IMG/VR virus record: IMGVR_UViG_3300035695_000001 | Location: 50,139 to 114,138 of that record | DNA: 64,000 nucleotides | Reading direction: 5' to 3' (one strand) | Source of the DNA: a virus | Part shown: positions 1 to 64,000 of the stretch, piece by piece | Layout of the letters: each line of letters opens with the position of its first letter | How positions within the stretch are numbered: position 1 is the first letter of the stretch | Notes under the pieces: model-generated | What the model was told of the DNA's origin: nothing | The model's database searches: none | Seen by the model: the letters and a program-made list of their open reading frames with translations, nothing else | Program-made: the position numbers and the translations under genes

Positions 1-228
1 GGTGACGGTGGGACCGGCCTCCTCTACCCGTGTCCTGGCCCAGGGTCGGTGTGCGAGGCCGTTGGCGGTCAGCATGGCGTCTGCGACGTCAACAACGCCT
101 GCTGCTTCGGCTGCATCGCCGACGGTCTCGTCTGCGAGCCTGGGGACACCCCGAGCGCCTGCGGCTCGGATGCGACCTGCATGACGTGCTCGGCGGGTCA
201 GCAGTGCGTCCAGGGGGTGTGCAAGTGA
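1..228 (+). CDS. 5'-truncated Cys-rich protein, myxobacterial-type (first member of lipoprotein array)
   Basis: Frame 1 is open from base 1 to TGA at 226-228: GDGGTGLLYPCPGPGSVCEAVGGQHGVCDVNNACCFGC...CVQGVCK*. Not in the ORF track because it has no start in the window. Confidence 0.75.
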   Translation, partial: GDGGTGLLYPCPGPGSVCEAVGGQHGVCDVNNACCFGCIADGLVCEPGDTPSACGSDATCMTCSAGQQCVQGVCK

Positions 229-614
229 ACCGCCCCATCCTCGTGCTCTGCGCCGTCACCATGCTGCTCGTCGGAGCCTGCTCCGCTGGCGGGCTCCTCG
301 ACGTCACCACATCGTCTGGTGGCGGAGCAGGTACCGGCGGGGCTGCCGCCGACGCTGGGGCCGATGCACTCCCGTCTCCGTGCGCAGCGCAAGAGCCGAC
401 GTGCCCGACGGCTCCGCACGGGTCGGTGTGCAGGCTCATCCCTGGAGGACCCTGCGACGTCCTCGTCTGCGACCACGGCTGGAACGACTGCGATGGCAAC
501 ATCTTCCCCAACGGCTGCGAGACCAACGTCGACAGCGACCAACTCAACTGCGGCGCCTGCGACCACGCCTGTTCGCCGACGGTGGGCTCCTGCGTCCAAG
601 GGGGCTGCAAGTGA
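225..614 (+). CDS. Cys-rich lipoprotein, myxobacterial type
   Basis: GTG start overlaps the upstream TGA (GTGA). Signal peptide with lipobox LVGA-C, Gly/Ala linker with DAGADA, and the motif DCDGN..NGCETNVDSDQLNCGACDHAC typical of myxobacterial Cys-rich repeats. Confidence 0.8.
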   Translation: MNRPILVLCAVTMLLVGACSAGGLLDVTTSSGGGAGTGGAAADAGADALPSPCAAQEPTCPTAPHGSVCRLIPGGPCDVLVCDHGWNDCDGNIFPNGCETNVDSDQLNCGACDHACSPTVGSCVQGGCK

Positions 615-1090
615 GCCGCGCCATCTTCGCTACGCTCACTCTTGGGCTCGTCGCCGTCGGGTGCGGCGAGTTCCCCTGCGCCGACTCGAACACCGGCGGA
701 GACACCGGCGGAGCGCGAACGTGCCAGGACGGTGGCTGCCAGATTCCGCCTGCCGTCGCCGACATGCCCCCGTGCTCGTCGCTCGCCGACTGCGCCAAGT
801 ACCTGAGCCCCGGGCCGTGCGGCACGCTGGCCTGCGACGAGAGCGGAACCCTGGGGCTGCCACCAAACCCATACGTCCCGCCTGGCTGCTACATCCGGAT
901 CACTCCGGCGTGCGAGACCACCAGCAACATCGGCGGCCCGTGCTCGGTGGACTCCGACTGCCTCCCGATCAAGTGCTACACGCCTACCTGCATGGATGGC
1001 GTGTGCGACTCGCCGCCGGAACCTGCTGGCACCCCGTGCGACGCAGCATCGGTCTGCGACGGCGTAGGGCACTGCAAGCCGCAGGGCTGA
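611..1090 (+). CDS. Cys-rich lipoprotein, myxobacterial type
   Basis: GTG overlaps upstream TGA. Lipobox LVAVG-C; CxxxxDC repeats; C-terminal PAGTPCDAASVCDGVGHC. Confidence 0.8.
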   Translation: MSRAIFATLTLGLVAVGCGEFPCADSNTGGDTGGARTCQDGGCQIPPAVADMPPCSSLADCAKYLSPGPCGTLACDESGTLGLPPNPYVPPGCYIRITPACETTSNIGGPCSVDSDCLPIKCYTPTCMDGVCDSPPEPAGTPCDAASVCDGVGHCKPQG

Positions 1091-1097
1091 CCGACCG

Positions 1098-2219
1098 CTA
1101 CGCCTCGAAGACTGCCCATCCGACTACATCCCAGAGGATGATCAGCCCGACCAACACGGTCTCGATGGTGATGGCCTTGATCGTCCCGGCCGCTGGCGGG
1201 GCAAAGGCCGCGATGAGACCGCTCGCAGAATCCTTCAAGTTCACGCTCCCCGTGTTCTTCGTCTGGTAGGTTCCGGCGGCCCCGGCCGACACCTCCGTCC
1301 CAGGAACTACGAAGGTGCAGCGGACGCCCTCGTCGATTGGCCCGCCGCCAGGGGCGCCGACGTTCGGGTCCGAGAGCGTCACGTCATACGCAGCCCCAGA
1401 GTTGTGCAGCCACACCGTGTCGTATGCGTCCGCATGGAGATTGCCGCCGGGAGCGCTGGAGATGCTCACCGTGCGGTGAACGATGCCGGGCACGCCAGAC
1501 AGATGGATCGGCCCGTTCGCCCGGAGCGCAGCACCGATCCCAGCGGGTGTCGCCTGGATCGCGTCGCCGTTGGGCGCCCCACCGAAGAACTGGCCACCAG
1601 CCCCGGACGTGGCACCGCCCGTAAAGTAGCCGCCCGCGCCGCTCCCAAACCCAGTCCCCTCGCAGCCGTTGCTGTTGCCAGCCTGGCCGAAGAAAGACCC
1701 CCCAGGGCCTGACGTCGCGCCACCGACCCCAGTGACGCCTGAACCCGTCGCGCCGCCCACACCAGCCAGTCCAGCGCCGCTACCGTGGCCTGCGCCGAGC
1801 CAGCCGTAGTTGTTCCCGCCACCAGCCGCCGCAGCACCGCCAGGGGCGTTGCTAGCGCCCGTAGCCTGGAGACCCTCTCCAGTCGTGCCACCGCCGATGA
1901 AGTGGCCCCCCCACCCGTTCGCCGCCCCACCCGTGGAGACGGTGCCGTACGCGCCGCCATCACCCGTAGCGGTGACGCCTGGACGCCCAGACCCGGTCGC
2001 AGCGGGCGCGTCGAAGTAGGTGGCGGTGAACTGAGCGTCGACCTGCCAGCGCCCGCCGCCGCTCGGGAAGGCGAGCACGGAGGCCGGCGCGAGCGCGTAC
2101 GTCCCGCCCTGCAAGCCATCCACAGCGCTGGCCATCACGACCCGCCAGGTATTGATGACCGACGCGGGGATGGTACTCACCCCGTCGATGGCGGGAACCT
2201 GGGGGGTCAAGCCGAACAT
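1098..2219 (-). CDS. Gly-rich tail fibre / receptor-binding protein
   Basis: Last gene of the tail operon; periodic GGxFxGG / GxGxxGxG repeats followed by a C-terminal beta-rich domain. Confidence 0.65.
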   Translation of the reverse strand: MFGLTPQVPAIDGVSTIPASVINTWRVVMASAVDGLQGGTYALAPASVLAFPSGGGRWQVDAQFTATYFDAPAATGSGRPGVTATGDGGAYGTVSTGGAANGWGGHFIGGGTTGEGLQATGASNAPGGAAAAGGGNNYGWLGAGHGSGAGLAGVGGATGSGVTGVGGATSGPGGSFFGQAGNSNGCEGTGFGSGAGGYFTGGATSGAGGQFFGGAPNGDAIQATPAGIGAALRANGPIHLSGVPGIVHRTVSISSAPGGNLHADAYDTVWLHNSGAAYDVTLSDPNVGAPGGGPIDEGVRCTFVVPGTEVSAGAAGTYQTKNTGSVNLKDSASGLIAAFAPPAAGTIKAITIETVLVGLIILWDVVGWAVFEA

Positions 2220-2239
2220 GCTGTAGTCCTATCTGCGCG

Positions 2240-3115
2240 TCAGAAGACGTTGGGGAAAGGCGTTGGCGGCGCGAGCATCCTTGCAAACTGGTACGCGCGG
2301 TCGCTGCGCCTCGACACGTAGCAATCGACCTGCTGGAGGATCCGGTAGAGCGAGTCGGGCGTGGCCAGCCCGAGCCCCGACAGCCCGGGAAGGAGCGCAC
2401 TGATCGCTGGCGTGTTCAGGGCCAACTGGATCGTGCCCGACTTGAGCGGGTCAGGCTGCGTCACGAGGAGCGGCTGGTTGCTCCAGTAGTACGGCGTCAC
2501 GTTGTCGGGCCGCATGTACCAGCCGACCTCTCGACGAAGGCTCACCCAGAAGTCGAAGTCCGACGTGAATGGGGTCCCGTCTGCCGCGCCTCCGTTGCAG
2601 GTGATCGAGATCGGCCAGACGTTGTCGCCTGGGCTCAGTTCAGACGGGATGAGAAGCGGGCCGTTGATCCCCACCAGCCCGCCAGAGAAGACGTGGCCCC
2701 CCTGGGTCGTGAGGACCAGCGTGCTCGTCGGGTAGCCCCACCCGCTCTTCCGCAGGTTGCTGGCCCTGTCGGAGAAGGTGCCATCCGCCTGCTGGGGGCC
2801 CGGCCAGGTGGGCAGGCCGTCGAGAGCCACCAAGAGCCTGCGGACGACCCCGCCGGAGATGTAGGCGTTGGCGTAGGGGACGGGGATCGTGAAGGTGTTC
2901 GCCCCCGTCACCGTGACCTGGAAGAAGCCGTTGGCCTCCCCGGTGCCGACGATCTCCGAGATGTCGACCCAGTCGCCCGTGGTCCGCCCGTGAGCGATCG
3001 AGGTCTGGACCTGGACCAGCCCGCCAACGCTCGACGTGCCGACGACGCCCCCGCCGACAGCCGTACCTGGCTGCCGAAAGAAGGCGCGAGCCTGAGCATA
3101 TGTCGAGCAGATCAT
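2240..3115 (-). CDS. Tail/baseplate-associated protein with E1-FCCH-like beta domain
   Basis: Start re-called at MICSTY (ATGA overlap with the upstream stop). Segment VQVQTSIAHGRTTGDWVDISEIVGTGEANGFFQVTVTGANTF resembles the FCCH-like domain common in virion proteins. Confidence 0.6.
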   Translation of the reverse strand: MICSTYAQARAFFRQPGTAVGGGVVGTSSVGGLVQVQTSIAHGRTTGDWVDISEIVGTGEANGFFQVTVTGANTFTIPVPYANAYISGGVVRRLLVALDGLPTWPGPQQADGTFSDRASNLRKSGWGYPTSTLVLTTQGGHVFSGGLVGINGPLLIPSELSPGDNVWPISITCNGGAADGTPFTSDFDFWVSLRREVGWYMRPDNVTPYYWSNQPLLVTQPDPLKSGTIQLALNTPAISALLPGLSGLGLATPDSLYRILQQVDCYVSRRSDRAYQFARMLAPPTPFPNVF

Positions 3116-3906
3116 GCGGCTGCGTCGGTCGGCTTCGCGTCGGGATCCGGGTTGATGACGGTGGACGGCGGCACGGTCTGCTGAGCGCCCCACACCTCGG
3201 CGATGCAGGCGGCGCATGGCCGGCACACCGGGACGGGCTTCGTGACGTTGTGGGCCAGCGAGACGGGCACGGTCGTCGACCCCTTGCCGGGCGGGTCGAC
3301 CTTCGTGGCCACGCACCGCGAGCAGAGCGCCCCCTCGACGACGGGGGACTTGGCCTCCCGATCGTCTGGCGAGAGCGACATCCACTCGGCCAGCGTCAGC
3401 GGCGGGGCCTCCGGAGCGGCGATGAGAGCGATGGGCGCGTCCACGACGCGGAGCACACGCACGTCTGGCACGTCGCGGTGGTCGGTCGAGTTGACGGCGA
3501 ACGCCCAGAGGCTCTCTCCGTTCGTCACCCCGGCAGCCTTGATCCCGGCGTCGAGTTGCTGGCGTGTGAGGCCGAACATCTGGCCGTACTGCTCCAACCG
3601 GAGCGCGATCACGGCGGGCGCGGTCATGCACCTCGACGCGCCTGGCCAGCGGTCCTCGATGATCCTGCTCCCGACCGGATCGTCCGGCGTGGCGATGAGC
3701 AGGATCGGGTCGGCGCCGGTGCGATCGATGTGCTCCGCGCGTCGGGCCATGGCGACGGCGAACGCCTCGCGGGCCGCACCGATGAGCCGCCCCTCGGGCC
3801 CCCTCGGCGTCTGCGGGACCGTCGATGGGTCCAGTACGAAAGCTCCGCCTGGGTTCGAGAAGGTGAGGAGCGTGGTGTGGGTCTTGGGGTCGTCCATGCC
3901 GGTCAT
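3112..3906 (-). CDS. Hypothetical protein with C-terminal CxxC...CxxC motif
   Basis: 264-aa ORF with CSRC and CRPC. A TAGCAT -10-like box lies 7 nt before the second ATG (MDDPK), so the real start may be there. Confidence 0.6.
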   Translation of the reverse strand: MTGMDDPKTHTTLLTFSNPGGAFVLDPSTVPQTPRGPEGRLIGAAREAFAVAMARRAEHIDRTGADPILLIATPDDPVGSRIIEDRWPGASRCMTAPAVIALRLEQYGQMFGLTRQQLDAGIKAAGVTNGESLWAFAVNSTDHRDVPDVRVLRVVDAPIALIAAPEAPPLTLAEWMSLSPDDREAKSPVVEGALCSRCVATKVDPPGKGSTTVPVSLAHNVTKPVPVCRPCAACIAEVWGAQQTVPPSTVINPDPDAKPTDAAA

Positions 3907-3912
3907 GCTACC

Positions 3913-4587
3913 TCAGTGGACTCCGGGGAGCGTAGGCTGCTCGACGACCTTATTGGCCTTGGGCTTCTTCGGCTTGCGCTTTAGCGTCGACGGAGGCTCC
4001 GCGCCGTGGAGCACGGACCATTTCTCGACGTAGTCCGCCGCAGCGCGAAGGACCATAGAGTCGTCGCGCATGGCCCCGACGCCGAAGTTGCACAGGTGAC
4101 ACAGGAGCGCTCGCACCTTGCCAGTTACGTGGTCATGGTCGACAGACAGTCGTCCCTTGCTTCTTTTGTTTTGGCACGGCTTATGGCAAATCGCGCACAC
4201 GCCGTTCTGTGCGACGACCATCGCGTCATACTGCTCTGCGGTGAGGCCAAATTTACGACGGAGATGGCCGGCGCGAGCTGTCGCAGTATACGCTTCTTTC
4301 CTATCGTTCCTGTTCTTTGCCGACTTCTCGGCCTGCTTCTTCCTGAATTCGGCCAGTTCTTGTTCAGACATTCGCGCGATACGCGCTTCGCGACACTTCC
4401 TTTGTCTCTCTGGGCTCTGTGAACGACGCTTCGCGTCGGCGGTCCTCCCGTGGGACAGAACCTTGTCCTTGTTACGGCCGCGCCACTCTTTTGTGGAATC
4501 CTGGATGGCCTGGTACCTTGCCGGGTCCGCTTGTGCTGTTCGCCGTCGCTGTTTCCCTGACTTAGACAGTTCGTTGAATGGTTTCAT
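3913..4587 (-). CDS. Free-standing endonuclease VII-family (His-Me) nuclease, probable homing endonuclease
   Basis: KFGLTAEQYDAMVVAQNGVCAICH...LSVDHDHVTGKVRALLCHLCNFGVG...AAADY is the Endo VII signature. Visibly lower GC than the flanks; own TG-G-TACCAT box upstream. Confidence 0.9.
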   Translation of the reverse strand: MKPFNELSKSGKQRRRTAQADPARYQAIQDSTKEWRGRNKDKVLSHGRTADAKRRSQSPERQRKCREARIARMSEQELAEFRKKQAEKSAKNRNDRKEAYTATARAGHLRRKFGLTAEQYDAMVVAQNGVCAICHKPCQNKRSKGRLSVDHDHVTGKVRALLCHLCNFGVGAMRDDSMVLRAAADYVEKWSVLHGAEPPSTLKRKPKKPKANKVVEQPTLPGVH

Positions 4588-4612
4588 TGTCCGATGGTAC
4601 CACGGCGTACGG

Positions 4613-5251
4613 TCAAATTCCAGTCAGCCCGACAGTGCCAATCCCGGCTACGAAACCACTACTAGACACGGTAATGATGGCTACGTCCCATGCCGGCAAG
4701 ACGAGTTTGAGTCTGAGACATAGCCTCCTCTTGAGGTCATCCAGAGCCGATGAGACAAGTCCAGTAGCGTTAATTTTTACGCCCAAGAGGTTCGACGTTC
4801 CGCTCCATCCGTACCCCGCGGGCCCTGGGTTCAAGCCGGGGGCGTACACGATCGGCGATGCTGCCGCCGTGAGCCCAACGAAGGCCGAGCCCGCAATGGC
4901 CTGGCACGCATCCTCGATCGCCGCCAGCGCGTTGGACGAGAGCCCAGCGAAGCACGCTGCCACGGCCCCGCGCCGGTCGTTGTCGCTCGTCCCTGGCAGG
5001 ACCGAGAGCGAGCACGCCTCCTCGAAGACGGGGAGGCTCTCCATCATCTTTGGGGGGCACAGGAGCCCCTTGAGCCGCTCGTCGCATGCCCAGACGTTGG
5101 ACAGCATGATGGCCTCGGCGTGGCACATCGCGACATGAAGCGGGTCTGTCGGGTCGAGCAGCGAAGCATCGAGCAGCGCCTGCTTCTCCTGCTGGACGAC
5201 GCTGGGGCCGCCGCCCAAGCGCATCGCGAGGGGTGTCCCTAGACCAGCCAT
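4613..5251 (-). CDS. Baseplate wedge protein (Mu gp48/YmfQ-like)
   Basis: Position after baseplate J; pattern ESLPVFEEACSLSVLPGTSDNDRRGAVAA and C-terminal LKLVLPAW. Confidence 0.65.
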   Translation of the reverse strand: MAGLGTPLAMRLGGGPSVVQQEKQALLDASLLDPTDPLHVAMCHAEAIMLSNVWACDERLKGLLCPPKMMESLPVFEEACSLSVLPGTSDNDRRGAVAACFAGLSSNALAAIEDACQAIAGSAFVGLTAAASPIVYAPGLNPGPAGYGWSGTSNLLGVKINATGLVSSALDDLKRRLCLRLKLVLPAWDVAIITVSSSGFVAGIGTVGLTGI

Positions 5252-5254
5252 CGC

Positions 5255-5998
5255 TCAGCCCCCCACGACGAAGACGTTGGTGCCCACCGGGAGGTCGACC
5301 GGCACAGGGCGGTAGTATTCGACGCCACCCCCACCACCGTAAGCGTTGGCGAAGGTCGAGCCCTGGAGGTCGATGTGCGTGCCGTCAATCACGGTCACCT
5401 TCCACACGTTGTTGGCCTCGACGGTCCCGGTCACGTCGACCACTACCACGTAGTAGCCGGTGACCAGGTTCGCCGTCGAGGACACGGTCAGCCGGATCAG
5501 TCCGGACCCGTTGTTGGCGGCGCCGGAGATCGACAGCCCGCTCGCAGCGGCCACCATGACCGTGATCGAGACCGAGATGACGTTCCCGGCCCGCGTCGTG
5601 GTCATCGTCACTGGGAACGGCATCCCGTCGACGTAAGCGAACGACCAGCGGAAGTTGACGACCTCCAGTTGGCTGTTCGGCACGCTATTGGCCCAGATCC
5701 CAGGCCCCAGGATCGACGTCGGCAGGGCCTCCACCGTGTAGGTCCCCACCCCTGTCCTGGTGGCCACCATCCAGTTCGACGGGCCCGTTCCCCACTCGGC
5801 CGAGCCGTCTGCGGGCGTCGAAACGCCGCTGGCGACCGTCGGGAATCTGAGCCACGCGCGCCTGGTCGTGAGCGACATCTGGGCGACCGAGTCGAACGCC
5901 CGATTGACCTGCGCGGCGGATAGGTCGGTCTGGACGTTAGCGACGATCACGGCATCGCGCATTGGGATGCCGTAGGTCCCGGGGCTCTGGGCTTCCAT
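5255..5998 (-). CDS. Baseplate/tail protein with E1-FCCH-like domain
   Basis: ISGAANNGSGLIRLTVSSTANLVTGYYVVVVDVTGTVEANNVWKVTVIDGTHIDLQGSTF; lies within the baseplate cluster. Confidence 0.6.
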   Translation of the reverse strand: MEAQSPGTYGIPMRDAVIVANVQTDLSAAQVNRAFDSVAQMSLTTRRAWLRFPTVASGVSTPADGSAEWGTGPSNWMVATRTGVGTYTVEALPTSILGPGIWANSVPNSQLEVVNFRWSFAYVDGMPFPVTMTTTRAGNVISVSITVMVAAASGLSISGAANNGSGLIRLTVSSTANLVTGYYVVVVDVTGTVEANNVWKVTVIDGTHIDLQGSTFANAYGGGGGVEYYRPVPVDLPVGTNVFVVGG

Positions 5999-6013
5999 TG
6001 GTCGACGCTGCTC

Positions 6014-7573
6014 CTAAAGTTGCCTGAAGGCGAGGGAGCCAGAGAGCCCAGTCGCAGGGACGGCTCCGGCCAGGGTGATGACGAGTGGCGGGTCCCCAGT
6101 CGTGTCTGGGATCTGCGGCGTCGACTGCGCCGTGCTGGTCCCGGCGAGGTTGACCTGCGAGAGCGAGAAGTCCTCAATCTCAGCGTATGAGTTTGCAAGG
6201 ATCCCCAGCATTTTAGTGGTGACTCCGCTAGGCACGCCGTTGGTGATGTCGGCCGCTGGCTGCCGGCTCGCCAGCGGGAGCAATTCGGGGAGCGCCGTGA
6301 TCTCACCGGGGCCGAGTTTCTGGACCTGCGCGGCGACGTTCCGCGCGTAGGAGACGAGGTTGATCGCGCCGGCCGAGATGTAGACCCGGCACCCCGCGTT
6401 GACGATCGTCGTGAGCCATGCGGGGTAGGCCCCCTGGACCGTGATGCTGAAGTTGGGCCACGACCCAAGCACGGTCGCGATGTTGAACTCGCGCATGGTC
6501 CCCATGACGTGAGGGGTCACCGACGTGTCGAGCGTGGTCGGGTCCCAGATCCCGATGCTGGTCCCGACCACGGGGGCAGAGACCTGGCTCCCGGCCAGTG
6601 AGTGCGTCTGGATCGTGACCCCGAAGGCGATCCCGGTGACGTAGACGTCCTCCGCCGGCCACGGAGCCTGGTCTCTCCACCCGCCTCCGTTCCCTGCGCC
6701 GAGCGGGAGCGGGAGCGTCAGAGCCGCCACCACGTCTGTCGGTTGGATGGTGCAGGAGTTGACCGTGATCCGCTCCTGCCCGGGGAAGGCGGCGGCGAGG
6801 GCCCCGCGCACGACGTTCAGGGTGGGGGTGTTGAGAGTGCGGACCGGGCCGGCTTGGGTGCAGGCCACGGCGAAGGAGCCGGCCCCTCCGTTCGCGGCGT
6901 AGCAGTAGGCCGCCTCGACGGCCGCCGTGGCGTTCTCCGCGACCTCGACGACCATGGGCCAGTTGCCGCCCACGGGGGCCGCCGCGAGCCTCTGGAGGAG
7001 GCTGGCGCGGAGTTGGTCGTTCCCGTCTGCCGCGTACCCATCGGTGATCCCGCTCCCATCGACGACCCCGGTACGGGCGAGCGCCCCGATGGCCGCGCTG
7101 TCCCAGGTGAAGATCGCGCCAGCCTGGGCGTCGCCTCCTGGCCCGCCGGAGATGCAGGTGACGGGGACCGATGCGCCGGTGGCGAATGTCCCGCCCCCAG
7201 TCGCCCCAGTCGTGTACCGCTGGGCGCCGATCGTCCCTGTGAAGTTCGGAGGGATCGTGACGGTGCCGGAGCAGGTGATCGTGATCCCGCCGCTGGCGTT
7301 GCTCGCCGGACGTGGGGCGACCCCGAAGACGGCGGCCAGGGCGATGAGATCGTCCCCCGTCGCGGTGAGCGGGTTGGACTGGGCCAGGCTGATCTGGTTG
7401 TTGGCGATGGCCTGCGCCACCCGCTGCGTGATGGCGACGCCGCGGTTGTAGCAGTCGCTCCCGACCCCAGTCTCGACCGTGAGCCCGCCCGAGTAGACGT
7501 AGTAGGCGTACCGGAGCGCATCGAGGTACGTGGCGAGCAACTGGCTCGGGGTCGGGTACGCGGTCTGCACCAT
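6014..7573 (-). CDS. Baseplate J-like protein (P2 gpJ / Mu gp47)
   Basis: PLTATGDDLIALAAVFGVAPRPASNASG, DGYAADGNDQLRASLLQRL, VEAAYCY; size and synteny fit. Confidence 0.9.
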   Translation of the reverse strand: MVQTAYPTPSQLLATYLDALRYAYYVYSGGLTVETGVGSDCYNRGVAITQRVAQAIANNQISLAQSNPLTATGDDLIALAAVFGVAPRPASNASGGITITCSGTVTIPPNFTGTIGAQRYTTGATGGGTFATGASVPVTCISGGPGGDAQAGAIFTWDSAAIGALARTGVVDGSGITDGYAADGNDQLRASLLQRLAAAPVGGNWPMVVEVAENATAAVEAAYCYAANGGAGSFAVACTQAGPVRTLNTPTLNVVRGALAAAFPGQERITVNSCTIQPTDVVAALTLPLPLGAGNGGGWRDQAPWPAEDVYVTGIAFGVTIQTHSLAGSQVSAPVVGTSIGIWDPTTLDTSVTPHVMGTMREFNIATVLGSWPNFSITVQGAYPAWLTTIVNAGCRVYISAGAINLVSYARNVAAQVQKLGPGEITALPELLPLASRQPAADITNGVPSGVTTKMLGILANSYAEIEDFSLSQVNLAGTSTAQSTPQIPDTTGDPPLVITLAGAVPATGLSGSLAFRQL

Positions 7574-7575
7574 GG

Positions 7576-8019
7576 CTACAACGTCACCGTATCCGCCGCG
7601 CTGGTGCGCAGGTTGAAGAACTTGATCGAGCGGATCACGGTCTGGTGCCCGTCGTCGGTCACGGTGACGACCACGTCCTTGATCGCCCCCTCCTTGACCA
7701 TGCCTTGCAGGGCCGTGATGTACGCCTGGCGCTGTTGCTCCAGTGCCGCCGCGTAGATGATCGGGATGGGGATCTCCGCCGCCTGGCAGGTGAGGATGAC
7801 CCGCTGCGCGGTCCCGTCCATGCCCACGAGGTTCCCCGACGGGTCGACCACGTACCGGAGCGTTCGCTGGTCAGGGACAGAGCCTGGGGCCATCAGCGCG
7901 CCGGGCCCGCGGTCCTGGACGAGCAGGGCCCTCGACGCCTTCACCGATGGGGCGACGAGCGTGATCGTGCCGCCACCGGCCGGGCCTGACCCTGCGGGGA
8001 AGGAGCCTACGCCGCCCAT
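7576..8019 (-). CDS. Baseplate wedge / sheath initiator (gp25/Mu gp46-like)
   Basis: 147 aa between spike and baseplate J; ALQGMVKEGAIKDVVVTV. Confidence 0.6.
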   Translation of the reverse strand: MGGVGSFPAGSGPAGGGTITLVAPSVKASRALLVQDRGPGALMAPGSVPDQRTLRYVVDPSGNLVGMDGTAQRVILTCQAAEIPIPIIYAAALEQQRQAYITALQGMVKEGAIKDVVVTVTDDGHQTVIRSIKFFNLRTSAADTVTL

Positions 8020-8036
8020 CAGCTACACCGCTCCCT

Positions 8037-8762
8037 TCATGGGACGACCAGCGGCACGAGGTTGACCAGGATGCCAGCGGGGGCCCCTAGACTCGGCGTC
8101 GTGGTGATCGCGATGGTGCCGCCAGGCAGGAAGGCGATGACGCAGTTCCCAGGCGGGGTCGTCGAGGTGAAGGAGAGCGTCAGACCGGCGGCGGACACGT
8201 TGACGGCCCCCGAGTTACCAGCGCCATCGGTGTAGGTGGCCGCGAGCGACGTCGGCGAGGCTTCCACCGTCACGTCGCCCGTCTGGGCCGTGATGGTGCC
8301 GGCCGCCTTGTCGAGCACCAAGGACGCACCCCCTGCCTTGGCGCTGACCTGCTTCGCAGTCGCGTCCAGTTCGACGTGGAGGTCCGCGTCCGTCTTGCTG
8401 TAGAGCCCGACCTTGTCGGCGCCCGTCGCGTCGAGCCACGCGAAGGCGTTGGCGTTCAGGCTGGTGATGACACGGTCCGACGAGCCGATCGTGAAGTTCG
8501 CATTGGCCAGCGCTTGCAGTTCCCTGTCATCGCGGGCCGCGATTCCGATCCGGTCGTCCCCGAGCGTCATCTGGACGACGCCAGCGCTCCCCCCTTGGGT
8601 GTCCGCTGGCGCAGGACCACCGTAGAACCCGAGCGACGCGAACATCGGCGCCTCTGCCGCAACGCCGGTTCCGTCGCTGGTGTCGCCGAGGTTCGGGGTC
8701 GCCCCGTCGTCCTCCGACGTGGCCGTGACGCCAAGGATCTCGAAGTCATAGTCGTTGACCAT
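8037..8762 (-). CDS. Baseplate spike (Mu gp45 / P2 gpV-like)
   Basis: N-terminal OB-like region (MFASLGFYGGPAP...IAARDDR) followed by short beta repeats; synteny. Confidence 0.7.
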   Translation of the reverse strand: MVNDYDFEILGVTATSEDDGATPNLGDTSDGTGVAAEAPMFASLGFYGGPAPADTQGGSAGVVQMTLGDDRIGIAARDDRELQALANANFTIGSSDRVITSLNANAFAWLDATGADKVGLYSKTDADLHVELDATAKQVSAKAGGASLVLDKAAGTITAQTGDVTVEASPTSLAATYTDGAGNSGAVNVSAAGLTLSFTSTTPPGNCVIAFLPGGTIAITTTPSLGAPAGILVNLVPLVVP

Positions 8763-9979
8763 CAGGTGCTACCAGGGGAAGGACCGAGGATGAGGGCCCC
8801 GCTCGGGATGAGGATGCCGGACGTTCTCTGCCCACCGCTCACGTCGAGGTGCAGGGTACGTTCAAGCATCCAGAAGGTGGCGTCGAGCCCCTCTGGGACG
8901 ATGGCCAGCCGGCCCTGTGTGTCCACCGACCAGACCGCGCCAGATTTCGTGAGCCAGCCGTCGACCGTCCACCCCTTGACCTGGTAGGCGTGGACCGCGT
9001 GCTTGCCCAACACAAGTTGCGCCGCCGCGGTACACTTGGTCGGGTCTGAACTGTGCTTGTCTTTGTAGATCAGCGGCTTGGTCGGATGGGTCGCGCTCTT
9101 GTAAACGCATAGCGTAGGGAGCACGTCCGAAGCCAGCGTGACCGGGCTCTTGGGCCTGCTGGCGTTGAACGCGGCACCGCTCGTACCAGGCGGCGGCCCC
9201 TGTTGGCCAGCCTGCCCAATGACTGACGCCTGGGAGAACGCCTGCTTGTTGGTGGTCTCGACCTCGATGTCGCCGTAGAACAGGTTGAACTCTGAGCCGA
9301 GTCCTGGTTGCGTCGACATCCCCAGCGACCACGACCTTCCCTGTGTGTAGTTCGCCGTACCAAGGATGATCCCGCCGTTGCCGTCGTCGCGCATGACGAC
9401 GCCGAGCCTGGTCACGATCTTGTTGATGAAGGCGACGCAGTTCTCACCCTCCTTAGCTACCGCTGCCTTGGTTTTCAGATCGCTCACCACGAACGGCGGA
9501 GCGGTCCCTCCGGGCAACGGCTTGCCTGAAAGAGCCTCGGCCCGTGCTCTACCGTCGGTGGTGATCGGGAAGCCGGGAGGGTAGTACGGCGCCAGCACCT
9601 GCCGGACAACGGCTTCGATCGACGTCGCCGACTTACTGCGGATCGTGTAGTCAGGGTTGACGTTGGCCTCGTGCGCCGTGGTGAGCAGGCTCTCGCACTG
9701 GATCTGGAGCGTGCATCCCGTCTTGGCGCTGTACCTCCGCTTCGCGCTGACGACGAGGTAGCGCCCCTGGCAGGCGCTGTTGACGTAGACACGAACCTCT
9801 GCCCCGCGGTCGAGCCTGGTCCTGTAGTCGTTCCACCGCGCGAGAGGCGGAGCGATGTGCAGGTCCAGATGGCCGAGCGGGTCGGTGAAAGAGTCCTTGA
9901 GCGTGGCCTGCGTGAACGTGTCGACGACGAAACCATCAGGGGTCGCGATGCGAAGTTGGGCGCGTGGCTGGTTCGCCAT
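8762..9979 (-). CDS. Baseplate hub (Mu gp44-like)
   Basis: 405 aa; KEGENCVAFINKIVTRLGVVMRDDGNGGIIL and C-terminal GWLTKSGAVWSVD...PEGLDATFWMLERT fit the Mu gp44 pattern. Confidence 0.8.
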   Translation of the reverse strand: MANQPRAQLRIATPDGFVVDTFTQATLKDSFTDPLGHLDLHIAPPLARWNDYRTRLDRGAEVRVYVNSACQGRYLVVSAKRRYSAKTGCTLQIQCESLLTTAHEANVNPDYTIRSKSATSIEAVVRQVLAPYYPPGFPITTDGRARAEALSGKPLPGGTAPPFVVSDLKTKAAVAKEGENCVAFINKIVTRLGVVMRDDGNGGIILGTANYTQGRSWSLGMSTQPGLGSEFNLFYGDIEVETTNKQAFSQASVIGQAGQQGPPPGTSGAAFNASRPKSPVTLASDVLPTLCVYKSATHPTKPLIYKDKHSSDPTKCTAAAQLVLGKHAVHAYQVKGWTVDGWLTKSGAVWSVDTQGRLAIVPEGLDATFWMLERTLHLDVSGGQRTSGILIPSGALILGPSPGST

Positions 9980-9982
9980 ACG

Positions 9983-10939
9983 TCAGGCCGCCGTGTAGTA
10001 GGTGATGGCCTTGTACTTCGGCACCTGGACGAATGGGATCAACTGCGGGTTGAGCCCGAGGATGTCGTCGAAGGTGTTGCCCACCGAGTTTGCAAACGCG
10101 GCCAGGGTGGTAGGTGTGTCGATGGTCCTGCTCGCGGTTGGCCGGTTGGCCAGGCCGATCTGCGTCTGGGCGCCCTGGATGTAGGAGAAGAACGCCCAGA
10201 CGGCCGACAGCGCCTGGGACGCCTGACAGGCGTCGAGCGACGTCAGGATCTCAGCCATCGCGATGACGTCACCGATGAGCGCCAGGATCTGCGCCAGCGT
10301 CGTGAATGACAGCGAGAAGACGCCGCCCGAGATGGCCGCCCAGATCGACGAGAGAGAGATGCTCGCGCCCGTCGGCATCCCGTACATGCCCCACGTTTGC
10401 TGGGGCAGCCTCCCAGGCCCAGGGAAGACACCGAACTCGGCGCACGCTGCATCGGCAGCGCTCGCCAATGTGGCTGGGTTGCCGGCGAGCACGTCGCCGA
10501 AGAAGGCGATGGTGCTCGGATCCTCGTTGGTCAACTCCCAGGTGATGGTCACCGTGATGCCGCTCAGGCTCTCGGTGGTGATGGTCGTCGACCCGTCCGC
10601 CACGACGGCGCGAACCGACCCAAGGAGCGGGTGGACGAGATCCCCGGGGTTGCCGTCGAGCACCTGGGTCTTGAAGACCTCCCAGTATTCTGGGAACCAG
10701 CGCGCGTACCCCAGCGGTGGCGCTTGCGTCTGCGTGTTCAGGAAGCGGCACTCGACCTTGAACGGCTTGACGTCCATCCCGGTCCAGTCGTGGCCGGCGA
10801 TGTCGACATAGGGGTACTCACGCTTCGCCTGACGGTGCGTCCATTCGAGCGGGAAGGCGTGGTACGGCGGGAGCAAGAGCCCGCGCCAAGACGGCGCGGA
10901 GAGCCCTTGGATGATGGTGCTGTCGCCGGTCGCCATCAC
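9983..10939 (-). CDS. DNA circularization protein (Mu gp43/N-like) with C-terminal LysM-like region
   Basis: PSWRG...HRQAKREYPYVD...DWTG...GDLVHPLLG signature; directly after the tape measure gene. Confidence 0.85.
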   Translation of the reverse strand: MMATGDSTIIQGLSAPSWRGLLLPPYHAFPLEWTHRQAKREYPYVDIAGHDWTGMDVKPFKVECRFLNTQTQAPPLGYARWFPEYWEVFKTQVLDGNPGDLVHPLLGSVRAVVADGSTTITTESLSGITVTITWELTNEDPSTIAFFGDVLAGNPATLASAADAACAEFGVFPGPGRLPQQTWGMYGMPTGASISLSSIWAAISGGVFSLSFTTLAQILALIGDVIAMAEILTSLDACQASQALSAVWAFFSYIQGAQTQIGLANRPTASRTIDTPTTLAAFANSVGNTFDDILGLNPQLIPFVQVPKYKAITYYTAA

Positions 10940-13107
10940 TTCCCCGGAGTCGCGCCAGAGAAGACGCTGCCGCCACTGCCGTGGTTGGCTCGATCGACGA
11001 TCGTGCCCAGCGTAGCGATGTGACGGCCGATTGCATCGGCTGCGGCGTGTTGCTTGTCGGCTGCGGCGTGTTGCTTGTCGGCTGCGGCGTGTTGCTTGTC
11101 GGCTGTTGGACTCCCAGTAGCCGGCGTAGTACCAGGCGCTGCTGTGGTCGTATGGTCACCTGACCCACCGAGCCCGCCACCCTCGTCGTAAGCCGCTAGG
11201 GCTTGCTTGTGCTCCTTGAGCTTGGCGTACATCGCCATCAACTCGACTTGGGTCCGGCCCTTGGATTGCTCGCCTGAGTCAAGGGCAGCCTCCTCCTCGC
11301 CGACGTAGAATCTGGAAGCGTCAACGATTCGCTTCTTGAGCAGCCTCCGCTTGACCGAAGTCTCCTTGGACTCGCCAGGCTTCTCCTCGCCGAGCGCTGC
11401 GTACTGCGAGAGCGCCTCCTGACGCTCTTGCGCGTACGTCGCCATGGCGTTTGTATGCTCGCCGCCGCTGACCAGGTGTAGCGCTTGCAGGAATGCGACG
11501 ACGCCACGGACGGCCGTACCGAGGAGACCCACGGAGCCAGCGAGCGCCTCCCACAGCCCCTTGTTTGCTCCGATCTCTTTCATGAACCCGGTCAGCGTTG
11601 GGACCATCTCCTTGCCCACCGCCTGGACCAGGCTCTGCCAGGCGGCTTCCATCTGGGCTCCGCCCGTCGCTTGGACCGTGTTCACGTCCTGGAGCAGGTC
11701 CTTGTAGTCGCCCGACGCGGCGGCCAGTTCATCGAACTTGGCCTTGACCGCGGATGCCCCGGCGGCGGCCTTCTCCTTCTCGGTCCCCTGTGTTGAGGCA
11801 TACGCCTTATTGAAGGCGTCGAGCATTGGCGTCATCACGGCGCCTGGCTGACCCCTGCCGCCACCGCCGAAGATTTTGTCGAGCGCGAGCTTCATCGGGA
11901 CCGCGTTGGTCTCGTCCCCCTTGACGGTGTTCTGGGCGCGGGCCTTCACGAACATCTCCGCCATGATGTCTTGGATCGGACGGATCTTTGCCTGCCCGTG
12001 CTCGTCCTTCTCGGTCGAGTAGACGTCGAGTCCTAGACCACCCTTCCCGGTCCCCTTTAGTTTCGTGGCCTGGCTCGTGAGTTTGGACATGAACATGCCC
12101 ACAGCCTGGCCTGAACGCTCCGGGTCTCCACCCTCGCCCGCCGCACCGAGGAGCGCGTTCATGCCGCGAACGCCGAGCCGCTCGATGTCGTAACCTGCAC
12201 CCTTTGCACGCCCTGATGCCAACTGGAGTTGTGACGCCGCCTGCTCGAACGAGACGCCGCCAACCTTCGCACGAGCAGCAACTGCGGCCAGAGCGTCGCC
12301 CATCTCGTTGACGTCCTTGATCTTGAACTCGCGGTGGAGTTTGCCCGCGAGCGCCCCGATCTCCTCCGTCCCCTTCCCGGTCGCCTGCGACACCTTGGCG
12401 ATGACGTCGGCGTACTTCCGCGCGTCGGGGAGACTCCCGCTCTTCTCACGGAAAGCCCCTACGCCGGCTGCCACGTCCTCGGCCTTCATGCCAGGGTTGG
12501 CGATGGCGGTCTCCTCGAACTCCCGACGGAGCGCGGAGACGTTGGTCAACTTTTCTCCTGGACGGCGCGCGTCGATGGCAATGCGACGGGCGATCCCCTG
12601 GAGTTTCATCGACTCGCGGACGGCTCCGCTGATGCCGTCGATGACCTTGCCGCTGAGTCCAGAGAGGCTGGTCATCCAGCCGGCGCCGAGGTCGCTGATG
12701 AGCCGCTTCCCGATCCCTCCTAGGAGGTTCGGCACGACCATGGCAATGCGACGGGCCGAAGCCACCGCGGCGTCTTCGACCTTCTTGATCGATGCTTCCT
12801 GAGCCGCGGCGGCCTTCTTCGCCTCGTCCTCCCGGATCTTCGCGACCGCCTTGGCATCTGCCATGGCTTTCTTCGCAGCATCAGAAGACGCCTTGGCCGT
12901 AGCGCGCTCCTGTGCCGCCATCTCGGCCGTGACGTTGCGCGAGACGCCTAGCCTGGCGTTCATCGCCTTGCGCCACTCGGCGTCGGCACGTTCCTGTGCA
13001 GCCTGCTGAGCGGCTTGCGCTCGCACGCCGTCCTCGCCCAGCGTGGCGATGGCCTTCTTCAGTTCGGCGTCGCCGATCTTGCTGAACTGCCAGACGACTT
13101 CGGGCAT
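10936..13107 (-). CDS. Tail tape measure protein
   Basis: 723 aa, Ala/Lys-rich helical; AKVSQATG...IGALAG...DALAAVAARAKVGGVSFEQ core; synteny. Confidence 0.85.
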   Translation of the reverse strand: MPEVVWQFSKIGDAELKKAIATLGEDGVRAQAAQQAAQERADAEWRKAMNARLGVSRNVTAEMAAQERATAKASSDAAKKAMADAKAVAKIREDEAKKAAAAQEASIKKVEDAAVASARRIAMVVPNLLGGIGKRLISDLGAGWMTSLSGLSGKVIDGISGAVRESMKLQGIARRIAIDARRPGEKLTNVSALRREFEETAIANPGMKAEDVAAGVGAFREKSGSLPDARKYADVIAKVSQATGKGTEEIGALAGKLHREFKIKDVNEMGDALAAVAARAKVGGVSFEQAASQLQLASGRAKGAGYDIERLGVRGMNALLGAAGEGGDPERSGQAVGMFMSKLTSQATKLKGTGKGGLGLDVYSTEKDEHGQAKIRPIQDIMAEMFVKARAQNTVKGDETNAVPMKLALDKIFGGGGRGQPGAVMTPMLDAFNKAYASTQGTEKEKAAAGASAVKAKFDELAAASGDYKDLLQDVNTVQATGGAQMEAAWQSLVQAVGKEMVPTLTGFMKEIGANKGLWEALAGSVGLLGTAVRGVVAFLQALHLVSGGEHTNAMATYAQERQEALSQYAALGEEKPGESKETSVKRRLLKKRIVDASRFYVGEEEAALDSGEQSKGRTQVELMAMYAKLKEHKQALAAYDEGGGLGGSGDHTTTAAPGTTPATGSPTADKQHAAADKQHAAADKQHAAADAIGRHIATLGTIVDRANHGSGGSVFSGATPGK
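11036..11105. repeat. 21-bp tandem repeat x3.3 (ADKQHAA) in the tape measure C-terminus
   Basis: tcggctgcggcgtgttgcttg repeated perfectly three times. Confidence 0.95.
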
Positions 13108-13111
13108 GGCG

Positions 13112-13501
13112 CTACGACCCCACCTGGTTCAAGGCGTCGTCCAGACGCTGCTCGGCGAGCGCGGCGACCTCCGCCGTACGGGAGAAGCCCTTCTTCTCCA
13201 CGAAACTGGCGTGCTCGGCGTGCGCTCCCCAGGTCACCGTCACCGAGTCCGCGTCGATGACGGGAACTTCGGCGTAGGTGCTGGCGTCCAGCGCGCCGGT
13301 CTTGCTCTTGTACGCGGCGCTCGCCAGCGCCTCGGCCGTGGCTTCGTCCAGCGTGGTCTTCATGACCTCGGCGACGCCTTCCAGAGCCTTGATCTGTTCT
13401 GCGGAAGCGCCAGGCATCTCAGCGGCTTCGTCCACCTCGCGCAACGCTGCCGCGACAGCGTCTGCACCAGTGGCAGTGAAGTCCCAGAGGAGGGCTGGCA
13501 T
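13112..13501 (-). CDS. Putative neck/tail-completion protein (HK97 gp10-like)
   Basis: KTGALDAST...VTWGAHAEHASFVE resembles the gp10-like TGxL...YAxFVE pattern. Confidence 0.5.
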   Translation of the reverse strand: MPALLWDFTATGADAVAAALREVDEAAEMPGASAEQIKALEGVAEVMKTTLDEATAEALASAAYKSKTGALDASTYAEVPVIDADSVTVTWGAHAEHASFVEKKGFSRTAEVAALAEQRLDDALNQVGS

Positions 13502-13504
13502 TGC

Positions 13505-14239
13505 TTACTCCGCGGCGGGCTCCGGCCTGGCAGCCAGCGCCGCTTCCAGTTCTGCGATCCGCACTCGCGCAGCAGCCAGCGCAGACTCCGCTGCCTCTCG
13601 GTCGGCAACGAACGCCGGGAGCGCTGCCTGTGCGTCCACGACCTCCTGCCTGGCGCTTGTGAGTTTTGCGGCCATGAGCGACGCGATGAGGATCGTCTCG
13701 CTCATGCTCCTTGGAGCGAACAGGATCTTGGGGATGTCGGTCCCGATGTTGCTGGCCAGGGCCGGCGCCATCTTCTCGACGATCTCGTCGGCGCTCTCCA
13801 CCGTGAGGGCCGGAGCGAGCGCCATCTCCTCCTTCGTCAGCCGGTACATGTTGTGGAGCGCCAGCCAGTTGTCGTCCGTCAGGCGCGACCGCATCGCGTC
13901 CGGGTTTTGGAACACCTGGCCACCCGGGGTACCGTCCGGCTTGACGTACCGCACGGCCAGACAGAGCGCTTCCAACGTCTCGGCCGAAACGCGGAGCCTG
14001 TCGTCGGCGCGTACGATCTCGGCGGCCTCCGCGTGCTTGGCCTTCTTGGAGAGGGCGACACGGCGGTCCGCCGCGAACACCAGTACGTCGTCGTCCTCTG
14101 CCGGGTTGAGCAGGACGATGGCCACGTTGAGCACCTGGTGCCCAGGCGCCCTGTAGAAGCCGTCGATGGGCCAGACCTTGAACTTGCGCGGCTGCTCGTC
14201 GATCAGTCTGAGGATGTCGATGGTCTGCTCTTGGCTCAT
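13505..14239 (-). CDS. Putative tail assembly chaperone
   Basis: Position between tube and tape measure; helical protein. Confidence 0.55.
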   Translation of the reverse strand: MSQEQTIDILRLIDEQPRKFKVWPIDGFYRAPGHQVLNVAIVLLNPAEDDDVLVFAADRRVALSKKAKHAEAAEIVRADDRLRVSAETLEALCLAVRYVKPDGTPGGQVFQNPDAMRSRLTDDNWLALHNMYRLTKEEMALAPALTVESADEIVEKMAPALASNIGTDIPKILFAPRSMSETILIASLMAAKLTSARQEVVDAQAALPAFVADREAAESALAAARVRIAELEAALAARPEPAAE

Positions 14240-14850
14240 GACGTCGATCCTGTCGCAGCCCTGGCCGCGGCGAAAGCCATTCGATGCCCGTCAAGCAGGT
14301 GGCCCACTGGAATCCCCCAGTAGCGCTCTGGGCGCGGGATCCAGATCGGCCCCTTCGCAGCAAGGTGCAGGTCCATGCACTCGGCCAGAGCCCGCGCCCT
14401 GGCGATGTTCGTCTCGTCCGCGGCGCCTTCCTTCAGGCGCTCGTGCCAGGCTCTGACGTCGCTCGTTCGGTACGTCGGGCAGATGGCACCGAGGACCGTA
14501 AGGGCGGCCTCTGACAGCCCCTCCCACACCTCGGCGGGGAGCCGTCCGACGACTTCTTGTGAGGGGAAGATGGGGGCGGTGCCAGCCCAGACAGTGGTAG
14601 CGATGATCGTCCGCATTGCGCGGCGACCCTCCACGGCTGGCACCTCCGGGCACTCGGCAAGGTCCCAGGCTGAAGCCAGGACCAGCGAGGGGACCGCCCA
14701 GACCGTCATGGCCAAGGTGGGAGCGAAGGGAAGCCGGTAGGCCAGTCGCTTCGATGGGCGCGGGTCCAGCGTCCCGTCCGAACGCGGCGTCCCGAGCAGG
14801 CTGCGCCAGAGCCTGTCGGGCGCGATGTCAGTCGGCGGCGAGACGCCCAT
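14236..14850 (-). CDS. Putative tail assembly chaperone
   Basis: Immediately after the tube gene; ATGA-coupled to the next gene. Confidence 0.5.
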   Translation of the reverse strand: MGVSPPTDIAPDRLWRSLLGTPRSDGTLDPRPSKRLAYRLPFAPTLAMTVWAVPSLVLASAWDLAECPEVPAVEGRRAMRTIIATTVWAGTAPIFPSQEVVGRLPAEVWEGLSEAALTVLGAICPTYRTSDVRAWHERLKEGAADETNIARARALAECMDLHLAAKGPIWIPRPERYWGIPVGHLLDGHRMAFAAARAATGSTS

Positions 14851-14853
14851 GGG

Positions 14854-15255
14854 TCACTGGAACAGAGCCGGGTCGCCCTCGAAGTCCGCGGAGAACTCCG
14901 TGATCGCCCCGTCCGCCGTCGTGACCTTCGGACCCGTGGTGATGTGGCACTGCCCCGAAGCCGCGGCCCCGTCGCTGTACCGCTGGATCTGGTAGTCGAG
15001 GATCTCGGAATTGGCGAACGCCAGTTCCAGGTCGAGCCCGTTGGCCAGAAACTGGAAGTCCATGTGGTCGACGATGTTGAACTTCCTGGTGGTCGATCCA
15101 GCCGTCGTCCCCATGTAGTTGCGGAGCGGGGAGCGCAGCGTCTCGCGCTTCCCGTCCAGTGACGTGTCGAACTTGACGTTGTTGGCGCGGATCCCTCCGC
15201 CACCCTGGGCAAGGGACCAGATGGACACGAAGTACAGTTCACCCAAACCTGCCAT
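14854..15255 (-). CDS. Tail tube protein
   Basis: 133-aa beta-rich protein directly after the sheath; AGGAG RBS upstream. Confidence 0.75.
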   Translation of the reverse strand: MAGLGELYFVSIWSLAQGGGGIRANNVKFDTSLDGKRETLRSPLRNYMGTTAGSTTRKFNIVDHMDFQFLANGLDLELAFANSEILDYQIQRYSDGAAASGQCHITTGPKVTTADGAITEFSADFEGDPALFQ

Positions 15256-15286
15256 GGTTCACTCCTGTGCGTGCGCCTTGGCGCGT

Positions 15287-17527
15287 TCAGCTCGGGTCGC
15301 TGGTCTCGTTGATCAGCGTCTGCTGCCAGTTGTTGTGGCGCGCGACCCTGAGCGCGACGCCGAGGCTCCACCCGCCCTGCTGAAGAATCGTGGTGTCGGT
15401 GGCCGCCTTCATGTCCTTCAGGTAGGTCGGGTCGAGCAGTGGCTTCCCGTTCTGGTACTGACCGCACATCTGCGTGATGAGCAGGTTCGCGGCCGAGTCC
15501 ACCATGAACGGGTAGACCTGCCCAGGGATGGGCTTCACGCCAGAGGCGGGGTTCGCCTGGATGTTGCCCTTGTTGAGGCCACGCGCCTTGCAGATGGCCG
15601 CGAAGGCAGCCCACCACTCGATCATCACCGAGCCGATGTGGCCCTCCCTCGCCCGGTAGTCCTCCGTGGTCGTAGGGCTCCCCGGGGGCAGCCAGGAGTA
15701 GCTGGCGATGTCCCGGCGGATGAAGGCCGCGCCGGACCCGTCGTAGGTCACGTCACAGCACCCCCCGTTGAGCAGGGTGACCTCGTCGGTCTGGGACCAG
15801 ACGTTGGACAGGAGGTACGGCGTCGGGAAGGGGCAGACAGTGCCGAGGTTGGAGTCCGTGGTGTAGCCGGTCAGGTTCACCGCGGCGTAGACACTCTGCT
15901 CCTTGCTCAGGATCCCGGTGTACGCCGCGGCGCGCATGCTCGGGGGCCAGTCATTGGCGGTGGCCGGGATGACCTTGAAGAAGGTGCTGTTGACCACGCT
16001 GGCCTGGGCGACCGATGCGGACTGCGTCGAGGTGCCGTCGACCCCGCAGATCCCGAACTGGCTCTTGCCGACGGTGGGGGTGAGGCTCTGCGAGATGTAG
16101 GCGCTGTACTGGCCGACACCACCGTCGCTCGCGTTGCCACCGCTCGTCGCCGTGCAGGCAATGGCGTGGTAGGTGAACTCCCTCGCCGAGACTGCGGTGA
16201 TCGCGTTCGCGCAGGAGTCCGCACCCGCCCCGTTGACGGTCGAACCGGCCGAGATCGTGGTGGCGTTGGTCGGGTTGTCGTAGCTGAGCCGGACCTGGTC
16301 GAGCCAGTAGTTGGAGCGCGCCCCCAGTTGGTAGGTAGTGAGGGTGATCGTCGAGGCGCCGCCCGACGCCGCCCCGTTGTGCTCGGAGGTGTCCCAGCCG
16401 GCCACCTTGGCGACGACCGACCCGGAGGTGAACTGGACCCCCTTGGCCGTCGCGCCTGCCGTGTTGGTCGCCCACGTCACGCTGTTGTTGGCGTTCGCGG
16501 TGCCCGTCGAGCCGGCCGTGCCGCCGGTGAAGGTGCTCGTCAGGAGGCCAGCCATCTGCGACGCCGTCACCTGAGCGACGTTGGGCACGTTCCCGGTGCC
16601 GTTCGTCAGCGCTCCGACCGAGAGGCCGAGCGACGTCAGCACGTCCGCGGAGCCGGCCACGACCGCGCCCACCGCGGCGCTCCCGAGCTGGTTGCTGGTG
16701 AGTTGCGTCTGCCCTCCGTTGTTGAGGGCCACGCCGCCCGTGAGCCCGCCAGGGAGGGCGCTGTTGATCTTGGCGTGGAAGGCCGCCTGCGTTGCCTCCG
16801 ACCCGGAGAACGTGACCACCGTCTGCGTCCCCATGAACGACAGGGTCAGCGTGTGGCTGGCGGTGACCGCTGCGTACGTCGCGCCTGAGCCGGTGACCGT
16901 CGCCGCCGCGGCCGAGATGGTGAGGGTCTGCGCGCCTGCCTCGTCCACCTTGCCGACCAGGGTGTCCCCGTTGACCAGGGCCACGGGGAAGGCGTTGGCG
17001 CTGCTGGTCTCGGAGCCGTTGGTGGCCGCGCTCCCGCTCATCGCCGAGAAGGGGAGGTCCGGGTCGGCGTTGATGGTGTCGACGAGGTTGGAGACCTGGG
17101 TGCTCGGCGAGTCGCCCGCTGCGACCGTGATGCCCATCCTGGACTTGCCGGGGACGTTGACGGCGCAGGAGTCGATGTAGAGGTCGCAGCCGACACTGGC
17201 GTTCGTCGCGAGGGTCCAGGTGCGCGTGCTCGCAGTCGCGCCGCCCGCCTGCGCCATCGCCACGATCGTCACGAGGACGTTGGGGTCGATGATGCGCAGC
17301 GCGCGGTGCATCCACGCGGCCTCGGACCTGGAGCCGTAGCGGGTGTTGCAGTCGGCCTGGGACTTGACCGGCGAGCCCAGCGTCTCGACGCTCTCCGTCC
17401 CGGCGGCGAGCATGTTGGCGATGATGACGACGTTGCGGGAGGTCCCGTTCGCCGTGCTCCCGCCCTGCGCGGGCTTGAAGTCACGTTCGGAACTTGGAAT
17501 GGGCCACGAGGCCGGGGGGAAGCTCAT
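15287..17527 (-). CDS. Contractile tail sheath protein with inserted domain
   Basis: Start re-called at MSFPPASWP. RNVVIIANMLAAG...TRYGSRSEAAWM, and C-terminal EVTLLNGGCCDV...FIRRDIASY, match the Mu gpL-like sheath pattern. Confidence 0.9.
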   Translation of the reverse strand: MSFPPASWPIPSSERDFKPAQGGSTANGTSRNVVIIANMLAAGTESVETLGSPVKSQADCNTRYGSRSEAAWMHRALRIIDPNVLVTIVAMAQAGGATASTRTWTLATNASVGCDLYIDSCAVNVPGKSRMGITVAAGDSPSTQVSNLVDTINADPDLPFSAMSGSAATNGSETSSANAFPVALVNGDTLVGKVDEAGAQTLTISAAAATVTGSGATYAAVTASHTLTLSFMGTQTVVTFSGSEATQAAFHAKINSALPGGLTGGVALNNGGQTQLTSNQLGSAAVGAVVAGSADVLTSLGLSVGALTNGTGNVPNVAQVTASQMAGLLTSTFTGGTAGSTGTANANNSVTWATNTAGATAKGVQFTSGSVVAKVAGWDTSEHNGAASGGASTITLTTYQLGARSNYWLDQVRLSYDNPTNATTISAGSTVNGAGADSCANAITAVSAREFTYHAIACTATSGGNASDGGVGQYSAYISQSLTPTVGKSQFGICGVDGTSTQSASVAQASVVNSTFFKVIPATANDWPPSMRAAAYTGILSKEQSVYAAVNLTGYTTDSNLGTVCPFPTPYLLSNVWSQTDEVTLLNGGCCDVTYDGSGAAFIRRDIASYSWLPPGSPTTTEDYRAREGHIGSVMIEWWAAFAAICKARGLNKGNIQANPASGVKPIPGQVYPFMVDSAANLLITQMCGQYQNGKPLLDPTYLKDMKAATDTTILQQGGWSLGVALRVARHNNWQQTLINETSDPS

Positions 17528-17528
17528 C

Positions 17529-18170
17529 TCAGCTCTCCTCGGCAGCGTGCGCCGCCGGCTGTGGGTTGGTCGCCCGAGACTTGACCCACTTCGTGAGCCC
17601 GTGGACGAGGCTGCTGTGCGGGTCGACCCCGGCGGGCGCCGACTTGTCGAAGAAGACGGGGTGGCCGTTCTCGTTCGGGTGCTCGATGACCAGTCCCTCC
17701 TCACGGAGGGTGGCCAGCGCTTCGCCGAGGGCCTGTCCGCTGAGCCCGAGGCCGGTCAGGGTGTGCGTGACCTGTGCGGGGACATTGGCGGCGCGCCAGG
17801 CGACGTACTGTGCCTCCGCTCTGGCAGCGTCCTGCGCCTGCTTCGCCTCCGCCTGCGCCTTGAATGCAGCCTCGGCGCTCTCCTGGTCCGGGGCGTCGAC
17901 CTCGGCGAGGATCGCCAGCGTCTTGCCCGCCTCCTTGCGGAGGTTGGCGTGGTCGGCGATGACCTGCTCACGCGGGATGAAGCCGGCCGCCTTGTGGGGG
18001 TGCGTCGGGGTCGAGTGCCGACCCATCACCGGCTCGGGGCGGGGAGGAGCAGCCTTGACGCCGACGGGTCGGACCCGCGGCGGGTTGGACGTGGCCAGGT
18101 GTGGGTCGAGCACGAGGTGGACGTGGCCCGAACCCTCCTGCGGGAGGGCGGTGACGAGCAGGAAGCGCAT
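17529..18170 (-). CDS. Hypothetical virion-operon protein
   Basis: Start re-called at MRFLLVTAL; precedes the sheath gene. Confidence 0.6.
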   Translation of the reverse strand: MRFLLVTALPQEGSGHVHLVLDPHLATSNPPRVRPVGVKAAPPRPEPVMGRHSTPTHPHKAAGFIPREQVIADHANLRKEAGKTLAILAEVDAPDQESAEAAFKAQAEAKQAQDAARAEAQYVAWRAANVPAQVTHTLTGLGLSGQALGEALATLREEGLVIEHPNENGHPVFFDKSAPAGVDPHSSLVHGLTKWVKSRATNPQPAAHAAEES

Positions 18171-18184
18171 GAAGGGCCTCTCGG

Positions 18185-18745
18185 TCAGATGAGTTGGGCG
18201 TCTCGACGGAGCAGCCACTGCGCGCCGTCGAACCAGAAGAGCCAGTTGGCGGGGAAGATGATCGACGACAGCACGCCGCCGTTCGTGCCGCCATTCACGA
18301 ATGTGACGGTGTTCCCGCTGGCGTCGGACCGAGTGACCTCGATCTTCGACCCGCGTGGGATCAGCGTCGCGCCGTCGAGGTAGAAGGGTGACAGCGTGAC
18401 CGTCAGCGCGCCGGTCAGTCCCGCAGGGATGACCCGCCACGGGCCGCCATAGACGCCGATGGTGAGCGCTCCGCTGGCCTGGGTGATGTCGGGGCCGCGG
18501 TCGTCCTCCGGTTGGAGGATCCATGCCCCGCTCACCGTTGGGTTGGTCGGGATGATGACGCTCCAGCCATCGTCGTACTGGCTCGGCGGAGACCCCTGTG
18601 CGAGCGGAGAGCCTGGCACGAAGGCGAAGAGGCCCGACGGCTTGCCCCCGAGCACGTAGGCGTAGTGCGTGACGGTGAACGGGTTCGTGGCCCGCAGTTC
18701 CGCCAGGTTCTGGTAGATGCCTGCTGCCAGCCTCGGCGAGCCCAT
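18185..18745 (-). CDS. Hypothetical virion protein
   Basis: 186-aa beta-rich ORF, TGATG-coupled within the structural operon. Confidence 0.6.
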   Translation of the reverse strand: MGSPRLAAGIYQNLAELRATNPFTVTHYAYVLGGKPSGLFAFVPGSPLAQGSPPSQYDDGWSVIIPTNPTVSGAWILQPEDDRGPDITQASGALTIGVYGGPWRVIPAGLTGALTVTLSPFYLDGATLIPRGSKIEVTRSDASGNTVTFVNGGTNGGVLSSIIFPANWLFWFDGAQWLLRRDAQLI

Positions 18746-19767
18746 CAGGTGTCGTCCTCCAGTGGCGCGGCGGGGAAGACCCGGTCGAGCACGTCGAGCG
18801 GCCCTCGCGGGTCACCGTCGTCCACCACGTTGATCCCAACCAGGAGGTCCCCTGGCTGCTCGTTCGGCGCAGGGGTCGGCAGGCCGATCTCCTCGTAGAC
18901 GGTCATGGACAGGGTCACGGCTGGGAAGCCTCGGAGTGCTGGCTGGTCAGACCCGGTCGCGCCAGGGATGGGCCCCACCAGCTCGAACTTGGACTGGCCG
19001 GCCATGATGCCGAGCCCGGCCAACTTGAGCAGGACGGCGATGCTCTGGTCCGCCTCGTGCTGTGGGTGGTGCCCGATGGAGAAGGCCCGCATGAGCGTCC
19101 CCTCGACCGAGGGGAAGAACCCGTAGCGGTCTTGCCAGGCGCCTGGAACGAGGATCTGGTTGGCCACGTACGCGACCTTCACCGTCGAGGTCCGGAGGTC
19201 TTGGACCGTGGACCAGTTCTCGACCTTGCCGCTCTCGCGCCAGACGAAGAGGGCGGGCAATTTCGGGATCCCGTCCTTCGCCTGCCCGAGGTAGCCGCAG
19301 ATGGCCGATCCGTCGGTCTGGTGGTTGGCGTTGAAGGTCGGATCCGACGCCTGCGGGGGCAGGGGCCCGGAGCCCACCAGCGACGTGGTCCCTCCGGTGC
19401 TGTAGAGCACGACGATTCTGGTGTCCGGCGCGTTGCCGATGGGCGCTGGCCCCACCAGCACGTACTGCCCGGCGGACACCGTCAGCCCCTGCGACCACGT
19501 CGCGTAGCCGGAGACCCCGGTGCCCTCCTGGAGACCCCTCACGAAGAAGGCGGAGGGGCGCTTGAAGGGGTCGTAGTAGTGGGTCGCGATGACGGCAACC
19601 GGGGCCATCCCGTTCCGGTTCTGGAACTTCGGGTTGAGGTCCGTGGCGAGCCAGACGTTGACGTAGGCCGCGATCCCCTCGACGACCAAGTCACCGAACG
19701 CCGAGTCCATCGCCCCCGGGGGGATGGGGTACTGCTGCGGGCCGATGTTGGAGGCGGGAGAGGGCAT
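18745..19767 (-). CDS. Putative tail terminator/neck protein
   Basis: Position upstream of the sheath; KLPALFVWR motif. Confidence 0.5.
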   Translation of the reverse strand: MPSPASNIGPQQYPIPPGAMDSAFGDLVVEGIAAYVNVWLATDLNPKFQNRNGMAPVAVIATHYYDPFKRPSAFFVRGLQEGTGVSGYATWSQGLTVSAGQYVLVGPAPIGNAPDTRIVVLYSTGGTTSLVGSGPLPPQASDPTFNANHQTDGSAICGYLGQAKDGIPKLPALFVWRESGKVENWSTVQDLRTSTVKVAYVANQILVPGAWQDRYGFFPSVEGTLMRAFSIGHHPQHEADQSIAVLLKLAGLGIMAGQSKFELVGPIPGATGSDQPALRGFPAVTLSMTVYEEIGLPTPAPNEQPGDLLVGINVVDDGDPRGPLDVLDRVFPAAPLEDDT

Positions 19768-19771
19768 CGAT

Positions 19772-20203
19772 CTACAGGCTCGCCGGCATGCCGAGCACGG
19801 GGACGCCGCGCCGGATCAGTTCCACCTGGAGGCTGAGCCACACCGTCCGCTCGCCCTTGGCCATGGTCTCCTGCGCGGGGGTCCTAGGCACCATCGCTGA
19901 CTCCAGCCGGTAGACGATGTCGCAGGGCTTGCCGGTCGGGTGGGCCTTCAGCCACTTGCGGATCGCCCGGCCAACGGCGACCCCCTCGATGACCGTCGGT
20001 CCAGGAACGTCCAGCCAGGTGGCCACCTCGGCAGACGCCTCGCTCCACTCCAGGACGCCGATGAGGCTGTCGGTGGCCTTCACCTCGGGCGCTCCGAGCC
20101 TGCGTGCGAGGCGCTGCGCGAGGGTCGACTTCCCCGAACGTGGGCCACCGACGACAGCAGCGCGAACGCGGGTCCTGGGCGGTGGAGGAGCGAGGAGGAG
20201 CAT
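19772..20203 (-). CDS. Small P-loop NTPase / nucleotide-kinase-like protein
   Basis: Walker A GGPRSGKST, then TD and VIEG segments. Confidence 0.8.
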   Translation of the reverse strand: MLLLAPPPPRTRVRAAVVGGPRSGKSTLAQRLARRLGAPEVKATDSLIGVLEWSEASAEVATWLDVPGPTVIEGVAVGRAIRKWLKAHPTGKPCDIVYRLESAMVPRTPAQETMAKGERTVWLSLQVELIRRGVPVLGMPASL

Positions 20204-20215
20204 TCCATCATTGGA

Positions 20216-20713
20216 TCAGAAGGGCACACGCCTGTCCACGGACACGAGGTCCAAGGTGTAGTGGAGCATCTTCTCGGTCTTCACCCCGCGAGGCCCGACG
20301 CAGTAAGCGCGTGGACCCTGTGGCCAGCCTAGAAGGTACAGGTACTCGAACCCTGGCGCCTCACTCGGTACGAGTTGCTCGACGGTGAACCCGCCGACCT
20401 GGGTCACCCCATCTTGGGCGAACCAGGCCGGCGTGATCCACTTGACAGTCACCGATGGGTCGCCGGCTGTCCCCTCGACGTGGGTGTTTTGGAGGACACC
20501 GTTGACGTCGTAGTGCCCGACCTGGAGGTCTGGGTAGGGAACCGGAACTCCAGTGTCGATCCGGTTCCCCCCGTCCGCTGCCGTCCAGAGCCATGACTTG
20601 AGCGTCACCGGCACCTGGTGGAGTCCCAGCACGCCGGGCACGTTCGCGCGGATCAGCGCCACGACTGGGCGCAGGATCTGCGGGAGGAGCCCGGTCGGCG
20701 GTCCCTGTGGCAT
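20216..20713 (-). CDS. Putative head-closure protein
   Basis: 165-aa beta-rich ORF in the head-tail joining position. Confidence 0.45.
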   Translation of the reverse strand: MPQGPPTGLLPQILRPVVALIRANVPGVLGLHQVPVTLKSWLWTAADGGNRIDTGVPVPYPDLQVGHYDVNGVLQNTHVEGTAGDPSVTVKWITPAWFAQDGVTQVGGFTVEQLVPSEAPGFEYLYLLGWPQGPRAYCVGPRGVKTEKMLHYTLDLVSVDRRVPF

Positions 20714-20723
20714 GGTCCTGTCG

Positions 20724-22808
<2,085 letters not shown>

Positions 22809-22838
22809 GGGTGGTCTCCAGAACGGAAGGGGGATGGT

Positions 22839-23234
22839 TCAGCCAGCCGTCTGGCGCAGGCCGGGAAAGGCCCCTGCCGACGGGTCGTACTTGGGCGCCG
22901 AGAACACGTCGTTGCGGACGGGCATGTTGAGGGCGTGCGAGAGCTGGGCGACGTACATCCGGCCCTCGATACAGCGACCGATGACGCCGCGTGGGACGTC
23001 GATCGCAGACTCGTCAGCGCTACCGACCTCGTGGACAGCGCGGAACGTCGCGATGCCGGCCATGATGGCATCGAGCGTGGTCAGGTAGCCGACGATCAGT
23101 GCCTCGGTCGCGCCTCCGTCGGGGAGATTGGCCAGCGCCTGGAACTGCCCTTCCAAGACCGGGTCGGTCTGGCTGTAGAGCAGCGAGTAGCCGAGGTAGC
23201 GCCGAATGGACGCCTTCTGCGCGAACGACAGCAT
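22839..23234 (-). CDS. Putative head-tail adaptor
   Basis: 131 aa starting MLSFAQKASIRRYLGY; downstream of the capsid gene. Confidence 0.6.
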   Translation of the reverse strand: MLSFAQKASIRRYLGYSLLYSQTDPVLEGQFQALANLPDGGATEALIVGYLTTLDAIMAGIATFRAVHEVGSADESAIDVPRGVIGRCIEGRMYVAQLSHALNMPVRNDVFSAPKYDPSAGAFPGLRQTAG

Positions 23235-23237
23235 CGG

Positions 23238-23399
23238 CTACTCCTCGGCGGGTTGTGGGGCCTTCTCCGGAGCCGTGAACTCGGGGCACTTGCAGCCGGC
23301 CACCGTGCAGCGGCCCGTCCGCATGGCGTGCTTGGCCTGCGTGTGCTTGCACCCGACCGGATGCCGGCACTTGGTTCGCGGGTGGACGACGGGGACCAC
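23238..23399 (-). CDS. Small Cys/His-rich putative metal-binding protein (start uncertain)
   Basis: CRHPVGCKHTQAKH...CTVAGCKCPEF fills the gap between two operon genes. Confidence 0.4.
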   Translation of the reverse strand: MVPVVHPRTKCRHPVGCKHTQAKHAMRTGRCTVAGCKCPEFTAPEKAPQPAEE

Positions 23400-23458
23400 C
23401 GACGGAGCCGCATGCTCATCGGCCCGCGCCGTGGTGGGCTGAGGCTCTGCCGGCTCGG

Positions 23459-24163
23459 TCAGCCGGCCTCGGCTTTTGGGGCCTCCGCCTCCGCCTTGGC
23501 CTTGACGAGCGCCGCTTCCAGTTCGCGGATGCGCCGCTCGGAGGCGTCCTTCTCGGCGTCCTTGGCGGCGACCTTGGCGGCGAGTTCCTTGGCCTCGGCG
23601 TCCTGCCTGTCCATGCGGGCCTGGATGGCGGCCAGAGCGTCGAGGCTCACCGGCTCGCCGACGACGCCGTGCCCCTTCAACTTGGCCTCGGCGACGCCCT
23701 GCTCGTGGGAGCGGACGAGCGAGAAGTGGACGTCGGGGGGGGGCGCCCCCATCTTGACCAGCAGCGGCGCGTGGCCGCCGATCACGATGCCCGTGCGGTC
23801 CGTCGTCTGGATGGCGCGGTCGTACTCGGAGGACAGCGCGACCGACTCCCCAGGCTTGATCTCGACGTGCTGCCACGCCGTCTTGGCTGGCCCAGGCCCC
23901 TTGAAGAGCTTGAACTTGACGGTCTGGTCGGTCGTGTTCTTCCAGACGGTCGTGCCCACGGCGGTCACGCCACCGGACACGCGGAGTTGCTCGTTGCTGG
24001 CCCGGAGGCGGTCGTTCTCGGCCCGAAGCCGTTGCAGTTCGTCGGTGTACTCGGACATGGTCGTACCTGGTTCTGGGAGAAAGGTGGCCGCGTCGACCGC
24101 AGCGAGGCTGGCTCGCGCCGCCTCGCCCATGGCCTCCGCGATCTTGAGCAGTTCAGGGCGCAC
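23459..24163 (-). CDS. Hypothetical capsid-associated protein
   Basis: Directly after the MCP; coiled-coil termini. The start may be at MSEYTD. Confidence 0.6.
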   Translation of the reverse strand: MRPELLKIAEAMGEAARASLAAVDAATFLPEPGTTMSEYTDELQRLRAENDRLRASNEQLRVSGGVTAVGTTVWKNTTDQTVKFKLFKGPGPAKTAWQHVEIKPGESVALSSEYDRAIQTTDRTGIVIGGHAPLLVKMGAPPPDVHFSLVRSHEQGVAEAKLKGHGVVGEPVSLDALAAIQARMDRQDAEAKELAAKVAAKDAEKDASERRIRELEAALVKAKAEAEAPKAEAG

Positions 24164-24169
24164 GCGACA

Positions 24170-25234
24170 TCACGAGGGGGAGATGTCGGCGATGTACCCG
24201 TTGGCGTTGGGGTGCTCGACGCGAAGCTGGACGCGGACCCACACGTTGATGGGGTACGAATCGCCGTTCTTCGGGAGCACCTCGACGCGGAGTTGGAGGT
24301 TGACGGGCTGCTGGGTGTCGCCCGGCCCGAGGCCGGTGCCGCCGAACGCGGTCATGTCCTCGCCGAGCGTCTCGAACATCTCGGGGATGGCGCGGGGCAG
24401 GGCCTGAAGCTCGATCGTGTCGTTGTTGAGCATGATGAGCTTGTCGGCCGGGCAGGAGATGTCCGGCTCCAGCGGGATGTTGTTCCAGAAGAGCTTCTGG
24501 GTGCCGGCGCCGAACTGCTGCGGCATCTCGCCCGCGGTCTGCACGCGCTGGATCGGCGTGAAGAGGCTCTGGTACTTGGAGTGGACGGCGTACGAGCAGA
24601 GGATCCGGGTGGGCTCGCGGCCGGAGTTGGTCAGGATCTGCTGGTAGAGGGCCTGGAGCAGCGCCAGCGTGAGGGGGCGCGGGGTGCCGCCGTTGCTGAG
24701 CACGTTGCCGGCCCAGCCGGGGTAGGTGGAGCGGGAGATCCCGGCGTAGCTGCCGGACAGTTCCAGCGCGCCACCGAGCACACCGATCAGGTTCTGGTTG
24801 CCGTTCCCGTCGGTGCCGGTGCCGGTGTAGAAGTCGTCGTTGATGAGCTTGATCAGCCGGGAGATGGCGCCGCCGATCTTGGCGTCGAAGAGCCGCATCA
24901 GGATGTCGGGAGACCCGGGGCTCGTGGCCGCGGCGTCGACCGCGAGTCCCTCGATCTTGGTCGGGGCGCGGTAGTTGGCCCAGGCCAGGGTCGCCGGCAC
25001 GTCGGGGTCGTAGGTGAACTCCGAGGAGCTCACGTCCGAACCCGGCGCGAACGCGGCGGCCGGGGTCTCGGTGGTGGGGAACTCCGCGTCCCACGGCACG
25101 TTCTTGCCAGCCCCATCCACGATCTTGACGCCTTGGAGGGCGACGACCTTGCGGTTCCACTGGAACGCGAGGACACGGTTGAAGAGCTGGCTGAGCGCCG
25201 GGCTCAGAACGGACAGGGTGTCGATGTTGGACAT
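24170..25234 (-). CDS. Major capsid protein (HK97 fold)
   Basis: 354 aa after the scaffold; DFYTGTG...IGVL...YAGISRSTYPGW...LTLALL...G...LFWNNIPLEPD...P...LRVEHPNANGYIADI. Confidence 0.9.
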   Translation of the reverse strand: MSNIDTLSVLSPALSQLFNRVLAFQWNRKVVALQGVKIVDGAGKNVPWDAEFPTTETPAAAFAPGSDVSSSEFTYDPDVPATLAWANYRAPTKIEGLAVDAAATSPGSPDILMRLFDAKIGGAISRLIKLINDDFYTGTGTDGNGNQNLIGVLGGALELSGSYAGISRSTYPGWAGNVLSNGGTPRPLTLALLQALYQQILTNSGREPTRILCSYAVHSKYQSLFTPIQRVQTAGEMPQQFGAGTQKLFWNNIPLEPDISCPADKLIMLNNDTIELQALPRAIPEMFETLGEDMTAFGGTGLGPGDTQQPVNLQLRVEVLPKNGDSYPINVWVRVQLRVEHPNANGYIADISPS

Positions 25235-25283
25235 GGGGATGGGGTCTCCGGTTGTTGCTCAGCCGGCAGGAACGCCCTGCGAC

Positions 25284-26183
25284 TCAGCCGATGAGGGTCT
25301 TGACGAGGCCGGCTTTGACCGCCTCGCGCATCTTGTCTTCGGGCTTGGTGGGCTGCGGCGGCGCACGCCGCCCACGGATGGGGCTCCCACCGCTGCCACC
25401 TGGATCGATGGGCGGGAGGATCGCCTCGGCCTCCGGCGTCTTCGCCCACTTTTTGAGGCCCTTATCGATGGGCTGCTCCTCGCCGTCGTCGTCGATGTAG
25501 ACGAGCTTGGAGCCCTTGCCGCCGTCGTCGTAGGCGATGCGCCCGTCGGTCTTGAGCACCGTCCACGCCAGCTTGACGCGCACCGGGTCCTTGACGCCGA
25601 TGTGCTCGGAGATGGCGTCCTTGGCCCTCGTGACGAGTGCCTCGGACCGGCGCTCGGTTTCCGCCTGCTCGCGGGCCTTGCGCTCTTCGGAGGCGATCTT
25701 GGCGGCCTCCTTGGTGGCCTTCTTCTGCTCCTCCAGGGCCTTCTTCTGCTCCTCCAGCAGCGCCTGCCCCTTGGCCTGCTCCTCGCGCAGGGCGAGGAAC
25801 TCGGGGTGCTTGCTGAGGTCCACCGGGGCGAGGGGCTGCTCCCCATCCTTGGGCTTCGCGGCCGTCCCGGCGAGCGCCGCGATGCGATCGTCCATGGACT
25901 TGGTGACCTTGGTCAGGCGCTCGTCGAGAGCCTTGGTGAACCTCTCGGCGAGCGTCTCCCCGTGGGTCGCCAGTTCCTGCTCGCGCTCGGTCTTGTACTG
26001 GGCAGCGCGCTCGGCCCGCTTCGCCTCCGCCTCCTTCTCCCGCTTGGTGAAGGCGGCATGTGCCGCCTGGTTGGCAGCCGCGGTCGCCTTTTCCTCCGCC
26101 GTCTTGGCGGCGAGCGCCGTGACCTCGTCCGCGGAGAGGGTCTTGTTCTGGTTCTGCCCCGGAGGGGTGATCGGATCGGCCAT
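25284..26183 (-). CDS. Capsid scaffolding protein
   Basis: Start re-called at MADPITP. Charged coiled coil ending GLKKWAKTPEAEAILPPIDPGGSG; immediately upstream of the MCP. Confidence 0.8.
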   Translation of the reverse strand: MADPITPPGQNQNKTLSADEVTALAAKTAEEKATAAANQAAHAAFTKREKEAEAKRAERAAQYKTEREQELATHGETLAERFTKALDERLTKVTKSMDDRIAALAGTAAKPKDGEQPLAPVDLSKHPEFLALREEQAKGQALLEEQKKALEEQKKATKEAAKIASEERKAREQAETERRSEALVTRAKDAISEHIGVKDPVRVKLAWTVLKTDGRIAYDDGGKGSKLVYIDDDGEEQPIDKGLKKWAKTPEAEAILPPIDPGGSGGSPIRGRRAPPQPTKPEDKMREAVKAGLVKTLIG

Positions 26184-26389
26184 GGGTCTCCGTTCCAGCG
26201 TTGGCTCGCGCTGGCTCGTAAATCGGTCTGGTTCGGCAGCAGAGCGCGGTACCGACACCCGCGCGTGCTGTGCGGCTTCAGGGCGCCGCAGCCCAACCCG
26301 GCGAGGTCCGGGAGCCCATCGGTGGTGCTGCTACTGCGATGCGTGGTCAGGCACCGACAAGCCTGGCCATGCGGTCCGGCCGAAGCCGG

Positions 26390-26938
26390 TCAGCTCTTGC
26401 TCTTGGTGGTGCCGCCCATGTTCTTGTAGACCACCATGACGGCGCCATACGGCGCGGAGTAGCGATCCCAGTAAGGCATCACCGCCTCCTTGGCCTTCTC
26501 CCATGTGCTCTCGTCCTCGATGAACGACGGCGGGTTGTCTGGGCGCTCTGGGTTCGACGGATCCTTCTCGACCCAGGCCCGTTCCTCGTCCGAGAGCCCG
26601 GCCATCAGGTCGGCGTCTTCGAGCCGACTCGCACCGCTCACTTGCTGGGCGTGCATGTCGTACCAGGGGTCCCCAGGCTGGAACGTGGGCACGTAGCCGA
26701 CGTAGGCAACGGGGTCCTGGCCGACCTGCTCGTAGGCCAGGAAGCGGTGGTGCCCGTCGGGGATGTGGTGGACGCCGTCGGGGGTCTCGACGAGCACCAT
26801 CGGTTGGAGTTTGCCGCCAGCCTGGAGCGTGGCGACGAAGTGTGCGACGCGGTCGGGCTCCTTGGTCGCCGTCCACGTCTCGCGGTCACGGGTGTCTACC
26901 GTGTGGATCGGTACGATCTTGGGGCCACACCATTCCAT
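26390..26938 (-). CDS. ParB/Srx-like nuclease-domain protein
   Basis: RVAHFVATLQAGGKLQPMVLV...IPDGHHRFLAY is the ParB-N signature. Confidence 0.8.
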   Translation of the reverse strand: MEWCGPKIVPIHTVDTRDRETWTATKEPDRVAHFVATLQAGGKLQPMVLVETPDGVHHIPDGHHRFLAYEQVGQDPVAYVGYVPTFQPGDPWYDMHAQQVSGASRLEDADLMAGLSDEERAWVEKDPSNPERPDNPPSFIEDESTWEKAKEAVMPYWDRYSAPYGAVMVVYKNMGGTTKSKS

Positions 26939-26941
26939 GGG

Positions 26942-27577
26942 TCAGCCCTTCACCTTCACGCCCGTCGCCCGGCCCGCGAACGGAGCGCCGCCAGTGGCGC
27001 GCTTCACGATCCGGTCGTCCAGTTCATCGTCGTCGTACTCGCCACGCATGTGCCTGTTCATGTCTGGCGACCCGAACCGCCACGCATCGACCGGCGTGTA
27101 GTGCATGGCCTCGTTCTCTGGATGCGCTGGTCGTGCATCGGCAGGGAGGTGGTCGACCTTCTCCACCTTGATCGCGCGGAACGGGTCGTGCGCCACCATC
27201 GACATCAGCCGACCCATCTCTGCTCGCTGCGCTGCGTCTCCGCCAGCGGCAGCGTGGTGGTCGAACTCGAACTGGATCGCAGTAAGATCGACTTTGAATA
27301 CACCGTCCGCCGTCTGCACGTAGTTGAGGAAGTGGCCAGGCACCGACCCGACGTAGGCGTCAAACCCGTTCGCCTTCGCGACCGTGGCGAAAGCATCTGA
27401 TGTCGCGCCGCACTGGCGCACTGACTTCGTCAGCAGGATGTGCTTGTGGACGAAGTAGGGGACCTCTTTGTTGAGGAATGAATCCAGATCCGCAGAGGAC
27501 TTCTGGTCCCCGCCGCCTTCGCTTCCACCGCTTGTCCACTGTCCGTTGGCGGCGCGCGCCTGCTCCTGGCTGCCCAT
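26942..27577 (-). CDS. Papain/transglutaminase-like Cys-His-Asp enzyme with N-terminal RxxxGxW motif
   Basis: QCGATS...PGHFLN...VDLTAIQF gives a C-H-D order; N-terminus QARAANGQWTSGG. Confidence 0.65.
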   Translation of the reverse strand: MGSQEQARAANGQWTSGGSEGGGDQKSSADLDSFLNKEVPYFVHKHILLTKSVRQCGATSDAFATVAKANGFDAYVGSVPGHFLNYVQTADGVFKVDLTAIQFEFDHHAAAGGDAAQRAEMGRLMSMVAHDPFRAIKVEKVDHLPADARPAHPENEAMHYTPVDAWRFGSPDMNRHMRGEYDDDELDDRIVKRATGGAPFAGRATGVKVKG

Positions 27578-27579
27578 GG

Positions 27580-28260
27580 TCAGACCCGCAGCACGCCGTC
27601 AGCGCCACGCTGGATCTCGGAGCCGTCGGTCACGAACCTGGAGGCTCGACCAGCCTCCGGTGCCGGCGCGGCCTTGCCCATCGGGTCGGAGCGCACCCAG
27701 GCGATGGCCTCTGGCGGGAAGTCTTCGGCGAGTTGCTCGTAGACGTCCTCTTGCGCTTGCTCCGATGTGGGCAAGCCTGCGTCGACCTTCCACGACCACT
27801 TGAGCACCGCGCTCTGGATCGTCATGACGTCGTTGGCCGCCGCCTGCATCCCGAGCGCGAGCAGATCCTTGATGGCCTGCTCCGCCAGCGCGAGCCAGGC
27901 CGACGAGCGGTTGACCACCAGCGCCCCGAGCACGCAGCCCTCGACGACCCCGCTTGGCCACGGGCGGAGCCTGGTGCTGGCCGCCAGTTCCTCGACGGAG
28001 CCAGACGACTGGCCGCCCAGTTGCTCGACCAACTCGGCAAGGGTGTCCGCGTATCCGTCGAGCGCCTCGGCGTAGTCCCCGATCAGCCGGTGCAGCGCCA
28101 CCGCCTCGCACCCGCGAACACGGTGGTGTCCCGCATAGATCCCGGCCCTGAGCACCTGTACGTCGATGCTCAGCCCGTCCAGGATGGCGACCGCGCTCCG
28201 TCGCACGTCGTCGTCGAAGTGCCGCATCGGGGAGCGGCGGAGGATGGGCGGTTGGGCCAT
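27580..28260 (-). CDS. Dps/ferritin-like protein with C-terminal extension
   Basis: GHHRVRGCEAVALHRLIGDYAEALDGYADTLAELVEQLGG aligns by eye with the Dps HWNVxG...LH...D...AER...LGG signature. Confidence 0.8.
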   Translation of the reverse strand: MAQPPILRRSPMRHFDDDVRRSAVAILDGLSIDVQVLRAGIYAGHHRVRGCEAVALHRLIGDYAEALDGYADTLAELVEQLGGQSSGSVEELAASTRLRPWPSGVVEGCVLGALVVNRSSAWLALAEQAIKDLLALGMQAAANDVMTIQSAVLKWSWKVDAGLPTSEQAQEDVYEQLAEDFPPEAIAWVRSDPMGKAAPAPEAGRASRFVTDGSEIQRGADGVLRV

Positions 28261-28263
28261 GAG

Positions 28264-30189
28264 TCAGGGTCCGGCTGGCGTGGGTGCGCCTGGGCGCGGC
28301 GGTGGAGTCTTGGCCGGTGGCGGCTGAGCCTTGCCAGCGGGCACGGCCGGCTTGCCTGGTTGGGCAGTGGGCCCCTTGCTCGGCGCGGCGGGAGCCTTGG
28401 CTGCCGCCTTCGCCTTGGCGGTCTGAGCCAGCGCCGCGGGGGACGGAGGAGGGGGGCGCCTGGGAGGGGTCGGACCCACGGGCCGCTGTGCCGCAGTTGG
28501 AGCGACCTTCGCCGCACCGGGGGACGGAAGCCCCTGCTGCTGGGCCAGCGCCGCAGCCTGAGCAGCGGCGTCTGCCTTCGCCTGCTCTGCGTCAGCGGCG
28601 GCCTGTTCCAGGTGGGCCTTCAGTTCCCCGATGATCGTGGTCATCGTCTGCTGCGAGACGCCTGGGAGCCACTTGCGGAACCACCACGACCAGTATTCGG
28701 CCTTGGCTGTCCCGCTGGGGAGATCCATCGGAGAGCCAGGACCGGCACCGAGGATCTGGACGGCCTCGCCGAGGAGCGCGGCACGGTCCTCGTCTGGGTC
28801 GAACTGGTCCAGACCGTGGACCGCCCACTTGACGTTCTCGCCGCGGGCGTCGGAGATGATCTCGTAGACCCTGCGCGCAGCGTCCCGAAGGATGGCGGCC
28901 AGGGCCTTGAGCACCACGCAGAAGTCGTTGTTGTCGGCTGACTTGCTCTCCCCAGACCGGCCCAGCGCGGTGGACGTGTTGGAGATCGACGCGGCCATCT
29001 TGCCGGTGACCCGGAAGATTTCGTCCGTCAGGTCTTGGAGTTGGGTGGCGACGATCTGGAACGGGGCGGTATCCGGCCCCTCGAAGGCGAGTTTGTCGCC
29101 CTGGGCCAGGACCACGAACCCCTTCGACTCGTACTGCTTCTTTGGGTCATCGCCGCGGGACTGCTGCTGGGCGACGTCGGCTGGGAGCGGGCCGTGGAAG
29201 GCCCCGGTCTGCGGGCCCAGATAGACCACCGGGATCGTGATCAGGCTGCGCTGCTGGGCGGCGAGGAGTTCGGACCGGCGCCGCCACAGTTCCAGGCAGA
29301 GGAGGCCGGCGAGGTTCCCCAGCCAGAGAGTGTCCGGCAGTTCGATCTCGACGATGGGGATCTCACGGAACGTCGTCGGGCCGGACTGCTCGGCGATCTC
29401 GACCTCGACTTCCGGCTGTGGCTTCTTCCCCTTGACGATGGGGACGTTGTACGTCGTCCAGGTGACCTGGCCGTTCTCGTCGAGGTTCCAAACCTTGTAG
29501 ACCTCGACTGGGTTGTCGACGGGGTCCTCTGGGGTGGCCCGGCGGGTCTCGATCTTCCTGGTGATGCACCAGGAGAAGCGACCGACCGTGAAGCGAGCGG
29601 TGCCACCACCGTCCAGCGGAACCGCTTGCCGGACCTGGTCGTGGTACTCCCACCAGAGCATCTCCTCCGGTGGCATCTCGTACACGTACGGCTGCCCGAG
29701 CCCAGCCGACTTGGAGTCCGCCCGGTTCTTCGGGGCCGGGCCAGTGTTGGCCGGGAAGTCTACCGCGATCAGCGCCCGCTTCTTGACCAGCGCGGTACGC
29801 AGCGTGTCCTGGAGCACGCCCACGAAACTGGTCCCGCGAAGGTCGGCGTCGTCGGAGAGCGCCTCGTACACCTCTGGCTCGGGGACTTCCCCTGGGGTGT
29901 TGGGGTCGTCAGCGTCTCCCGCCGGGGTGACGGAGACCGGCCCAGAGAACATCGCCGAGGCGTACTGGTTGACGATCTGGCCAAGGTAGCCGACGTAGCC
30001 CGCCAGATCCTTCCGCGCCTTGTAGCGTTCTGGACTCTCGCCTGGCGCTTTCTTCAGGTACTTGTCGACGTTCTCCTGGATCTGGATGCCGCCGCAGTAG
30101 AGGTCGTCCAGCGTCTCCCACCAGGCAGCATCGTAGCCGCGACAACCGTCGGACTTGCCGCGCTTGGCAGAGAGGAGGCCGTACTTCAC
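28264..30189 (-). CDS. Portal protein
   Basis: WWETLDDLYCGG...YLKKAPGESPERYKARKDLAGY, DDADLRGTSF, FREIPIV, SGESKSAD; Pro/Ala/Lys-rich tail. Confidence 0.9.
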   Translation of the reverse strand: MKYGLLSAKRGKSDGCRGYDAAWWETLDDLYCGGIQIQENVDKYLKKAPGESPERYKARKDLAGYVGYLGQIVNQYASAMFSGPVSVTPAGDADDPNTPGEVPEPEVYEALSDDADLRGTSFVGVLQDTLRTALVKKRALIAVDFPANTGPAPKNRADSKSAGLGQPYVYEMPPEEMLWWEYHDQVRQAVPLDGGGTARFTVGRFSWCITRKIETRRATPEDPVDNPVEVYKVWNLDENGQVTWTTYNVPIVKGKKPQPEVEVEIAEQSGPTTFREIPIVEIELPDTLWLGNLAGLLCLELWRRRSELLAAQQRSLITIPVVYLGPQTGAFHGPLPADVAQQQSRGDDPKKQYESKGFVVLAQGDKLAFEGPDTAPFQIVATQLQDLTDEIFRVTGKMAASISNTSTALGRSGESKSADNNDFCVVLKALAAILRDAARRVYEIISDARGENVKWAVHGLDQFDPDEDRAALLGEAVQILGAGPGSPMDLPSGTAKAEYWSWWFRKWLPGVSQQTMTTIIGELKAHLEQAAADAEQAKADAAAQAAALAQQQGLPSPGAAKVAPTAAQRPVGPTPPRRPPPPSPAALAQTAKAKAAAKAPAAPSKGPTAQPGKPAVPAGKAQPPPAKTPPPRPGAPTPAGP

Positions 30190-30311
30190 TGGGTCAGGTG
30201 TCGAAGAGGACAGTCACGCGGGCGCCATGGGATGGGGGCGTCCGGTCGCTCGCGTGACCTTGACGAAGGATGCCCCCGTTTTTGGCCTGTTGCAGCGGCG
30301 GTTTGCGGCGA

Positions 30312-30740
30312 TCAGTCGCCCCTGCGACCAGCACGTTTCCCAGCCACTTTGGTGGCTTTCTTCTTTGCCTTCGGCGCTACGCGGCGCTCTTCGGCACGAT
30401 CCGCTACCGATCGCATCGAAAGCGGAATGAGGCGGCACTGGAGCCAGATGGCGAGCTTTTCGCGGACCGCAACCACGTTCCCGAACCCGTCAGCCGGGCC
30501 ATAGATGGGGCAACTCTTGTCCTTTGTCGCCAGTTCCCTGAGTTGGCGGATCGATCCAGGCCCACCGTTCTCGGCGCAGAACTTGGCGATCTCCTTCCAG
30601 CCGCTCAAAGGAGCGGGAGGTGGAGGACGTGGTTCCACCACATGGATCACCGAAGCAAGCCCACCAGATCCAGAGAACCCGGTTGGCCCTGGTACGGCAA
30701 CGAGGCCGTAGGTGACGAAGCAGCCGGCGGCCAGCATCAC
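30312..30740 (-). CDS. Putative HTH DNA-binding protein
   Basis: LSGWKEIAKF...SIRQL...PI...VVAVREKLAIWL fits an excisionase/MerR-like HTH pattern. Confidence 0.55.
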   Translation of the reverse strand: MMLAAGCFVTYGLVAVPGPTGFSGSGGLASVIHVVEPRPPPPAPLSGWKEIAKFCAENGGPGSIRQLRELATKDKSCPIYGPADGFGNVVAVREKLAIWLQCRLIPLSMRSVADRAEERRVAPKAKKKATKVAGKRAGRRGD

Positions 30741-31459
30741 CGGCCCATCACCAGCGAGACCACAGCGCGGGCCCGTGGCTGGCGCGTGGCACGATGTTGC
30801 GACGGCTCATCGACTGGGAGCCCGGCGGCGTCTCGGTAGAGCCGCACAGCCTCGGCGAGGAGGGCCGACGCCTCGTCCTTGACCCGACGGAGGGCCGACT
30901 GGCCTGGGTTCGTCGAGTCGAGGCAGAGCGAGACCACGAACCGCTCGGCAGCCGTCAGGACCAGCCTGGGGCGCTCCGACTCCTTGGTCTCCTTGCTGGC
31001 GCTCATCCGGACCGGCTTGGCGTCGAAGCAGACATCCGATTCGATCCCGGCGAGGAGCACTGACACCCCGTAAAGGCTGGGGGCCAACTTGCGGAAGACC
31101 CTGGAAGAGACCCCGCGAGCCTCCCCGTCTTCCAGGCGCCGAGCCCAGGGGATCGGACCGTGGGAAGCGTAGAGGACCAAGCCCCAGGCTGGGGAGCCAG
31201 GTGCGCGAGCGGGGAGGGCGACGAGCGCGTTCCGGATGGCCCGGCGGTGCTCCCACCCCTTCAGGCGCCGGTCCATCTTGGAGCCGTCGCCGAGCAGGCG
31301 CCGCTCCGGGTCCGTGCAGCCACCCCCGAAGCCACCCTGAGCGGCATCGACCAGCGAGGACCATGACGATGTCACCTGCGAACCATGGCCATGGCCCTCG
31401 AAGAAGTCGACGAGGTAGCCGTCAAGTACACGATCCCCAGAGTGACGCCCGACACCCAT
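30737..31459 (-). CDS. Hypothetical protein (possible late regulator)
   Basis: 240-aa ORF heading the structural operon; TG-C-TAGCCT box 6 nt before the ATG. Confidence 0.55.
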   Translation of the reverse strand: MGVGRHSGDRVLDGYLVDFFEGHGHGSQVTSSWSSLVDAAQGGFGGGCTDPERRLLGDGSKMDRRLKGWEHRRAIRNALVALPARAPGSPAWGLVLYASHGPIPWARRLEDGEARGVSSRVFRKLAPSLYGVSVLLAGIESDVCFDAKPVRMSASKETKESERPRLVLTAAERFVVSLCLDSTNPGQSALRRVKDEASALLAEAVRLYRDAAGLPVDEPSQHRATRQPRARAVVSLVMGR

Positions 31460-31468
31460 GGCAGAAGG

Positions 31469-31570
31469 CTAGCACGGGCTGTCTAGCACGGGTGCAGGAA
31501 CGCAACGATGGGCGCCCGTCGGTTGCTCAGACGCCACTGTCTAGCAGCGGCCGGTGGTGCTAGACAGTGG
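31469..31570. promoter_or_regulatory. TGCTAGAC element cluster at a divergent junction
   Basis: gtctagca at 31481; ccactgtctagca-N11-tgctagacagtgg at 31534-31570. Confidence 0.8.
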
Positions 31571-31595
31571 GGGCCCGTAGGGGCAGGAGGCACGA

Positions 31596-31841
31596 ATGGC
31601 GAAGGTCACGATCGAGCGCATGGGCGGCGACAGTTACGAGCCTGTCCACATCACGGTGAAGGTCGACGGAGTCGAGGTGGGGAACGGCGGCATCGGCGGG
31701 GAGCCCGAGGACAACTGCGAGGCCCGCGACTACCGCTGGGTCCGCCCCATGATCGAGAAGTTGGCCAAGGCGCTCGGCGCCGAGGTCGAGACGGTGGCGG
31801 TGAACGACGACGAGGACGAGGACGAGGACGAGGATGTCTGA
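31596..31841 (+). CDS. Hypothetical protein with acidic tail
   Basis: AGGAGG RBS; ends DDEDEDEDEDV. Confidence 0.7.
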   Translation: MAKVTIERMGGDSYEPVHITVKVDGVEVGNGGIGGEPEDNCEARDYRWVRPMIEKLAKALGAEVETVAVNDDEDEDEDEDV

Positions 31842-32577
31842 GCGAGTCGGGCGCGTGGCGATGACCGCCGCAGAATTGCGGGGGGCCGTGTTCACGATCG
31901 CGGAAGGGATGGCCGGCCTGAGCGTCGGCCAAGCCACCACGGTGCGAGCGCTGACCCACCGCCTTATCGGCGAGGTCTGGCGACTCAGGGCCAAGATCCG
32001 CTACCAGACCCGGCGCATCTGGGACCTGGAGGAGGGCGCCAAGGAACTGGGGGCTCCCGCGTTCCCGAAGGAGATCCAGCACCTCCGGGAGCAGGTGACC
32101 AGCCTGCAAGCCAAGGGGACCGAACTGCTGGAGCGGGCACGGAGGGCGGAGGATCACTTCGGCGAGGTCGATGCGATCCTCGCCGAAGCCTTCCAGGCTG
32201 GCGGCTGGGCTAGAGGCGCAGCGGTGAGCCTCCCCGGTCTCATCAAGGGGCTGCGCGAGGGGCTGGAGGTCGCGCAGATGGCGAACAGCCAGCCAACGGT
32301 CAGCCCGCCGGATCGAGGCAACACTGATGCGTGGGAGACGCCGTGGCCGTCCATGGAGAAGGCGGTCATCCCGAGGACCACGGACGAGATCCAAGCCTGG
32401 CTCGCCGTCCACGCGATCGAGGAGTACCGTGGCGAGGTGGTCAAGTTCTGTGAGCAGAAGGCGATGTCCGCCCAGAGCGAGGGGCTCTGCCACCCAGACG
32501 TCCTCCGATCGATGTACTGCGATGGCCAGGCTTCGGCCTTCAAGGCGCTCGCCGCCATCCTCCGGGGTGCGAAGTGA
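31834..32577 (+). CDS. Hypothetical coiled-coil protein
   Basis: Overlapping, coupled ORF with GC3-rich codons. Confidence 0.65.
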   Translation: MSERVGRVAMTAAELRGAVFTIAEGMAGLSVGQATTVRALTHRLIGEVWRLRAKIRYQTRRIWDLEEGAKELGAPAFPKEIQHLREQVTSLQAKGTELLERARRAEDHFGEVDAILAEAFQAGGWARGAAVSLPGLIKGLREGLEVAQMANSQPTVSPPDRGNTDAWETPWPSMEKAVIPRTTDEIQAWLAVHAIEEYRGEVVKFCEQKAMSAQSEGLCHPDVLRSMYCDGQASAFKALAAILRGAK

Positions 32578-33308
32578 GCGCCGGGAACGTCGGCAAGGTG
32601 GTGACCTACACTTGCTCTTCCAAAGCCGACGGGGGCCAGCGGACCGTGAAGATCCTGGCCTGGGTCAAGGCAGGGGATTCGATGGACGCCACCCGTCAGT
32701 ACCTCCTGGTCCCGAAACGGCAGGATGGTGGCCCTGACTGCGCGGACACCTCGCAGTTCCACCGCTACCTCGTCCAGGAGGATCGCCGGACCCCCGCTGG
32801 CCGGGTCCTCAAGACGAAGTGGTACGCCCCGATCGCCAGCGTCATCGACTCGGCGCTGCGGTCGTCCGTGGGGGCAGCCGTGGAGCCGAAGGTCGCCGAG
32901 ATGCCTCCCGAGCCCAAAACCCGCACGGGCACGGTCGACGTGGAGAAGATCGAGGCCAACGCCACCAGCATCATCCTCTGGCTGAAGAACGCCGCAGCGG
33001 TGGCGCCGGCCATCCCTGGCGGGACGGATGGGTGCCTGCGGACCGCTGGCTTCATCCAGACGCTGCTCTCGACGATCCGGCACCTCAAGGACCGAGAGGA
33101 GAGCATCATCGCCGCCTGCGATAAGGTGGCGGACGGGGGCCAGTACAGGGCCGACATCGTCTCGGCCATCTCCGGCATGCGGAAGGAGCGGGACCAGTTG
33201 CGGCTGGCCCATACGGAGGCGGTGGGTCTGCTCAAGGAACTGCGCGGCGACGTCTCCGACGAGTCGTTCCTGGCCAGGATGGACGCCGTCATCGGGAACG
33301 CACCATGA
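32574..33308 (+). CDS. Hypothetical protein
   Basis: GTGA-coupled ORF. Confidence 0.65.
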   Translation: MSAGNVGKVVTYTCSSKADGGQRTVKILAWVKAGDSMDATRQYLLVPKRQDGGPDCADTSQFHRYLVQEDRRTPAGRVLKTKWYAPIASVIDSALRSSVGAAVEPKVAEMPPEPKTRTGTVDVEKIEANATSIILWLKNAAAVAPAIPGGTDGCLRTAGFIQTLLSTIRHLKDREESIIAACDKVADGGQYRADIVSAISGMRKERDQLRLAHTEAVGLLKELRGDVSDESFLARMDAVIGNAP

Positions 33309-33739
33309 GCAAGCGCATCGACGTGGTCTCCGCGGTCCTCCTCAACCAGGAGGGCCGGATCCTCCTGACCCAGCGCCGGCCCGGCAAGCCCTACCCATTC
33401 ATGTGGGAGTCGCCAGGGGGCAAGGTGGAGGCCGGGGAAAGCGACCGCGGAGCCCTCACCCGAGAACTGAGGCAGGAGATCGGGATCCTGCTCTACGACA
33501 TGGACCCGCAACCCATCTGGGAGGGTGAGCCGGCCCCTGGCATCTTCCTCCGGTTCTACTCGGGGATCCTCTTCGCTGGGGAGCCGAAGCCGAAGGAGGG
33601 GCAGGGGATCGGCTGGTTCCTCCAGCGCGAGGTCTCTGCCATGGCAGCGATGGCCGACTCGCTCACCCCAGGAAACAAGGCGGCCATGGTGGCGATCTCC
33701 GCCTGCATGCGGGCGGCTATGCCGCGGGAGGACTGGTGA
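33305..33739 (+). CDS. NUDIX hydrolase (MutT-like)
   Basis: WESPGGKVEAGESDRGALTRELRQEIG Nudix box. Confidence 0.92.
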   Translation: MSKRIDVVSAVLLNQEGRILLTQRRPGKPYPFMWESPGGKVEAGESDRGALTRELRQEIGILLYDMDPQPIWEGEPAPGIFLRFYSGILFAGEPKPKEGQGIGWFLQREVSAMAAMADSLTPGNKAAMVAISACMRAAMPREDW

Positions 33740-34263
33740 TGGCCGACAGGATCCTCGTCACCGGCTCGCGCGACTGGCCTGGGACCTTGGATGACATCGC
33801 CAGGCACCTGCCCGACCACTGCGACCCGAAGGTCGGCGAGGTGGTCATCATCCACGGGGCCTGCGCTCGGTGGCGTCTCCCAGACGGCCGCGTCGTCACC
33901 TATCCTGGTCCAGGCGGCGTGCAGTGCTCGGTCGACATGCTGGCCGACTTCGCTGCCCGAGGGCTCGGCTTCAAGGTCGAGCAGTACCCCGCCAACTGGG
34001 ATCGGGATGGGAAGGCCGCCGGCAACATCAGGAACGGGCGCATGCTCCGAGAGAGCCACCCGAACCGGGGACTAGCCTTCGGCGCCATCTGGAAGCGGGA
34101 CCCGCGCCGCACCTCGGGGGCCTTCAAGGGGTGGTCTCTACGAGGCACGGGGGACTGCGTCCAGCGCCTGCTCCGAGCCCGGCTGCCGGTCCGCTGGGTG
34201 GCCAGCCCCGAGGCCGACGCCGTCGACCTGCGCCAGCTCCCTCCTCCGCCAGTGGCCGGCTGA
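33736..34263 (+). CDS. SLOG-family protein (DUF2493/YspA-like)
   Basis: RILVTGSRDW...IIHGA...YPANWDRDGKAAGNIRNGRML...LAF...GT. Confidence 0.88.
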   Translation: MMADRILVTGSRDWPGTLDDIARHLPDHCDPKVGEVVIIHGACARWRLPDGRVVTYPGPGGVQCSVDMLADFAARGLGFKVEQYPANWDRDGKAAGNIRNGRMLRESHPNRGLAFGAIWKRDPRRTSGAFKGWSLRGTGDCVQRLLRARLPVRWVASPEADAVDLRQLPPPPVAG

Positions 34264-34607
34264 GCCCGGGGAGACCCGGGCCCGATGCCCTACAGCGTCG
34301 CGGCGAAGACTTCCGCGTCCGGAGAGAGAGCCTCTGCCCCGGGGTAGTCCCTGTCGAGCGCATCGGACGGCCGCGGAACCAGATCCACAGCACCGTCGAT
34401 CGCATCCGCAACGGGCCGGTACTCCGGCCCCATCGCCCGGAGCGGGGCGAGCGTCGAGTCAGACGTGCGGGTAGTCGGGGAACTGAACGGCGCGCGGTCG
34501 GTCCTGAACCTCGACGCGCGAGACAACAGCGACGCCGGGCGCGTACCCGCCCAAACGCTCGATCCGGAGCGAAGGCCGGGCGGGGCATCACAGGGGCGAG
34601 CGTTGCT

Positions 34608-34805
34608 TCAGTCGAACGAGAATGAGACCCATTCGGCGGGAACGTCGACGGTTTCGGTCCGGTAGGGATTCAGAGAACCGAACACAACGCGGTCCGCCGT
34701 CGTCGACACGAGCCGAACCTCGAACGGCTCCGAAGGAAGACCCGTTTGCCGGGCGTAGTCAGCGGGGATCGTCACGAAGCATCGAGCTTGCCGGGGGGTA
34801 TTCAT
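34608..34805 (-). CDS. Small hypothetical protein
   Basis: 65-aa beta-rich ORF with ATG start. Confidence 0.5.
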   Translation of the reverse strand: MNTPRQARCFVTIPADYARQTGLPSEPFEVRLVSTTADRVVFGSLNPYRTETVDVPAEWVSFSFD

Positions 34806-34877
34806 AACGCCCGAAGCCCCGGCTACCCTCCCCGGATAGGGGGGGCGGCTCGGGGCCGTTGCAGGGGCGAGGGGAGG

Positions 34878-35249
34878 CTACGCCGCGGTACCCTCGATGA
34901 GCTTCCCGGGGACCACGTAGCCCCGGGAGACGAGGTCAGCGTAGATCCGGCGCGCCTCCGGGGCGGGCACGAGGCGCACGTAGCCCGTCCGGGAGTAGGT
35001 CACCCGGCAGACGGGCGAGCCAACCTCGCCGGAGAACGTCACGTAGAAGCGCCCGTAGGAGAGGATATGAACCTCGACGGGCCGGGGGGCAACCACGGGG
35101 GGAGGGGACGCGGGCGCCTTCCGGACGCGGCGTTGACTCGCCGGAGGGGCGGGGATCTCGCACTGCGCGGGGCAGTGCGGATCGACGGGCGGAAGGGGAC
35201 GCGCCTTGACGGCGCGGGGTGAAGCCTTGCGGGTCGGGGTAGTTTTCAT
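34878..35249 (-). CDS. Hypothetical protein
   Basis: Start re-called at MKTTPTRK, which mirrors the start context of the divergent gene. Confidence 0.55.
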   Translation of the reverse strand: MKTTPTRKASPRAVKARPLPPVDPHCPAQCEIPAPPASQRRVRKAPASPPPVVAPRPVEVHILSYGRFYVTFSGEVGSPVCRVTYSRTGYVRLVPAPEARRIYADLVSRGYVVPGKLIEGTAA

Positions 35250-35574
35250 GCCGGATCCGTAGTGCAGAGGACATGCCAGGGGACGATAACGCGGAGCGTC
35301 GCCTAGAAACACAGGGGATCCGCAAGAAGAGGGGCAGAGGAGCAGGGGATAGGGGCCCGGCGGGTTGCAGGGGAGAGGGGGCACCATGACAGCAATGTCG
35401 CGCGGAAAGCCCGCAGAATCAGGGGGTATGATCCGCCAGTCATAGCGAAAACGCGGGAGATCCGATTACACCATGACAGCGATGTCATGCCACCGGGCGC
35501 GCTATCCGCGTCAAGGGCGGGAATCAGCGGGATCCGGGGGCGGCACGGGCCGTGCATTCCGGATCAGGCATGAA
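35245..35574. promoter_or_regulatory. Divergent control region with mirrored start contexts and duplicated operator-like site
   Basis: TGCACTACGGATCCGGCATGAA (minus, 35266-35245) vs TGCATTCCGGATCAGGCATGAA (plus, 35553-35574); CACCATGACAGC(A/G)ATGTC at 35382 and 35469. Confidence 0.65.
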
Positions 35575-35770
35575 GACATTCCAGGTGTCCGTTACCGACC
35601 AGCGCGGCAAGTACGTAGCCCGCAACTACACTGTCAGCGCCAATGATGCGATGACGGCGGAATTCGACGCTGTCGACAAGTTTATCGCCGATAACGGGCA
35701 TCCCCCGTACGTGCCCGGCAAGAGCAGGGCCAGCACGTACTACAGCCGGTTTTTCGCCTCTGCCAAGTGA
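35570..35770 (+). CDS. Small hypothetical protein
   Basis: MKTFQVSVTD..., 66 aa. Confidence 0.65.
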   Translation: MKTFQVSVTDQRGKYVARNYTVSANDAMTAEFDAVDKFIADNGHPPYVPGKSRASTYYSRFFASAK

Positions 35771-35829
35771 CCGCCTCTCCCGGGAGTCCCGCCCCTCACC
35801 CCAAACCCGGGGCAGGGGCTTCCGGCGTT

Positions 35830-36207
35830 GTGAAGAACCTCATCGCCTACATCGTCCGCCCGGCCCCTACTCCCACGACGGGCAACCGTCGCCTCGTTCT
35901 CTGCCCGACGCACCGAGACGAGGTCATCGCCTCAGCCGAGGAGACGGGGGCGTACCTCGGGCGCGCCAAGCGCCATGCGGCGACGGGCGAGACGTGCGCG
36001 CACTGCGCGGGACAGCCGGTCAAGGGGAAGGCCACGCGCGCCCAACGTACGCCCCGAATCTGCCCCGCCATCCGTCGCGCGTTCAAGGCGGCCCCGTCTC
36101 GCCCGCTTAGCTGTCGCTTGCGCAAGCTCACGTCCGGCAAGGTCGGTCCGGGGACGGGCCGCTCCGGGCACGGATGCCGAGACGGGTACGACAAAGGCCA
36201 CGGCTAG
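35830..36207 (+). CDS. Hypothetical protein with CxxH/CxxC motifs
   Basis: LCPTH...CAHC; GTG start after a hairpin. Confidence 0.45.
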   Translation: MKNLIAYIVRPAPTPTTGNRRLVLCPTHRDEVIASAEETGAYLGRAKRHAATGETCAHCAGQPVKGKATRAQRTPRICPAIRRAFKAAPSRPLSCRLRKLTSGKVGPGTGRSGHGCRDGYDKGHG

Positions 36208-36278
36208 CCCCAGCGTCGCACCGATACCGGCCCCGCCTCTCTTCGGAGACAGCGGGGCTTCGGTGCTAGGAGGTTCCC

Positions 36279-36623
36279 ATGTCAGCGATGCTCACGTTCC
36301 ATGTAGCCTTTACCCTCGACGGGGACACCGTCCGCACGCTCAAGCGCGGCACCAGCGCAGCAGACGTCAAGCGGCGCCTCCGGGCAGATTGTAAGGACGT
36401 CCGGGCGATCATCGTCATCGGCAAGGGGACGCCAGATCCTGCTCCGCGACCGACGATCGCGACGTGCGACGGATGCACCAAGGAACGGCGCGACGTCAAG
36501 GCGTGCGGCGAGATCGGGCTATGCTTCCTCTGTCGCAAGGAAGGCGAGCGGGGACGCCAGTACGATCGGAAGATCGGCCGCTACGTCCACCCCGAGCCGC
36601 CCCCGTACTACCTCGACATCTAG
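36279..36623 (+). CDS. Hypothetical Zn-finger protein
   Basis: GGAGG RBS; CDGC...CFLC. Confidence 0.7.
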   Translation: MSAMLTFHVAFTLDGDTVRTLKRGTSAADVKRRLRADCKDVRAIIVIGKGTPDPAPRPTIATCDGCTKERRDVKACGEIGLCFLCRKEGERGRQYDRKIGRYVHPEPPPYYLDI

Positions 36624-36645
36624 CCCCAGCACCGACAGCGGACCA

Positions 36646-36684
36646 GAAGCCCGGCCCCCGAGATGGTGCGCCGGGCTTCGTCGT
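36646..36684 (+). terminator. Putative intrinsic terminator between convergent genes
   Basis: gaagcccggc...gccgggcttc stem lying between the 36623 stop and the TerL stop. Confidence 0.55.
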
Positions 36685-36699
36685 TCCATGGCCCTGCCG

Positions 36700-38655
36700 T
36701 CAGGCAGGGGGCATCGCGCCGGTGCTCCGGTAGACTGGCGCCGGCATCGCTCGGCTCAGCACCGCCCAGGCGATGGCAGCGGTGAGCACGAGGTCGTCGT
36801 TGCTCCCGTTCTTCGCCCTGGCCTTGCCCCAGGCGTCAACCACGAAGGTCCGGAACTCCTCCAGCACCTTGACGTCTGGGGTCCGCCAGTTCCCGACGCG
36901 GTGGTCCTGCTCCAAGCCTGAGAGCGCGGCCTCTCGGCTGGGGCCGGTGGTGACCCACCCCTTCTTCCCGTCGGCGTCGGCCCAGATGTTTGGCCAACCG
37001 ACCCAGTCGGCCCGCGCCCACTCGATCAGGCGCTTGGCGAAGGCTGGCGCGACCCTGGCGATCTCCCGCAGGTCTTGCGACGCTTCGACGTCGCACAGCC
37101 TGGCCTCTATGCAAGCACGGTCGCCGACCACGTCAGCGATCATCTTCGGCCTGGCCATCTCGTCGATGGTGGAGATCCCGGTGTTGTTTTTCTCGATGGC
37201 GATCCAGGCGTTGCCGTACCGGATGGCCAAGGCGACAGCGAGCCGGCCCAGTTCCTTCGGCTTCACTTGTCCATGCAGCGTGGCTACGTGCCTTGGGCGC
37301 GCCCCCCGGGTCCACACCTGCAAGGCGGCCGGGTCGCCACCCTCGCCGCCGCTGGTGTCACCCGCGACGAGGTAGCTCTCCTGCTTGTCGTAGTCCTCGA
37401 AGATCCGGAGCCCGTAGGAGGCGCCGGCCCTGCGAACCTGAATCACCTTCGGAGGCTTGGCCTTCTCCTTCGCGGTCGCCTCGCCGATGAGGTGCTCTGT
37501 GACCTCCTTGGCGAAGTAGCCGGTGCCCGACGCGATGAAGCATGTGATCGGGTCGGTGGGCATCTCCTTGTCGACGCGCATCTGCCCCTTGGCGCGGACC
37601 TGGGCCCGGTACCACTTGAGAAACTCCATCGCGATCGTCGTGATGGACTTGGTCCCGCGTTCGATGAGACTCAGCATCGTTTCCTCCTTGGAAAGGTGTT
37701 CATGGAGCAGGGCCCAGCACTGCTCCTCGCGGACGCGGCGCTCGTCGATGGGCTGCTGGTCGGGCGTGACCGTCTCGCCTTCGTCGAGCGGCAGGCGCCG
37801 GTTTGGCAACTCGAACCACGCGAAGAAGTGCGGCGTGAACTCGTCCCCCTCGGCGGACGTGGCCCGCTTCCACATGCGGTGGAAGTAGGCCCCACCACGC
37901 GGGTCGTCGTCGCTCGTGCTGACCCCGTTGGGAGTCGACTCGATCGTGACCTCGGTCCCAGGTGCCGGCGCGGTGACCGAGTTGAGCACGCTGTCCATGG
38001 TGGCCGCAGCGACCTCCCAGAAGGCGATCTCGGTGCAGTGCAGCCGGTGCGTGGTGCCACCGCGGCCCTTCTTGTCGGCGGTGTGCTCGCTGGCGCCGGC
38101 CTCCAGAACCTCCAGCACTCCGCCGCCAACCGTCGAGGAGAGCGCCCACCGCCCCTTGCCCCCGGCCTTGGCTTGGAGCGGGATGTCGAGCCCCTTGTCG
38201 ACCAGGCTCTTGAGCATGAGGTCGATCGTTCTGGCGAAGTCCTTCTGCATCCCGTGCTCGCTCTCCGTCTGCACGATGACGCGGACGTTGGCCCCTGGGT
38301 GCATGAGCCAATACCAAATGTCGCGGCCGATCTCGACGGTCGACATGCCCAGCTTTCTGGCCTTCAAAACTTGGTCCCTACCCGTGCGGGCAGCGTCGAA
38401 GTCTCGCTGGAGCTGCGTGAGCACGAAGGGGACCGGCCGGCCCGCCATCTCGCCTGGCTTCTCGCCTGCCTCGGCTGCTGGCACGCTCAGGTGCCCGCAG
38501 AACCCGACGAAGTCCCCAGCGTACTTCTCCCTCAGCGCGGCGAGGGTGGAGAGCGGCTTGCTGTCCCAGTTCTCCAGCAGGGACAGGGTCAGGTGGACGA
38601 GGTCGTCCAGACTCTTGGGGCCTCTGGGCTGAGGGCGGGCAGCAGCGCGGGGCAT
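36700..38655 (-). CDS. terL: Terminase large subunit
   Basis: VLKARKLGMST (Walker A), LHCTEIAFW (Walker B), IESTPNG (coupling motif); nuclease motifs GDTSGGEGGD, IEKNNTG, NDDLVLTAAIA. Confidence 0.95.
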   Translation of the reverse strand: MPRAAARPQPRGPKSLDDLVHLTLSLLENWDSKPLSTLAALREKYAGDFVGFCGHLSVPAAEAGEKPGEMAGRPVPFVLTQLQRDFDAARTGRDQVLKARKLGMSTVEIGRDIWYWLMHPGANVRVIVQTESEHGMQKDFARTIDLMLKSLVDKGLDIPLQAKAGGKGRWALSSTVGGGVLEVLEAGASEHTADKKGRGGTTHRLHCTEIAFWEVAAATMDSVLNSVTAPAPGTEVTIESTPNGVSTSDDDPRGGAYFHRMWKRATSAEGDEFTPHFFAWFELPNRRLPLDEGETVTPDQQPIDERRVREEQCWALLHEHLSKEETMLSLIERGTKSITTIAMEFLKWYRAQVRAKGQMRVDKEMPTDPITCFIASGTGYFAKEVTEHLIGEATAKEKAKPPKVIQVRRAGASYGLRIFEDYDKQESYLVAGDTSGGEGGDPAALQVWTRGARPRHVATLHGQVKPKELGRLAVALAIRYGNAWIAIEKNNTGISTIDEMARPKMIADVVGDRACIEARLCDVEASQDLREIARVAPAFAKRLIEWARADWVGWPNIWADADGKKGWVTTGPSREAALSGLEQDHRVGNWRTPDVKVLEEFRTFVVDAWGKARAKNGSNDDLVLTAAIAWAVLSRAMPAPVYRSTGAMPPA

Positions 38656-38658
38656 GGG

Positions 38659-38973
38659 TCAGCCGCCGATCTCCGTAACCGTGACGTCTTCGATCCACCC
38701 AGGCTGTGGGTTGAACGGAGCGGTGATGCAGACACGCATCGTGGCGAAGTCGATGTGGGCCTCGACGCCCTGGTCAGGCCAGGCGTTGGCCACCTCGACG
38801 GCGAGTCGGCTGGGCGTCAGCGTGTCGGCCTCGGGCTCACGCTCACCAGGCGCAGGGTCTGGCGCGTAGCGCTTGTATTTCGACAGGAAGACGTGAGCCT
38901 CGCCACGCATCCGCTCGAAGTGGCCTTGCGCGGCAAGGGTGTGCATCAGCGCTGCCTGTGCCACGGGCCTCAC
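38659..38973 (-). CDS. Hypothetical protein
   Basis: GTGA-coupled ORF immediately upstream of terL. Confidence 0.5.
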   Translation of the reverse strand: MRPVAQAALMHTLAAQGHFERMRGEAHVFLSKYKRYAPDPAPGEREPEADTLTPSRLAVEVANAWPDQGVEAHIDFATMRVCITAPFNPQPGWIEDVTVTEIGG

Positions 38974-39611
38974 GTCGCCTCCTCCGCCTTCGGCGCCTCG
39001 ATGACGATGGCCGGCGCCCACCCGAAGTGGCAGGTCCGCCAGTCGGGCCCGTAGGCTTCCGCGGCGGCCATGGCGTAGCCGTCCAGGTAGTCGCGGCGCT
39101 GGTCCTCGGGAACGTACTCGGGCGCGACCAGGGCCGTGGCGCGGGCAGCGAGCCCACCCGCCGAACCGAAGGGGTTGTGCTCACAGGCGTCGAGCGCGCA
39201 GTTGGTGGCGCCCCAGTTGTACGGCTCGGGGGGAGGGTCCTGCCAGGTGACCTTGGTCTTGCCGCCATGGCCGTGGATGCAGACCACCTCGGCCATGCTG
39301 TCGTAGATGGCGACCGACGAGTGCTTGGTCAGCCAGGACAGTGCGACCCTGCCGTTGGAGAAGCGGATCCCCTCGGCGACCCGGCCGGTACCTGAGACCC
39401 CGCTCTCGTCGTCGGAGCGGTCGAGCCAGAACCGGATCGTGGTGGGGGCGCTCTGGGTGGCGACTTCGAGGAAGCGCTCCGCGGCCTGCTTCTCGCCCGC
39501 GTCCTGGATCTTGAACTCGTAGACGATCTCTCGCGGCCGGATCTGATCGCGCGGGTTGGCTGGCTCGACTGGGGGCGGCGGAATGGTGCTGGGAGGGTGG
39601 GGGGCGTCCAT
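38970..39611 (-). CDS. Phage hypothetical protein
   Basis: Contains DESGVSGTGRVAEGIRFSNGRVALSW...IHGHGG, a motif I recall from many phages. TGCTAGACT lies 7 nt before the ATG. Confidence 0.7.
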   Translation of the reverse strand: MDAPHPPSTIPPPPVEPANPRDQIRPREIVYEFKIQDAGEKQAAERFLEVATQSAPTTIRFWLDRSDDESGVSGTGRVAEGIRFSNGRVALSWLTKHSSVAIYDSMAEVVCIHGHGGKTKVTWQDPPPEPYNWGATNCALDACEHNPFGSAGGLAARATALVAPEYVPEDQRRDYLDGYAMAAAEAYGPDWRTCHFGWAPAIVIEAPKAEEAT

Positions 39612-39636
39612 GCGCCAGAGTCTAGCACCTCGGTGT

Positions 39637-40494
39637 CTAGCAGTCGTGCTTGGGCCAGCCGATGTCGCGGATGACGGCGTGCGCGTTCGGCTGGTCGACC
39701 ACCAGTTGCGTGACCAGCGTGGCAGCGACGCCAGGTACCTCCCCCTTCTCGCCGCGTGAGAACTGGAACCGCACCGGCGACGAGTCGCCCACCCGGAGGT
39801 AGTTCAGGCAGACGTGGTCTGGTTGCAGGAGCACGATGATGCCCCGCGGGAACCGCTCGACGTTGGAGAGGCGCATGCCTACCTGCTGGAGCACCTTGCC
39901 GGCAGCGTCCATCGCGTCGGGGTTGCCCACGGCCAGCGTGGGAGCCGTACCGCTGGCGGTGACGCAGTAGTTGACTGCCCGGGTCGCCAGCGCCGTCGTG
40001 AGGGGCCTCGGCACGCCGCCGTTGGCGAAAACGTTGGCGCTCCAGTGCGGGTAGGTCGATCGGCTGATGTTGGCGTAGACGGCGGTGGCGGCCAGCGCAC
40101 CACCGAGCAGGCCGTAGATGGCCGGGTTGTGGTTCCGGTCGATCCCGTTCCCGACGTGGAGGTCGTCCTCGACGAGACGGGCCAGGGCTCCGAACACCTT
40201 GGTGACCCGCTCACGGAACCGCTCGGCGAGCGCTTCCCGCCCGTAGGTCTCCGCCGCGAGCACGTCCTCCGCCGTGACCTGGAAGGCGGCCCGGTACATG
40301 CCCCACGGGAGGCACGCTTGCCCGGTCGGCCCGGTCACTCCATCGGGGCGTGCCTCCCAGTTGACGTTCTTGCCGTACCCTGGCCGCGCCTCCAAGGCGG
40401 CCATGAGGCTGTTCGGGCCGGCGTGCTTGGCTCCGAACTCGAAGTGGTAGGTGCTGGTGAGGGCTGAGGTGATCCTGGTGGCTGCGTCGTCCAT
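39637..40494 (-). CDS. Major capsid protein paralog (diverged, shorter)
   Basis: GLLGGALAATAVYANISRSTYPHWSANVFANGGVPRPLTTAL aligns with MCP GVLGGALELSGSYAGISRSTYPGWAGNVLSNGGTPRPLTLAL; C-terminal QLVVDQPNAHAVIRDI aligns with QLRVEHPNANGYIADI. Confidence 0.88.
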   Translation of the reverse strand: MDDAATRITSALTSTYHFEFGAKHAGPNSLMAALEARPGYGKNVNWEARPDGVTGPTGQACLPWGMYRAAFQVTAEDVLAAETYGREALAERFRERVTKVFGALARLVEDDLHVGNGIDRNHNPAIYGLLGGALAATAVYANISRSTYPHWSANVFANGGVPRPLTTALATRAVNYCVTASGTAPTLAVGNPDAMDAAGKVLQQVGMRLSNVERFPRGIIVLLQPDHVCLNYLRVGDSSPVRFQFSRGEKGEVPGVAATLVTQLVVDQPNAHAVIRDIGWPKHDC

Positions 40495-40501
40495 CCCGTG
40501 A

Positions 40502-40533
40502 GTCTAGCAGTACCGACGCCTGCTAGACAGTGG
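40502..40533. promoter_or_regulatory. TGCTAGAC inverted pair
   Basis: gtctagca-N11-tgctagacagtgg; on the minus strand TGCTAGACT lies 6 nt before the ATG at 40494. Confidence 0.8.
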
Positions 40534-40685
40534 TCGCAGCGGCTTGCCTCGTTTGGCAAAAGGGCTCGGTCGTCCACGCCTCGGTCGTCCGAGGCACCGG
40601 GCCGTGTATCCCGGTGCTTTTGGCGGGTGTCCCGCCCGGCGGGGTGGCTTGCTCGTCCAGAGCCCAGAGCACCTTAGCATGCTGC

Positions 40686-40985
40686 CTAGCAGGTGGTCGA
40701 CGAGACCAACGTCCACGCCTCGATCTCAAAGCGGACCCCTGGCGGTGGGTCGTAGGCCCCGGCAGCGACGAGGAGGGCAGCCTGTGCGCGGGATGGTAGC
40801 GGGTCCGGGTCGGGTGGCTTCGGCTGGCGGGGGAGACGCGCGGGCAGGCGTTGAGCCTCCTGGCGAGGCATCGACGCGACGGCCTGGGCTGCCACACGGA
40901 CGACGGCCCGACACCGACACCGGACGGCGCGGTCTGGCCGGCGGACCCGGACCCTGGTGAGGCAGGACTGGCAGACCTCGGGCAT
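40686..40985 (-). CDS. Small Cys-containing hypothetical protein
   Basis: CQSC...CRC; TAGGAT box 7 nt before the ATG. Confidence 0.5.
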   Translation of the reverse strand: MPEVCQSCLTRVRVRRPDRAVRCRCRAVVRVAAQAVASMPRQEAQRLPARLPRQPKPPDPDPLPSRAQAALLVAAGAYDPPPGVRFEIEAWTLVSSTTC

Positions 40986-41368
40986 GGGTCAGATCCTACC
41001 CATCCCCAACCCGGGCGGAAGGCGGTAGGAGTGGTGGGCGCTCTTAAGTGTGGGCGTGGCGACGGACCCCCCTGAAGACTCGACGGCGTGCGCTGGTCGG
41101 GCAGGGAACCGGGCTCCCTCAACCCAGGCGGATGGCCAGCACCGAAAACGGCCAGACCCAATGGGGGGTACGGGGGGCTCCGTTTCCCTTCTCCCTCTCC
41201 AGCGTGGGGGTGGGGCCCCAAGCTGTCTGCCTCCGGTTCTCCTCTCGGTCTGGGAGAGGGATCAGAGAGGAAGAGCAGATCCGCTCTCACTGTGCTCCAA
41301 CCTCCAGCGCGAACGTCCGGCGCGTCGCACACTTCGCTCGACCTGGCTAGGACCGAGGGAAAGGCCGG

Positions 41369-41629
41369 CTAGTCTTTCAGGGTGAAGCGCTGGACGCTGT
41401 CCACCGGCGGATGCTCGGGGTCGAAAGGGTGCTCTACCCGCTGCGGTAGGAGCCGCGGAGGGCCGACCGGCACGACACGGGACTTGGGGCACGGTCGCTG
41501 AGACGGCATGCGGACCGTCGGCGGGGCGGAGATCGGCCCCGAGGCAGGAGGTGCCTCGATGGCATCGGGGGAGGACGGGTCGATGCTTGCCACGGCCGCC
41601 AGCATGAACAAGCCAGCGCTCAGGTACAT
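41369..41629 (-). CDS. Small putative exported protein
   Basis: Hydrophobic N-terminus MYLSAGLFMLAAVAS, then Pro-rich. Confidence 0.4.
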   Translation of the reverse strand: MYLSAGLFMLAAVASIDPSSPDAIEAPPASGPISAPPTVRMPSQRPCPKSRVVPVGPPRLLPQRVEHPFDPEHPPVDSVQRFTLKD

Positions 41630-42099
41630 CGGGAGCCTCCCGGTTCCGGCGTGGTGCTGGTCGAGCCTGCCCACTGCACCTCGACGGCACCGATGACCAC
41701 CCCGTCAGGCTTGGCGGGCTCCCTGCGGTCCACGCCGTAGAGGATCGCGAGGTCGTCCAGTTCTGGCCCCGTCGCGAGACACAGGTTGACGGCGCACAGC
41801 GATGGCATGAAGCCGGCCGTGGCCTTGTGCAGCATCCAGTAGACCTCGGAGCCCTTGCCGTACTTGGCCTGGGCCTCCTCGCGCCGCTTCACGCGCTCCG
41901 GGTAGATGGCGTCGAGGACCCGGTCACGGAGCGCGGCGCTCGTCTCGCCAACCGTGGGGACGATCCCCATCCCGCTGGCTTCGCGCTCGATCTCCCTGCG
42001 CTCGATCCACCTGCGCTCTCGGCGGTTGCGCGGGTACTCGAACTGCCAGTGGCCCGATGACCCCTTGCGGAACGGTCGGCGGTGCTTGTGCTGGCTCAT
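41620..42099 (-). CDS. Hypothetical protein carrying baseplate-J-like motifs
   Basis: GETSAALRDRVL and LATGPELDDLAILYGVDRREPA. Confidence 0.55.
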   Translation of the reverse strand: MSQHKHRRPFRKGSSGHWQFEYPRNRRERRWIERREIEREASGMGIVPTVGETSAALRDRVLDAIYPERVKRREEAQAKYGKGSEVYWMLHKATAGFMPSLCAVNLCLATGPELDDLAILYGVDRREPAKPDGVVIGAVEVQWAGSTSTTPEPGGSRCT

Positions 42100-42188
42100 C
42101 GACGACCCTCCGTGAAGATGATGGCGATGGCGCCCATGAGCAGGATGATGACGATGGACCAGAACCCGTAGTGGTGCGAGAGGCTCAT
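42096..42188 (-). CDS. 30-aa membrane peptide
   Basis: MSLSHHYGFWSIVIILLMGAIAIIFTEGRR; ATGA overlaps at both ends. Confidence 0.55.
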   Translation of the reverse strand: MSLSHHYGFWSIVIILLMGAIAIIFTEGRR

Positions 42189-43302
42189 GTGATCACCTTG
42201 CCGAGCGCCTCGCCCAGCGTCTGCCCGCGGGTTGTCTGGTGGTGCCCGCCGCGGACGTTGCCCAGTTCTAGACGGGAGGCGTGCTCCTCGTAGACGTGAA
42301 CCTGCACCGTGAAGGTGCCAGCCCCGTCGGGGTCATGTCCTCGCCGAAGGGACAGGGTCGCTAGCTCCCCGTCGTCCAACAGCCGGCGCACCCTGGCACC
42401 GATCTCTGCGTCGCTCATTGTGCCCTCAGCGCGGCGGGCAGGATCGACGTTGCCCAGCCGTATTCGTTGAACTGGTACGGGCTGAACTTGTAGCCGCTCG
42501 CCATGCACGGACACCACTGGCGCCCGTGCTCGCAGAGCCAGATCACGCCGTAGCGGACGAGGATCGAGCGCCTCATGCTGGCCCCAATCTCGGCGCGCCG
42601 ACAGGCACCACGTTCAACGCGAACAGGGTCGACGACGTGGCCCCGCAGTCCCCCATACAGGCATAGAGCGGCTCGACGGTGCCGGTCAGACGGATCTCCC
42701 CGCCGCAGGTACAGGCCAGATCCTGGACGGTACCGCAGACCTCGCGCTCTCGCTCTGTGGTTGCGAAACGCTTGACCTTTGCGCTGCTCACGCTGACTCC
42801 TTCGGCGGCACCTTGGAGATGACGATCTGATCGTCCACGACCGCGATCTGGACCTCGCTCCCATTCCAGGTTGGCATGATGCGTTGGACCAGGAGACCGG
42901 CAGCAAGGTTGAGGCTGTCCTTGCGCGAGTACACCACCGGGTCGAAGTGGGACCCGTCGTCGTCGAGCGACTCCTGCTCGACCTTGAACTGCGCATCCTC
43001 GGTCATCCCGAGGCTCATTCGGACCTTGCTCATTGCGGCCACCTTCCTGGCTTGACCATGTCGAGGACCATCTCCCACGCCTCCTGCTTGGCTTGCTTGT
43101 GTGGCGCCTTCATGTGGATGGCGGCGTGCCCGGTGATCGTCCGGATCGCCACCATGTTGGAGCCCTCGCATCCGCCGCAGTCGCAGAGCCGGACCACCAG
43201 GCTGGCGCTACCGTCTCGCTTCTTGAAGCGTCGGACGATCGCCCCCGGGACGTGGTCGCGGAAGTGCAGCGAGAGCAGGTAGACGTACTCGCGAGAGGTC
43301 AT
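42185..43302 (-). CDS. Run of five small coupled hypothetical genes (43030-43302, 42788-43033, 42573-42791, 42415-42576, 42185-42418)
   Basis: Each starts in an ATGA/GTGA overlap with the previous stop; several carry Cys pairs. Confidence 0.6.
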
Positions 43303-44207
43303 CGACGTCCGATCGCCACGATGGGCTCGCGACTGCTCACGAAGCCAGCGATGGGCGCGCCGGTCCCCCCGAAGTAGTAGACCCCCTCGCCGCTCCCACG
43401 CGAACTGGTCCTGATCTCCACCCCGCCGTCGGGACGGCCACGAACGCCGACAGGGGCGCCCATGATGCCCTCGAAGACCACGTCGGGTACGAAGGCTGGA
43501 CGCTCCGTGCTGCCGGCGAAGACAGCGAGAGGGCCTCCGTTGCCGGCGTCGGCCGGCGTCAGCGGGAGCGCCATCTGCGGGTTGGCGTCGGGCGAGACGG
43601 GAGAAGCCTCTGGCACCTCGTCGGACGCCGCCCCGGGGTGGTCGGTCTCCCGCTTGAGGGCGAGGTAGGCCCACGCCGCGATGGTGAGCAGGTCTTCTCG
43701 GCGAGGGAGAGGCTCGATGTCGGCGTCCGGGTCGTCTCGGAGGGCCTCGTCATCCTGGAACATCTCGGCGGCGTTCCCGATGTTGTCGACCAGCACACCC
43801 AGACTCTCGGTCTTGCCGAGGCCGCTCCCGAGCCGCCGGGCCTCCGCCTCGATCTCGCCGTGGAGTGACGTGGTCGGCCCCGGCTCCAGCGCGATGGGCA
43901 GGGCGAGTTGGCCCCGCATGGTGCGGGCGTGCTCCTTCACCTCCCGGAGCATCTCCTGGGCGTAGTCGTCCCCGTTGTCCAGGCTCCGAGCCAGGACCAG
44001 GAAGGTCGCCTCGGACAGGTTCACCATCTCCAGCGTGCGCTTGCCCAGCAGCGTGGCCACGCCGAGGAGCGTCAGCCGGACCTGACTGGAAGCCGTCATC
44101 GAACCGGCCGCCTCGCAGAGCGCTGCCGAGGCCCGGAGCAGCCTCGCCTGTCCTGCCCGCTGGCAGCAGAGATCCCATCCGTCGTCCACCTTGTTCTGGT
44201 CGCTCAT
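43299..44207 (-). CDS. Hypothetical protein with possible degenerate MazG-like helical domain
   Basis: EIEAEARR...LGVLVDNIGNAAE...REDLLTIAAWA resembles the MazG pattern but lacks the EExxE acidic residues. Confidence 0.5.
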   Translation of the reverse strand: MSDQNKVDDGWDLCCQRAGQARLLRASAALCEAAGSMTASSQVRLTLLGVATLLGKRTLEMVNLSEATFLVLARSLDNGDDYAQEMLREVKEHARTMRGQLALPIALEPGPTTSLHGEIEAEARRLGSGLGKTESLGVLVDNIGNAAEMFQDDEALRDDPDADIEPLPRREDLLTIAAWAYLALKRETDHPGAASDEVPEASPVSPDANPQMALPLTPADAGNGGPLAVFAGSTERPAFVPDVVFEGIMGAPVGVRGRPDGGVEIRTSSRGSGEGVYYFGGTGAPIAGFVSSREPIVAIGRR

Positions 44208-44491
44208 CGTCGGCCTCCGAGGTCGATGCCGACCGGCTGGATGTCCTCAGCGATCTCTTCGAGGAACTTGAGCGCCGCGTGGAAGGCCGAATCGCCCTCC
44301 TGTCGCCACGATGCGACGCTATCCACGATCTCCCTGGCCAGTGCTTCGTCCGCAACTAGCGCTCGCCGGATAGCGTCCGCCGTGTCCTCGCCATCCCTGG
44401 CCTTCACCAGTCTCCTGACCTCGGCGTGCGCCTGCTCGCAAAGGCACCCCGGTCCGTGCCCTGCCCACTTACCGCTGGTCTTGTCGTCCAT
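44204..44491 (-). CDS. Hypothetical protein
   Basis: Start re-called at MDDKTSGK; TGATG-coupled. Confidence 0.55.
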   Translation of the reverse strand: MDDKTSGKWAGHGPGCLCEQAHAEVRRLVKARDGEDTADAIRRALVADEALAREIVDSVASWRQEGDSAFHAALKFLEEIAEDIQPVGIDLGGRR

Positions 44492-44709
44492 CACATCCTC
44501 GTCTCCTCTTGCCGTGCCACCGAGGCGTACGGCTCCCCGCTCTTGCCGTTGGTCCAGGTCGACCCGCATCGGCCGCACTTGAACCTGGGACGCCCGTCGG
44601 CCGCAGGCGCCGCCATCCGGATGATGTCGGTGTGCCTGCACGACCCGCAGCACGTCTTGGTCCGGCGCGGTTCCTTGGCGGCTCGGCGTCGCCCCCTGCT
44701 CTTGCCCAT
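44491..44709 (-). CDS. Small Zn-ribbon protein
   Basis: CGSC...FKCGRCGSTW; starts just after TGCTAGACAGT. Confidence 0.65.
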   Translation of the reverse strand: MGKSRGRRRAAKEPRRTKTCCGSCRHTDIIRMAAPAADGRPRFKCGRCGSTWTNGKSGEPYASVARQEETRM

Positions 44710-44712
44710 CCG

Positions 44713-44752
44713 CACTGTCTAGCACAAGGTCGTCCGGTTGTGCTAGACAGTG
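44713..44752. promoter_or_regulatory. TGCTAGAC palindrome at a divergent junction
   Basis: cactgtctagcacaa...ttgtgctagacagtg, perfect 15-bp inverted repeat. Confidence 0.85.
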
Positions 44753-44820
44753 GACCGAGAGAGCGGGCCGGCACCGGCGAGAAGGGTCGCCAGCACCAGG
44801 CCCGACGTGGAGTCTACCTC

Positions 44821-45195
44821 ATGGGACAGATGACGTATGCGGTGATGCTCGGCGTGAAGAAGGCCCCTCCGGCAAAGCTGAAAGAGGGCTGGCACAGCCT
44901 GGTGGAGGGCTACTCTCGTGAGAACAGCAAGGATGGCCCCACCCCCGACACGCCTCACGGGGATGGCGATCATGAGATCCTCGGTTTCTTCGTCGCGGTG
45001 GGCGCCAGCGGGCACGACTTCGCGCCGGACCTCGTGAACTTCCCACTGAAGGACTTCGGCAAGCAGGAAGACTACAAGGGGTACCTGGCTGCATGCCGCA
45101 GGTCGTGGAAGCGCTTCGCTGCGTGGTGCGAGAGCAACCACAAGATCACGCTGGGCGAGCCCATCCTCTACCTGGTCCAGACCGAGGTCGGCTGA
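44821..45195 (+). CDS. Hypothetical protein
   Basis: GGAG RBS; starts MGQMTYAVML. Confidence 0.7.
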   Translation: MGQMTYAVMLGVKKAPPAKLKEGWHSLVEGYSRENSKDGPTPDTPHGDGDHEILGFFVAVGASGHDFAPDLVNFPLKDFGKQEDYKGYLAACRRSWKRFAAWCESNHKITLGEPILYLVQTEVG

Positions 45196-45196
45196 C

Positions 45197-45535
45197 ATGG
45201 CGACCAACATCCCGGCAGGCGCAGAGGTGACGCTCACGATCCGGCTGACCGTGGGCCCATGGACCCCATGCGACGAGGGCTACGAGCGGCGGTGGTCCGG
45301 TCCGGTCGCCAAGGACGGTTCCCAGCCCGCGGCTGCCCGCGTGACGAAGAAGGCGATGCCGTGGCCGTTCAAGCCGCGGTGGGAGTGGAGCGCTGGCGAT
45401 CCCTACAGCGATGAGTGGATCGAGGAAGGCGAGACGAAGGGTGCCGGTCCTGATGACGCGATGGCTGTGGCCGACGCCGCCCTCAAGCAGATCGTGGCCG
45501 ACATCGAAGGCGAGCCGCCCACGGCGCCTGTCTAG
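45197..45535 (+). CDS. Hypothetical protein
   Basis: Its stop codon is the TAG of a GTCTAGCA element. Confidence 0.65.
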   Translation: MATNIPAGAEVTLTIRLTVGPWTPCDEGYERRWSGPVAKDGSQPAAARVTKKAMPWPFKPRWEWSAGDPYSDEWIEEGETKGAGPDDAMAVADAALKQIVADIEGEPPTAPV

Positions 45536-45584
45536 CACCCGCCAGCACTGTCTAGCACTGGCCCCCCAGGTCTGCTAGACAGTG
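45528..45584. promoter_or_regulatory. Triple TGCTAGAC element
   Basis: gtctagca at 45530 and 45550; tgctagac at 45573. Confidence 0.85.
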
Positions 45585-45589
45585 ACCTC

Positions 45590-46000
45590 ATGCCCACCCC
45601 AAAGAAGCCAGCCAAGCAGCCACGATCCTCCGAGCCGACCGAGACGGTGGAGCCCTCGTCCAGGGCCCCCGTCGAGCGGAAGAGCCCCATGCTGGCCACC
45701 ACGGTCTCCAAGGAGGTCTACAACGCCGTCCAGGAGGCCATGGAGGAGCACGGGCTCAAGCGGTCCGTCGTAGTCGACAACGGGCTCCGGATCGGCCTCG
45801 GGCTCGGGGCAGGGCCGGAGGGGTGGAAGATCCCCATGCCCCCAGGCTTCAAGGCGCTGGCCGCCAAGAACGGAGCCCACAAGACCATGGCAGCCGTCGA
45901 GGCTGTAGCCGAGGTTCTCCCCGAGCGGATCGTGGAGCGGGACGGCGAGGGAGCCCCCGAGGAGCAGAGCCAGGTCCCGCGCAGGGGAAAGAAGCGATGA
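45590..46000 (+). CDS. Putative ribbon-helix-helix DNA-binding protein
   Basis: PMLATTVSKEVYNAVQEAMEEHGLKRSVVVDNGL fits a strand-helix-G-S-helix RHH pattern. Confidence 0.6.
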   Translation: MPTPKKPAKQPRSSEPTETVEPSSRAPVERKSPMLATTVSKEVYNAVQEAMEEHGLKRSVVVDNGLRIGLGLGAGPEGWKIPMPPGFKALAAKNGAHKTMAAVEAVAEVLPERIVERDGEGAPEEQSQVPRRGKKR

Positions 46001-47077
46001 CCCGCCTGTACGACCCAAGCCGCTTGGCGGAGGCGCTGCGCGTTCGCGGCTTCATCACGCACATCGGTCCGGAGGAAATGGTCGGCGTAGGCAGCGGGGC
46101 ACTGCACTTCGGCGGGCCTGCCGCACTCCAAGAACTGCTGGACCTGCATCGCGGAGTCATCCGTCACGCAGGCTGGCCGGAGACCCCGCAAGAGTTCTTG
46201 GACCGTGTCGCTCGGGAATGGGTGAGCGAGACGAAGCGACTCTACCGCGTCATCGCTCACGCTTTCGGCGACGTGGTCTACGTCGATCGAGAAGAGCCTC
46301 ACCCCGACGACTGGAAGACACATCCGGACATGCCTGGTGCTGGGAAGCCCATGGGCTACCTGCCGCTTGACCGCATCCTGGACGATGGCATCGACCTGCG
46401 CCAACTCAACGTGGTGCCAACCTTGGGCACGCTCAAGGCTCGGAAGAGTTACCGCTTCAGGTACCGCCAACAAGTAACGAGTGCCCGATGATCTGCGGGC
46501 TCATCCACGAGCCTGGCGTCCAGACCTCGCCGTGCCAGAAGCCGGCCGGGCACCAGGAGCCGTGGTGGACGCGCCCTGTCGGCCTACCCACGCTGAAGAG
46601 CAAGACGCTGATGTGGTGGCGCCGCACGCGCAAGGTCCGAAAGGCCGCTCGCCAGTCGGAGCGAGACCGACGAGCCCTCATCGCTGAGATCCAGGAACTG
46701 GCCTACCTGTGGGACGGGCCAGGATCGGAAGGCAGGTGCGTGTGAGAGAGCGCGTTCACGAACGGGTCGCTATCCGTGGACCAAACGGTCACGAGGTTCG
46801 AGATCGATCGTTCCGCCTTTTCGTGGACGACCAGCGCCCGCTCGCAGACCTCTGCCTCGTGGCGCTGTCTCGGGTCAGGAGAGGCATGTGTTTCGGCTGG
46901 GAAGCGTGCGCAGCGCTCGACGTTCGCACGCCGACCATGGAGCGGGTCATCGCCTTCCTCCTCGGCGCTCGACTGATCCATCGGGTCCGCAGGTTCAAGG
47001 CCGACGGTGAATGTGGACCAGACGGCCGTCATGTCGTCACGCGAGAGCTGCTCTACATCGCCGCAGGGGACCGATGA
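45997..47077 (+). CDS. Three coupled hypothetical genes (45997-46491, 46488-46745, 46742-47077)
   Basis: ATGA/GTGA overlaps. Confidence 0.6.
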
Positions 47078-47472
47078 CTGGGCTCACCGACAGGCAGGCT
47101 GAGATCCTGGCCTTCATCCGGGCCCGCTACCGGGAGAAGGGGTACGCGCCGACCATCCGTGAGATCGGCGCCCACTTCGGGATCCGCTCGACCAACGGCG
47201 TCAACTGTCACGTCAACAGGCTGGTCGCGAAGGGGGCGCTGCGGAAAGAGGACATGAAGTCCCGCTGCCTGGTCCCCGTCGAGCGGGAGGAAGCACCCGT
47301 ACGGGCGCCGGCTCAATGCGAGGACGGGCAGGGAGACATCGTCGCCGTCGACGTGGTGGAGTTCGTGCGCGGTACGGGTCTGGTCGGGAACGTACGAGAG
47401 ACCCTGCGGTTCGACGCGAAGTTGCTGGTGGACACCGCCAGGCTGCCGAGTCTCTGGGCCAGGCGGCCGTAG
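47074..47472 (+). CDS. Truncated LexA-like repressor (winged-HTH domain, no S24 peptidase domain)
   Basis: [12 protein letters not shown]...[34 protein letters not shown]...SR; only 132 aa. Confidence 0.9.
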
Positions 47473-47473
47473 G

Positions 47474-47977
47474 CTACTGGCAGGTACCGTCCGCCTGGCA
47501 GGCGTAGCCGTCACAGCAGAGGGACTGCGCGTTGCACGCCTCTCCAGGGCCAGCGCACGACGTGGTGAGCCCACCCGCAGGCATGCCCCCAGAGCCGAGG
47601 TCGGCCGAGGTCACCGGGCACGTCACGCCGTCTGGGTCAGTGGAACCTCCGTCGAGGTCTTGGGGCTGGATCGGCGGCGCTGAGGGGCCGAGGCTCACGC
47701 AAAGCCGCCAGTCGCAGATGATGTGGTAGCGGTCCGGGTAGACGTTCTGGACCGTCTTCACGGTGTTCGCGCACGCCAGGAAGGGGTCCGGTGCGGACAC
47801 GGTCGGGCCAGACGCCACCGCCTGTTGGCTGGGCCCCTTCGGCTTCCCGTCCGTCCCGCACTGGGTGTAGACGTCGTAGGTGTACCGGCAGACGTAGTCC
47901 TTCAGCCCGAAGGAGGCGCAGTCGGCTCCAGTGGCGAGGACAGCGGACAGGGCAAGGATCCGAACGAGACGTTGCAT
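47474..47977 (-). CDS. Cys-rich exported protein/lipoprotein, myxobacterial type
   Basis: AGGAG RBS; signal peptide ending TGADC; C-terminal CAGPGEACNAQSLCCDGYACQADGTCQ knottin-like Cys spacing. Confidence 0.75.
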   Translation of the reverse strand: MQRLVRILALSAVLATGADCASFGLKDYVCRYTYDVYTQCGTDGKPKGPSQQAVASGPTVSAPDPFLACANTVKTVQNVYPDRYHIICDWRLCVSLGPSAPPIQPQDLDGGSTDPDGVTCPVTSADLGSGGMPAGGLTTSCAGPGEACNAQSLCCDGYACQADGTCQ

Positions 47978-48036
47978 GGTCGCTCCTGCGCGGCTTCCGC
48001 GTGCCGCGCGACGCTTCGTGAGTGGTAGTGGAGATG

Positions 48037-49914
48037 TCAGATAGGCGAGTGGGCGGGCTTCGGCAGGGCAGCGGCGAGCACTTCGAGGACCCGGTTGCGG
48101 GCGCGCTGGTAGCCCAGGCTCTCACCAGCGATCTGCCCCTTGTCGACGTTGTCGCTGCCTCTGGCAGCCTTGAGGCGCTGGACCTCGGTGTCGAAGTCAT
48201 TGGCCAGGCTCTTGAGGACCCGCTCCCACTCGGTGTCTCTGGTGTCGGCGGCGTCCTTGACGCAGGTGTTGACCGTCTTGAGCCACTCCTGGGTGCGCTC
48301 AGATCGCTCCTGCATCAGCCAGCGCGGCTCGTGTCCGGGCTTTGGCCCATCTTCGAGCATGGCCCCGCGCGCTCGCGCCGAGACCTCGATGCCCCTGATC
48401 TTGTCGATGAGCCAGCCGTCCTCGTCCTGCACGTCCTCCGGTGGCCGCGAGCCCACGATCACGAGCAACGCCGAGCGGAGGTCGTGCAGCCGCTTGAAGA
48501 TGGTCGACGACACCACGTCCCGACGCTTGATGCCGTTGACCAGGCCGGTGGCGCCTTCCCCGCCGAGCAGGTCGAGCGCCTCCCGCATGTCGGACAGCAG
48601 CCGGATGGCGACGTCCACCGCGCTCTCCCCGTTCTGAGGGTAGACCTCGCGGAAGATGCCGAGGCGCTTGCCGAACGGAGCAGGATCGGGCTTCTCCAGC
48701 GCGTCCTTGATCGCGTGGAGCATCCGCTCGTCCGGGTCCGAGGCCCAGCCGGTGCCGTCGTAGCCGACCATCTTGGCCAGGCCGAGCACCCCCTTGCGCA
48801 GGTGGTCGAGCGGGCCGTCCACGTTCCCGTCGGGGAGTTTGAGCCGCCGGATGTTGCCGGGCAGCACCTCGCGGTGGTGGTCCCCGCTGTACTCCTCCAC
48901 GCGCTGCGCCGCCTGCTCCCGCATGACCTCGGCTCCAGCGAGGTAGGAGACCTTGGCCCGATCGACCGCGTCGGCGATCGTCGTCATCCCGTCGACCGGC
49001 CCGAGCGGGACGGGGAAGCGCTCACGCTCCGGGCAGCCCTTGAAGTGGCGCGACGGGTCATCTGCCTGAATCTTGAGGCACGAGCAGCCCCCCTTGTCGC
49101 CTCGCAGTGTTTTGGCCAGGCCGAGGAGTGCGTTCAGGTTCGCGATCGTGTGGTGCAGCCCAGGCGGCTGCGCCCGCATCTTCTCCAGCATGTCGGAGAG
49201 CGCGACCACCAACGCAGTCACGCCGCCTGCGCGAGACGGTTTTTCAGCGTCGATGGTCGACGGGTTGGCCTTCCCCCGCGACGCCTTCTCACGAACGCTG
49301 GCCCTGTGCTCCTCCGAGGTCTCGGCCGGCGGGTCGACGAGCGGCCAGGTGGCGACCTCCTCGGCGCTCCTGTAGGTCGTGCTCATCCCAGCCGTCACCT
49401 TCACGCTGCCAGATGGCGCGATGCCGAGCACTTCGCTCGGAGCGCCGAACGGCCCGCGCCGGATCTGGCCCACCAGGACGTGCATCCCTGCCGGCGGGTC
49501 GACGGTGTAGGCCGGTGGCATCGTCCCGGCCAGGTTGGTGAGGATGACCTGGCCCACCATGTCGCCACTGAGATCCTCGGCGTTGACCACGGCCCTTCCA
49601 GGCTCGCCCCCACCACGGGCGAGGTAGATGGGCACGCGCCGGTAGAGCATGACCGGAAGGTCTCCCTCGTCGGAGCGGTAGGCGCGCAGGGCAGGCGTCT
49701 CCGTGGTCCAGATCGACATCGGGCGCCAGGACTGTGGGGCCTCACACTCCACCGCCCGCCACACGTCGGCGGAGAGGTAGACGCTGGTGGCCTTCTGCCC
49801 GGTCTCGATCTCCAGGGCCTGGAAGCAGTCGTCGAGGAGTTGGGGGGTGAGCGGCGGCGTGGCCGCGTTGCTCGTCGGGTCGTGGACGAGGTGCTCGAAG
49901 CGGATCGTCTTCAT
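48037..49914 (-). CDS. Large multidomain hypothetical protein
   Basis: Start re-called at MKTIRFEHL (AGGA RBS); 625 aa. Confidence 0.65.
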   Translation of the reverse strand: MKTIRFEHLVHDPTSNAATPPLTPQLLDDCFQALEIETGQKATSVYLSADVWRAVECEAPQSWRPMSIWTTETPALRAYRSDEGDLPVMLYRRVPIYLARGGGEPGRAVVNAEDLSGDMVGQVILTNLAGTMPPAYTVDPPAGMHVLVGQIRRGPFGAPSEVLGIAPSGSVKVTAGMSTTYRSAEEVATWPLVDPPAETSEEHRASVREKASRGKANPSTIDAEKPSRAGGVTALVVALSDMLEKMRAQPPGLHHTIANLNALLGLAKTLRGDKGGCSCLKIQADDPSRHFKGCPERERFPVPLGPVDGMTTIADAVDRAKVSYLAGAEVMREQAAQRVEEYSGDHHREVLPGNIRRLKLPDGNVDGPLDHLRKGVLGLAKMVGYDGTGWASDPDERMLHAIKDALEKPDPAPFGKRLGIFREVYPQNGESAVDVAIRLLSDMREALDLLGGEGATGLVNGIKRRDVVSSTIFKRLHDLRSALLVIVGSRPPEDVQDEDGWLIDKIRGIEVSARARGAMLEDGPKPGHEPRWLMQERSERTQEWLKTVNTCVKDAADTRDTEWERVLKSLANDFDTEVQRLKAARGSDNVDKGQIAGESLGYQRARNRVLEVLAAALPKPAHSPI

Positions 49915-49973
49915 GGGTGGGCATCCTTGGGGCCCGAGCCAGGCCGTCCTCCCTTCAGACGTCCAGGCGCTGG

Positions 49974-50012
49974 CCACTGTCTAGCAGTTCTGAGCCCACT
50001 GTGCTAGACAGT
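49974..50012. promoter_or_regulatory. TGCTAGAC palindrome at a divergent junction
   Basis: ccactgtctagca-N15-tgctagacagt. Confidence 0.85.
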
Positions 50013-50030
50013 TGGTTGGAGGACAGACCC

Positions 50031-50438
50031 ATGGGGAGCCTGATCGAAGAGCGGAAGCGCGCTGCGTCCGTGATCCGCAAGCACGAGAGCATCGAGCCGG
50101 AGTACATCGCCAACGCCGTCGAATCTGGTGCGATGGACGCCTGGGAGGCGATGGTGAAGGTCAACGTCCTGCCCGCGGTGGAGACGGTGGACGCACTCTG
50201 CCGCCTGCGTGTGGTGGAGGCTGAGGCCGATGGCCGGATCGTCGGCACAGACGCCGTGCTCCTTCGAGCGCTGGGTGCCCCCGTCCAGGAATACGTCCGG
50301 CGGATGTCCGACGAGGCCCTCTGGCTCTCGCGCGTGTACAGGGACCCGAACATCGACGCCGAGATCGATCGGCGGCCCCACCTTCGAGAGAGGCGAGCGG
50401 CAGAACTGGCGGCGGATGCCCAAGGAGGAGCCAGATGA
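50031..50438 (+). CDS. Hypothetical protein
   Basis: GGAGG RBS; starts MGSLIEERK. Confidence 0.65.
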   Translation: MGSLIEERKRAASVIRKHESIEPEYIANAVESGAMDAWEAMVKVNVLPAVETVDALCRLRVVEAEADGRIVGTDAVLLRALGAPVQEYVRRMSDEALWLSRVYRDPNIDAEIDRRPHLRERRAAELAADAQGGAR

Positions 50439-50800
50439 GAGCACGCATGGAGCGGATGCTCGACAAGGTAGCAGGGAACGCGGCGATCGTGTGGGCGAGC
50501 AGGAACCCGGCAATCGTGTTGCCCAGCATGTGCGCCATCATCGTGGGGGCGTTCGCGGTCGCGTCGCCAGATCCGTGGATGGTCCCCGGAAGGGACGCCG
50601 ACGGGTACCAGTACGCCGTCTCAAACTGTCGGTCCGCGCTCGCGACCGCAGATCGCAACTGCTTCGTACCAGTGGATCTTGCGGACCGCGTGTCCGCCGT
50701 GTTCCGCGCCGAGGGATGGACGGTCGCCGTGAAACCGGACCACATCCAGGAAGAGCGGAGGAGGCTCACGTTCTCCAAGCCCGCAGGCGGTGCCCCGTGA
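50435..50800 (+). CDS. Hypothetical protein
   Basis: ATGA-coupled; AGGAGG RBS. Confidence 0.65.
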   Translation: MRARMERMLDKVAGNAAIVWASRNPAIVLPSMCAIIVGAFAVASPDPWMVPGRDADGYQYAVSNCRSALATADRNCFVPVDLADRVSAVFRAEGWTVAVKPDHIQEERRRLTFSKPAGGAP

Positions 50801-52059
50801 GCGCGCCCATCCTGCAACCTGGCGACCGTCGCAGGCATCCGGTCACCCACCTGACCGCGCGTATCCTCGGTCCTGGTAGCCGCCCCGGCGCGCTTGCCGT
50901 GGCCTACCCGGACTACGAGACCGAGGTCGACGACGCCGTGCTCGCGTCGTGGTGGCGCGTGGACGAGACTGGCAAGATCGTGCTCTGCGAGCGTTGCTCG
51001 ATCCCGATGCGGTCCGATGCGTGCGATGTCTGCCGTCCCGCCGAGTCCGTACCGCAAGAGCCGCCGAGCCCGGAGGAAATGGCGAAGCAACTTCACCGCG
51101 CCTGGAAGCTCGTTGGGCTCGGCCCGTGCGGCGGCGCCGTCCGTGGAATCGAAGCCGAGCGTGCCCGCCGCGATGCCGAGGTATCGGATGACCTGCTTCG
51201 GCGCCTCCTCCGCCGGGCCATCGGCAAGATCCTCGCCGGTCGTGCCGAGGTGGCGGAACTGCGCGAGGAGGTCGAGCGCCTCCGCTCCTCCAAGAGGACC
51301 GAGAACGCCCTGGCCATGCACGAGGCAACCTGGAGGAAGGTGCTGGGCCAGTGGCTGCTCGGGGAGACCAACATCCGCCCCGGGTACCTCGCCGACAAGG
51401 TCCGGGAGACGCTGGCCTCTGAGCCCATGTACCAGGCCGAGACCGATCCCGACGTCGAGCACCTGCGCCAGACGCTTGGCGCGACGTCCAAAGAGACGCC
51501 GCTGGACGCCGCCAGACGGGTGACCCGCGGCCTTGGCCTGGCGGTCGACGAAGTGGCGCGGCTTCGGAGCCAGGTCACGGACCTTGAGGGCTACCGCGAT
51601 CGAGTCGACGAGGCCGAGAAGCGGGTCAGGATGATCGCGTTCCAGGTGACCTGCATGAGCGTCCGGATGGCCGAGATGATGGAGCACGTCCTGCTGGCAG
51701 ACGTGCTCATCGCGGAGGCTGTCGCTGGCATGAAGGAGCGCTGCGCCAAGGTGGTGGAGACGTTGCACGGCGGGTGCGCATCCAGGGACAAGGTCGCCGC
51801 CGCCATCCGAGCGCTGTCAGACACCAGCAAGTCCGCCAAACGCGGCGAGGGGCTGCCGGTAGCGCTGGAACGTGTACGGGAAGCCGCCAAGGTGGTCGTC
51901 GGCGCCTTCAAGCTCAACGTCACCTCGCGGAAGGGAGACGCCGAACTGCGGGCCGCAGCGCTGGCCACCCTGACCCCTGAAGAGACGGCAGAGGCCGAGG
52001 CAGCGGCGCACCGCGAATGGGTCGCGTCGTCGCCCAGTACCGGCAAGCCCACTGTCTAG
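50797..52059 (+). CDS. Hypothetical coiled-coil protein with Zn-ribbon
   Basis: GTGA-coupled; CERC...CDVC; stop is the element's TAG. Confidence 0.65.
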   Translation: MSAPILQPGDRRRHPVTHLTARILGPGSRPGALAVAYPDYETEVDDAVLASWWRVDETGKIVLCERCSIPMRSDACDVCRPAESVPQEPPSPEEMAKQLHRAWKLVGLGPCGGAVRGIEAERARRDAEVSDDLLRRLLRRAIGKILAGRAEVAELREEVERLRSSKRTENALAMHEATWRKVLGQWLLGETNIRPGYLADKVRETLASEPMYQAETDPDVEHLRQTLGATSKETPLDAARRVTRGLGLAVDEVARLRSQVTDLEGYRDRVDEAEKRVRMIAFQVTCMSVRMAEMMEHVLLADVLIAEAVAGMKERCAKVVETLHGGCASRDKVAAAIRALSDTSKSAKRGEGLPVALERVREAAKVVVGAFKLNVTSRKGDAELRAAALATLTPEETAEAEAAAHREWVASSPSTGKPTV

Positions 52060-52062
52060 CAG

Positions 52063-52299
52063 ATGAGGGGCCTATCCTTGGACGAGGCGCAGATCCTCGT
52101 CGACATCTCCGACCCGGTCGCGGCCCACTACCGCAGCGGCGGTCTCACCTGGGCCGAGGTCTACCGCCGACGTCCCATCCTCCACAAACTCACGTTGGAG
52201 GGCAGGGCGGCACCCAACGATCGCGGAGGCTGGCAGATCACTGCGCTCGGCAGGCTCGCCTTGCGCGTGTCGCTATCGCTCCCGCGACCGACTGTCTAG
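52063..52299 (+). CDS. Small hypothetical (winged-helix-like) protein
   Basis: Flanked on both sides by ACTGTCTAGCA; contains WQITALGR. Confidence 0.6.
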   Translation: MRGLSLDEAQILVDISDPVAAHYRSGGLTWAEVYRRRPILHKLTLEGRAAPNDRGGWQITALGRLALRVSLSLPRPTV

Positions 52300-52443
52300 C
52301 ACCCACCCCCCAAAGCAGAGGCCCCAGGGGAGCCGGGGGAGGCATCCTGGGGCCAGGTCAGTGGCGCTGGACGGCAGCGGAAAGGGAGGGGCTCGTCCGG
52401 GCGCCGCTGGTGGACGATGTCTAGCAGGACCCGCGGGCACTGT

Positions 52444-53034
52444 CTAGCACTGCTTCTCGGCCTGGTTCTCCGCCACTTCCTCGCGGACTTTAGCCACGAA
52501 CCGCTCCACGTTTGGCGAAGCTGGACCATCGAACCCGACGCTCGCCAGACGTTTACGGAACGTCTCCTCCGTCGGGAGCGTCTTCCACCGCGCGATCTCG
52601 TAGGCGATTTCGTGGTGGCTACGCGCGGCGAACGCTGCTGACTCGTACATCCACGCCAGCGCTGCCCAGCCGTGATCGTTGGTCCACGCATCGTCGACCG
52701 GCATCGACCGAACCTCCGCCAGCAGCGCGGGGATGGTGCCTGAGACCGAGCAGACGCGACACGTTGCAGGCGCGATTGATGCGTCACGCTTCTTCCACCT
52801 CGCACGAAGCGTCGCGATGGTCGCACCTTGAACAAGGCTCACGATGGTGATGAGCCCGCCGGTTACCACGCCGCCGTAGAACGTCGGCCAGAGGGCGCGG
52901 ACGCTCACCTGAGCGATGGCGCACATCGCTACGTTCGACAGCATCAGTCCGATGATCGTCGCCATCCGCCTGACGATCACGGCTTCACCTGCGGGTGGCT
53001 GTGGGCCGCGTCGATGGCCATGATTGCTCCTCAC
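52444..53034 (-). CDS. Hypothetical membrane protein
   Basis: Two hydrophobic segments; stop is the element's TAG; start uncertain. Confidence 0.55.
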   Translation of the reverse strand: MRSNHGHRRGPQPPAGEAVIVRRMATIIGLMLSNVAMCAIAQVSVRALWPTFYGGVVTGGLITIVSLVQGATIATLRARWKKRDASIAPATCRVCSVSGTIPALLAEVRSMPVDDAWTNDHGWAALAWMYESAAFAARSHHEIAYEIARWKTLPTEETFRKRLASVGFDGPASPNVERFVAKVREEVAENQAEKQC

Positions 53035-53777
53035 GCGGGGGGCATCGCCGCGATGCTTCGGTGGACCATGGTCCCGATGATCGGGGCGCCGTCGTCCGAC
53101 CGGCCAGTGACCGCAGAGGACATCATCATGCCGCCTCCACCCTTGGAGCGAACGCCGAGAACCATCCCCACCGGGCTAGACGGGTTCGGGATCCCTTCGT
53201 CAAACCACTTCGACATCTCCGACGGCGTGAACCCGAGAGACCGGAGCCGCGCCCCCTCCTTGCAGGAGTAGTGGTGGACCTGCGCCACCGTCAGCACCCC
53301 CGCGTGGGTCATCGGGTCGATCTCCGTCGGAGGCTTGACGGCGGCGTTCTTCGGCTTGGCCCAGAACTCCGGCATCATGGCCTTGAACTGCTCGATCAAG
53401 TTCACGGCGAAGGAGAATACGCTCTCGGGCACGGCCCACGTCGTGTCCATGCTCGGGTCGTAGACCTCCAGCGCGGACCGCTGGGTATCTGAACTCAGGT
53501 ACCTGTACGTGAGGAACTCGTTGCGCGCGATCCAGTCCGCGGTCACGAACTGCGGGCAGTAGGACACCTCCGTCAAGCCGAACCTGACCTTGGTTCCGCA
53601 GTACACGGGGATGTCGGTCTCCGTCGGGACCCGGTCGGACAGGACCCGGTTGATCGCGTCGCGCATGGCGACGAACTGCGGGCGGTTCATGACGACGACG
53701 ACGCCTGGGCTGTCCTCTGGCATGTGGGAGCCGAGACAGGCGAAGAAGTTGGCGGGGAGGTCTTTGGGCGGCTTCAT
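53031..53777 (-). CDS. Hypothetical protein
   Basis: GAGGAG RBS; 248 aa. Confidence 0.7.
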   Translation of the reverse strand: MKPPKDLPANFFACLGSHMPEDSPGVVVVMNRPQFVAMRDAINRVLSDRVPTETDIPVYCGTKVRFGLTEVSYCPQFVTADWIARNEFLTYRYLSSDTQRSALEVYDPSMDTTWAVPESVFSFAVNLIEQFKAMMPEFWAKPKNAAVKPPTEIDPMTHAGVLTVAQVHHYSCKEGARLRSLGFTPSEMSKWFDEGIPNPSSPVGMVLGVRSKGGGGMMMSSAVTGRSDDGAPIIGTMVHRSIAAMPPA

Positions 53778-53854
53778 GGTGCTCCTCTTGAAGTGCGGGC
53801 TGGCTCAGGTATTCGCTCTCGCCCCAACCTTGACCAGGGGCCACCAGCCCGCAT

Positions 53855-53894
53855 CCACTGTCTAGCACAGTGGGCTCGGAACTGCTAGACAGTG
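53855..53894. promoter_or_regulatory. TGCTAGAC palindrome at a divergent junction
   Basis: ccactgtctagca-N15-tgctagacagtg; near-identical inverted copy of 49975-50012. Confidence 0.85.
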
Positions 53895-55158
53895 TTGATG
53901 GGAGAGCCGATCGACCGGACGGAGGTTGCCAGCCTTCTTGGACTTGGGGAGGCCGAGGCAGGGATGGCCTTGGACGCCATCCGGCCGTTCAAGGATGGCG
54001 GTACGAGGCCCAACGACAGCACCGAGATTCTGGTCCGTCAGTACCTGGCCGTCATCAAGGCTGGCGACGTTGCTAGGCGCCACTTTGTGCCTCGCCTGGC
54101 CGCCGTGCTTGGACTGCTGGCAACGCCGTGAGGGCTGAGGAGGTGACGCCAGGGCTGCCCGTGCTGGTCGGGCTCGGGAAGGACCCCTGGAAGGGCACCA
54201 TCGACGACCCTCCCATGCACGGGACCTGGGCTCGGGTGAAGGTCGACGGGACCAGGACGATCTGGGACACCCCGCTCGACCTGCTGAGGCCGCGGTAGGA
54301 TCGGCGAGCACCATGCGCCTCCTCCCGCGCCTCGGGTTCCCTTACATCCTGGCCGTTGCCAGAGAGGCGCGGACCAAGCCCGACTGGAACCTCCTCGCCG
54401 CCGCGCTGGCCCAGCCTGGGCTACCCCCACGGGAGCGGGCCGTCTTCGGGGGAATGCGAGCCAGGCTCAAGCCGGGCGACGTCCTGACCGAGAAGCAACG
54501 AGCCTGGGTGGTCGACGTGGCGACCAGGCTAGGGGTTCGCGTCGGCTACCGCGAGATGACCTGGGGGGCGGTTGGGGCGAAGTTCGGCATCGAGATCGAC
54601 CCCGCCTACGCCGAGGAGACCACCCGCCCCATGACTGGCCGGAGCCTCCGGCAGAAGGAGCACGATGTCCGCCAACGATGACCTCGCCGTGCTGGCCAAC
54701 CTCCTCGCCAGTACCAGGCTCACCGCCTCGGAGCGGGTGGCCTTCGCCGCCATGCACCGGAAGGCCGAAGGCGGCGGCGCCCTGCTACCCGCCCAGCAAG
54801 AGATGGTCGACGATGCCGTTGCCAGGTACGCCATCGGGGCGACCGTCGACCAGGCGCCAGAGGCGCGCCTGCTCATGCCCAGTGGCCTGAAGCAGCCCAA
54901 GCCGAAGATGCCGCCAGGCAGGAGAGCCCCTCGCCCGCGGTCCGCCAAGCCACCCCACAGGATCCACCGATGAAGACCGTACAGACGCTCCAGTTGGTCA
55001 AGTGGCGCGGGGCAGTGAAGGTCTACGCCTACGAAGAGCGGCCGGAGCCAATCCAGGCACCGCGCTACCCAAGCCTTCAGCACGTCCTGGATGCCCTCCT
55101 CTTCGCCGCCCCCTCCGACCCGGATTCCATCGGCACGGTCCAGCGCCGACCCCCCTGA
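53892..55158 (+). CDS. Five small genes (53892-54131, 54128-54298 SH3-like, 54313-54681, 54665-54973, 54970-55158)
   Basis: Coupled or closely spaced ORFs; 54313 and 54665 share an ERxxFxxM...LxxxQxxxV motif. Confidence 0.6.
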
Positions 55159-55601
55159 GTCAGTTTTGACCCTGGGCAGGATCCTTGGGCAACCACGGTG
55201 TAAGTCGATTCTTTTGACGCCCGCTATGGACGTGATAAGCCCCCCGAAGTGCTTGGACGGAGCGGGGGCGAGTGACGGGGAACGTGTGCCTTTCTGCTTC
55301 TGTGCGGGCTACTGCACGCATCTGATCTTCCTCTGGTTCTGCGCGCCTCAGCGCGTCTGGACTTCGGATCCGGATCGGTGCTGGCGGCGGTTTGCCGACG
55401 TCGAGGGAGCCGCTGTCGGTCTTGTCACAGCCCCCAGGGGCCCGGCCCCTGGACCCGGGTTCGCCGTCGCCGTGACTACGGTGGGGTCTTCGACCCCAAC
55501 CTCCGCTCACGTCTAGGCTCACCTTCTGGGATTTGGGATCGATGGGGATCCAGACCCGGATCTGCGTCGAAGGGGGTGCTCGCTGGTGGACCTGGCCGCA
55601 C

Positions 55602-55636
55602 TGCTAGACAGTTCCTCCGACCAGTGCTAGACAGTG
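55602..55636 (+). promoter_or_regulatory. Direct pair of TGCTAGACAGT (23-bp period)
   Basis: tgctagacagt at 55602 and 55625. Confidence 0.8.
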
Positions 55637-55677
55637 ACCTCCGAGGCAGCCCCACCGCTGCCTCGACGGAGGACCAG

Positions 55678-56052
55678 ATGGCGAGGAAGGACTTGCTCAC
55701 CGTGGGCACTGTCAGACAGCAGTGCGCGCTCGAAGATGCCCACCAGCCCGTCGTGGTTGTCGTGGTCAGCCCGCTCGGAGCCGAGACGTTCTATGCTGGG
55801 CGGCGCGCCTACCCAGACACGTCGATGGCTCCGGCTGGTAGCGGGCTCTACGTGGTCGCCAACGAGACCGACAAGATCGGTGCCCACCGCGAGCGGCCCA
55901 TGCACTTCGACCTGCGCGGGCGGCTCCTTTGCTCACCCAAAGAAGGTGGTGGTGGACGGCTCGTCATGATCACCAGCGACCCCGCAGAGTTCGCCGCAAG
56001 CGACAACCGCTGCCCCGACTGCACTCTCGCCAAGTTGGCGATGCCTGTCTAG
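55678..56052 (+). CDS. Hypothetical protein
   Basis: GGAGG RBS; starts MARKDLL; C-terminal CPDC; stop is the element's TAG. Confidence 0.65.
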   Translation: MARKDLLTVGTVRQQCALEDAHQPVVVVVVSPLGAETFYAGRRAYPDTSMAPAGSGLYVVANETDKIGAHRERPMHFDLRGRLLCSPKEGGGGRLVMITSDPAEFAASDNRCPDCTLAKLAMPV

Positions 56053-56058
56053 CAGTGC

Positions 56059-56751
56059 CTAGCCCCCGCCGCTCCCCTTGCTAGACAGCAGGGCGGCCAC
56101 CTTCTGCCTCGCTGCCTCCCGCTTCTCTGGCGGGACCTCTTCGATCAGCGCCCCCAGCACCGCGGCCAGCCCTGGCACCGCGTCCAGGCTCAGCGTCCCA
56201 TCCCCAGCCCCGCCCACCGGGGTCCTGGCGGTCTGCCCCCAGTATGCTGGGAAGCGCCGGGCCATAAGGCGCTCCATCAGCGCCGAGTTGCCGTTCTTGG
56301 CCATCTGAGCGAGCGCGATCGTTGAGGCTGACTCCAGCACCGCCTCCGCCGTCCCCAAGCACTTGACCAGCGCCTTGAACAGTGGGCGCCCGTCTGGGTC
56401 GTTGCCCTCCTTCAGCCAGGCGTTCACGGTCTGTGGCGGGTAGCCGTAGACCCGGAAGGCGGCGAGGGGCCGGACGAACTGGCGGGCCTGCGCGCAGATC
56501 ATCGGGACGTGCTCGACCTTGAGGGACAGGGGCTGGCCGCGACGGGTGGCCCTGGAGCCGGTGCCGCGGTAGCGGGCCATCTCAGCGTCGAACTCGGCCT
56601 GGAAGATGGCGAACTCCTTCGCGCAGTTCTTGTGGAACCAGTCCAGGTCGGAGAGGGCGGCATCTGGGTCGAGGTCGATGGCGTCCTTGTAGGCGCGACG
56701 CCCGGCCACTGTCGTTGGTTGCCCTGCTGTAGGGCCTGGTTTTCGTGCCAT
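56059..56751 (-). CDS. Putative terminase small subunit
   Basis: HTH (AAFRVYGYPPQTVNAWLKEG) followed by F...AEA...LMARRFPAYWG, a pattern typical of a widespread TerS-like family. Confidence 0.7.
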   Translation of the reverse strand: MARKPGPTAGQPTTVAGRRAYKDAIDLDPDAALSDLDWFHKNCAKEFAIFQAEFDAEMARYRGTGSRATRRGQPLSLKVEHVPMICAQARQFVRPLAAFRVYGYPPQTVNAWLKEGNDPDGRPLFKALVKCLGTAEAVLESASTIALAQMAKNGNSALMERLMARRFPAYWGQTARTPVGGAGDGTLSLDAVPGLAAVLGALIEEVPPEKREAARQKVAALLSSKGSGGG

Positions 56752-56790
56752 GACGGCGGATTCCTAGATTCTGGGTGCTAGACAGTCGTG

Positions 56791-59700
56791 CTAAACCGCG
56801 CCCGCGTGCGGGGGGGTGGTGTCTGACAGCATGGTCAGGGCCCGCTGTTCGGCACGGGCGAAGGCTTCCTTGCCCTTGCGGCGGACGAGGTGGTCATAGA
56901 TGGCCCGGCCGAGGAAGAAGAGCATGGTTGCGAGGCCGAGGACGACGCAGGCGTAGTCGAGCCAGGTAGCGGTGGCTGGCTCGTGCCACAGGTGGCGACC
57001 GAGGGCGACGAGCATGTTGCCGGAGGCGAAGCCGGCGACGTTGTCCCGGTGGCCGACCTTCAGGCTCTTTCGGATGGCGAGGAGGTCTTCCTTGGGGGCC
57101 GTGATGAGGACGGCGCGAGAGATGTCGGTGTCGGTCACTGGTGTGGATCCTGGTGGGTGGCTCGGGCTGCTTGTTGGGCTGCTCTGAGTCGGTAGAGGGC
57201 GGTGCGGAGGGTGAGGAGGGTGGCCTTCCAGGCGGTGGTTTGGGTCTGGAGATCGGCGAGGGCTCTGTCGGCGGCGTCTCGGAGGGCTGGTGGGGGTTTG
57301 GGCAGGGGGATGGTCTCGAAGAGGTCGTAGCCTCCGATGGCGAGGTTTTTAACCTTCATCCATCGGGTGGTCATGCGGAACCCTTTGGGTCACGGGAGGA
57401 GACGCCGCAGTCGGGGCAGGAGAAGCCTCCCCCGGTGAGTTTGACGGCGCGGGGGTGGAAGACGACGAGGGTGTCTGGAGGGAGGGTGGATGTGGTGGAG
57501 CAGAGGGCCTCGTCGTGGTTGAGGAGGTCGCTGTTTTGCTTGGGGCCTTGGACGTGGATCACTGGCTGACCTCCTGGAGGGTGGCGGTGACCCTGTCGAG
57601 GAGATCCTGGGGGACGTTGCCTTGGATGAGGGCGACGACCCCAGCAGCGAGGATCTCGGAGGGGTCAGAGGAGAAGCCGTTGGGCTCACCGCGGAGGCAG
57701 AGGGCCGCGAGGAGGACAGCGTGGTCGAGGGTGCGGGGGAGGTCGTCGTCGAAGGCTCGACGGAGTTGGGAGATCCGGTCCTCGGCAGCCTTGCTGGGCT
57801 CGTGTCGAGCCTGGGGCGCGTTTGGGATGGTGGTAGGGAACGGCATGTCAGGTCTCCGTGGCGACCGGCATCCAGGTGGTGGGAGGGCGCCCGAGGTGGT
57901 CGACCAGTTCGGAGTACGAGAAGCCGCCGCGCTCGGCGAGCCTCTCCGCCGTCTGGTCTTTGCCGTAGCGCTTGGCGTAGTCGTCCCACGCCTCGACGTG
58001 CTCCGCCCACGCGATCGTTCCGCGGTGGTGCCGCGGGTCGTCGGCGGGGTGGAGCTTGCAGGCGTAGGGACCACGGGTGTAGCTCCCGCATGACTCCTTC
58101 TGGACGGGGGCGCGTCGACCGTTCGGGCCAGGGGACTGGGCCTCGGACAGGACGCGGGCACAGGTTGCGGCATCCTCTGCGGTCTTGAAGAGGAGCGAGG
58201 CGCGGATGGGGGAGTTGGGGCCGTCGTGGTAGGTCGTGACCTCGACGTAACGGCCTTGGGCGACAGCGCTCTCGACGAGGGGCCGGCTCATGGGCGGGCC
58301 TCCTGGCTCTGGCCGTGAACCGGGCACGGCTTGCCCTTACTCAGTGGACCGCGGGCCCACTCGCAGCCCCGGCAGGCTTCGCCGGAGGCAGCGGTGGGCG
58401 TCGTCCAGCGGTACCCGTCCGGCTCGACGATGACGTCCTCGGTGTCCTTGCACTCACAGTCGACGCGGCGGGTGGGGTCGACGACGAGGAAGAAGTGGCG
58501 AGCGTTGCCGGGGTGGTGGTTGTCCTCGTCGTACTTGAGGCCGGTGAAGCCGAAGGCGGTCAGGGCCTGCTTGCAGTGGGCGTCCTTGGGGCGCTTGCCC
58601 TTGAAGCAGACGGAGATGTGCCACTGGGGGCCGGAGTCTCCAGAGCCGTCGGGGAGGGTGGCTACGTCGAGAGAGGAGATGACGGAGAGGAGCCCCTTGG
58701 AGAAGGCGTAGCCGAGGCCACCAGCGGCTCGGCCGTGGGAGGTCCAGCCTGGGCCTGAAGGGGTGCGCTCGCGGGGGAGGTCGGTGTTCATCGGGAGGGC
58801 TCGTCCTGGGCTTGGCGGAGGGTGCCGGCCGGGCAATGGCAGTAGGACTCCAGCCGGTAGGGGCAGCCACGATCATCGACCTCTGGGTCGGCGTAGAGGA
58901 TGCCGCGGTCGCAGTGGTCGGGGCAGGAGGCGGCGAGGGCGGCGCACTCACCGTGCGATCGGGCTTCGGTCATGGGCGTGGCTCCACGTAGGCAGCGGTC
59001 CAGCCGCGCACGGCGGGCGTCATCGGCCGTCCGCCATCCGCTGCAACCAGCGGTCCAGCGCTTCCTGGTCGAGCCCCGCGGGGCCGGCGTGAACCATGGC
59101 CATCCTGTTGTCCAGAGCAGCCAGGACGCGGACCTCGGTGCAGCGCACGCGCGAGCCGCAGTGCTTCGCGATGGTGGTGACCAGGTTGTCGACCTGGTCC
59201 TTGACGTTGGCGCCGGCCTTGAAGGTCACTCGGAAGCCGTAGGTGCCCCGGAGCACGGGGCGCCGCTCCGCCTCCGGGATGATGGAGAAGCTCTTGGCGA
59301 TCGGGTTGGCCTCCCAGGCTCGACGGGCTTGGGCTTCTAGGTCGTTGAAGAGGTACTCGCTCACGCCCGACCTCCATTCCGAACACGGACGACGGCGTCC
59401 GCGGCTTTGGCGTGGGCAGCCTGGGCGTCCCGCTCGGCCTCCAGTGCCTTCTGGTACTTCATCCTGCCGCCGTAGCGCTCGAACCAGTAGAGCGCCGTCG
59501 TACAGGGAGGGGGAGGCGTCCAGCGCCAGACGTCCCGGCGGGCCTGGTCCAGACGCTCCCCCGCAAAACGCTCGTCGCTCAGGACCCGGTCGAGCGCTTC
59601 GCCGTAAGCGATGGCCGCCATGAGCCCAACGGGCAGCGGGGTCGTGCCCACCAGCATCATCGTGCTCCTACCTTCCTGGCCTGCTTGCGCTCGCGCCTGG

Positions 59701-60025
59701 TGAGCCTTCGCTTGCCCTTCCACTCCGGGAGGGGCTTGATCCGGGGACCTGTCCCGAGGGCATCACGGACAGCCTTGGGAGCGGGAGCGTCGAGGGTGTT
59801 GGGGGGCAGCCTGCGAGACTTGGGCTTGCGCTGGCTGAACGGGGAGGGGCCAAGGCTCACCGTCGCCACGATGCCAGACAGCGCCGCTAGCAGCCCCATC
59901 GTCTTCCTTGCCTCGGCATCACGGTCGAGGCGTCGCTCCACGGAGCGGACGGCGTCCTCGACCTCGCCGACGGAGATGCCGTTGATGGCGGCGATGCGCT
60001 GGAGGGCCTCGGAGCGAGCGTCCAT
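56791..60025 (-). CDS. Operon of about ten small coupled hypothetical genes (59657-60025, 59361-59660, 59020-59364, 58788-58973, 58288-58791, 57848-58291, 57559-57846, 57371-57562, 57135-57374, 56791-57138)
   Basis: Mostly ATGA/GTGA overlaps; includes a two-TM protein (56791) and one with the phage motif QTAERLAERGGF (57848). The first gene starts 6 nt after TGCTAGACT. Confidence 0.6.
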
Positions 60026-60030
60026 GGGCA

Positions 60031-60061
60031 GAGTCTAGCACAGTGGGCGGGTGCTAGACAG
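60031..60061. promoter_or_regulatory. TGCTAGAC inverted pair
   Basis: gagtctagca-N11-tgctagacag. Confidence 0.8.
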
Positions 60062-60076
60062 CGGCGAGCAGGAGCG

Positions 60077-61156
60077 TCAGCCCTTGGCTGTGACCTGGTC
60101 AGCCTCGTCGAGCGCTGCCTTCATCTGATCCACGTACCCGCGGAGGACCACCTTGGCCTCGGGGGAGAGCATGCGCTTGTCGGCAGCCTTGATTGGGGCC
60201 ACCACTTCGAGTGCTACGCGGGTACTCGTGATGGCGATCTCCTCGGGGTCTCTGTTCCTGTCAGAGCCGCGGGTTGCGAGCCAGTCCAGGTTCGACTGGA
60301 GGAAGGCCGCCCCGTCCACGAACGTCTGGCCCATGGGCAGCGAGAAGGCGTCCTGCGACGCCAGCACGTCGTCCCCGTTGCGGAACACAAAAACGAGGTA
60401 GTAGTCGGACTCGTCCCGCTTGGCGAAGGCTTGCTTGAGGTGCGTCTGCCGCTCCTGCGCCTTCTCCATCGCGAGCGAGAGGTTCATGGCCTGGGCGCTC
60501 GCCTTCATGGCGTCGCCGGAGGCTCCGAACATCGTGTAGAAGTCCCCCTCGCTGAAGCCGGTGGCCTTGAGCTTCACCTTGGGGCGCTTGAGCAGTTCGC
60601 CGAGAAGCGCGAAGTTCCAGCCGCCCTGGGCCATCGCGTTGTTGAGAGCGATCCCAACCTCGACGTGCTTGTCCTCGTCCAGGTCCACGACCGAGACCTG
60701 GATCTGGTAGACGTGGCCGGTCTTGCTCTCCTTGTCGAGCACCTTGAGCCGCTGGTGCCCGCTCACCATCCCGAGGGGCTTGCCGTCGGGACCGAACCGC
60801 TTGTTGAAGACGACGCTGGGTTCCACCAACCCGTTGTCGGCGACCGAGCCGCGGAGGGCAGCGAGATTGTCAACCTCGATGTAACGAGGATTTTGTTCCC
60901 ACTCGGTGATGGCCCGGCGGTCCATCCAGACCACCTCGTAGCCTCCGTCGAGTTGGTGGCGTGGGACCTCCGCCGAGCCGATGGGGAGAGCGGCCAGCCT
61001 CTCCTTGTCGGTCTTCGGCTTGGACTCCTTGGGGGCCGCGCCGTCCGCCGGAGCCTTCTTCGCTCGCGGCTTCTTGGCCGGCTTCTCGGTCTGCGTCTGG
61101 TTCTGATCCTGCGAGGCTGCCGCCGCCGCGCCGGACTCGGGTGCAACGTCGTCCAT
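60077..61156 (-). CDS. ParB-N domain protein (phage type)
   Basis: WEQNPRYI...LRGSVADNGLVEP...VSGHQRLKVL...VDLDEDKH...IALNN...QGGW...TGF. Confidence 0.88.
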   Translation of the reverse strand: MDDVAPESGAAAAASQDQNQTQTEKPAKKPRAKKAPADGAAPKESKPKTDKERLAALPIGSAEVPRHQLDGGYEVVWMDRRAITEWEQNPRYIEVDNLAALRGSVADNGLVEPSVVFNKRFGPDGKPLGMVSGHQRLKVLDKESKTGHVYQIQVSVVDLDEDKHVEVGIALNNAMAQGGWNFALLGELLKRPKVKLKATGFSEGDFYTMFGASGDAMKASAQAMNLSLAMEKAQERQTHLKQAFAKRDESDYYLVFVFRNGDDVLASQDAFSLPMGQTFVDGAAFLQSNLDWLATRGSDRNRDPEEIAITSTRVALEVVAPIKAADKRMLSPEAKVVLRGYVDQMKAALDEADQVTAKG

Positions 61157-61165
61157 GCGTGAAGG

Positions 61166-61825
61166 CTACCCGTCAACGTCAGCACTGGCCAGATGCAGCC
61201 ATGCCTTCCCGTTCACGATCTGATGGCACCGCGCCTGACAGACGCCGAACGCCTCGGCGAGCACCCTGTACGTGTCGCCAGCGGCTCGTCGCCGTCGGAT
61301 CTCGATGACCTGCTCGTCGGTCAATTTGACGTTGGGCGACCCCTCGCCTTGGTTCACGTACCCCCTACAACGGCCACGCCGCATCATGTCCGCAGTGTTG
61401 TCCGCCGCCGTGCCGAGTTTCAGGTGGGCCGGATTGACGCACGGCGGGTTGTCGCAGTGATGCAGTACCCACAGGTCCACCGGGATCGAGCCAACGAACA
61501 GTTCCCACGAAACGCAGTGGGTACCGTTCGTCTCCCCGTCGATGTCGATCTTCCCGTACCCGACGTCCTTTGAACGCCCGCGAGTCCATTGCCAGCACGG
61601 ACCAAGTTCGGGGACGATGATTGGACCATCAAAGCAGATGCCGTCGAAGAAACGGTCGAGCCACGAGCCGACCGTGCCCTTGTATGAGGCGGCCCACGAA
61701 GCCTTCGCGCACTCGTCAGAGCAGCACCTGCGCCCCTTGGTCTCCAGCGTCCTTTGGAAGTCCTTGCCGCAGTTCTTGCACTTCCGTACGCTGAGCATGT
61801 TCGACCACCCTTCTGGTTGAGCCAC
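61166..61825 (-). CDS. HNH homing endonuclease with C-terminal HTH
   Basis: CWQW...GYG...H...SWEL...VLHHCDNPPCVNPAHLKLGTAADNTADM; KLTDEQVIEIR...FGV. Confidence 0.92.
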   Translation of the reverse strand: MAQPEGWSNMLSVRKCKNCGKDFQRTLETKGRRCCSDECAKASWAASYKGTVGSWLDRFFDGICFDGPIIVPELGPCWQWTRGRSKDVGYGKIDIDGETNGTHCVSWELFVGSIPVDLWVLHHCDNPPCVNPAHLKLGTAADNTADMMRRGRCRGYVNQGEGSPNVKLTDEQVIEIRRRRAAGDTYRVLAEAFGVCQARCHQIVNGKAWLHLASADVDG

Positions 61826-61867
61826 CTGCCCGGGGCGCGCTAACGCCCGCGGGTAGGCCCTACACTA

Positions 61868-62569
61868 TCACGGTGCAGCGCTTGGAAGGCTGTAGAACCG
61901 ACGCCGCCAGACCGTGGCCCAGATGAAAGGGAAGTCCTCGGCGAGCAGCGCGAAGTCAGCCGGGTGACGACGGTGCAGCCACTCCAGCGACGGCGCGGTG
62001 AGGTCGATCCCGGTCGCGCTGTGCCCGCTGGAGTCGGGGATGGGGATCCCGTTGGCGGCCAGGAACTGGATGACGTCCACCTTCAACCACGACGCGATCG
62101 GATGGTAAATCTCGGCATACTGGACCGCCTTGAGTGTCCGGCGACGCCAAAGCGAATCGGCAGCCTTGGCCCCGGTCAGGATGACCTGGATGCCGGTACT
62201 CTCGATGGACCAGTCGTAGACGTCCCGCACCGTCAGGTCAGGGATCGCTGCGATGGCTTCAGGCGAGAGCGGTGGCCGGTACAGGTTGGCCTTGAGCATG
62301 CGAGCGAGGATCCAATGCGGAAGTTGGACGATCTCCATCCCGTGCCGGCGGCGCCCATCGTCGAGCGCCTCCTCCACACACGCGAGGCCCTTCTTCAGGT
62401 ACATGAAGACCCCGACCACCTGGTCGAACTTGCGGTGCGCGAGTGCGCAGATCGTACGACTCTCCTTGCCTCCGCTGTAGAAGCACAGCGCCCGCTTGGA
62501 GCCAGTCCTGGCCACGGCATCTGCCGCGGCTCTGTCGAGGATTTCTGTGGTCTGTTCGAGCTTGCCCAA
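61868..62569 (-). CDS. PAPS-reductase-like (PP-loop) protein
   Basis: FYSGGKES PP-loop; TGAKAADSLWRR; YHPIASW...DV. TTG start shortly after TGCTAGACT. Confidence 0.88.
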   Translation of the reverse strand: MGKLEQTTEILDRAAADAVARTGSKRALCFYSGGKESRTICALAHRKFDQVVGVFMYLKKGLACVEEALDDGRRRHGMEIVQLPHWILARMLKANLYRPPLSPEAIAAIPDLTVRDVYDWSIESTGIQVILTGAKAADSLWRRRTLKAVQYAEIYHPIASWLKVDVIQFLAANGIPIPDSSGHSATGIDLTAPSLEWLHRRHPADFALLAEDFPFIWATVWRRRFYSLPSAAP

Positions 62570-62614
62570 TGTGGGCGGAGTCTAGCACCCAGGCGTTGCA
62601 CCTGGGGCGTGAGG

Positions 62615-62845
62615 TCAGCCGGCGCCGCCGTGGTTGGAGTTGTTCCCGGTGCCGGGCCCGACGTTGCCCTTGTTGCGGTTGTTCTGCCGCTTCTTGGCCC
62701 CGGGGGTCCCGGGCTTGGGGGCGCCCTTGATGCCCAGTGGGGTCTTCGGGGTCGCCGTCCCCTTCACCGGGATGGCCCCGGGAGCCCGGAACCCGCCGGG
62801 GTTCGCCTTGCCCTTGGGCATGATCACCGCTTTCTTCGCCGCCAT
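62615..62845 (-). CDS. Small Lys/Gly/Pro-rich basic peptide ending GGAG
   Basis: Strong AAGGAG RBS; GC3-rich codons; 76 aa with no acidic residues. Confidence 0.75.
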   Translation of the reverse strand: MAAKKAVIMPKGKANPGGFRAPGAIPVKGTATPKTPLGIKGAPKPGTPGAKKRQNNRNKGNVGPGTGNNSNHGGAG

Positions 62846-62965
62846 GGTCTTTCTCCTTAGAGATCCGCCGACACAGGGCCGGCTCTTGGATGAGAGCCAA
62901 GAGTACGGCCTCGTCGAGCGGGATGGTAGGGGTGTCGAGGGGGTGGGTGCTGGTTTCTGCGGTGT

Positions 62966-63922
62966 CTAGCAGGAGGGGCTACCGGCGGGAGCGGCGGATG
63001 GCTCCACGACGGGAGGGGCGTCGTGGACCTTGGCCCAGATCCTCCCGGCCATGATGGCGCCGACCAGTGAGCCGCTGACGCCGAATCGCGCCGCGACCGC
63101 CTGCTTCTCCTCCCCAGCGCGAACCAAGGCTCGGATCTCTCGCACCTTGTCGGGGTTCAGTTTTGCGCGCGCGTCTGGGCCGATGGTGCCAGGCACCTCC
63201 AGCCAAATCTTGCCGCGCAGGATGCCCGTAATGGTCGAGTTGTGAACACCGAACGCATCCGCTACAGCGCGCCGCTTCTCACCGGCCGCCACACGCGCCC
63301 GGATGTCGCGAACCTGGTCGGCCGTCAACTTGCCGATGCCCATACGCGCACGAGCACCCTTCAAGCGCTTGCCGCACTCCACAAGTTTCGCCCGGCCCGC
63401 TGGCGTCAGCGTAGCGGCGCTGCGCGCCTTGCTCATTGCAGCACGCGCCTCCGGGGTCGACTGTCGCGCCGTCGCTGAAGCACTCATCTTGGCCCGGGTC
63501 TCTGGTGAGTGCTTGCGCCCACGCTGCGACACCTTCGACCGCTCGGCGATCTTCGCTCGCGTCTCCGGCGACTGGACGTGCCCAGGGGTCCCGTCTCCGC
63601 CGTCTGTGGCGTTGGTGAGGCGGGCGCCGAGCGCGCGGTAGTGGGCGATCCACTTCTTCTCGGCGTCCTTCCAGAGGTCCATGTCCGTGCCCGTCTCCAA
63701 TACGATCGGGACTGGCATCAGACCTGCGGCAAGGAGCGAGCGGAGCCACCTGCTCTTCCACGAGTTGTAGTCTTGGCTCTTCTTGGATCGCGCGGCGCCG
63801 CAATGGGTACGCAGACGGTTCCACGCGGTCTTCACCGTCCAGCCGACGTAGCGAACGTCGCCGGCATCGGCGAGCGGCACTGGGTCCAACAGTGCGTAGA
63901 TCGTCCAGGTCTTCGCTTCCAC
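62966..63922 (-). CDS. GIY-YIG homing endonuclease with NUMOD3 repeats and two C-terminal HTHs
   Basis: TIYALLDP...RYVGWT...RL..H...EKKWI...LTN; GRKHSPETRAKMS. Confidence 0.9.
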   Translation of the reverse strand: MEAKTWTIYALLDPVPLADAGDVRYVGWTVKTAWNRLRTHCGAARSKKSQDYNSWKSRWLRSLLAAGLMPVPIVLETGTDMDLWKDAEKKWIAHYRALGARLTNATDGGDGTPGHVQSPETRAKIAERSKVSQRGRKHSPETRAKMSASATARQSTPEARAAMSKARSAATLTPAGRAKLVECGKRLKGARARMGIGKLTADQVRDIRARVAAGEKRRAVADAFGVHNSTITGILRGKIWLEVPGTIGPDARAKLNPDKVREIRALVRAGEEKQAVAARFGVSGSLVGAIMAGRIWAKVHDAPPVVEPSAAPAGSPSC

Positions 63923-63923
63923 C

Positions 63924-64000
63924 TACTCATCCTCCATGTAGAGGTAGACCAGCCCGCCGAGCGACGGGTCCTCGTGGTTGTACCGGACCAGCGTAGCCTG
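63924..64000 (-). CDS. 3' end of a gene that starts beyond the window
   Basis: ...QATLVRYNHEDPSLGGLVYLYMEDE*. Confidence 0.5.

Follow-up and report, generated by a model that had tools for sequence, protein, structure and literature searches.

In a complete 163-kb phage, the minus-strand stretch from position 26390 to 28260, part of the head-assembly operon, is probably a natural gene in pieces. A fused Dps-ParB ancestor would have been split by a tail-coding segment and later received an enzyme gene, and three proteins would now be made from it. We call it a gene in pieces and not a spliced gene because a tail-plus-stop segment, and then the enzyme gene, break the ParB-like domain. In the window, i.e., the whole 64,000-nt stretch of DNA that was analysed, the portal gene is followed on this strand by three tightly abutting ORFs of 226, 211 and 182 aa (Table 1).

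Table 1. Features of the locus in the order of the coding strand; positions are those of the window.
Feature	Position	Strand	Evidence or remark
Portal protein gene, 641 aa	28264..30189	-	phrog_145 portal protein, E 3.8e-33; stop 3 nt before the Dps ORF start
Dps-like ORF, 226 aa	27580-28260	-	Dps core, two ParB/Srx-like helices and tail
Dps (ferritin-like) core, Dps-ORF residues 1-163	27772..28260	-	PDB profile matches; phrog_3636, E 6e-6
First two ParB/Srx-like helices, Dps-ORF residues 166-191	27688..27765	-	E 1e-8 to the independent domain profile, over its positions 3-28
Conserved 33-aa tail (M194 to V226) and TGA stop	27580..27681	-	Homologous tails in L003/L004 and L005
Inserted 211-aa gene, putative transglutaminase/papain-like Cys-His-Asp enzyme (C56, H82, D97)	26942..27577	-	Among relatives, only here
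ParB-like ORF, 182 aa, starts MEWCGPKIVPI	26390-26938	-	Begins exactly where the ParB-like domain resumes
ParB/Srx-like remainder (strand 1 onward, WCGP ... DGHHR), ParB-ORF residues 1-112	26603..26938	-	phrog_1033 ParB-like, E 1.5e-6
ParB-ORF C-terminal extension, ~70 aa	26390..26602	-	In the alignment, common to L003 and absent from the fused P0002; no PHROG match
Putative scaffold protein gene	25284..26258	-	Between the ParB ORF and the major capsid protein (MCP) gene; weak phrog_4765; syntenic in L001 and L003
Major capsid protein gene	24170..25234	-	PF17236 SU10_MCP, E 1e-7; phrog_9953, E 7e-17

The ORFs and the two junctions are all as the earlier note had described them. The stop-start seams read TGA-ctc-ATG after the portal gene, TGA-cc-ATG after the Dps ORF and TGA-ccc-ATG after the middle ORF, that is, every downstream ORF has its own ATG 2–3 nt past the preceding stop. 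Inside the stretch 26390-28260 no promoter or terminator was found. The Dps ORF reads ...QLAEDFPPEAIAWVRSDPM, after which come 32 residues of tail. Positions 26939-27681 comprise 743 nt, with the coding-strand junctions CCGATGG and CCCATGG. It had been pointed out that removal of this segment joins the flanking ORFs in frame, which is true but trivial, since any join from codon boundary to codon boundary does the same.

By profile and ferroxidase-site residues, the N-terminal core of the Dps ORF is a Dps mini-ferritin. A profile of four homologs matches PDB entries over residues 15–163, covering the whole four-helix bundle, with E values from 2.8e-12 to 4e-10 (6tgt/2c2j, E 3e-12; 1dps, E 4e-10); for the window protein alone, the Pfam Ferritin model gives 15.7 bits, below its threshold of 24.5. 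In addition, His46, His57, Asp72 and Glu76, at ferroxidase-site ligand positions, are invariant in the four homologs; in Deinococcus Dps2 the aligned motifs are HW..G, LH and D..AE.

For the ParB-like domain, we have built a profile from unrelated proteins, with this phage group left out. Residues 166–191 of the Dps ORF match its positions 3–28 (E 1e-8), and residues 2–109 of the ParB ORF match positions 30–136 (E 7e-37). As judged from the profile, the C-terminal helices of the Dps ORF and the ParB ORF complement each other as two halves of a single domain, and the gene break falls between its helix 2 and strand 1. These halves, together with a natural 313-aa fusion (P0002) that spans the junction, bear out the Dps-ParB split which the earlier note had proposed. 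In 144 of 148 other proteins, most of them fusions with portal or MuF, the domain is uninterrupted (its fusion partners being portal, MuF, Mu-like protease, NUDIX and ART domains), and 131 of the 148 carry the QLAExFPPxAIxWV...WxGP motif. As the earlier note had stated, this motif forms one continuous N-terminal segment of a ParB-like domain, of a type that is characteristic of portal/MuF/polyvalent head proteins. The exact excision boundaries call for a slight correction: the spacing from WV to WxGP is 4 residues in 125 of 133 family instances but 6 after the proposed join, and the boundaries are therefore probably about two codons off. P0040 and P0030 were considered as further split forms and rejected, being stand-alone ParB-like genes in other contexts that are not preceded by a Dps gene. 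In L010, some of the helix region can be read in frame ahead of the called start.

According to the structure model, the domain has the alpha+beta ParB/Srx fold, as modelled on the fused relative P0002 and not on the split proteins of the window. The AF2 model of this unsplit domain (P0002:165-313) has a pLDDT of 89.7, and its helices H8-17 and H22-30, to which the orphan helices of the Dps ORF correspond, are at pLDDT ~97. Foldseek matches it with probability 1.00 to sulfiredoxin (E 2.4e-4), PadC, ParB, Noc, KorB and SerK. The DGHHR segment (residues 61–65 of the window ParB ORF) carries the conserved active-site Arg in a G-x-x-R-type motif of the ParB/Srx superfamily, and its D, G, H and R are invariant both in 50 and in 71 aligned domains. 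Standard Pfam models hardly detect this family: ParBc_2 gives the window ParB ORF 14.4 bits, below the cut-off of 23.6, and E < 0.01 is reached by only 6 of 71 family members with ParBc_2 and 2 of 71 with ParB_N.

The relatives allow the order of events to be proposed. The phage group comprises four lineages, all metagenomic; a tblastn search of 50,697 deposited phage genomes with the ParB ORF gave no match, and a word-index protein search with the Dps and ParB ORFs, as well as searches of IMG/VR and of JGI metagenomes, returned only the same four lineages. P0002, the uninterrupted fusion, lies between portal and scaffold in L001/L002/L011, and P0055 is a second, distant ferritin-ParB fusion. 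In two other lineages, L003/L004 (TGATG overlap) and L005 (ATGA overlap), the tail and its stop (~100 nt) alone split the gene, and there is no middle gene. The claim that an ancestral Dps-ParB protein was interrupted by an effector gene is thus half right: the fused form exists at the same portal-scaffold position, but the single 743-nt insert has to be given up, as the tail splits two lineages by itself and the middle gene is separate, later and has homologs elsewhere. Instead, the ancestral gene would have encoded one protein, with the Dps core joined to the ParB/Srx-like domain. In a first step, a segment of ~100 nt may have given the Dps half its 33-residue tail and stop, with the ParB half starting at an ATG abutting that stop, a state kept in two other lineages. 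In a second step, in this phage only, the 636-nt enzyme gene would have landed exactly in the stop/start junction. The outcome would be three separate proteins from one transcript via tight stop-start coupling, all of them presumably head-internal and delivered with the DNA.

Different genes of the window give conflicting affinities. By MCP (74% vs 40%) and Dps core (63% vs 50%) the window is nearer to the fused phage than to the split ones, yet by ParB (62% vs 48%) it is nearer to the split phages, and this calls for recombination at the junction, or else for a secondary re-fusion. In the latter case, the split with the tail would be older in the clade, the 313-aa fusion would have arisen by deletion of the tail, and the window would have gained the enzyme gene separately. 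We consider this rather unlikely. It would account for the window having its closest MCP and Dps core in the fused phage while bearing the tail at the position seen in the more distant L003; on the tree ((window, L001), L003, L005), the shared tail implies that the split is ancestral. However, the fused protein has the standard 4-residue spacing of the family with no scar, its ParB part branches off outside the group of split forms, and beyond this clade the domain is uninterrupted nearly everywhere. Recombination at the junction, a common event in phages, accounts equally well for the disagreement among genes. In L005, the tail is placed 12 profile positions beyond its site in the window and L003, an offset which a single insertion does not simply explain.

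The tails which end the Dps ORF in the window, L003/L004 and L005 are homologous. With pS of 0.46–0.68 against pN of 0.16–0.33, and GC3 of 0.82, the substitution pattern indicates that the tail is translated in frame and kept under purifying selection. As for its origin or role, several candidates have been rejected. A degenerate duplicate of the ParB N-terminus was suggested by a MAFFT alignment of RxxxFV...DGxxR, but the tails score negative against the independent ParB profile, and a tail profile had no match in the ParB genes, whichever frame was read. The idea of a targeting peptide that recurs on further proteins of the phage was dismissed because the six-frame translation of the 163-kb genome holds no further copy (best other match E 0.017, 13 residues). 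Neither do the tail and the middle gene form one cassette, as the genes upstream of the middle-ORF homologs in L006-L008 have no tail.

The selection on the tail also bears on the possibility of decay, in which a broken gene would have left behind orphan helices, tail and ParB fragment, all without function. Such decay would fit a domain that is cut inside its own fold and that falls below threshold in the Pfam ParB models, but we regard it as very unlikely. The ORFs are intact in three diverged lineages (50–60% identity), the ParB ORF keeps the family-invariant G, P, W, D, G, H and R positions, the helix motif is kept, the tail shows pN below pS, and GC3 is 0.79–0.88 in all three ORFs, as typical for coding frames.

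Based on its homologs, the middle gene belongs to an independent family that is present elsewhere. It is absent from L001, L003 and L005, so that among the relatives only this phage has one, and its homologs (36–52% identity) occur in unrelated contexts on phage-like contigs. The product looks like a putative transglutaminase/papain-like Cys-His-Asp enzyme, with a conserved triad and fold Z scores of at most 5.9, which agrees with the earlier reading of the intervening gene as an effector. C56, H82 and D97, in the contexts RQCG, PGHF and VD, are invariant in 7 homologs. The AF2 model (pLDDT 82) gives a fold list led by NAT, SseI, TglA, LapG, protein glutaminase and factor XIII at Z 4–6, with Foldseek E values of at least 0.29; one of the 7 homologs matches Transglut_core2 (E 0.0017). 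The structure-atlas neighbours of this ORF serve as leads only. Searches against Pfam and PHROG gave no match, hence no match to a homing endonuclease family (GIY-YIG, HNH, LAGLIDADG). Direct repeats are seen on both sides of the inserted parts, GGG(T)CTGACC(C)ATGG flanking the middle gene and GACC..ATGGGCA flanking the tail. They were rejected as target-site duplications, as 3% and 1.3% of comparable genome contexts score equally, and are suggestive only.

It had also been suggested that the 743 nt are one element and that RNA splicing or ribosomal bypass restores the Dps-ParB protein, which we now consider extremely improbable. In T4 gene 60, a gap of ~50 nt is bypassed with matched take-off and landing codons, a stop after the take-off and a take-off hairpin. 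In the window, ATGGGC closes the helix segment (27681) and recurs where the middle ORF opens (27577), and in L003 the tail is flanked by GATGGGC; these repeats loosely recall such matched codons. However, no stop follows the would-be take-off codon (the next codon is AAG), the enzyme ORF lies 104 nt away and ParB 743 nt away, compared with a gap of 50 nt in T4 gene 60, and the matching landing site opens the enzyme ORF, not ParB. Rfam returned no family, intron or otherwise, on either strand of 26000-28600 at E up to 1, and RNA folding energies in three lineages are no better than those of shuffles (z -0.4, +0.2 and -1.2). Besides, the tail is conserved as a protein, the insert is composite, and the ORFs have their own ATGs. 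A group I or group II intron was rejected given the empty Rfam search and the unremarkable folding z-scores, and so was a conserved hairpin in the tail-coding RNA, where the eye picks out short stems for the window and for L003 but folding is no better than for shuffles. A split intein was discarded too, as the tail does not begin with Cys/Ser, a His-Asn end is missing, and the middle ORF probably has a Cys-His-Asp enzyme fold.

Recoding at the stop codons might still yield minor fusion products, namely enzyme-ParB by TGA readthrough and Dps plus the next ORF by a -1 shift. The middle and ParB ORFs are indeed in the same frame with only TGA CCC between them, and the ORF that follows Dps lies in its -1 frame in the window as well as in L003 and L005. 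Against this, the three lineages have no conserved slippery heptamer before the stop, the ParB frame of L005 is closed 18 nt upstream of the ParB ATG, and there is no structured RNA; such recoding is highly improbable.

The halves are most likely separate, translationally coupled proteins, which may perhaps re-associate. The two orphan helices of Dps would then still dock on the ParB remainder and rebuild the domain non-covalently, as conservation and a weak complex prediction hint. The helices are better conserved than the Dps core (67% vs 50% between the window and L003) and keep the near-invariant L, D and W positions of the family. Among 80 solved complexes, 58 reach the mark applied in complex prediction, as do 2 of 110 mismatches. 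The Dps C-terminal piece with the ParB piece scores 0.56 against 0.01 for the best control, a level (0.60 or below) at which the mark is reached by only 7 of the 80 solved complexes and by both mismatches; runs agree in at least 3% of contacts, with a partner pLDDT of at least 47. Halves of one domain may pass such a prediction simply by likeness to solved ParB folds. Tentatively, the split domain could even be a two-piece docking device in the capsid, in which the helices, and perhaps the tail, of the Dps cage would capture the ParB remainder non-covalently, with the seam as a slot for cargo genes; we hold this to be possible but doubtful. If the halves re-associate, the locus would offer a natural split-domain docking system, and if the docking and slot reading is true, new cargo genes could be threaded at the seam without disturbing the expression of either half.

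Overall, related phages present three allelic states of one head-module gene: continuous, split by the tail, and split by the tail plus an enzyme gene. This allelic series gives a stepwise view of how a domain may be cut and how the seam may then be re-used as a landing site for an accessory gene. Gene splitting and moron insertion are already known phenomena, and the group here is tiny and wholly metagenomic.

Several known systems can be compared with this locus. The Dps part resembles Dps mini-ferritins in its profile similarity over the four-helix bundle and in the kept His/His/Asp/Glu positions, but its gene sits in a phage head operon, next after that for the portal, and the C-terminus of the protein bears two helices of another domain and a novel tail. 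For the ParB/Srx-like domains of polyvalent proteins, Iyer et al. 2017 (PMC5512222) proposed a role as packaged and delivered NTP-regulated DNases; they also describe a DdrB-like subfamily, with lineage-specific residues and an extra helix in P1 DdrB. As there, a ParB/Srx-fold domain is found here among late virion genes. However, the partner here is a Dps mini-ferritin, whereas ferritin and Dps appear nowhere in that main survey and the Dps-ParB pairing beside the portal gene is thus unmentioned; the domain is also divided here between two polypeptides. The pairing may point to a DNA-coating or iron-handling protein that travels with a ParB-type NTPase or nuclease in the virion. Fractured genes with split inteins, as described by Dassa et al. 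2009 (PMC2677866), share the layout of N-half, free-standing gene and C-half. In contrast, no intein is seen here: the tail starts with Met-Gly, two lineages are without the middle gene, and where the middle ORF is present it lacks a HINT-like fold and its last residues are Lys-Gly, not His-Asn.

In Aeromonas phage Aeh1, nrdA is a gene in pieces, split by the homing-endonuclease gene mobE. There too a gene is cut inside a domain by a free-standing gene, with halves that are separate and expected to re-associate. The inserted gene here, however, appears to be a transglutaminase/papain-like enzyme and not a homing endonuclease, with no nuclease to explain mobility, and the break would pre-date it, stemming from the ~100-nt tail-coding segment. 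Phage morons, finally, are accessory genes inserted between conserved genes. The enzyme gene is like them in occurring in one lineage, precisely between coupled ORFs, and in having relatives in unrelated phage-like contigs; it differs in lacking its own promoter or terminator and in occupying a translationally coupled junction within a formerly single gene.

We have built a profile from the Dps ORF and three homologs, and it matches solved Dps proteins over residues 15-163 (E 3e-12), with the His/His/Asp/Glu positions invariant in the ORF and its homologs; by sequence, this 226-aa protein is a Dps. A second, independent profile was made for the ParB-like domain, for which only proteins outside this phage group were used. 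Residues 166-191 of the Dps ORF (the orphan helices) correspond to positions 3-28 of this profile (E 1e-8), and residues 2-109 of the ParB ORF to positions 30-136 (E 7e-37). At the sequence level, each outer ORF thus holds one of two complementary pieces of a single domain.

The unsplit state exists in nature. Between portal and scaffold, a related phage (L001/L002/L011) encodes a continuous fusion of 313 aa (P0002), which is 63% identical to the window over the Dps part and runs unbroken (...QLAEDFPSEAIDWVLHVDWEGPVVVPL...DGHHRYL...). Its residues 165-313, searched against 1.8 billion representative proteins, gave 684 matches, 495 of them with E <1e-10. Among the matches listed, 144 of the 148 proteins outside the phage group match continuously, from the VYxQLxxDFPxxAIxWV helices through WxGP to DGHHR and beyond; the motif is uninterrupted in 131 of these 148, and 4 residues separate WV from WxGP in 125 of the 133 instances. 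In an AF2 model of the unsplit domain (pLDDT 89.7), the break falls between helix 22-30 and strand 32-40, and the fold matches sulfiredoxin, PadC, ParB, Noc and KorB, all with probability 1.00. The earlier note had stated this continuity; since the outside proteins, the complementary profile halves and the model agree, the statement is right, and QLAEDFPP is not a normal Dps ending that never precedes a WxGP-ParB. The profile halves and P0002 also bear out its claim of a split Dps-ParB gene.

Head genes of the window in their order on the minus strand, from portal to MCP
Feature	Coordinates	Strand	Remark
Portal gene	28264-30189	-	phrog_145, E 4e-33
Dps ORF, 226 aa	27580-28260	-	Dps profile match
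Middle ORF, 211 aa	26942-27577	-	enzyme candidate, invariant Cys-His-Asp
ParB ORF, 182 aa	26390-26938	-	ParB-like domain profile match
Putative scaffold gene	25284-26258	-	
Major capsid protein (MCP) gene	24170-25234	-	SU10_MCP

The virus record is complete (162,811 bp, direct terminal repeats). Its first four head genes are tightly joined (TGA-ctc-ATG, TGA-cc-ATG, TGA-ccc-ATG), and no promoter-like or terminator-like site was found within this stretch. In the database, the Dps protein is called as P0001, with 215 aa beginning at Met12; because homologs keep the upstream LRRSP, the start that gives 226 aa, 3 nt past the end of the portal gene (28258-28266, minus strand), is the likelier one. 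The middle and ParB ORFs share a reading frame, with only TGA CCC before the ATG (26936-26944, minus strand), and readthrough of this single TGA would yield an enzyme-ParB fusion. The ParB ORF also carries a conserved C-terminal extension of ~70 aa (26390-26602, minus strand; 7020-7271 in L003), with the motif NPPSFIxDExTWExAKEAVMP.W..Y..PY..VM.VYK.MGG, no PHROG match, and no counterpart in the fused P0002.

The earlier note had attributed the split to one insert of 743 nt (26939-27681). The coordinates, peptides and junction sequences that it gives are correct, but the interruption has two components, of which the conserved 33-aa end of the Dps ORF (the tail) alone splits the gene in relatives lacking the middle gene. 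The Dps ORF of L003/L004 closes on these helices, followed by SDPM as in the window and by a tail homologous to that of the window (...ASRFGTDASEITTDADGTLRV); the ParB ORF (MGWRGPKVVPF...) is joined to this Dps ORF by a TGATG overlap. The Dps ORF of L005 reaches this tail after another 12 profile positions (...WVRDVEWSGPQTVGL), and the ParB ORF there starts in an ATGA overlap. Over the last 23 codons of the tail, all three pairs differ more per synonymous site (0.46-0.68) than per non-synonymous site (0.16-0.33), with GC3 at 0.82-0.94; on this pattern, the tail is translated as protein. Protein search, IMG/VR and JGI metagenomes gave no relatives beyond the four lineages.

The middle ORF and its six homologs (36-52% identity), which lie in unrelated phage-like contexts, form a separate family with invariant Cys56/His82/Asp97. 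The solved folds closest to its model are arylamine N-acetyltransferases, SseI, TglA, LapG, protein glutaminase and factor XIII, at Z of just 4-6. An Aminotran_5 protein is encoded within a few kb of the homolog in both long contigs (L006 60-1550, L008 8017-9846).

The simplest history would be that the tail segment broke the gene first and that the enzyme gene was inserted at the stop/start seam later. Illegitimate recombination could have left the short direct repeats at the seams as scars, though 1-3% of comparable contexts in the same genome score as well. The four lineages are mosaic: the window is nearest the fused phage in MCP (74% identity to L001 vs 40% to L003) and Dps core (63% vs 50% to the split form), while its ParB part is nearest the split forms (62-64% vs 48% to the fused phage), with an apparent exchange boundary at or near the split. 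In the ParB tree, the split forms cluster with a stand-alone protein (P0030), apart from the fused form. The mosaic fits either recombination that exchanged the region downstream of the helices or a secondary re-fusion in the fused phage, the latter being rather improbable.

The earlier note had also suggested that splicing or ribosomal bypass could restore the fusion. There is no Rfam match, no intein hallmark and no conserved slippery site before the stop, and RNA folding energy is no better than that of shuffles in all three lineages; moreover, of the ATGGGC repeat at 27681 and 27577, the second copy would "land" on the enzyme ORF, not ParB. Therefore both are very unlikely, and the idea has to be given up. 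The first ATGGGC copy has no stop codon after it, and the ParB frame of L005 already closes 18 nt before its ATG.

Probably, one late transcript would give three separate proteins via stop-start coupling. Between split lineages, the orphan helices show higher identity than the Dps core (67% vs 50%), and they retain near-invariant positions of the ParB-like family, which argues that they are still in use; they would pack against the ParB remainder as within the intact domain. A complex prediction with Dps residues 160-226 and ParB residues 1-115 weakly supports this docking (score 0.56 vs 0.01 for the best control; contact agreement between runs at least 3%, partner pLDDT at least 47), at a mark passed by 58 of 80 solved complexes and 2 of 110 mismatches, with just 7 of the 80 and both mismatches at <=0.60. 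As the pieces are halves of a known fold, resemblance to solved ParB structures may account for the pass.

The usual partners of the ParB-like domain are portal (Portal_Mu, SPP1_portal, Phage_portal), MuF, Mu-like protease, NUDIX and ART. Giant portal fusions among the matches also carry it (P0019, P0014, P0033), one example being portal + NUDIX + ParB-like + ADP-ribosyltransferase of 1425 aa, and tandem pairs occur, as in P0018. From the gene position and these portal/MuF fusions, we infer that the proteins may be packaged in the head and delivered with the DNA. A second, distant ferritin-ParB fusion (P0055; 467 aa, 110-aa N-terminal extension, Pfam Ferritin E 2e-11), encoded downstream of a 657-aa gene on a contig of 8852 bp, hints at a recurrence of the Dps/ferritin-ParB pairing in phages; no earlier description of the Dps-ParB pairing was found.

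Overall, the phenomena involved are known ones, i.e., a gene in pieces, moron insertion and polyvalent head proteins, and the case is unusual for its clear series of intermediate states and its Dps-ParB pairing. ParB-like domains occur in packaged polyvalent proteins (PMC5512222), and the partner set observed here fits that account.

Follow-up and report, generated by a model that had tools for sequence, protein, structure and literature searches.

A nearly invariant TGCTAGAC(A/T) word is the probable core of a phage-wide promoter class in a 162.7-kb phage genome

The window, as the whole 64-kb stretch of soil-phage DNA analysed is called here, belongs to a genome of 162,811 bp including a 127-bp terminal overlap (162.7 kb) that is rated complete in IMG/VR. 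Within the window the word TGCTAGAC(A/T) is present in 29 exact copies, compared with 0.75 +/- 0.93 (maximum 5) in shuffled sequences, and an earlier note on this DNA that had listed 29 copies by eye proved exact in every coordinate and strand. Counting against a Markov background gave 49 copies in the whole genome versus 1.5-3.7 expected (order 1-4 models), and the word is the most over-represented 8-mer of the genome. It is nearly invariant, a PWM scan returning only one strong intergenic variant, with A at the final position in 45 of the 49 copies and T in four, and the site is quasi-palindromic (TG-N5-CA). The note's observation that copies lie at gene boundaries was borne out, as a single copy of 49 falls fully within a called gene (background 0.87, p=8e-42) and 48 are not wholly intragenic. 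In being asymmetric, intergenic and present in more than 20 copies, the word has properties of a dispersed repressor operator.

No copy is present at 1-31.4 kb of the window, as had been noted for this structural half, and this region forms part of a 32.1-kb copy-free gap; a second copy-free stretch of 29.7 kb coincides with an early array of small genes. Confinement of the element to an accessory half did not hold, with 20 further copies outside the window and the copies at 31481 and 31539 directed into the head of the structural operon. In total the word serves approximately 29 junctions or operon heads, core operons among them. Sites in the window and two genes for DNA-binding proteins are as follows.

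31466..31488, minus strand: element 31481, with a canonical extended -10, TGC-TAGCCT, 14 bp downstream
Within 31466..31488, minus strand: the canonical extended -10 TGC-TAGCCT, 6 nt before the leaderless ATG at 31459 of the first gene of the leftward structural operon
31539..31565, unstranded: inverted pair (start-to-start 19), divergent junction between the structural operon and a rightward operon
39620..39642, minus strand: direct pair (15); copy 39620 (TAGACT) has a 213-aa gene's ATG 7 nt after it, and copy 39635 provides the stop of the upstream gene
40502..40528, unstranded: inverted pair (19); 6 nt separate its left copy, TAGACT, from the ATG of gene 39637-40494 (285 aa)
44717..44748, unstranded: inverted pair (24), divergent junction; 6 nt between the left TAGACA and the ATG of a Cys-rich ORF of 72 aa with a weak gene score
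45530..45580, unstranded: three copies (20, 23), with 8 nt between the final TAGACA and the RHH gene's ATG
45590..46000, plus strand: RHH-like protein of 136 aa, predicted homodimer, candidate autoregulated reader
47074..47472, plus strand: DNA-binding domain of LexA, the peptidase domain being absent; those homologues that carry a name are LexA proteins of Myxococcales/Deltaproteobacteria
49975..50012, unstranded: inverted pair (23), divergent junction; its 38-bp unit recurs, inverted and at 97% identity, at 53857-53894
52054..52061, minus strand: single, antisense-facing; its TAG terminates the gene that ends at 52059
52294..52301, minus strand: single, antisense-facing; its TAG terminates the gene that ends at 52299
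52419..52449, minus strand: direct pair (23), convergent junction; downstream gene not found
53857..53894, unstranded: inverted pair (23), divergent junction; a 77-aa gene has its ATG 6 nt past the right TAGACA
55602..55632, plus strand: two TAGACA copies in direct orientation with 17 bp between them, 44 nt upstream of a gene led by an SD; the pair most similar to that of relative L148
56047..56086, unstranded: inverted pair (32) with a degenerate middle copy, convergent junction; both copies antisense-facing
56776..56783, plus strand: single, antisense-facing, with degenerate neighbours
60033..60059, unstranded: inverted pair (19); a 122-aa gene has its ATG 6 nt past the left TAGACT
62580..62587, minus strand: single TAGACT, directed into a PP-loop gene
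62964..62971, minus strand: single, stop of the gene ending at 62966, directed into an SD-led 76-aa gene

The 285-aa gene at 39637-40494 resembles the capsid gene, and an Atlas search with the 240-aa product of 30737-31459 gave no usable match. The eight outward-facing inverted pairs of the window, with spacers of 11, 11, 16, 15, 15, 15, 24 and 11 bp, had been described correctly, and the whole genome contains 13 such pairs. Four of the six direct pairs have a period of 23, that is TAGACA-17 bp-TAGACA, corresponding to -35/-10 spacing, and the 23 spacing was found in both pair orientations. The word is carried by 9 of 11 divergent junctions. Copies point into the next gene in 34 of 49 cases (p=0.009), 15 are directed antisense or at convergent junctions, and a complete AGT/T ending marks the sense-facing copies (22/30 vs 4/13, p=0.016).

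The earlier note had set a network of operators or promoters beside sites of cassette insertion, and these data favour the first. Crossover at the word by a site-specific gene-cassette system of the integron, pdif or shufflon kind would agree with its intergenic position, the overlaps with stop codons, the rare CTAG inside and the short inverted arms around an asymmetric core seen at some copies. Against this, the complete genome lacks a tyrosine recombinase, resolvase, large serine recombinase or Y1 transposase: models PF00589, PF00239, PF07508 and PF01797 gave no match, in a Pfam search whose positive controls were matched and which a wholly divergent enzyme could escape. Tyrosine or serine recombinases and HUH transposases, the enzymes suggested in the note as a check, are absent from the contig by this search, as are integrases and resolvases; the genome encodes a TnpB, with TnpA absent. 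Spacers between paired copies vary from 10 to 24 bp, compared with the fixed 6-8 bp between the arms of an integron attC or tyrosine-recombinase cassette site, and no covarying hairpin was present, inner stem extension being 13 versus 18.4 in shuffled partners. The element's TAG does form the stops of the seven genes named in the note, yet without enrichment, overlap being at background level (10/48 element sites outside genes vs 8/41 other such CTAGs). Core operons are also served by the word, the 30-kb early small-gene array has no copy, and among the 80 matches listed no bacterial genome had clustered dispersed pairs of this kind. The site-specific crossover reading is therefore largely refuted and we regard it as very improbable. 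Inverted pairs acting as RNA hairpins (terminators or processing sites) or DNA cruciforms are hardly credible; the pairs do fold at -14 to -27 kcal/mol, but their stems are merely two copies of the word, shuffling of partners gave equal or better folds (p 0.81-0.97), a terminator scan detected no U-tracts and about half of the clusters are singles or direct repeats.

What stands of the earlier proposal is its regulatory branch, through an extended -10 register, leaderless ATGs, an A bias at +1 and the divergent junctions. Read as TG-C-TAGAC(T/A), the word lies in the register of an extended -10 element. TG-n directly precedes the hexamer in 49/49 copies, by definition, and the hexamer departs from TAnnnT in having T at -7 in just 4/49 copies and A in 45/49, so that the word represents a variant extended -10. 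The A at this position normally disables group-1 sigma factors. A start approximately 7 nt past the hexamer is indicated indirectly by the leaderless ATG register and a purine at +1. The ATG of a called gene occurs 6-8 nt after the hexamer in 6/49 copies compared with 0.53 expected (p=1.5e-5), one of these six leaderless genes having a weak gene score; the TAGACA form alone shows this in 3/45 (p=0.013), and in the opposite orientation of the 49 copies there were no ATGs at 6-8 nt. Leaderless promoters of this phage show a TAnnnT peak 6-7 nt upstream of the ATG (9 genes vs at most 1 at other distances), and three of these nine are the TGCTAGAC(A/T) word. The predicted +1 is A in 18/49 copies (p=7e-4), or 14/45 (p=0.015) with the four ATGs at that position set aside. 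An arrangement with the word as -35 and a downstream TAnnnT was also sought and is absent at 22-24 bp in this genome, with one case in L148. A Myxococcus vegetative promoter may have TAGACA at -35, which is not used as evidence.

Positions, register, pair geometry and the absence of a recombinase are observed, transcription itself, its timing and its reader are inferred, and S-TGCTAGAC(A/T)-(GT) is probably the core of one phage-wide promoter class for the host sigma70-type RNA polymerase, with a phage reader. TG-C-TAGAC(T/A) would act as the extended -10, transcription starting approximately 7 nt downstream, at the A of the ATG for leaderless genes and for others where a short leader with an SD begins. 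The -35 zone would be filled by a second copy, 18-24 bp upstream: in direct pairs the upstream copy would offer TAGACA at a 17-bp spacer, whilst in outward-facing inverted pairs the second copy would double as the -10 of a back-to-back promoter, a -35 reading of inverted pairs that is post hoc in that each spacing from 18 to 24 puts some T-initial hexamer there. The A at -7 in 45/49 copies and the near invariance of the word suggest that a phage protein probably reads or licenses it. Such a protein, by reading the word or remodelling the polymerase, would switch approximately 29 operon heads, including the structural one, as a single temporal class.

A related reading, compatible with a promoter role, is that the word serves mainly as an operator for a single phage repressor, the RHH protein at 45590 being the likeliest, and is placed over promoter cores, with antisense copies acting as roadblocks as for L5 stoperators or P1 C1 operators. 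The near invariance with one strong intergenic PWM variant, the three exact copies directly upstream of the RHH gene, the RHH-like Atlas matches and homodimer score of its product, the 23 spacing in both orientations and the quasi-palindromic site are all consistent with this. A separate canonical -10 is present 14-15 bp downstream of two copies and approximately 50 bp downstream of another; those at -26..-21 relative to separate -10 elements add to the case for an operator, and copies so placed fit a protein site better than a -10. However, neither the exact 6-8 nt ATG register nor the +1 A bias is predicted by a pure operator, and neither integrase nor ParA was found in the genome, so that nothing points to lysogeny that would need maintaining. 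Stoperators are oriented in tight correlation with transcription (PMC9283540), whereas here 34/49 copies follow it and 13 inverted pairs face outward. We consider a primary operator role unlikely.

Two candidate readers were suggested by sequence, the dimeric RHH protein with three sites upstream and a protein with sigma region 4 only. Of the earlier note's candidates, the protein at 45590 was supported as an RHH-like dimer by Atlas matches and by a homodimer prediction score of 0.61 against 0.00 for the best control, above a mark reached by 21/30 solved pairs and 0/23 single chains, a pass that may reflect likeness to solved RHH dimers; runs agreed in at least 93% of contacts with pLDDT of at least 73. 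Its proposal of the LexA-like protein at 47074 stood as regards the DNA-binding domain, but the peptidase domain is absent and this is a weak candidate reader. An XRE protein (genome 139094) and a Fis-HTH protein are further DNA-binding proteins of the phage. The host is probably a member of the Myxococcota, and the naming of the LexA-like protein's homologues is a clue to it. The second candidate (P0001), encoded outside the window at genome positions 143103-144185, gave a sigma4 match only, with its middle domain barely covered by the fold search and no Foldseek match at E<=0.001; the genome search detected no sigma region 2 (PF04542) and no ECF-type sigma4.

A bolder version, which we hold to be rather improbable, has the 9-bp word serving as both -10 and -35, so that two copies form a self-reciprocal bidirectional promoter: a phage protein built of a small alpha/beta domain and one or more sigma4 folds, lacking sigma2, would read TAGACA or displace host sigma4, the host polymerase would fire without the -7 T, and the units would double as shuffling points. 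If true, the sigma4-fold reader would appropriate sigma in a way not described so far, and would do so in a Myxococcota phage. To our knowledge little is known of transcription control in large phages of myxobacteria-like hosts, and here a regulon of approximately 29 junctions is readable from sequence with two named candidate readers. Either a -10 that works despite lacking the -7 T or a compact two-way promoter of 40 bp under the control of a single protein would be useful to transcription specialists and as a part in myxobacterial engineering; if the word fires with the host enzyme alone it is an ordinary repeated promoter.

The system of the word is a variant of known phage promoter/operator networks. 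T4 middle promoters are those of AsiA/MotA. As with these and Thermus phage P23-45 with gp39, TG-n-hexamer promoters are combined with the host polymerase; there a phage factor acts at sigma region 4 or the beta flap, and the P23-45 middle and late promoters are extended -10 promoters favoured by gp39 (PMC3950348). Unlike in those phages, the word is a nearly invariant 9-mer with mostly A at -7, paired at -35 spacing, and the candidate factor has a sigma4 fold, no gp39 or AsiA homologue being detected by the tests run. L5/cluster A stoperators (PMC9283540) and P1 C1 operators (PMC8546580) similarly comprise more than 20 short asymmetric sites at promoters and in short intergenic spaces; the phage here differs in lacking integrase and ParA, in its loose orientation, in a site that itself lies in the -10 register and in a candidate reader that is RHH or sigma4-like rather than a two-domain HTH repressor. 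The 17-bp repeat of cluster O mycobacteriophages (PMC4351075), of unknown function, also has more than 30 nearly invariant copies, but is a fixed dyad with a 3-bp spacer, has a third of its copies in genes and is untied to starts, whereas the word is asymmetric, outside genes in 48/49 copies and tied to start codons. Bacterial bidirectional promoters likewise drive divergent transcription from one short region, with starts 10-23 bp apart (PMC12825309); in the word pairs predicted starts are mostly approximately 41-47 bp apart, from two separate back-to-back -10 words.

The PeSL of T4-like phages (PMC2839356, PMC4122927) resemble the word in that promoter units recur in intergenic spaces among the ORFans of variable regions and are missing from the virion block, with some of the units nearly identical, and in that a different gene follows a unit in a relative. 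Here the early ORFan array also has no word, the units have neither an AT-rich UP element nor an adjacent terminator stem-loop, homology is mostly 9-12 bp, pairs face outward and recombination is only putative. That mobile PeSL-like cassettes, copied round the genome as short homology patches for gene shuffling, are the main reason for the word is improbable; shuffling as a side effect of the promoter role is plausible but less likely than not. PeSL recombination requires only small homology patches (PMC2839356), and consistent with copying are the 38-bp units at 97% identity (49975-50012 vs inverted 53857-53894), a second unit pair of 32 bp at 94% and shared extensions of 19-25 bp. Moreover, in L148 a direct pair lies directly 5' of the sigma4 gene, which in this phage has no site, and the best match here to that pair (55602..55632) precedes a different gene. 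Such evidence comes from one relative over 2.5 kb; most site pairs share only 9-12 bp, no stem-loop terminator part is indicated by U-tracts or covariation, and the early small-gene array has no copy.

L148 (JGI 3300081826) has approximately 75% nucleotide identity over the 2.5 kb compared, with the word preceding a different gene and one copy 16 bp before TACCAT, itself 6 nt before an ATG. Relatives identified through the terminase (40-61% identity) and the sigma4 protein (42-51%) had no word in 1.8-22 kb of DNA each, indicating that the sigma4 recognition helix does not co-vary with the word, and among relatives found the word is shared by the 69% relative alone. Scanning viral contigs and bacterial genomes for the pattern yielded merely scattered single pairs in unrelated DNA, and contigs aligned to 43.5-63 kb showed short-sided joints only, none at the word. 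Ten window proteins are singletons at 90% identity. In distant relatives, TG-n-TAnnnT leaderless promoters occupy the same kind of junction.

The dispersed element is a nearly invariant 9-letter word built on the hexamer TAGAC(A/T), and all 29 copies that the earlier note had counted by eye in the window were confirmed, against 0.75 expected. Across the whole genome 49 copies were counted, where Markov backgrounds of orders 1–4 predict 1.5–3.7. They share the consensus S-TGCTAGAC-A(45)/T(4)-G-T, with only one strong intergenic variant in the genome. By our own gene calls, which agree well with the public ones, a single copy lies wholly inside a called gene, whereas chance would put 87% there. 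The copies group into 29 clusters of inverted pairs, direct pairs and singles, with start-to-start distances of 18, 19 (five pairs), 22, 23 (four pairs), 24 and 32 in the 13 outward inverted pairs and of 23 (four pairs), 20 and 15 in the six direct pairs. Absence of the word from the structural block, as previously noted, held as a 32-kb gap. The seven reported overlaps with TAG stop codons are real, but their frequency is that of the background (10/48 vs 8/41 for other CTAGs outside genes).

Ordinary leaderless promoters of this phage show a TAnnnT peak 6–7 nt upstream of the ATG (nine genes), often preceded by TG-n, a pattern shared by distant relatives. Read as TG-C-TAGAC(T/A), the word matches this register exactly. 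A called-gene ATG lies 6–8 nt downstream of six copies against 0.53 expected (p=1.5e-5), three of the six having the TAGACA form (p=0.013), and none lies at that distance in the reverse orientation (49 copies); the remaining forward copies are 20–260 nt upstream of genes. An A stands at the predicted +1 position of 18/49 copies, and of 14/45 once the ATG cases are removed. For 34 of the 49 copies the next gene runs in the copy's direction, the word is present at 9 of 11 divergent junctions, and its full ending is retained more often in sense-facing than antisense-facing copies. TAGACA is one base off the canonical -35, and four of the six direct pairs have the exact spacing TAGACA-17 bp-TAGACA; that inverted pairs place TGTCTA or TAGCAN in the -35 zone is a weak, post hoc reading. 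The dispersed word is real and phage-specific, and from its sequence context it is probably a promoter, a variant of the known phage promoter/operator networks. The ATG register, the +1 A and the divergent junctions support, in promoter form, the phage-wide regulon proposed earlier. Unusual for such a network are the A at the presumed -7, pairs in which one and the same word recurs at -35 spacing or back-to-back, and a candidate factor that has sigma4 only.

In the distant relatives L047 and L048, leaderless promoters of the TG-n-TAnnnT type are numerous, and one back-to-back pair (L048:5053-5150) has the 23 geometry of the word's own pairs; mRNAs without a leader appear to be widespread among these phages. 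The leaderless gene at window 38970-39611 has a precomputed Pfam match to PF26761 (Acb5) and is possibly an anti-defence gene under the word's promoter.

An operator network resembling stoperators or P1 C1 sites, which may coexist with a promoter role, accounts for the near-invariance, the antisense-facing copies and copies 14–15 bp upstream of separate -10 elements, but leaves the ATG register unexplained; a profile search of the phage genome found neither integrase nor ParA. At a promoter word, DNA would be opened by host holoenzyme, the partner copy serving as upstream contact or as -10 of the promoter that faces the other way. A sigma70 -10 acting alone is expected to conserve T at -7 and vary elsewhere; because the word does the reverse, with A at -7 and near-invariance otherwise, a phage protein that recognises this sequence probably takes part. 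Two candidate readers were found:

Window 45590-46000 (+): RHH-like gene, 136 aa, leaderless, with three word copies upstream
Genome 143103-144185 (+): 360-aa protein with a C-terminal sigmaA-like region 4

The RHH-like homodimer model scored 0.61 (best control 0.00; mark reached by 21/30 solved pairs and 0/23 single chains), with contact agreement of at least 93% and pLDDT of at least 73, a pass possibly due to likeness to solved RHH dimers. Region 2 (sigma2) was not found in the 360-aa protein. Both word-carrying phages encode this protein, as do relatives with no copy of the word in the DNA sampled, so it is only a candidate reader. The proposed logic, a phage factor at sigma4 favouring such promoters, has a precedent in phage P23-45, where sigma4 is displaced by gp39 and phage promoters of the extended -10 type are spared (PMC3950348). 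The 360-aa family (L010:10603-11685 on a piece of this genome) has 17 members, with a Cys/His-rich N-terminus, an alpha/beta domain (DUF1699_N in some), a helical middle similar to a further sigma4, and at the C-terminus the region 4, whose recognition helix is intact.

L148, the only close relative (nucleotide identity about 75%), carries three copies within 2.5 kb: a direct pair (24) upstream of the sigma4 gene, and a third 16 bp upstream of a TACCAT that lies 6 nt before an ATG. The gene following the pair differs from that in this phage, and some word units are near-identical across 32–38 bp, making plausible, as a side effect, shuffling like that of PeSLs, the promoter/terminator stem-loop cassettes of T4-like phages; the gene difference is, however, one case, and unlike PeSLs the word's units yielded no terminator stem-loop. 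The other model of the earlier note, a crossover site of a site-specific cassette system, is rejected, since Pfam models of four recombinase families matched nothing in the complete genome, pair spacers vary, stems show no covariation, and exact copies are absent from the most extensive run of small genes, the early array (29.7 kb; genome 139931-162684 plus 1-6903). A non-coding or decayed segment recurs at 77% identity near direct pairs (window 55330-55470, genome 29665-29728, L148:943-1041), adjoined by GATC-rich repeats, and is possibly an origin, ncRNA or gene remnant. Inverted repeats of 38 bp with one mismatch (window 49975-50012 and 53857-53894) flank 3.9 kb that could invert by homologous recombination.

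The virus record, from rhizosphere metagenomes, is complete (162.8 kb, terminal repeats, 68% GC), with the window at its bases 50139-114138, and portal, capsid and terminase matches indicate a tailed phage. A TnpB/Cas12f-like gene is present (L007:100-1257; genome 19800-20957), with no Y1 transposase found in the genome. Since the closest matches of the LexA-like protein are LexA, the named ones from Myxococcales or Deltaproteobacteria, the host is probably a member of the Myxococcota. AGCT is strongly avoided genome-wide (observed/expected 0.20) and CTAG far less so (0.59), which suggests that AGCT is a host restriction site; the phage encodes two DNA methyltransferase families. The terminase large subunit gene (window 36700-38655) lies outside the structural operon, and the relative L049 has a second, partial terminase-like copy.

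Follow-up and report, generated by a model that had tools for sequence, protein, structure and literature searches.

In addition to its canonical major capsid protein (MCP), the phage analyzed here encodes a second capsid-like protein, MCP2 (285 aa; positions 39637 to 40494, minus strand), which is a loop-trimmed paralog of the MCP with a predicted HK97 fold. The evidence points to an accessory role for MCP2 and away from a core one, because we found no ortholog, because the gene is absent from a complete related genome (G004), because it occupies a variable slot beside a gene resembling the anti-CBASS enzyme Acb5, and because it is kin to a fusion protein of the same phage. Our preferred reading, held tentatively and at somewhat less than an even chance, is that MCP2 is an optional, fast-evolving, functional duplicate that would act as a capsid mimic without polymerizing and would be used in conflicts.

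MCP2 is a divergent paralog of the canonical MCP

The window, the stretch of 64,000 nucleotides to which all positions refer unless stated otherwise, comprises bases 50139 to 114138 of the IMG/VR record IMGVR_UViG_3300035695_000001, a genome of 162,811 bp with direct terminal repeats that is rated complete and has a G+C content of 68%. The host of this phage is probably an actinobacterium, because relatives of the gene at 38970 to 39611, a neighbor of the MCP2 gene, occur mostly in Streptomyces phages. The canonical MCP, our reference paralog (354 aa; 24170 to 25234, minus strand), is encoded within a portal-scaffold-MCP-tail block, of which the head block spans 24170 to 30189 and includes a scaffold-like gene (25284 to 26258) and the portal gene (28264 to 30189). 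It scored above the curated cutoffs of both Pfam SU10_MCP (32.2 bits; cutoff, 24.1) and NCBIfam NF033394 (99.5 bits; cutoff, 80). Between the portal gene and the scaffold-like gene (26390 to 28260, minus strand) lie three small genes, two of which have DNA-binding or ParB-like PHROG matches, a content that is unusual for a head module. Separately, two proteins of the tail region, of 805 aa (15287 to 17704, minus strand) and 694 aa (20724 to 22808, minus strand), have in common a 95-aa segment with 64% identity.

The first-pass annotation had described MCP2 as a paralog of the MCP, aligning with it over the ISRSTYP.W region and the C-terminal strand, about 70 aa shorter and encoded 14 kb outside the head operon, and each of these points was borne out. 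BLASTP aligned 169 aa of MCP2 with the canonical MCP at 37% identity (98 bits; E = 4e-28), with the motif pair ISRSTYPhW and ISRSTYPgW inside the alignment. A family alignment of 131 sequences matched the two proteins along their entire lengths, the C terminus (QLvVdqPNAhavIrDI) included, at an overall identity of 31%. MCP2 is 69 aa shorter than the canonical MCP and its gene lies 14.4 kb away, outside the head module and the portal-to-tail block, yet it is co-oriented with the large terminase gene TerL (36700 to 38655, minus strand) and located two to three genes upstream of it. TerL itself was assigned through phrog_24361 and phrog_38 and has 73 homologs at E<=1e-20.

The first possible start of the MCP2 frame is the ATG at 40494, and the G+C fractions at codon positions 1, 2 and 3 (0.67, 0.50 and 0.90) resemble those of the MCP and TerL genes. 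The protein has a predicted net charge of 0 (pI 7.1), compared with -9 for the MCP. MCP2 gave no Pfam match at E<=0.1 and scored 61.4 bits against NF033394, under the cutoff of 80; PHROG MCP families matched it at E values of 4e-7 to 2e-6, over the core only.

MCP2 is predicted to keep a complete HK97 fold with shortened contact regions

The pairwise alignment and structure prediction that had been proposed as checks on MCP2 gave clear homology and a confident HK97 model. AlphaFold2, run with the family alignment, returned a complete HK97 fold for MCP2 (pLDDT, 91.7; pTM, 0.89), in which the N-arm, E-loop, P-domain and A-domain are all present and the E-loop and A-domain are shortened; the model of the canonical MCP had a pLDDT of 90.4. 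The best structural match of MCP2 in Foldseek and VIA-align comparisons was the MCP of cyanophage A-1(L) (7f38; Z = 22.3, rmsd of 3.0, 257 residues aligned). Mic1 (6j3q) matched the model at a Z of 20.2, and at the sequence level 6j3q was matched (E = 6e-45) by a profile made from MCP2 together with its homologs. Encapsulins and HK97 gp5 gave Z values of 15 to 18, and Family 2 encapsulins gave Foldseek TM scores of 0.58 to 0.66.

The size difference between the two paralogs was traced to three regions. DSSP on the models placed the E-loop strands and tip at residues 43 to 63 in MCP2 versus 45 to 84 in the MCP; a 24-residue MCP loop that follows the second A-domain helix (residues 224 to 247) is absent from MCP2, and another A-domain stretch of about 20 to 25 residues is also gone. 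Counted between conserved flanking residues, and with medians taken from 103 full-length family members, the E-loop region has 17 residues in MCP2 versus a family median of 34, and the two A-domain stretches have 6 versus 31 and 18 versus 43. All of these deletions are in-frame and within loops, and the AlphaFold2 model is confident across the trimmed regions. Among 48 positions conserved in at least 70% of the same 103 members, MCP2 keeps 34, the MCP keeps 45 and the family median is 41. The losses in MCP2 comprise the N-arm Q, N and R of a QxNR motif, G65 and D76 of the E-loop, and A-domain positions (R/G/P/D). The central core is preserved at 22 of 24 conserved positions, and the spine helix, the P-domain sheet and the GxG / YAxI..W..NGGxxRxLT block are all retained.

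In HK97-fold capsids, the N-arm and E-loop are laid onto neighboring subunits and the A-domain packs around the capsomer axis. The same roles for these three parts have been described for phage Jabs (bioRxiv 10.64898/2026.07.24.740622) and for the satellite capsid protein Ccm (PMC8569155, PMC5052747). Judged from the model, MCP2 thus appears to keep the surfaces that receive a neighbor while lacking much of the parts that would be donated to one.

MCP2 groups with an 844-aa fusion protein of the same phage

A HMMER search of 1.84 billion (1.84e9) representative proteins returned no ortholog of MCP2. The best nonself match (E = 1.8e-24) was to MCPs of 345 aa, and the 164 matches at E<=1e-3 were nearly all MCPs of 335 to 360 aa that matched only residues ~59 to 195 of MCP2. 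The canonical MCP, unlike MCP2, has database relatives at 61 to 73% identity. Megablast and tblastn searches of INPHARED phages gave no useful MCP2 relatives, a word-indexed protein search with MCP2 returned only itself, and no useful relatives of MCP2 came from pattern scans of IMG/VR in which MCP2, the MCP, TerL, the portal protein and protein P0025 served as queries. The MCP2 paralog pairs are 27 to 37% identical, with saturated synonymous sites.

The genome encodes a third paralog, an 844-aa protein at genome positions 42611 to 45145 (minus strand), 5 to 7.5 kb before the start of the window. Its residues 10 to 328 are MCP-like and align with the whole of MCP2. Further along the protein, residues 367 to 441 match the protein encoded at 23459 to 24163, residues 460 to 578 match a 133-aa tube-like virion protein (14854 to 15255) and residues 594 to 702 match a baseplate-hub/DNA_circ_N protein (9983 to 10939). 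MCP2 paired with the N-terminal domain of this fusion in the trees (SH-aLRT of 92 in one, ultrafast bootstrap of 93 with SH-aLRT of 73 in another), a grouping to be read with a warning of long-branch attraction, as both are long-branched and stand among other long branches; the terminal branch of MCP2 measures 1.2, compared with 0.33 for the MCP. A clade of MCP2, the 844-aa domain and the phage's own MCP was not rejected (p-AU, 0.94). The QxNR motif, G65 and R230 are lost from both MCP2 and the fusion, which thus resembles MCP2 both in its tree position as nearest kin and in its motif losses. It differs from MCP2 in that its MCP-like domain is less trimmed (24, 21 and 39 residues in the three regions) and is joined in one chain with copies of three further virion proteins.

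The MCP2 gene is absent from a complete related phage

An alignment-based TerL scan identified a complete relative, G004 (IMGVR_UViG_3300010396_000002; 155,559 bp with terminal repeats), whose TerL is 65% identical. The single MCP-family match in the whole of this record is its own 355-aa MCP, and the record contains neither an Acb5-like gene nor an 844-aa fusion. As this MCP is only 40% identical to that of our phage, G004 is a distant comparator. A homolog of the 159-aa gene that lies upstream of MCP2 (41620 to 42099) flanks the syntenic slot in G004, and between it and TerL are three unrelated small open reading frames (ORFs). A closer relative, G001 (IMGVR_UViG_3300042090_001664), has an MCP with 73% identity and is represented by an 82-kb fragment; it has one MCP-family gene and no fusion within the 79 kb covered, the TerL side being outside the fragment. 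MCP2 is thus not conserved alongside the MCP, as judged from the lack of an ortholog among the 1.84e9 representatives and from the one MCP-family gene of G004. Because the closest complete relative found is without it, MCP2 appears to be an optional gene in a plastic region, with the qualification that this sole complete comparator is fairly distant.

The tube-like 133-aa protein is present twice in G004: besides the structural copy at 149.9 kb there is a spare, stand-alone one, a 217-aa open frame some 1 kb beyond TerL. Within this group of phages, extra copies of virion proteins have thus turned up near TerL more than once, though not of the same protein.

A probable Acb5-family gene and a repeated element adjoin MCP2

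The gene downstream of MCP2 (38970 to 39611, minus strand) encodes a 213-aa protein that matches phrog_7499 (E = 8.7e-25) and contains an Acb5-like domain at residues ~51 to 126, preceded by a Pro-rich N terminus and followed by about 85 extra C-terminal residues that are absent from 71-aa stand-alone homologs. An R, a W and an H are invariant between this domain and the 71-aa homologs, with a spacing that fits the essential residues R10, W38 and H61 of Acb5A. In the ESM Atlas the protein fell with Acb5 clusters, with a feature score of 0.79, taken as a lead only, and a structural TM score of 0.91 over 80 aa. Acb5 proteins are cGAMP-cleaving anti-CBASS enzymes and are reportedly common among phages that infect Streptomyces, Mycobacterium, Bacillus and Haloarcula (bioRxiv 10.1101/2025.07.12.664507). 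A tblastn search with the neighbor gene matched 161 phage records with Streptomyces, Bacillus, Haloarcula and Mycobacterium as hosts, the same four host groups as reported for Acb5 (bioRxiv 10.1101/2025.07.12.664507). From its sequence, the neighbor probably belongs to the Acb5 family, and its adjacency to MCP2 is only suggestive of anti-defense. Because Acb5 homologs are also found in late or lysis cassettes, as in phage Dori, the association with this neighbor counts as weak evidence.

Between the Acb5-like gene and TerL is a small ORF of about 95 aa (38659 to 38946, minus strand) that abuts the TerL start. It had no PHROG match and is kept in G004, where its homolog (E = 8e-9) is at a different position; it could encode a small terminase or another packaging factor. 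The ORF that contains it (38659 to 39021) has G+C fractions of 0.74, 0.52 and 0.77 at the three codon positions, with a weaker third-position signal. PHROGs gave no match for most neighbors of MCP2, and the ESM Atlas gave no result for the 159-aa protein upstream.

The MCP2 gene is bounded by copies of a repeated element, TGCTAGAC, which has 29 copies in the window, where 0.71 would be expected, and 49 in the genome, with none in the portal-to-tail block. Upstream of the gene, a promoter- or operator-like element (40502 to 40528, minus strand) consists of GTCTAGCA, which is an inverted copy, then 11 nt, then TGCTAGACT, with the MCP2 ATG about 6 to 8 nt further on. Downstream are two direct copies (39620 to 39642, minus strand). 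As the first-pass annotation had noted, the stop of MCP2 falls within a copy of the repeat: the TAG at 39639 to 39637 is inside the first of the two (39635 to 39642). The second reads TGCTAGACT and is located 7 to 8 nt ahead of the ATG of the Acb5-like gene. The arrangement TGCTAGACTC-N5-6-ATGGAC is found at three genes on the minus strand (40495 to 40509, 39612 to 39627 and 60026 to 60040), the third of which is the gene at 59657 to 60025; here the T-variant TGCTAGACTC produces a -10-like hexamer, TAGACT, 6 to 7 nt before the ATG. The remaining copies mostly have the form TGCTAGACAGTG, arranged as back-to-back inverted pairs (spacer of 10 to 16) or as direct pairs. The element upstream of MCP2 can be read as an extended -10-like sequence (TGnTAGACT) with a leaderless-style start and is a putative promoter. 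The leaderless-style layout proposed by the first-pass annotation is present as a layout, and promoter function is put forward as an inference only, because a consensus sigma-70 scan found nothing near MCP2.

Discussion

Our data support MCP2 being a real, intact gene and not a pseudogene remnant, because an intact frame, a coding G+C pattern, a confident HK97 model and a preserved core were all found. The first-pass annotation had named a lack of expression with neutral decay as the outcome that would overturn its proposals, and decay appears unlikely here; the four roles it listed (a minor or vertex subunit, a dominant-negative subunit, a decoy for capsid-sensing defenses and a separate nanocompartment) all keep the standing of proposals. 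The orphan status of MCP2, its long branch, its lost motifs and its absence from G004 would fit a functionless remnant, decaying or neutral, left by the duplication or capture of a capsid gene. The 285-codon frame, however, starts and stops where those of the family do and has its own start signal, the third-position G+C is as in real genes, the core is kept, the deletions are in-frame and confined to loops, and the model is confident across them. For these reasons we regard decay as highly improbable. A separate small shell, encapsulin-like and of T=1 to T=4, possibly enclosing the Acb5-domain protein, is also improbable. MCP2 does resemble encapsulins (Family 2A/2B; e.g., 8T6R and 9BJE) in size and fold (for Family 2, Z of 17 to 18), and the neighbor, a possible cargo, flanks its small enzyme domain with unexplained extensions. 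Encapsulin-fold similarity is nevertheless common to all HK97-fold proteins; all sequence relatives of MCP2 are phage MCPs, there was no Pfam encapsulin match, and the gene resides in a phage genome. The neighbor carries no recognizable targeting peptide or cargo signal, and loss of the N-arm motif and E-loop tip argues against lattice contacts.

MCP2 shares homology, fold and both termini with the SU10/Mic1/A-1(L) MCP family (PF17236, NF033394, phrog_9953; 6J3Q, 7F38), but it is ~65 aa shorter, scores under the curated cutoffs, lacks the QxNR motif, half of the E-loop and two A-domain loops, is encoded outside the head block and is not the main MCP of the phage. The two capsids of this family with solved structures each have the same sequence in every chain of the asymmetric unit (13 chains in Mic1, 9 in A-1(L)), which we read as a single protein building both hexons and pentons. 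Because of these single-sequence capsids, and because the canonical MCP is in the head block, a core shell role for MCP2 is unlikely. Specialized vertex subunits do exist elsewhere. T4 gp24 is a dedicated penton paralog, its gene is in the head block beside that of the MCP, and it is, like MCP2, a second compact HK97-fold paralog. Another such paralog, Jabs MCPp, has 257 aa and is described as having a much reduced axial domain in which the loops are shorter (bioRxiv 10.64898/2026.07.24.740622); the A-domain of MCP2 parallels this reduction. Ccm of SaPIbov5, which is 24% identical to the helper capsid protein, fills pentons and alters the assembly outcome, with a reoriented N-arm and a different E-loop (PMC8569155, PMC5052747). 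Like MCP2, Ccm is a diverged capsid homolog encoded outside the head operon; it differs in being satellite-borne and acting against the helper phage, whereas MCP2 belongs to the phage's own genome and has no satellite-like module around it. The possibility of a satellite capsid gene inserted in the phage was considered and rejected, as BLAST revealed no second portal, protease or terminase paralog in the genome.

By analogy with these proteins, MCP2 might be a vertex subunit, penton or portal-proximal, of the phage's own capsid, present in ~55 copies at the fivefold corners. Its complete fold and paralogy to the MCP, its position just upstream of the co-oriented TerL, and a 163-kb genome that implies a large capsid would all agree with such a role, and the reduced axial domain that the Jabs penton protein likewise has lends this role some probability. 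On balance we consider it unlikely, though worth serious attention. Jabs MCPp (ORF73) is encoded beside MCPh (ORF72) and was shown to be in the virion, whereas the MCP2 gene lies 14 kb from the MCP gene; unlike Jabs MCPp and T4 gp24, MCP2 is an orphan, missing from the complete relative found, with contact motifs lost. No ortholog appeared in any database even though the MCP has close relatives there, G004 manages with one MCP-family gene, both solved family capsids are built from one sequence, and the N-arm motif and E-loop tip lost from MCP2 are conserved parts of capsomer-capsomer contacts. A vertex role would also leave the sister 844-aa fusion without explanation.

The reading of MCP2 as a nonpolymerizing capsid mimic is favored by its orphan status, its absence from G004, the loss of contact motifs, the accessory genes and promoter element around it, and its kinship with the fusion protein, which cannot be an ordinary lattice subunit. 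Since the core surfaces are kept and the neighbor-donated parts are lost, MCP2 might bind partners of unassembled capsid protein without extending the lattice, the candidate partners being its own or a rival MCP, a scaffold or a host factor. A regulated promoter of its own would drive it from a variable accessory slot next to the putative anti-CBASS gene, and it would shield or cap capsid protein in host-phage or phage-phage conflict. We infer the non-assembly of MCP2, its partners and the timing of its expression from these features; a location upstream of TerL on the same strand is compatible with late coexpression. Weighing against non-assembly, MCP2, with its 285 aa, short E-loop and N-arm helix, is of the same size as the assembly-competent HK97 gp5 and encapsulins, so that the trimming is no proof of it. 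A simple immune decoy reading is weakened, because MCP sensors, namely Avs7, Avs8 and Avs10, bind the A-domain capsomer interface (bioRxiv 10.64898/2026.01.04.697583), which is trimmed in MCP2. The anatomy of MCP2 is more in keeping with a protein that shields or caps capsid protein than with one that sequesters sensors.

Capsid paralogs with a demonstrated function are few: T4 gp24 and Jabs MCPp, which form pentons, and Ccm, the size-redirecting penton protein of a satellite. Should MCP2 prove to be a penton subunit, it would be another dual-MCP case, with its gene away from the head module. Here, a phage with an intact orphan paralog whose interface loops are trimmed also encodes a single chain that joins trimmed copies of four virion proteins. 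It is possible, though somewhat less likely than not, that these proteins belong to an undescribed class of loop-trimmed, nonpolymerizing virion-protein copies situated in variable loci by anti-defense genes; this class would include MCP2, the 844-aa fusion (with its capsid, head, tube and hub copies) and the spare tube-like copy of G004. If this is true, the trimmed copies would serve in conflicts with host sensors or rival phages, where they would mask, cap or mimic structural proteins. Bacterial sensors recognize the A-domain interface of the MCP and the tail-tube hairpin (bioRxiv 10.64898/2026.01.04.697583), and copies without the sensed parts raise the question of whether phages may use stripped virion proteins to manage immune sensing or assembly.

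Follow-up and report, generated by a model that had tools for sequence, protein, structure and literature searches.

A large uncultured phage carries a conserved three-part module in which a very basic, glycine-tailed peptide, a PP-loop enzyme resembling PAPS reductases and a ParB-like protein are encoded together. Because the trio recurs over dozens of unrelated loci, the arrangement is far beyond chance. We infer that the PP-loop enzyme acts on the C-terminal glycine of the peptide, probably by adenylation, and that it is guided to DNA or switched on there by its ParB-like partner before packaging, a reading that we regard as evenly balanced between right and wrong. In the window (the whole 64,000-nt stretch of viral DNA analysed here), the module and an HNH gene occupy positions 60077-62845, all four genes on the minus strand, with the content and coordinates that the initial annotation had assigned to them (Table 1).

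Table 1. Features of the module and its surroundings in the window.
Feature	Position	Strand	Basis
ParB/Srx-fold protein, 359 aa	60077..61156	-	PHROG ParB-like families, Foldseek, alignment motifs
Free-standing HNH_3 homing endonuclease between PP-loop and ParB genes	61166..61825	-	Pfam HNH_3, E 1.5e-9
PP-loop ATP pyrophosphatase, PAPS-reductase-like, 233 aa, TTG start	61868..62569	-	motifs, profiles, predicted fold
Very basic disordered peptide, 76 aa, Gly-rich C-terminus ..NSNHGGAG	62615..62845	-	ORF, GC3 0.95, ESM Atlas pLDDT 0.25
Shine-Dalgarno AAGGAG, 7 nt before peptide ATG	62853..62858	-	read from sequence
GIY-YIG / NUMOD3 / HTH homing endonuclease directly upstream of peptide gene	62966..63922	-	domain profiles
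Large terminase	36700..38655

The extent of the module is best appreciated by comparison across loci. The survey set comprises 87 non-identical related loci with GC contents of 31-72%, drawn from viral, metagenome and prokaryote genome-assembly contigs, the last probably representing prophages. In 76 of these 87 loci the gene directly downstream of the PP-loop gene encodes a ParB homolog; the pairing is a conserved module and the ParB-like protein an obligate neighbour of the enzyme. Cassette-bearing contigs have been assigned to Acidobacteriota, Myxococcota, Bacteroidota and Bacillota, including human-gut Bacteroidales. Set against its 155-kb relative L002, the window phage matches at the peptide position and in the PP-loop and ParB genes; the only other match covers the N-terminal 66 aa of an ORF located about 5 kb further upstream. 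As nearly nothing else matches between the two phages, the trio behaves as a cassette. No description of this cassette was found in the literature searched.

The cassette is found in phages and probable prophages, where it usually heads the DNA-packaging operon, and among the related loci the conserved neighbours of the PP-loop gene are only ParB, the small and large terminase genes (TerS and TerL) and an ASCH gene. The ASCH gene precedes the cassette in several relatives and has no counterpart in the window phage. The initial annotation had further linked the module to terminases. This holds for most relatives, in which TerS and TerL directly follow ParB, but not for the window phage, whose large terminase gene is about 22 kb from the module. 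Searches at the DNA level against known phages returned short HNH matches only, and the best protein-level match among cultured phages is at most 30% identical. Within the locus, promoter and terminator scans gave scores at background. Attenuator hairpins are known downstream of RiPP precursor genes; the candidate hairpin between the peptide and PP-loop genes is not significant (z -1.05).

The HNH gene had initially been counted as a member of the module. It is instead a homing-endonuclease insertion, a selfish intruder and not a component, because the two closest relatives (L002 and L003) lack it and have adjacent or overlapping PP-loop and ParB genes. Its match to HNH_3 lies above the Pfam cut-off, and unrelated HNH genes occupy the same PP-loop/ParB junction in L013/L014, L059 and L024. 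A functional part for the HNH gene in the system is rejected on these grounds. The GIY-YIG gene upstream of the peptide is a selfish flanking homing endonuclease that has likewise landed in the module, and no counterpart lies beside the peptide in L002.

The enzyme belongs to the PP-loop ATP pyrophosphatase/adenine nucleotide alpha hydrolase superfamily, defined by an SGGxDS-type motif placed behind strand 1 of a Rossmann-like fold. This motif reads SGGKES in the window protein (residues 32-37), and S32, G34, K35 and S37 are each conserved at 97-98% across 87 homologs, in which D138 and R142 are also conserved. At three otherwise conserved family positions the window enzyme deviates (D36E, D42A and P60K). 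The counterpart in Bacteroides phage BS-TP2 is gp54. Its AF2 model (pLDDT 91) adopts the PP-loop ATP-pyrophosphatase fold and aligns by VIA-align with Z 13-15 to LarE, the PAPS domain of FAD synthase, APS reductase, CysD and TilS, and with Z 12.2 to Cap9 (9nto_B). The best PHROG is phrog_424 (4.6e-8), followed by a weak match to phrog_2302 at 8.5e-4. A search for longer, fused forms of the protein came back empty, a weak form of evidence. ECGLH is missing from the sequence, and cysteine does not exceed 60% in any alignment column of the 87 homologs, leaving the enzyme with neither a catalytic cysteine nor Fe-S ligands. Because there is no conserved cysteine, sulfur chemistry of the CysH, DndC or TtuA type is unlikely. 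Other PP-loop enzymes activate carboxylates or carbonyls by adenylation.

The protein encoded downstream is a member of the ParB/Srx superfamily, whose hallmarks are the N-terminal NTP-binding fold of ParB and two sequence boxes. PHROG ParB families match it at 1e-12 to 1e-14, and the top Foldseek matches are ParB, Noc, KorB and PadC (E 3e-5, probability 1.0), with chains of ParB, Noc and KorB all represented. Both ParB boxes are recognizable, as the NPR and GHQR motifs, corresponding to box I (..NPR) and box II (GxxR), are nearly invariant in 30 homologs. A disordered basic N-terminus precedes a conserved C-terminal alpha/beta module. Pfam ParBc does not match the window protein and does match distant homologs, and a PDB sequence search with the window protein returned chance matches only. 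ParB proteins that partition chromosomes and plasmids combine an HTH DNA-binding domain with a ParA partner and parS sites. Here, no HTH family was detected by Pfam in the ParB-like protein, and no ParA-like gene occurs among the conserved neighbours. Its distant homologs are ParB-methyltransferase fusions.

The third component is the peptide. The window peptide ends in ..NNSNHGGAG, its GC3 of 0.95 compares with 0.55-0.84 in the overlapping alternative frames, and its ESM Atlas model is that of a disordered chain. It has no match in Pfam, PHROGs, NCBIfam or PADLOC, and tblastn retrieved only the peptide itself; its ESM Atlas neighbours score at most 0.79 and are a lead only. The initial annotation had proposed asking whether homologs have a small basic ORF upstream that ends in Gly, and the outcome was clearly positive: with shorter variants counted, 53 of the 77 evaluable loci have such an ORF just ahead of the PP-loop gene, and they represent every major clade of the enzyme tree. 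A strict rule retains it in 41 of 80 loci, where an equal stretch would be expected to hold about 0.014. Even when upstream basic ORFs are picked without any glycine rule, 22 of 48 (46%) end in Gly, compared with 7.3% of 1598 controls (p ~4e-13).

Several different glycine-tailed proteins flank the PP-loop gene on both sides in L020, L037, L038 and L088, and the bodies of these proteins span 20 to about 170 aa. Since the bodies differ so widely, with several per locus in some loci, the tail is the conserved element. The peptides of 20-24 aa amount to little more than a lysine patch and poly-Gly. The type of tail follows the enzyme clade, with G[LM]xxxG in Bacteroidota phages and GGxGG or poly-G elsewhere. 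The three components also differ in charge, with median pI values of about 12 for the peptides, 9.1 for the enzyme homologs and 5.2 for ParB. The association is not universal. About 30% of evaluable loci have no glycine-tailed ORF beside the enzyme, and the final residue is Ala in the L002 peptide and Q, R, S or T in a few others. Among distant cultured-phage homologs, Pasteurella Pm86 and Lactobacillus LR1 have no glycine-tailed ORF, and the basic ORF of Riemerella RAP44 terminates in ..NGAI.

How might these parts work together? The PP-loop protein is the sole ATP-using enzyme of the cassette. It may spend ATP on activating the carboxylate of the peptide's C-terminal glycine, for which adenylation is the simplest route, with the tail as a flexible arm extending into the active site. 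Once activated, the tail would be coupled to a nucleophile, which most likely belongs to phage DNA. The ParB-like partner, which is acidic, would recruit the basic enzyme to double-stranded DNA, or activate it there, before or during packaging, a role filled in other phages by ParB-fused methyltransferases. A complex prediction combining the PP-loop alignment, a 36-aa tail alignment, ATP and Mg gave an ipSAE of 0.01, a value that counts neither for nor against binding. The overall reading of the initial annotation, in which the enzyme may activate the peptide and ParB couples this to packaging, is supported in part: its dismissal of sulfate assimilation, its upstream glycine-tailed peptide and its conserved pair stand, whereas its HNH member does not and its sulfur-carrier variant is unlikely.

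The most serious rival, which we consider possible although rather unlikely, is that the PP-loop/ParB pair alone modifies bases of DNA or RNA, as the uncharacterised pairs IbrA/IbrB or YbdN/YbdM might. The peptide would then be a co-expressed accessory, such as a DNA-binding, DNA-condensing (protamine-like) or packaging protein, with its glycine tail acting as a spacer. The adjacency of the genes could reflect mere co-expression of a DNA-binding protein. Such a role suits peptides that are as extremely basic and disordered as nucleic-acid binders, and an enzyme that is basic like the PP-loop enzymes that modify DNA and tRNA. It also suits the position of the module ahead of TerS and TerL in most relatives and the loci, several cultured phages included, that have no adjacent glycine-tailed ORF. 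A spacer, however, leaves unexplained why Gly occupies the final position in 46% of the unbiased picks compared with 7% of controls, why the tail alone is common to proteins with unrelated bodies, and why the 20-24-aa peptides hold little besides a lysine patch and poly-Gly.

Activation of the tail also admits a bolder version, which we rate as unlikely. Here the PP-loop enzyme would be a new, E1-free ligase that adenylates the C-terminal glycine of basic peptides made by the ribosome and attaches these to phage DNA or, alternatively, to proteins. The DNA version would amount to a covalent peptidyl-DNA hypermodification under ParB control, ahead of packaging; the protein version would be a phage-encoded ubiquitin-like tagging system. 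In either case the ASCH product might read or erase the mark, and only where an ASCH gene accompanies the cassette. Known ubiquitin-like and Pup tagging systems place an E1-like enzyme or a PafA/Dop ligase beside a GG- or GGQ/E-tailed tag, and neither kind of enzyme was found among the conserved neighbours.

Several known systems share features with the cassette. IbrA/IbrB (YbdN/YbdM) and other phage ParB-terminase pairs likewise consist of a PAPS-reductase-family PP-loop protein obligately paired with a ParB/Srx-fold protein, are phage- or prophage-borne and usually head the packaging operon. IbrA consists of a PAPS_reduct domain followed by DUF3440. By contrast, the window enzyme has no DUF3440 match (Pfam, E 0.01), is only 233 aa long and finds its best PHROG in 424 instead of the IbrA-type 2302. 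The gene order here is PP-loop then ParB, unlike that of IbrA/IbrB, and the conserved glycine-tailed basic peptide is an addition not found in the literature searched. According to PMC4738411, ParB-terminase loci were first described by Iyer et al. (2013, NAR), those with ParB-methyltransferases are predicted to modify DNA at packaging, and the function predicted for IbrA/IbrB-type pairs is DNA marking. Activation of a thymine dioxygenase, 5mYOX176, on dsDNA has been demonstrated for a phage ParB-like protein (PMC13229309). This enzyme and the ParB fusions of N6 and N4 methyltransferases resemble the cassette in coupling a non-segregation ParB to an enzyme acting on dsDNA (PMC13229309). They differ from it in that the partner here is a PP-loop ATPase and the peptide forms a third component.

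A different parallel is offered by PP-loop enzymes of bacterial defence. Cap9 and QatC, PP-loop enzymes of the QueC-like kind, attach a deazaguanine to the terminus of a protein. They resemble the proposed activity in that a PP-loop ATP pyrophosphatase acts on the terminus of a partner encoded alongside. However, they belong to the QueC family and are not PAPS-reductase-like, serve host defence instead of forming a phage module, link an N-terminus to a small-molecule carboxylate and have no ParB partner.

Two sulfur-transfer systems also resemble the cassette and suggest a relay in which the glycine tail is converted to a thiocarboxylate, as in TtuB, ThiS or MoaD, and the enzyme uses it to thiolate DNA or tRNA, as TtuA/TtuB or DndC do. 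This seems very improbable. The best Foldseek PDB matches of the enzyme are TtuA structures, including the complex with its Gly-Gly-tailed carrier TtuB, and tRNA 2-thiolation by TtuA/TtuB (and Ncs6/Urm1) does pair a PP-loop enzyme with a small protein bearing a flexible C-terminal glycine tail. In TtuB-type carriers this tail enters the active site of the PP-loop enzyme. The terminal glycine is nevertheless the only hallmark that the cassette shares with TtuA/TtuB. TtuA needs an Fe-S cluster and zinc fingers, both absent from the window enzyme, and TtuB has a beta-grasp fold and depends on a separate E1-like enzyme for its activation, unlike the disordered peptides seen here. In DNA phosphorothioation, DndC binds a [4Fe-4S] cluster through conserved cysteines and is partnered by DndA, DndD and DndE. 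The window enzyme has neither these cysteines nor the cluster, those three partners are absent, and the PADLOC models for Dnd and Ssp found no match. Nor does the cassette contain an E1-like adenylase, a rhodanese or a cysteine desulfurase. The resemblance to Dnd lies in the pairing of a PAPS-reductase-like PP-loop protein, DndC, with a ParB-like protein, DndB (PMC12839542).

That the gene serves host sulfate assimilation as an auxiliary metabolic gene (a CysH-type PAPS reductase) is suggested by a PAPS_reduct match (E 1.5e-3, 19 bits), by the source annotations of homologs and by fold similarity to APS and PAPS reductases, but the match falls under the Pfam cut-off of 22.5, the catalytic cysteine and ECGLH are missing and the gene constantly accompanies ParB and glycine-tailed peptides instead of sulfur genes, so that this reading is effectively refuted.

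Phage "PAPS reductase" genes are routinely reported as auxiliary sulfur-metabolism genes. For this PP-loop family that label is almost certainly wrong, because the proteins have no catalytic cysteine and keep company with ParB and glycine-tailed peptides. If the tail is indeed activated and transferred, this would represent new enzymology for PP-loop proteins and could add a new class of modification, of DNA or of protein, with a bearing on anti-restriction, phage engineering and bioconjugation tools. The question is directly testable, since the full cassette is present in the cultured Bacteroides phage BS-TP2 and, probably as part of a prophage, in the genome of Parabacteroides goldsteinii DSM 19448.

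A PP-loop enzyme, a ParB-like protein and a small basic peptide make up a three-part module with a conserved terminal glycine. Loci carrying PP-loop homologs were fetched from viral, prokaryote genome and metagenome contigs and assemblies, and removal of near-identical copies left 87 loci (L-numbers below) with a GC content of 31 to 72%. A ParB homolog lies directly 3' of the PP-loop gene in 76 of these, the remainder being mostly cut contigs. Just 5' of the PP-loop gene, a small, very basic ORF with a Gly-rich tail recurs, ending for instance in ..RRKSAGGTGG, ..PTGGGGGGG, ..GNVGSMGG, ..NSRGGLGG or ..VRAGLGMSSG; some peptides, of only 20-24 aa, consist of a lysine patch and then poly-Gly. By strict criteria (a length of 30-130 aa, net charge >= +5, three or more Gly among the last 8 residues, and an ORF end between -350 and +90 nt relative to the start of the PP-loop gene), such an ORF is present in 41 of 80 evaluable loci; 906 kb of other sequence from these loci contains 28, a rate of 0.014 per stretch of equal length. 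Once shorter variants are counted, 53 of 77 loci have a Gly-tailed ORF, covering all major clades of the enzyme tree. When the most basic small upstream ORF was picked blind to glycine in 57 representative loci (<70% identity), 22 of 48 picks ended in Gly compared to 7.3% among 1598 basic ORFs used as controls (p 4e-13, binomial test), an underestimate because several GC-rich loci yielded an out-of-frame Arg-rich ORF beside the true one. The initial annotation had raised the question of whether homologs share an upstream basic ORF ending in Gly, and by both measures such ORFs are enriched.

The window covers bases 50139-114138 of an IMG/VR virus record of 162,811 bp that has direct terminal repeats and ~68% GC, and tailed-phage structural genes are present in the window. 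The order of peptide, PP-loop, HNH and ParB genes originally described is accurate in every particular. All tests applied identify the 76-aa ORF as a real gene: AAGGAG, a Shine-Dalgarno-like sequence, lies 7 nt upstream of its ATG, and its GC3 is 0.95 versus 0.55-0.84 in the overlapping frames. It encodes a very basic product that ends in ..NNSNHGGAG and for which disorder is predicted (ESM Atlas pLDDT 0.25).

Coordinates of features in the window, in its parent record and in surveyed loci
Feature	Sequence	Coordinates	Strand	Remark
Tail sheath	window	15287-17704		
Portal	window	28264-30189		
Large terminase	window	36700-38655		
230-aa ORF	window	56059-56751		downstream of module
ParB-like protein, 359 aa	window	60077-61156	minus	fifth in transcription order
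HNH_3 endonuclease	window	61166-61825	minus	fourth; PP-loop/ParB junction
PP-loop protein, 233 aa	window	61868-62569	minus	third
Peptide, 76 aa	window	62615-62845	minus	second
GIY-YIG/NUMOD3 endonuclease	window	62966-63922	minus	first
SNF2/ResIII helicase	G000:C1	114061-116103		just past window's right end; L107 162-2204
Dam-like methyltransferase	G000:C1	118571-119491		just past window's right end; L107 4672-5592
HNH gene	L013	4515-5171		PP-loop/ParB junction
HNH gene	L059	925-1404		PP-loop/ParB junction
HNH gene	L024	5078-5563		PP-loop/ParB junction
ASCH gene	L020	259-726		
ASCH gene	L026	3232-3681		
ASCH gene	L028	2421-2891		
ASCH gene	L043	2415-2861		
ASCH gene	L111	1346-1735		
DUF488 gene	L004	2427-2888		
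DUF488 gene	L031	606-998		
DUF488 gene	L066	3195-3722		
..GLR(L/V)IYPDG.. gene	L005	3-110		
..GLR(L/V)IYPDG.. gene	L016	1766-3049		
..GLR(L/V)IYPDG.. gene	L019	2452-2859		
Gly-tailed protein genes	L037	2434-2949; 3649-4430		
Gly-tailed protein genes	L088	2543-2988; 3707-4272		
Gly-tailed protein genes	L038			

The conserved element is the tail and not the peptide body. In the two closest relatives, whose enzymes are 57-58% identical, the peptide ends in ..HHASGGAGGGGA and ..NSHTGGGG. Some loci have no upstream peptide; there, a Gly-tailed protein is encoded in the interval separating the PP-loop gene from the ParB gene (L020, ..STGNRGG). In Bacteroidales-type loci, the enzyme gene is surrounded by genes for up to four distinct Gly-tailed proteins (..GLALSVG, ..YMGMANG, ..QYGLING, ..SMGLNGG). 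The window's phage matches its 155-kb relative only in the PP-loop and ParB genes, in the position of the peptide and, about 5 kb further upstream, over the N-terminal 66 aa of one ORF, which means that the trio moves as a cassette. In L037, L038 and L088, from Bacteroidales genome assemblies (MAGs, probably prophages) and a related metagenome contig, three or four Gly-tailed proteins of 70-126 aa, some with apparently folded bodies, lie on both sides of the PP-loop gene; their listed tails are ..GLALSVG, ..YMGLANG, ..QYGLING and ..SMGLNGG.

The enzyme carries the motif SGGKES, matches phrog_424 (4.6e-8) and scores 19 bits against PAPS_reduct (Pfam), under the 22.5-bit cut-off. Its AF2 model (pLDDT 91) has a PP-loop ATP-pyrophosphatase fold. 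In VIA-align, LarE, the FAD synthase PAPS domain, APS/PAPS reductases, CysD, NcsA, NAD synthetase and TilS tie at Z 13-15, and Cap9, another PP-loop enzyme and one whose substrate is the terminus of a protein, is a structural neighbor at Z 12.2. Foldseek ranks TtuA first, including the structure in which it is bound to TtuB, a carrier with a Gly-Gly tail. Across the homologs (n=87), the PP-loop, D138 and R142 hardly vary, and the family is basic (median pI 9.1). No alignment column has cysteine in more than 60% of these 87 sequences, so the catalytic cysteine of CysH is excluded, as are the Fe-S ligands that DndC and TtuA possess. CysH-type sulfate reduction, doubted from the outset, is thus very unlikely, and the sequences make sulfur insertion by the enzyme unlikely. 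No DUF3440 was found in the PP-loop protein, which is therefore not IbrA proper, and the PADLOC Dnd and Ssp models gave no match. At three otherwise conserved positions the window's enzyme differs from the consensus: E36 replaces D (91%), A42 replaces D (92%) and K60 replaces P (98%). It retains the core residues of the PP-loop as well as D138 and R142.

Known PP-loop enzymes, among them NAD synthetase, QueC, Dph6, asparagine synthetase and TilS, adenylate a carboxylate or a carbonyl, and E1 enzymes and TtuA take a flexible Gly tail into the active site. On the simplest reading, the enzyme would adenylate the C-terminal glycine of the peptide, and the activated glycine would pass to a nucleophile, most likely on DNA because of the ParB link. 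Whether the PP-loop enzyme acts on the tail is close to an even bet; an acceptor that is DNA or a protein, giving new conjugation chemistry, seems unlikely. Tail type tracks enzyme clade, with G[LM]xxxG in the Bacteroidota clade and GGxGG or poly-G elsewhere, a pattern consistent with enzyme recognition, although common ancestry would yield the same. The peptides have a pI of ~12 and the ParB family is acidic (median pI 5.2). The main rival reading, in which the peptide is just a DNA-binding protein expressed alongside, is possible if rather doubtful. A sulfur-carrier role for the tail is highly improbable, as the module lacks cysteines, an E1-like enzyme and a desulfurase.

The ParB-like protein matches PHROG ParB families, its top Foldseek matches are ParB, Noc and KorB (E 3e-5), and the NPR and GHQR motifs, which correspond to ParB boxes I and II, hardly vary in its family. 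Its distant homologs are ParB-methyltransferase fusions. The 'ParB-terminase locus' is predicted to act in the modification of phage DNA at the packaging stage (PMC4738411), and activation of a thymine dioxygenase by a phage ParB-like protein, specific to dsDNA, has been shown (PMC13229309). The likeliest role for the ParB-like protein here, by analogy, is to recruit the PP-loop enzyme to DNA or to activate it there. In most relatives, TerS, TerL and portal genes directly follow the cassette, which makes it such a ParB-terminase locus; in the window's phage, the large terminase is 22 kb distant. Here, the upstream neighbors are an SNF2-type helicase and a D12-class N6-adenine DNA methyltransferase, placing the module in a DNA-metabolism/modification block rather than beside the terminase. 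The 230-aa ORF downstream has a weak small-terminase match (phrog_4102, E 1.8e-3) and may be a TerS-like gene apart from the large terminase. Elsewhere, an ASCH-domain gene, absent from the window's own phage, is often found 5' of the peptide gene, rhodanese-phosphatase-like DUF488 genes adjoin the cassette in several loci, and in several a further conserved gene without a Pfam family lies 5' of the peptide gene, its product ending in ..GLR(L/V)IYPDG...

The HNH and GIY-YIG genes encode homing endonucleases and are intruders in the module, not components of the system. In the closest relatives, L002 and L003, no sequence separates the PP-loop and ParB genes, which abut or overlap. In the window the HNH gene fills the gap between them, with flanking spacers of 42 nt and 9 nt; other HNH genes occupy the junction in L013/L014, L059 and L024. 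No counterpart of the GIY-YIG gene was found upstream of the peptide in L002. HNH invasion of this short junction occurred in at least four separate lineages, and it looks like a recurrent homing site. A 46-aa HTH-like module (48% identity) is common to the HNH C-terminus (residues 167-212) and the GIY-YIG protein (residues 198-243); thus, the two different homing endonucleases flanking the module have DNA-binding cassettes that are related.

The PAPS-reductase/ParB pairing and the ParB-terminase locus are already in the literature; the full texts searched make no mention of the Gly-tailed peptides. Two handles on the cassette are available. The cultured Bacteroides phage BS-TP2 encodes ASCH (gp52), PAPS reductase (gp54), ParB (gp55) and TerL (gp57), and its gp53 is a 53-aa peptide ending in ..GANGSNG. 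The genome of Parabacteroides goldsteinii DSM 19448 also has the cassette (L036), probably within a prophage.
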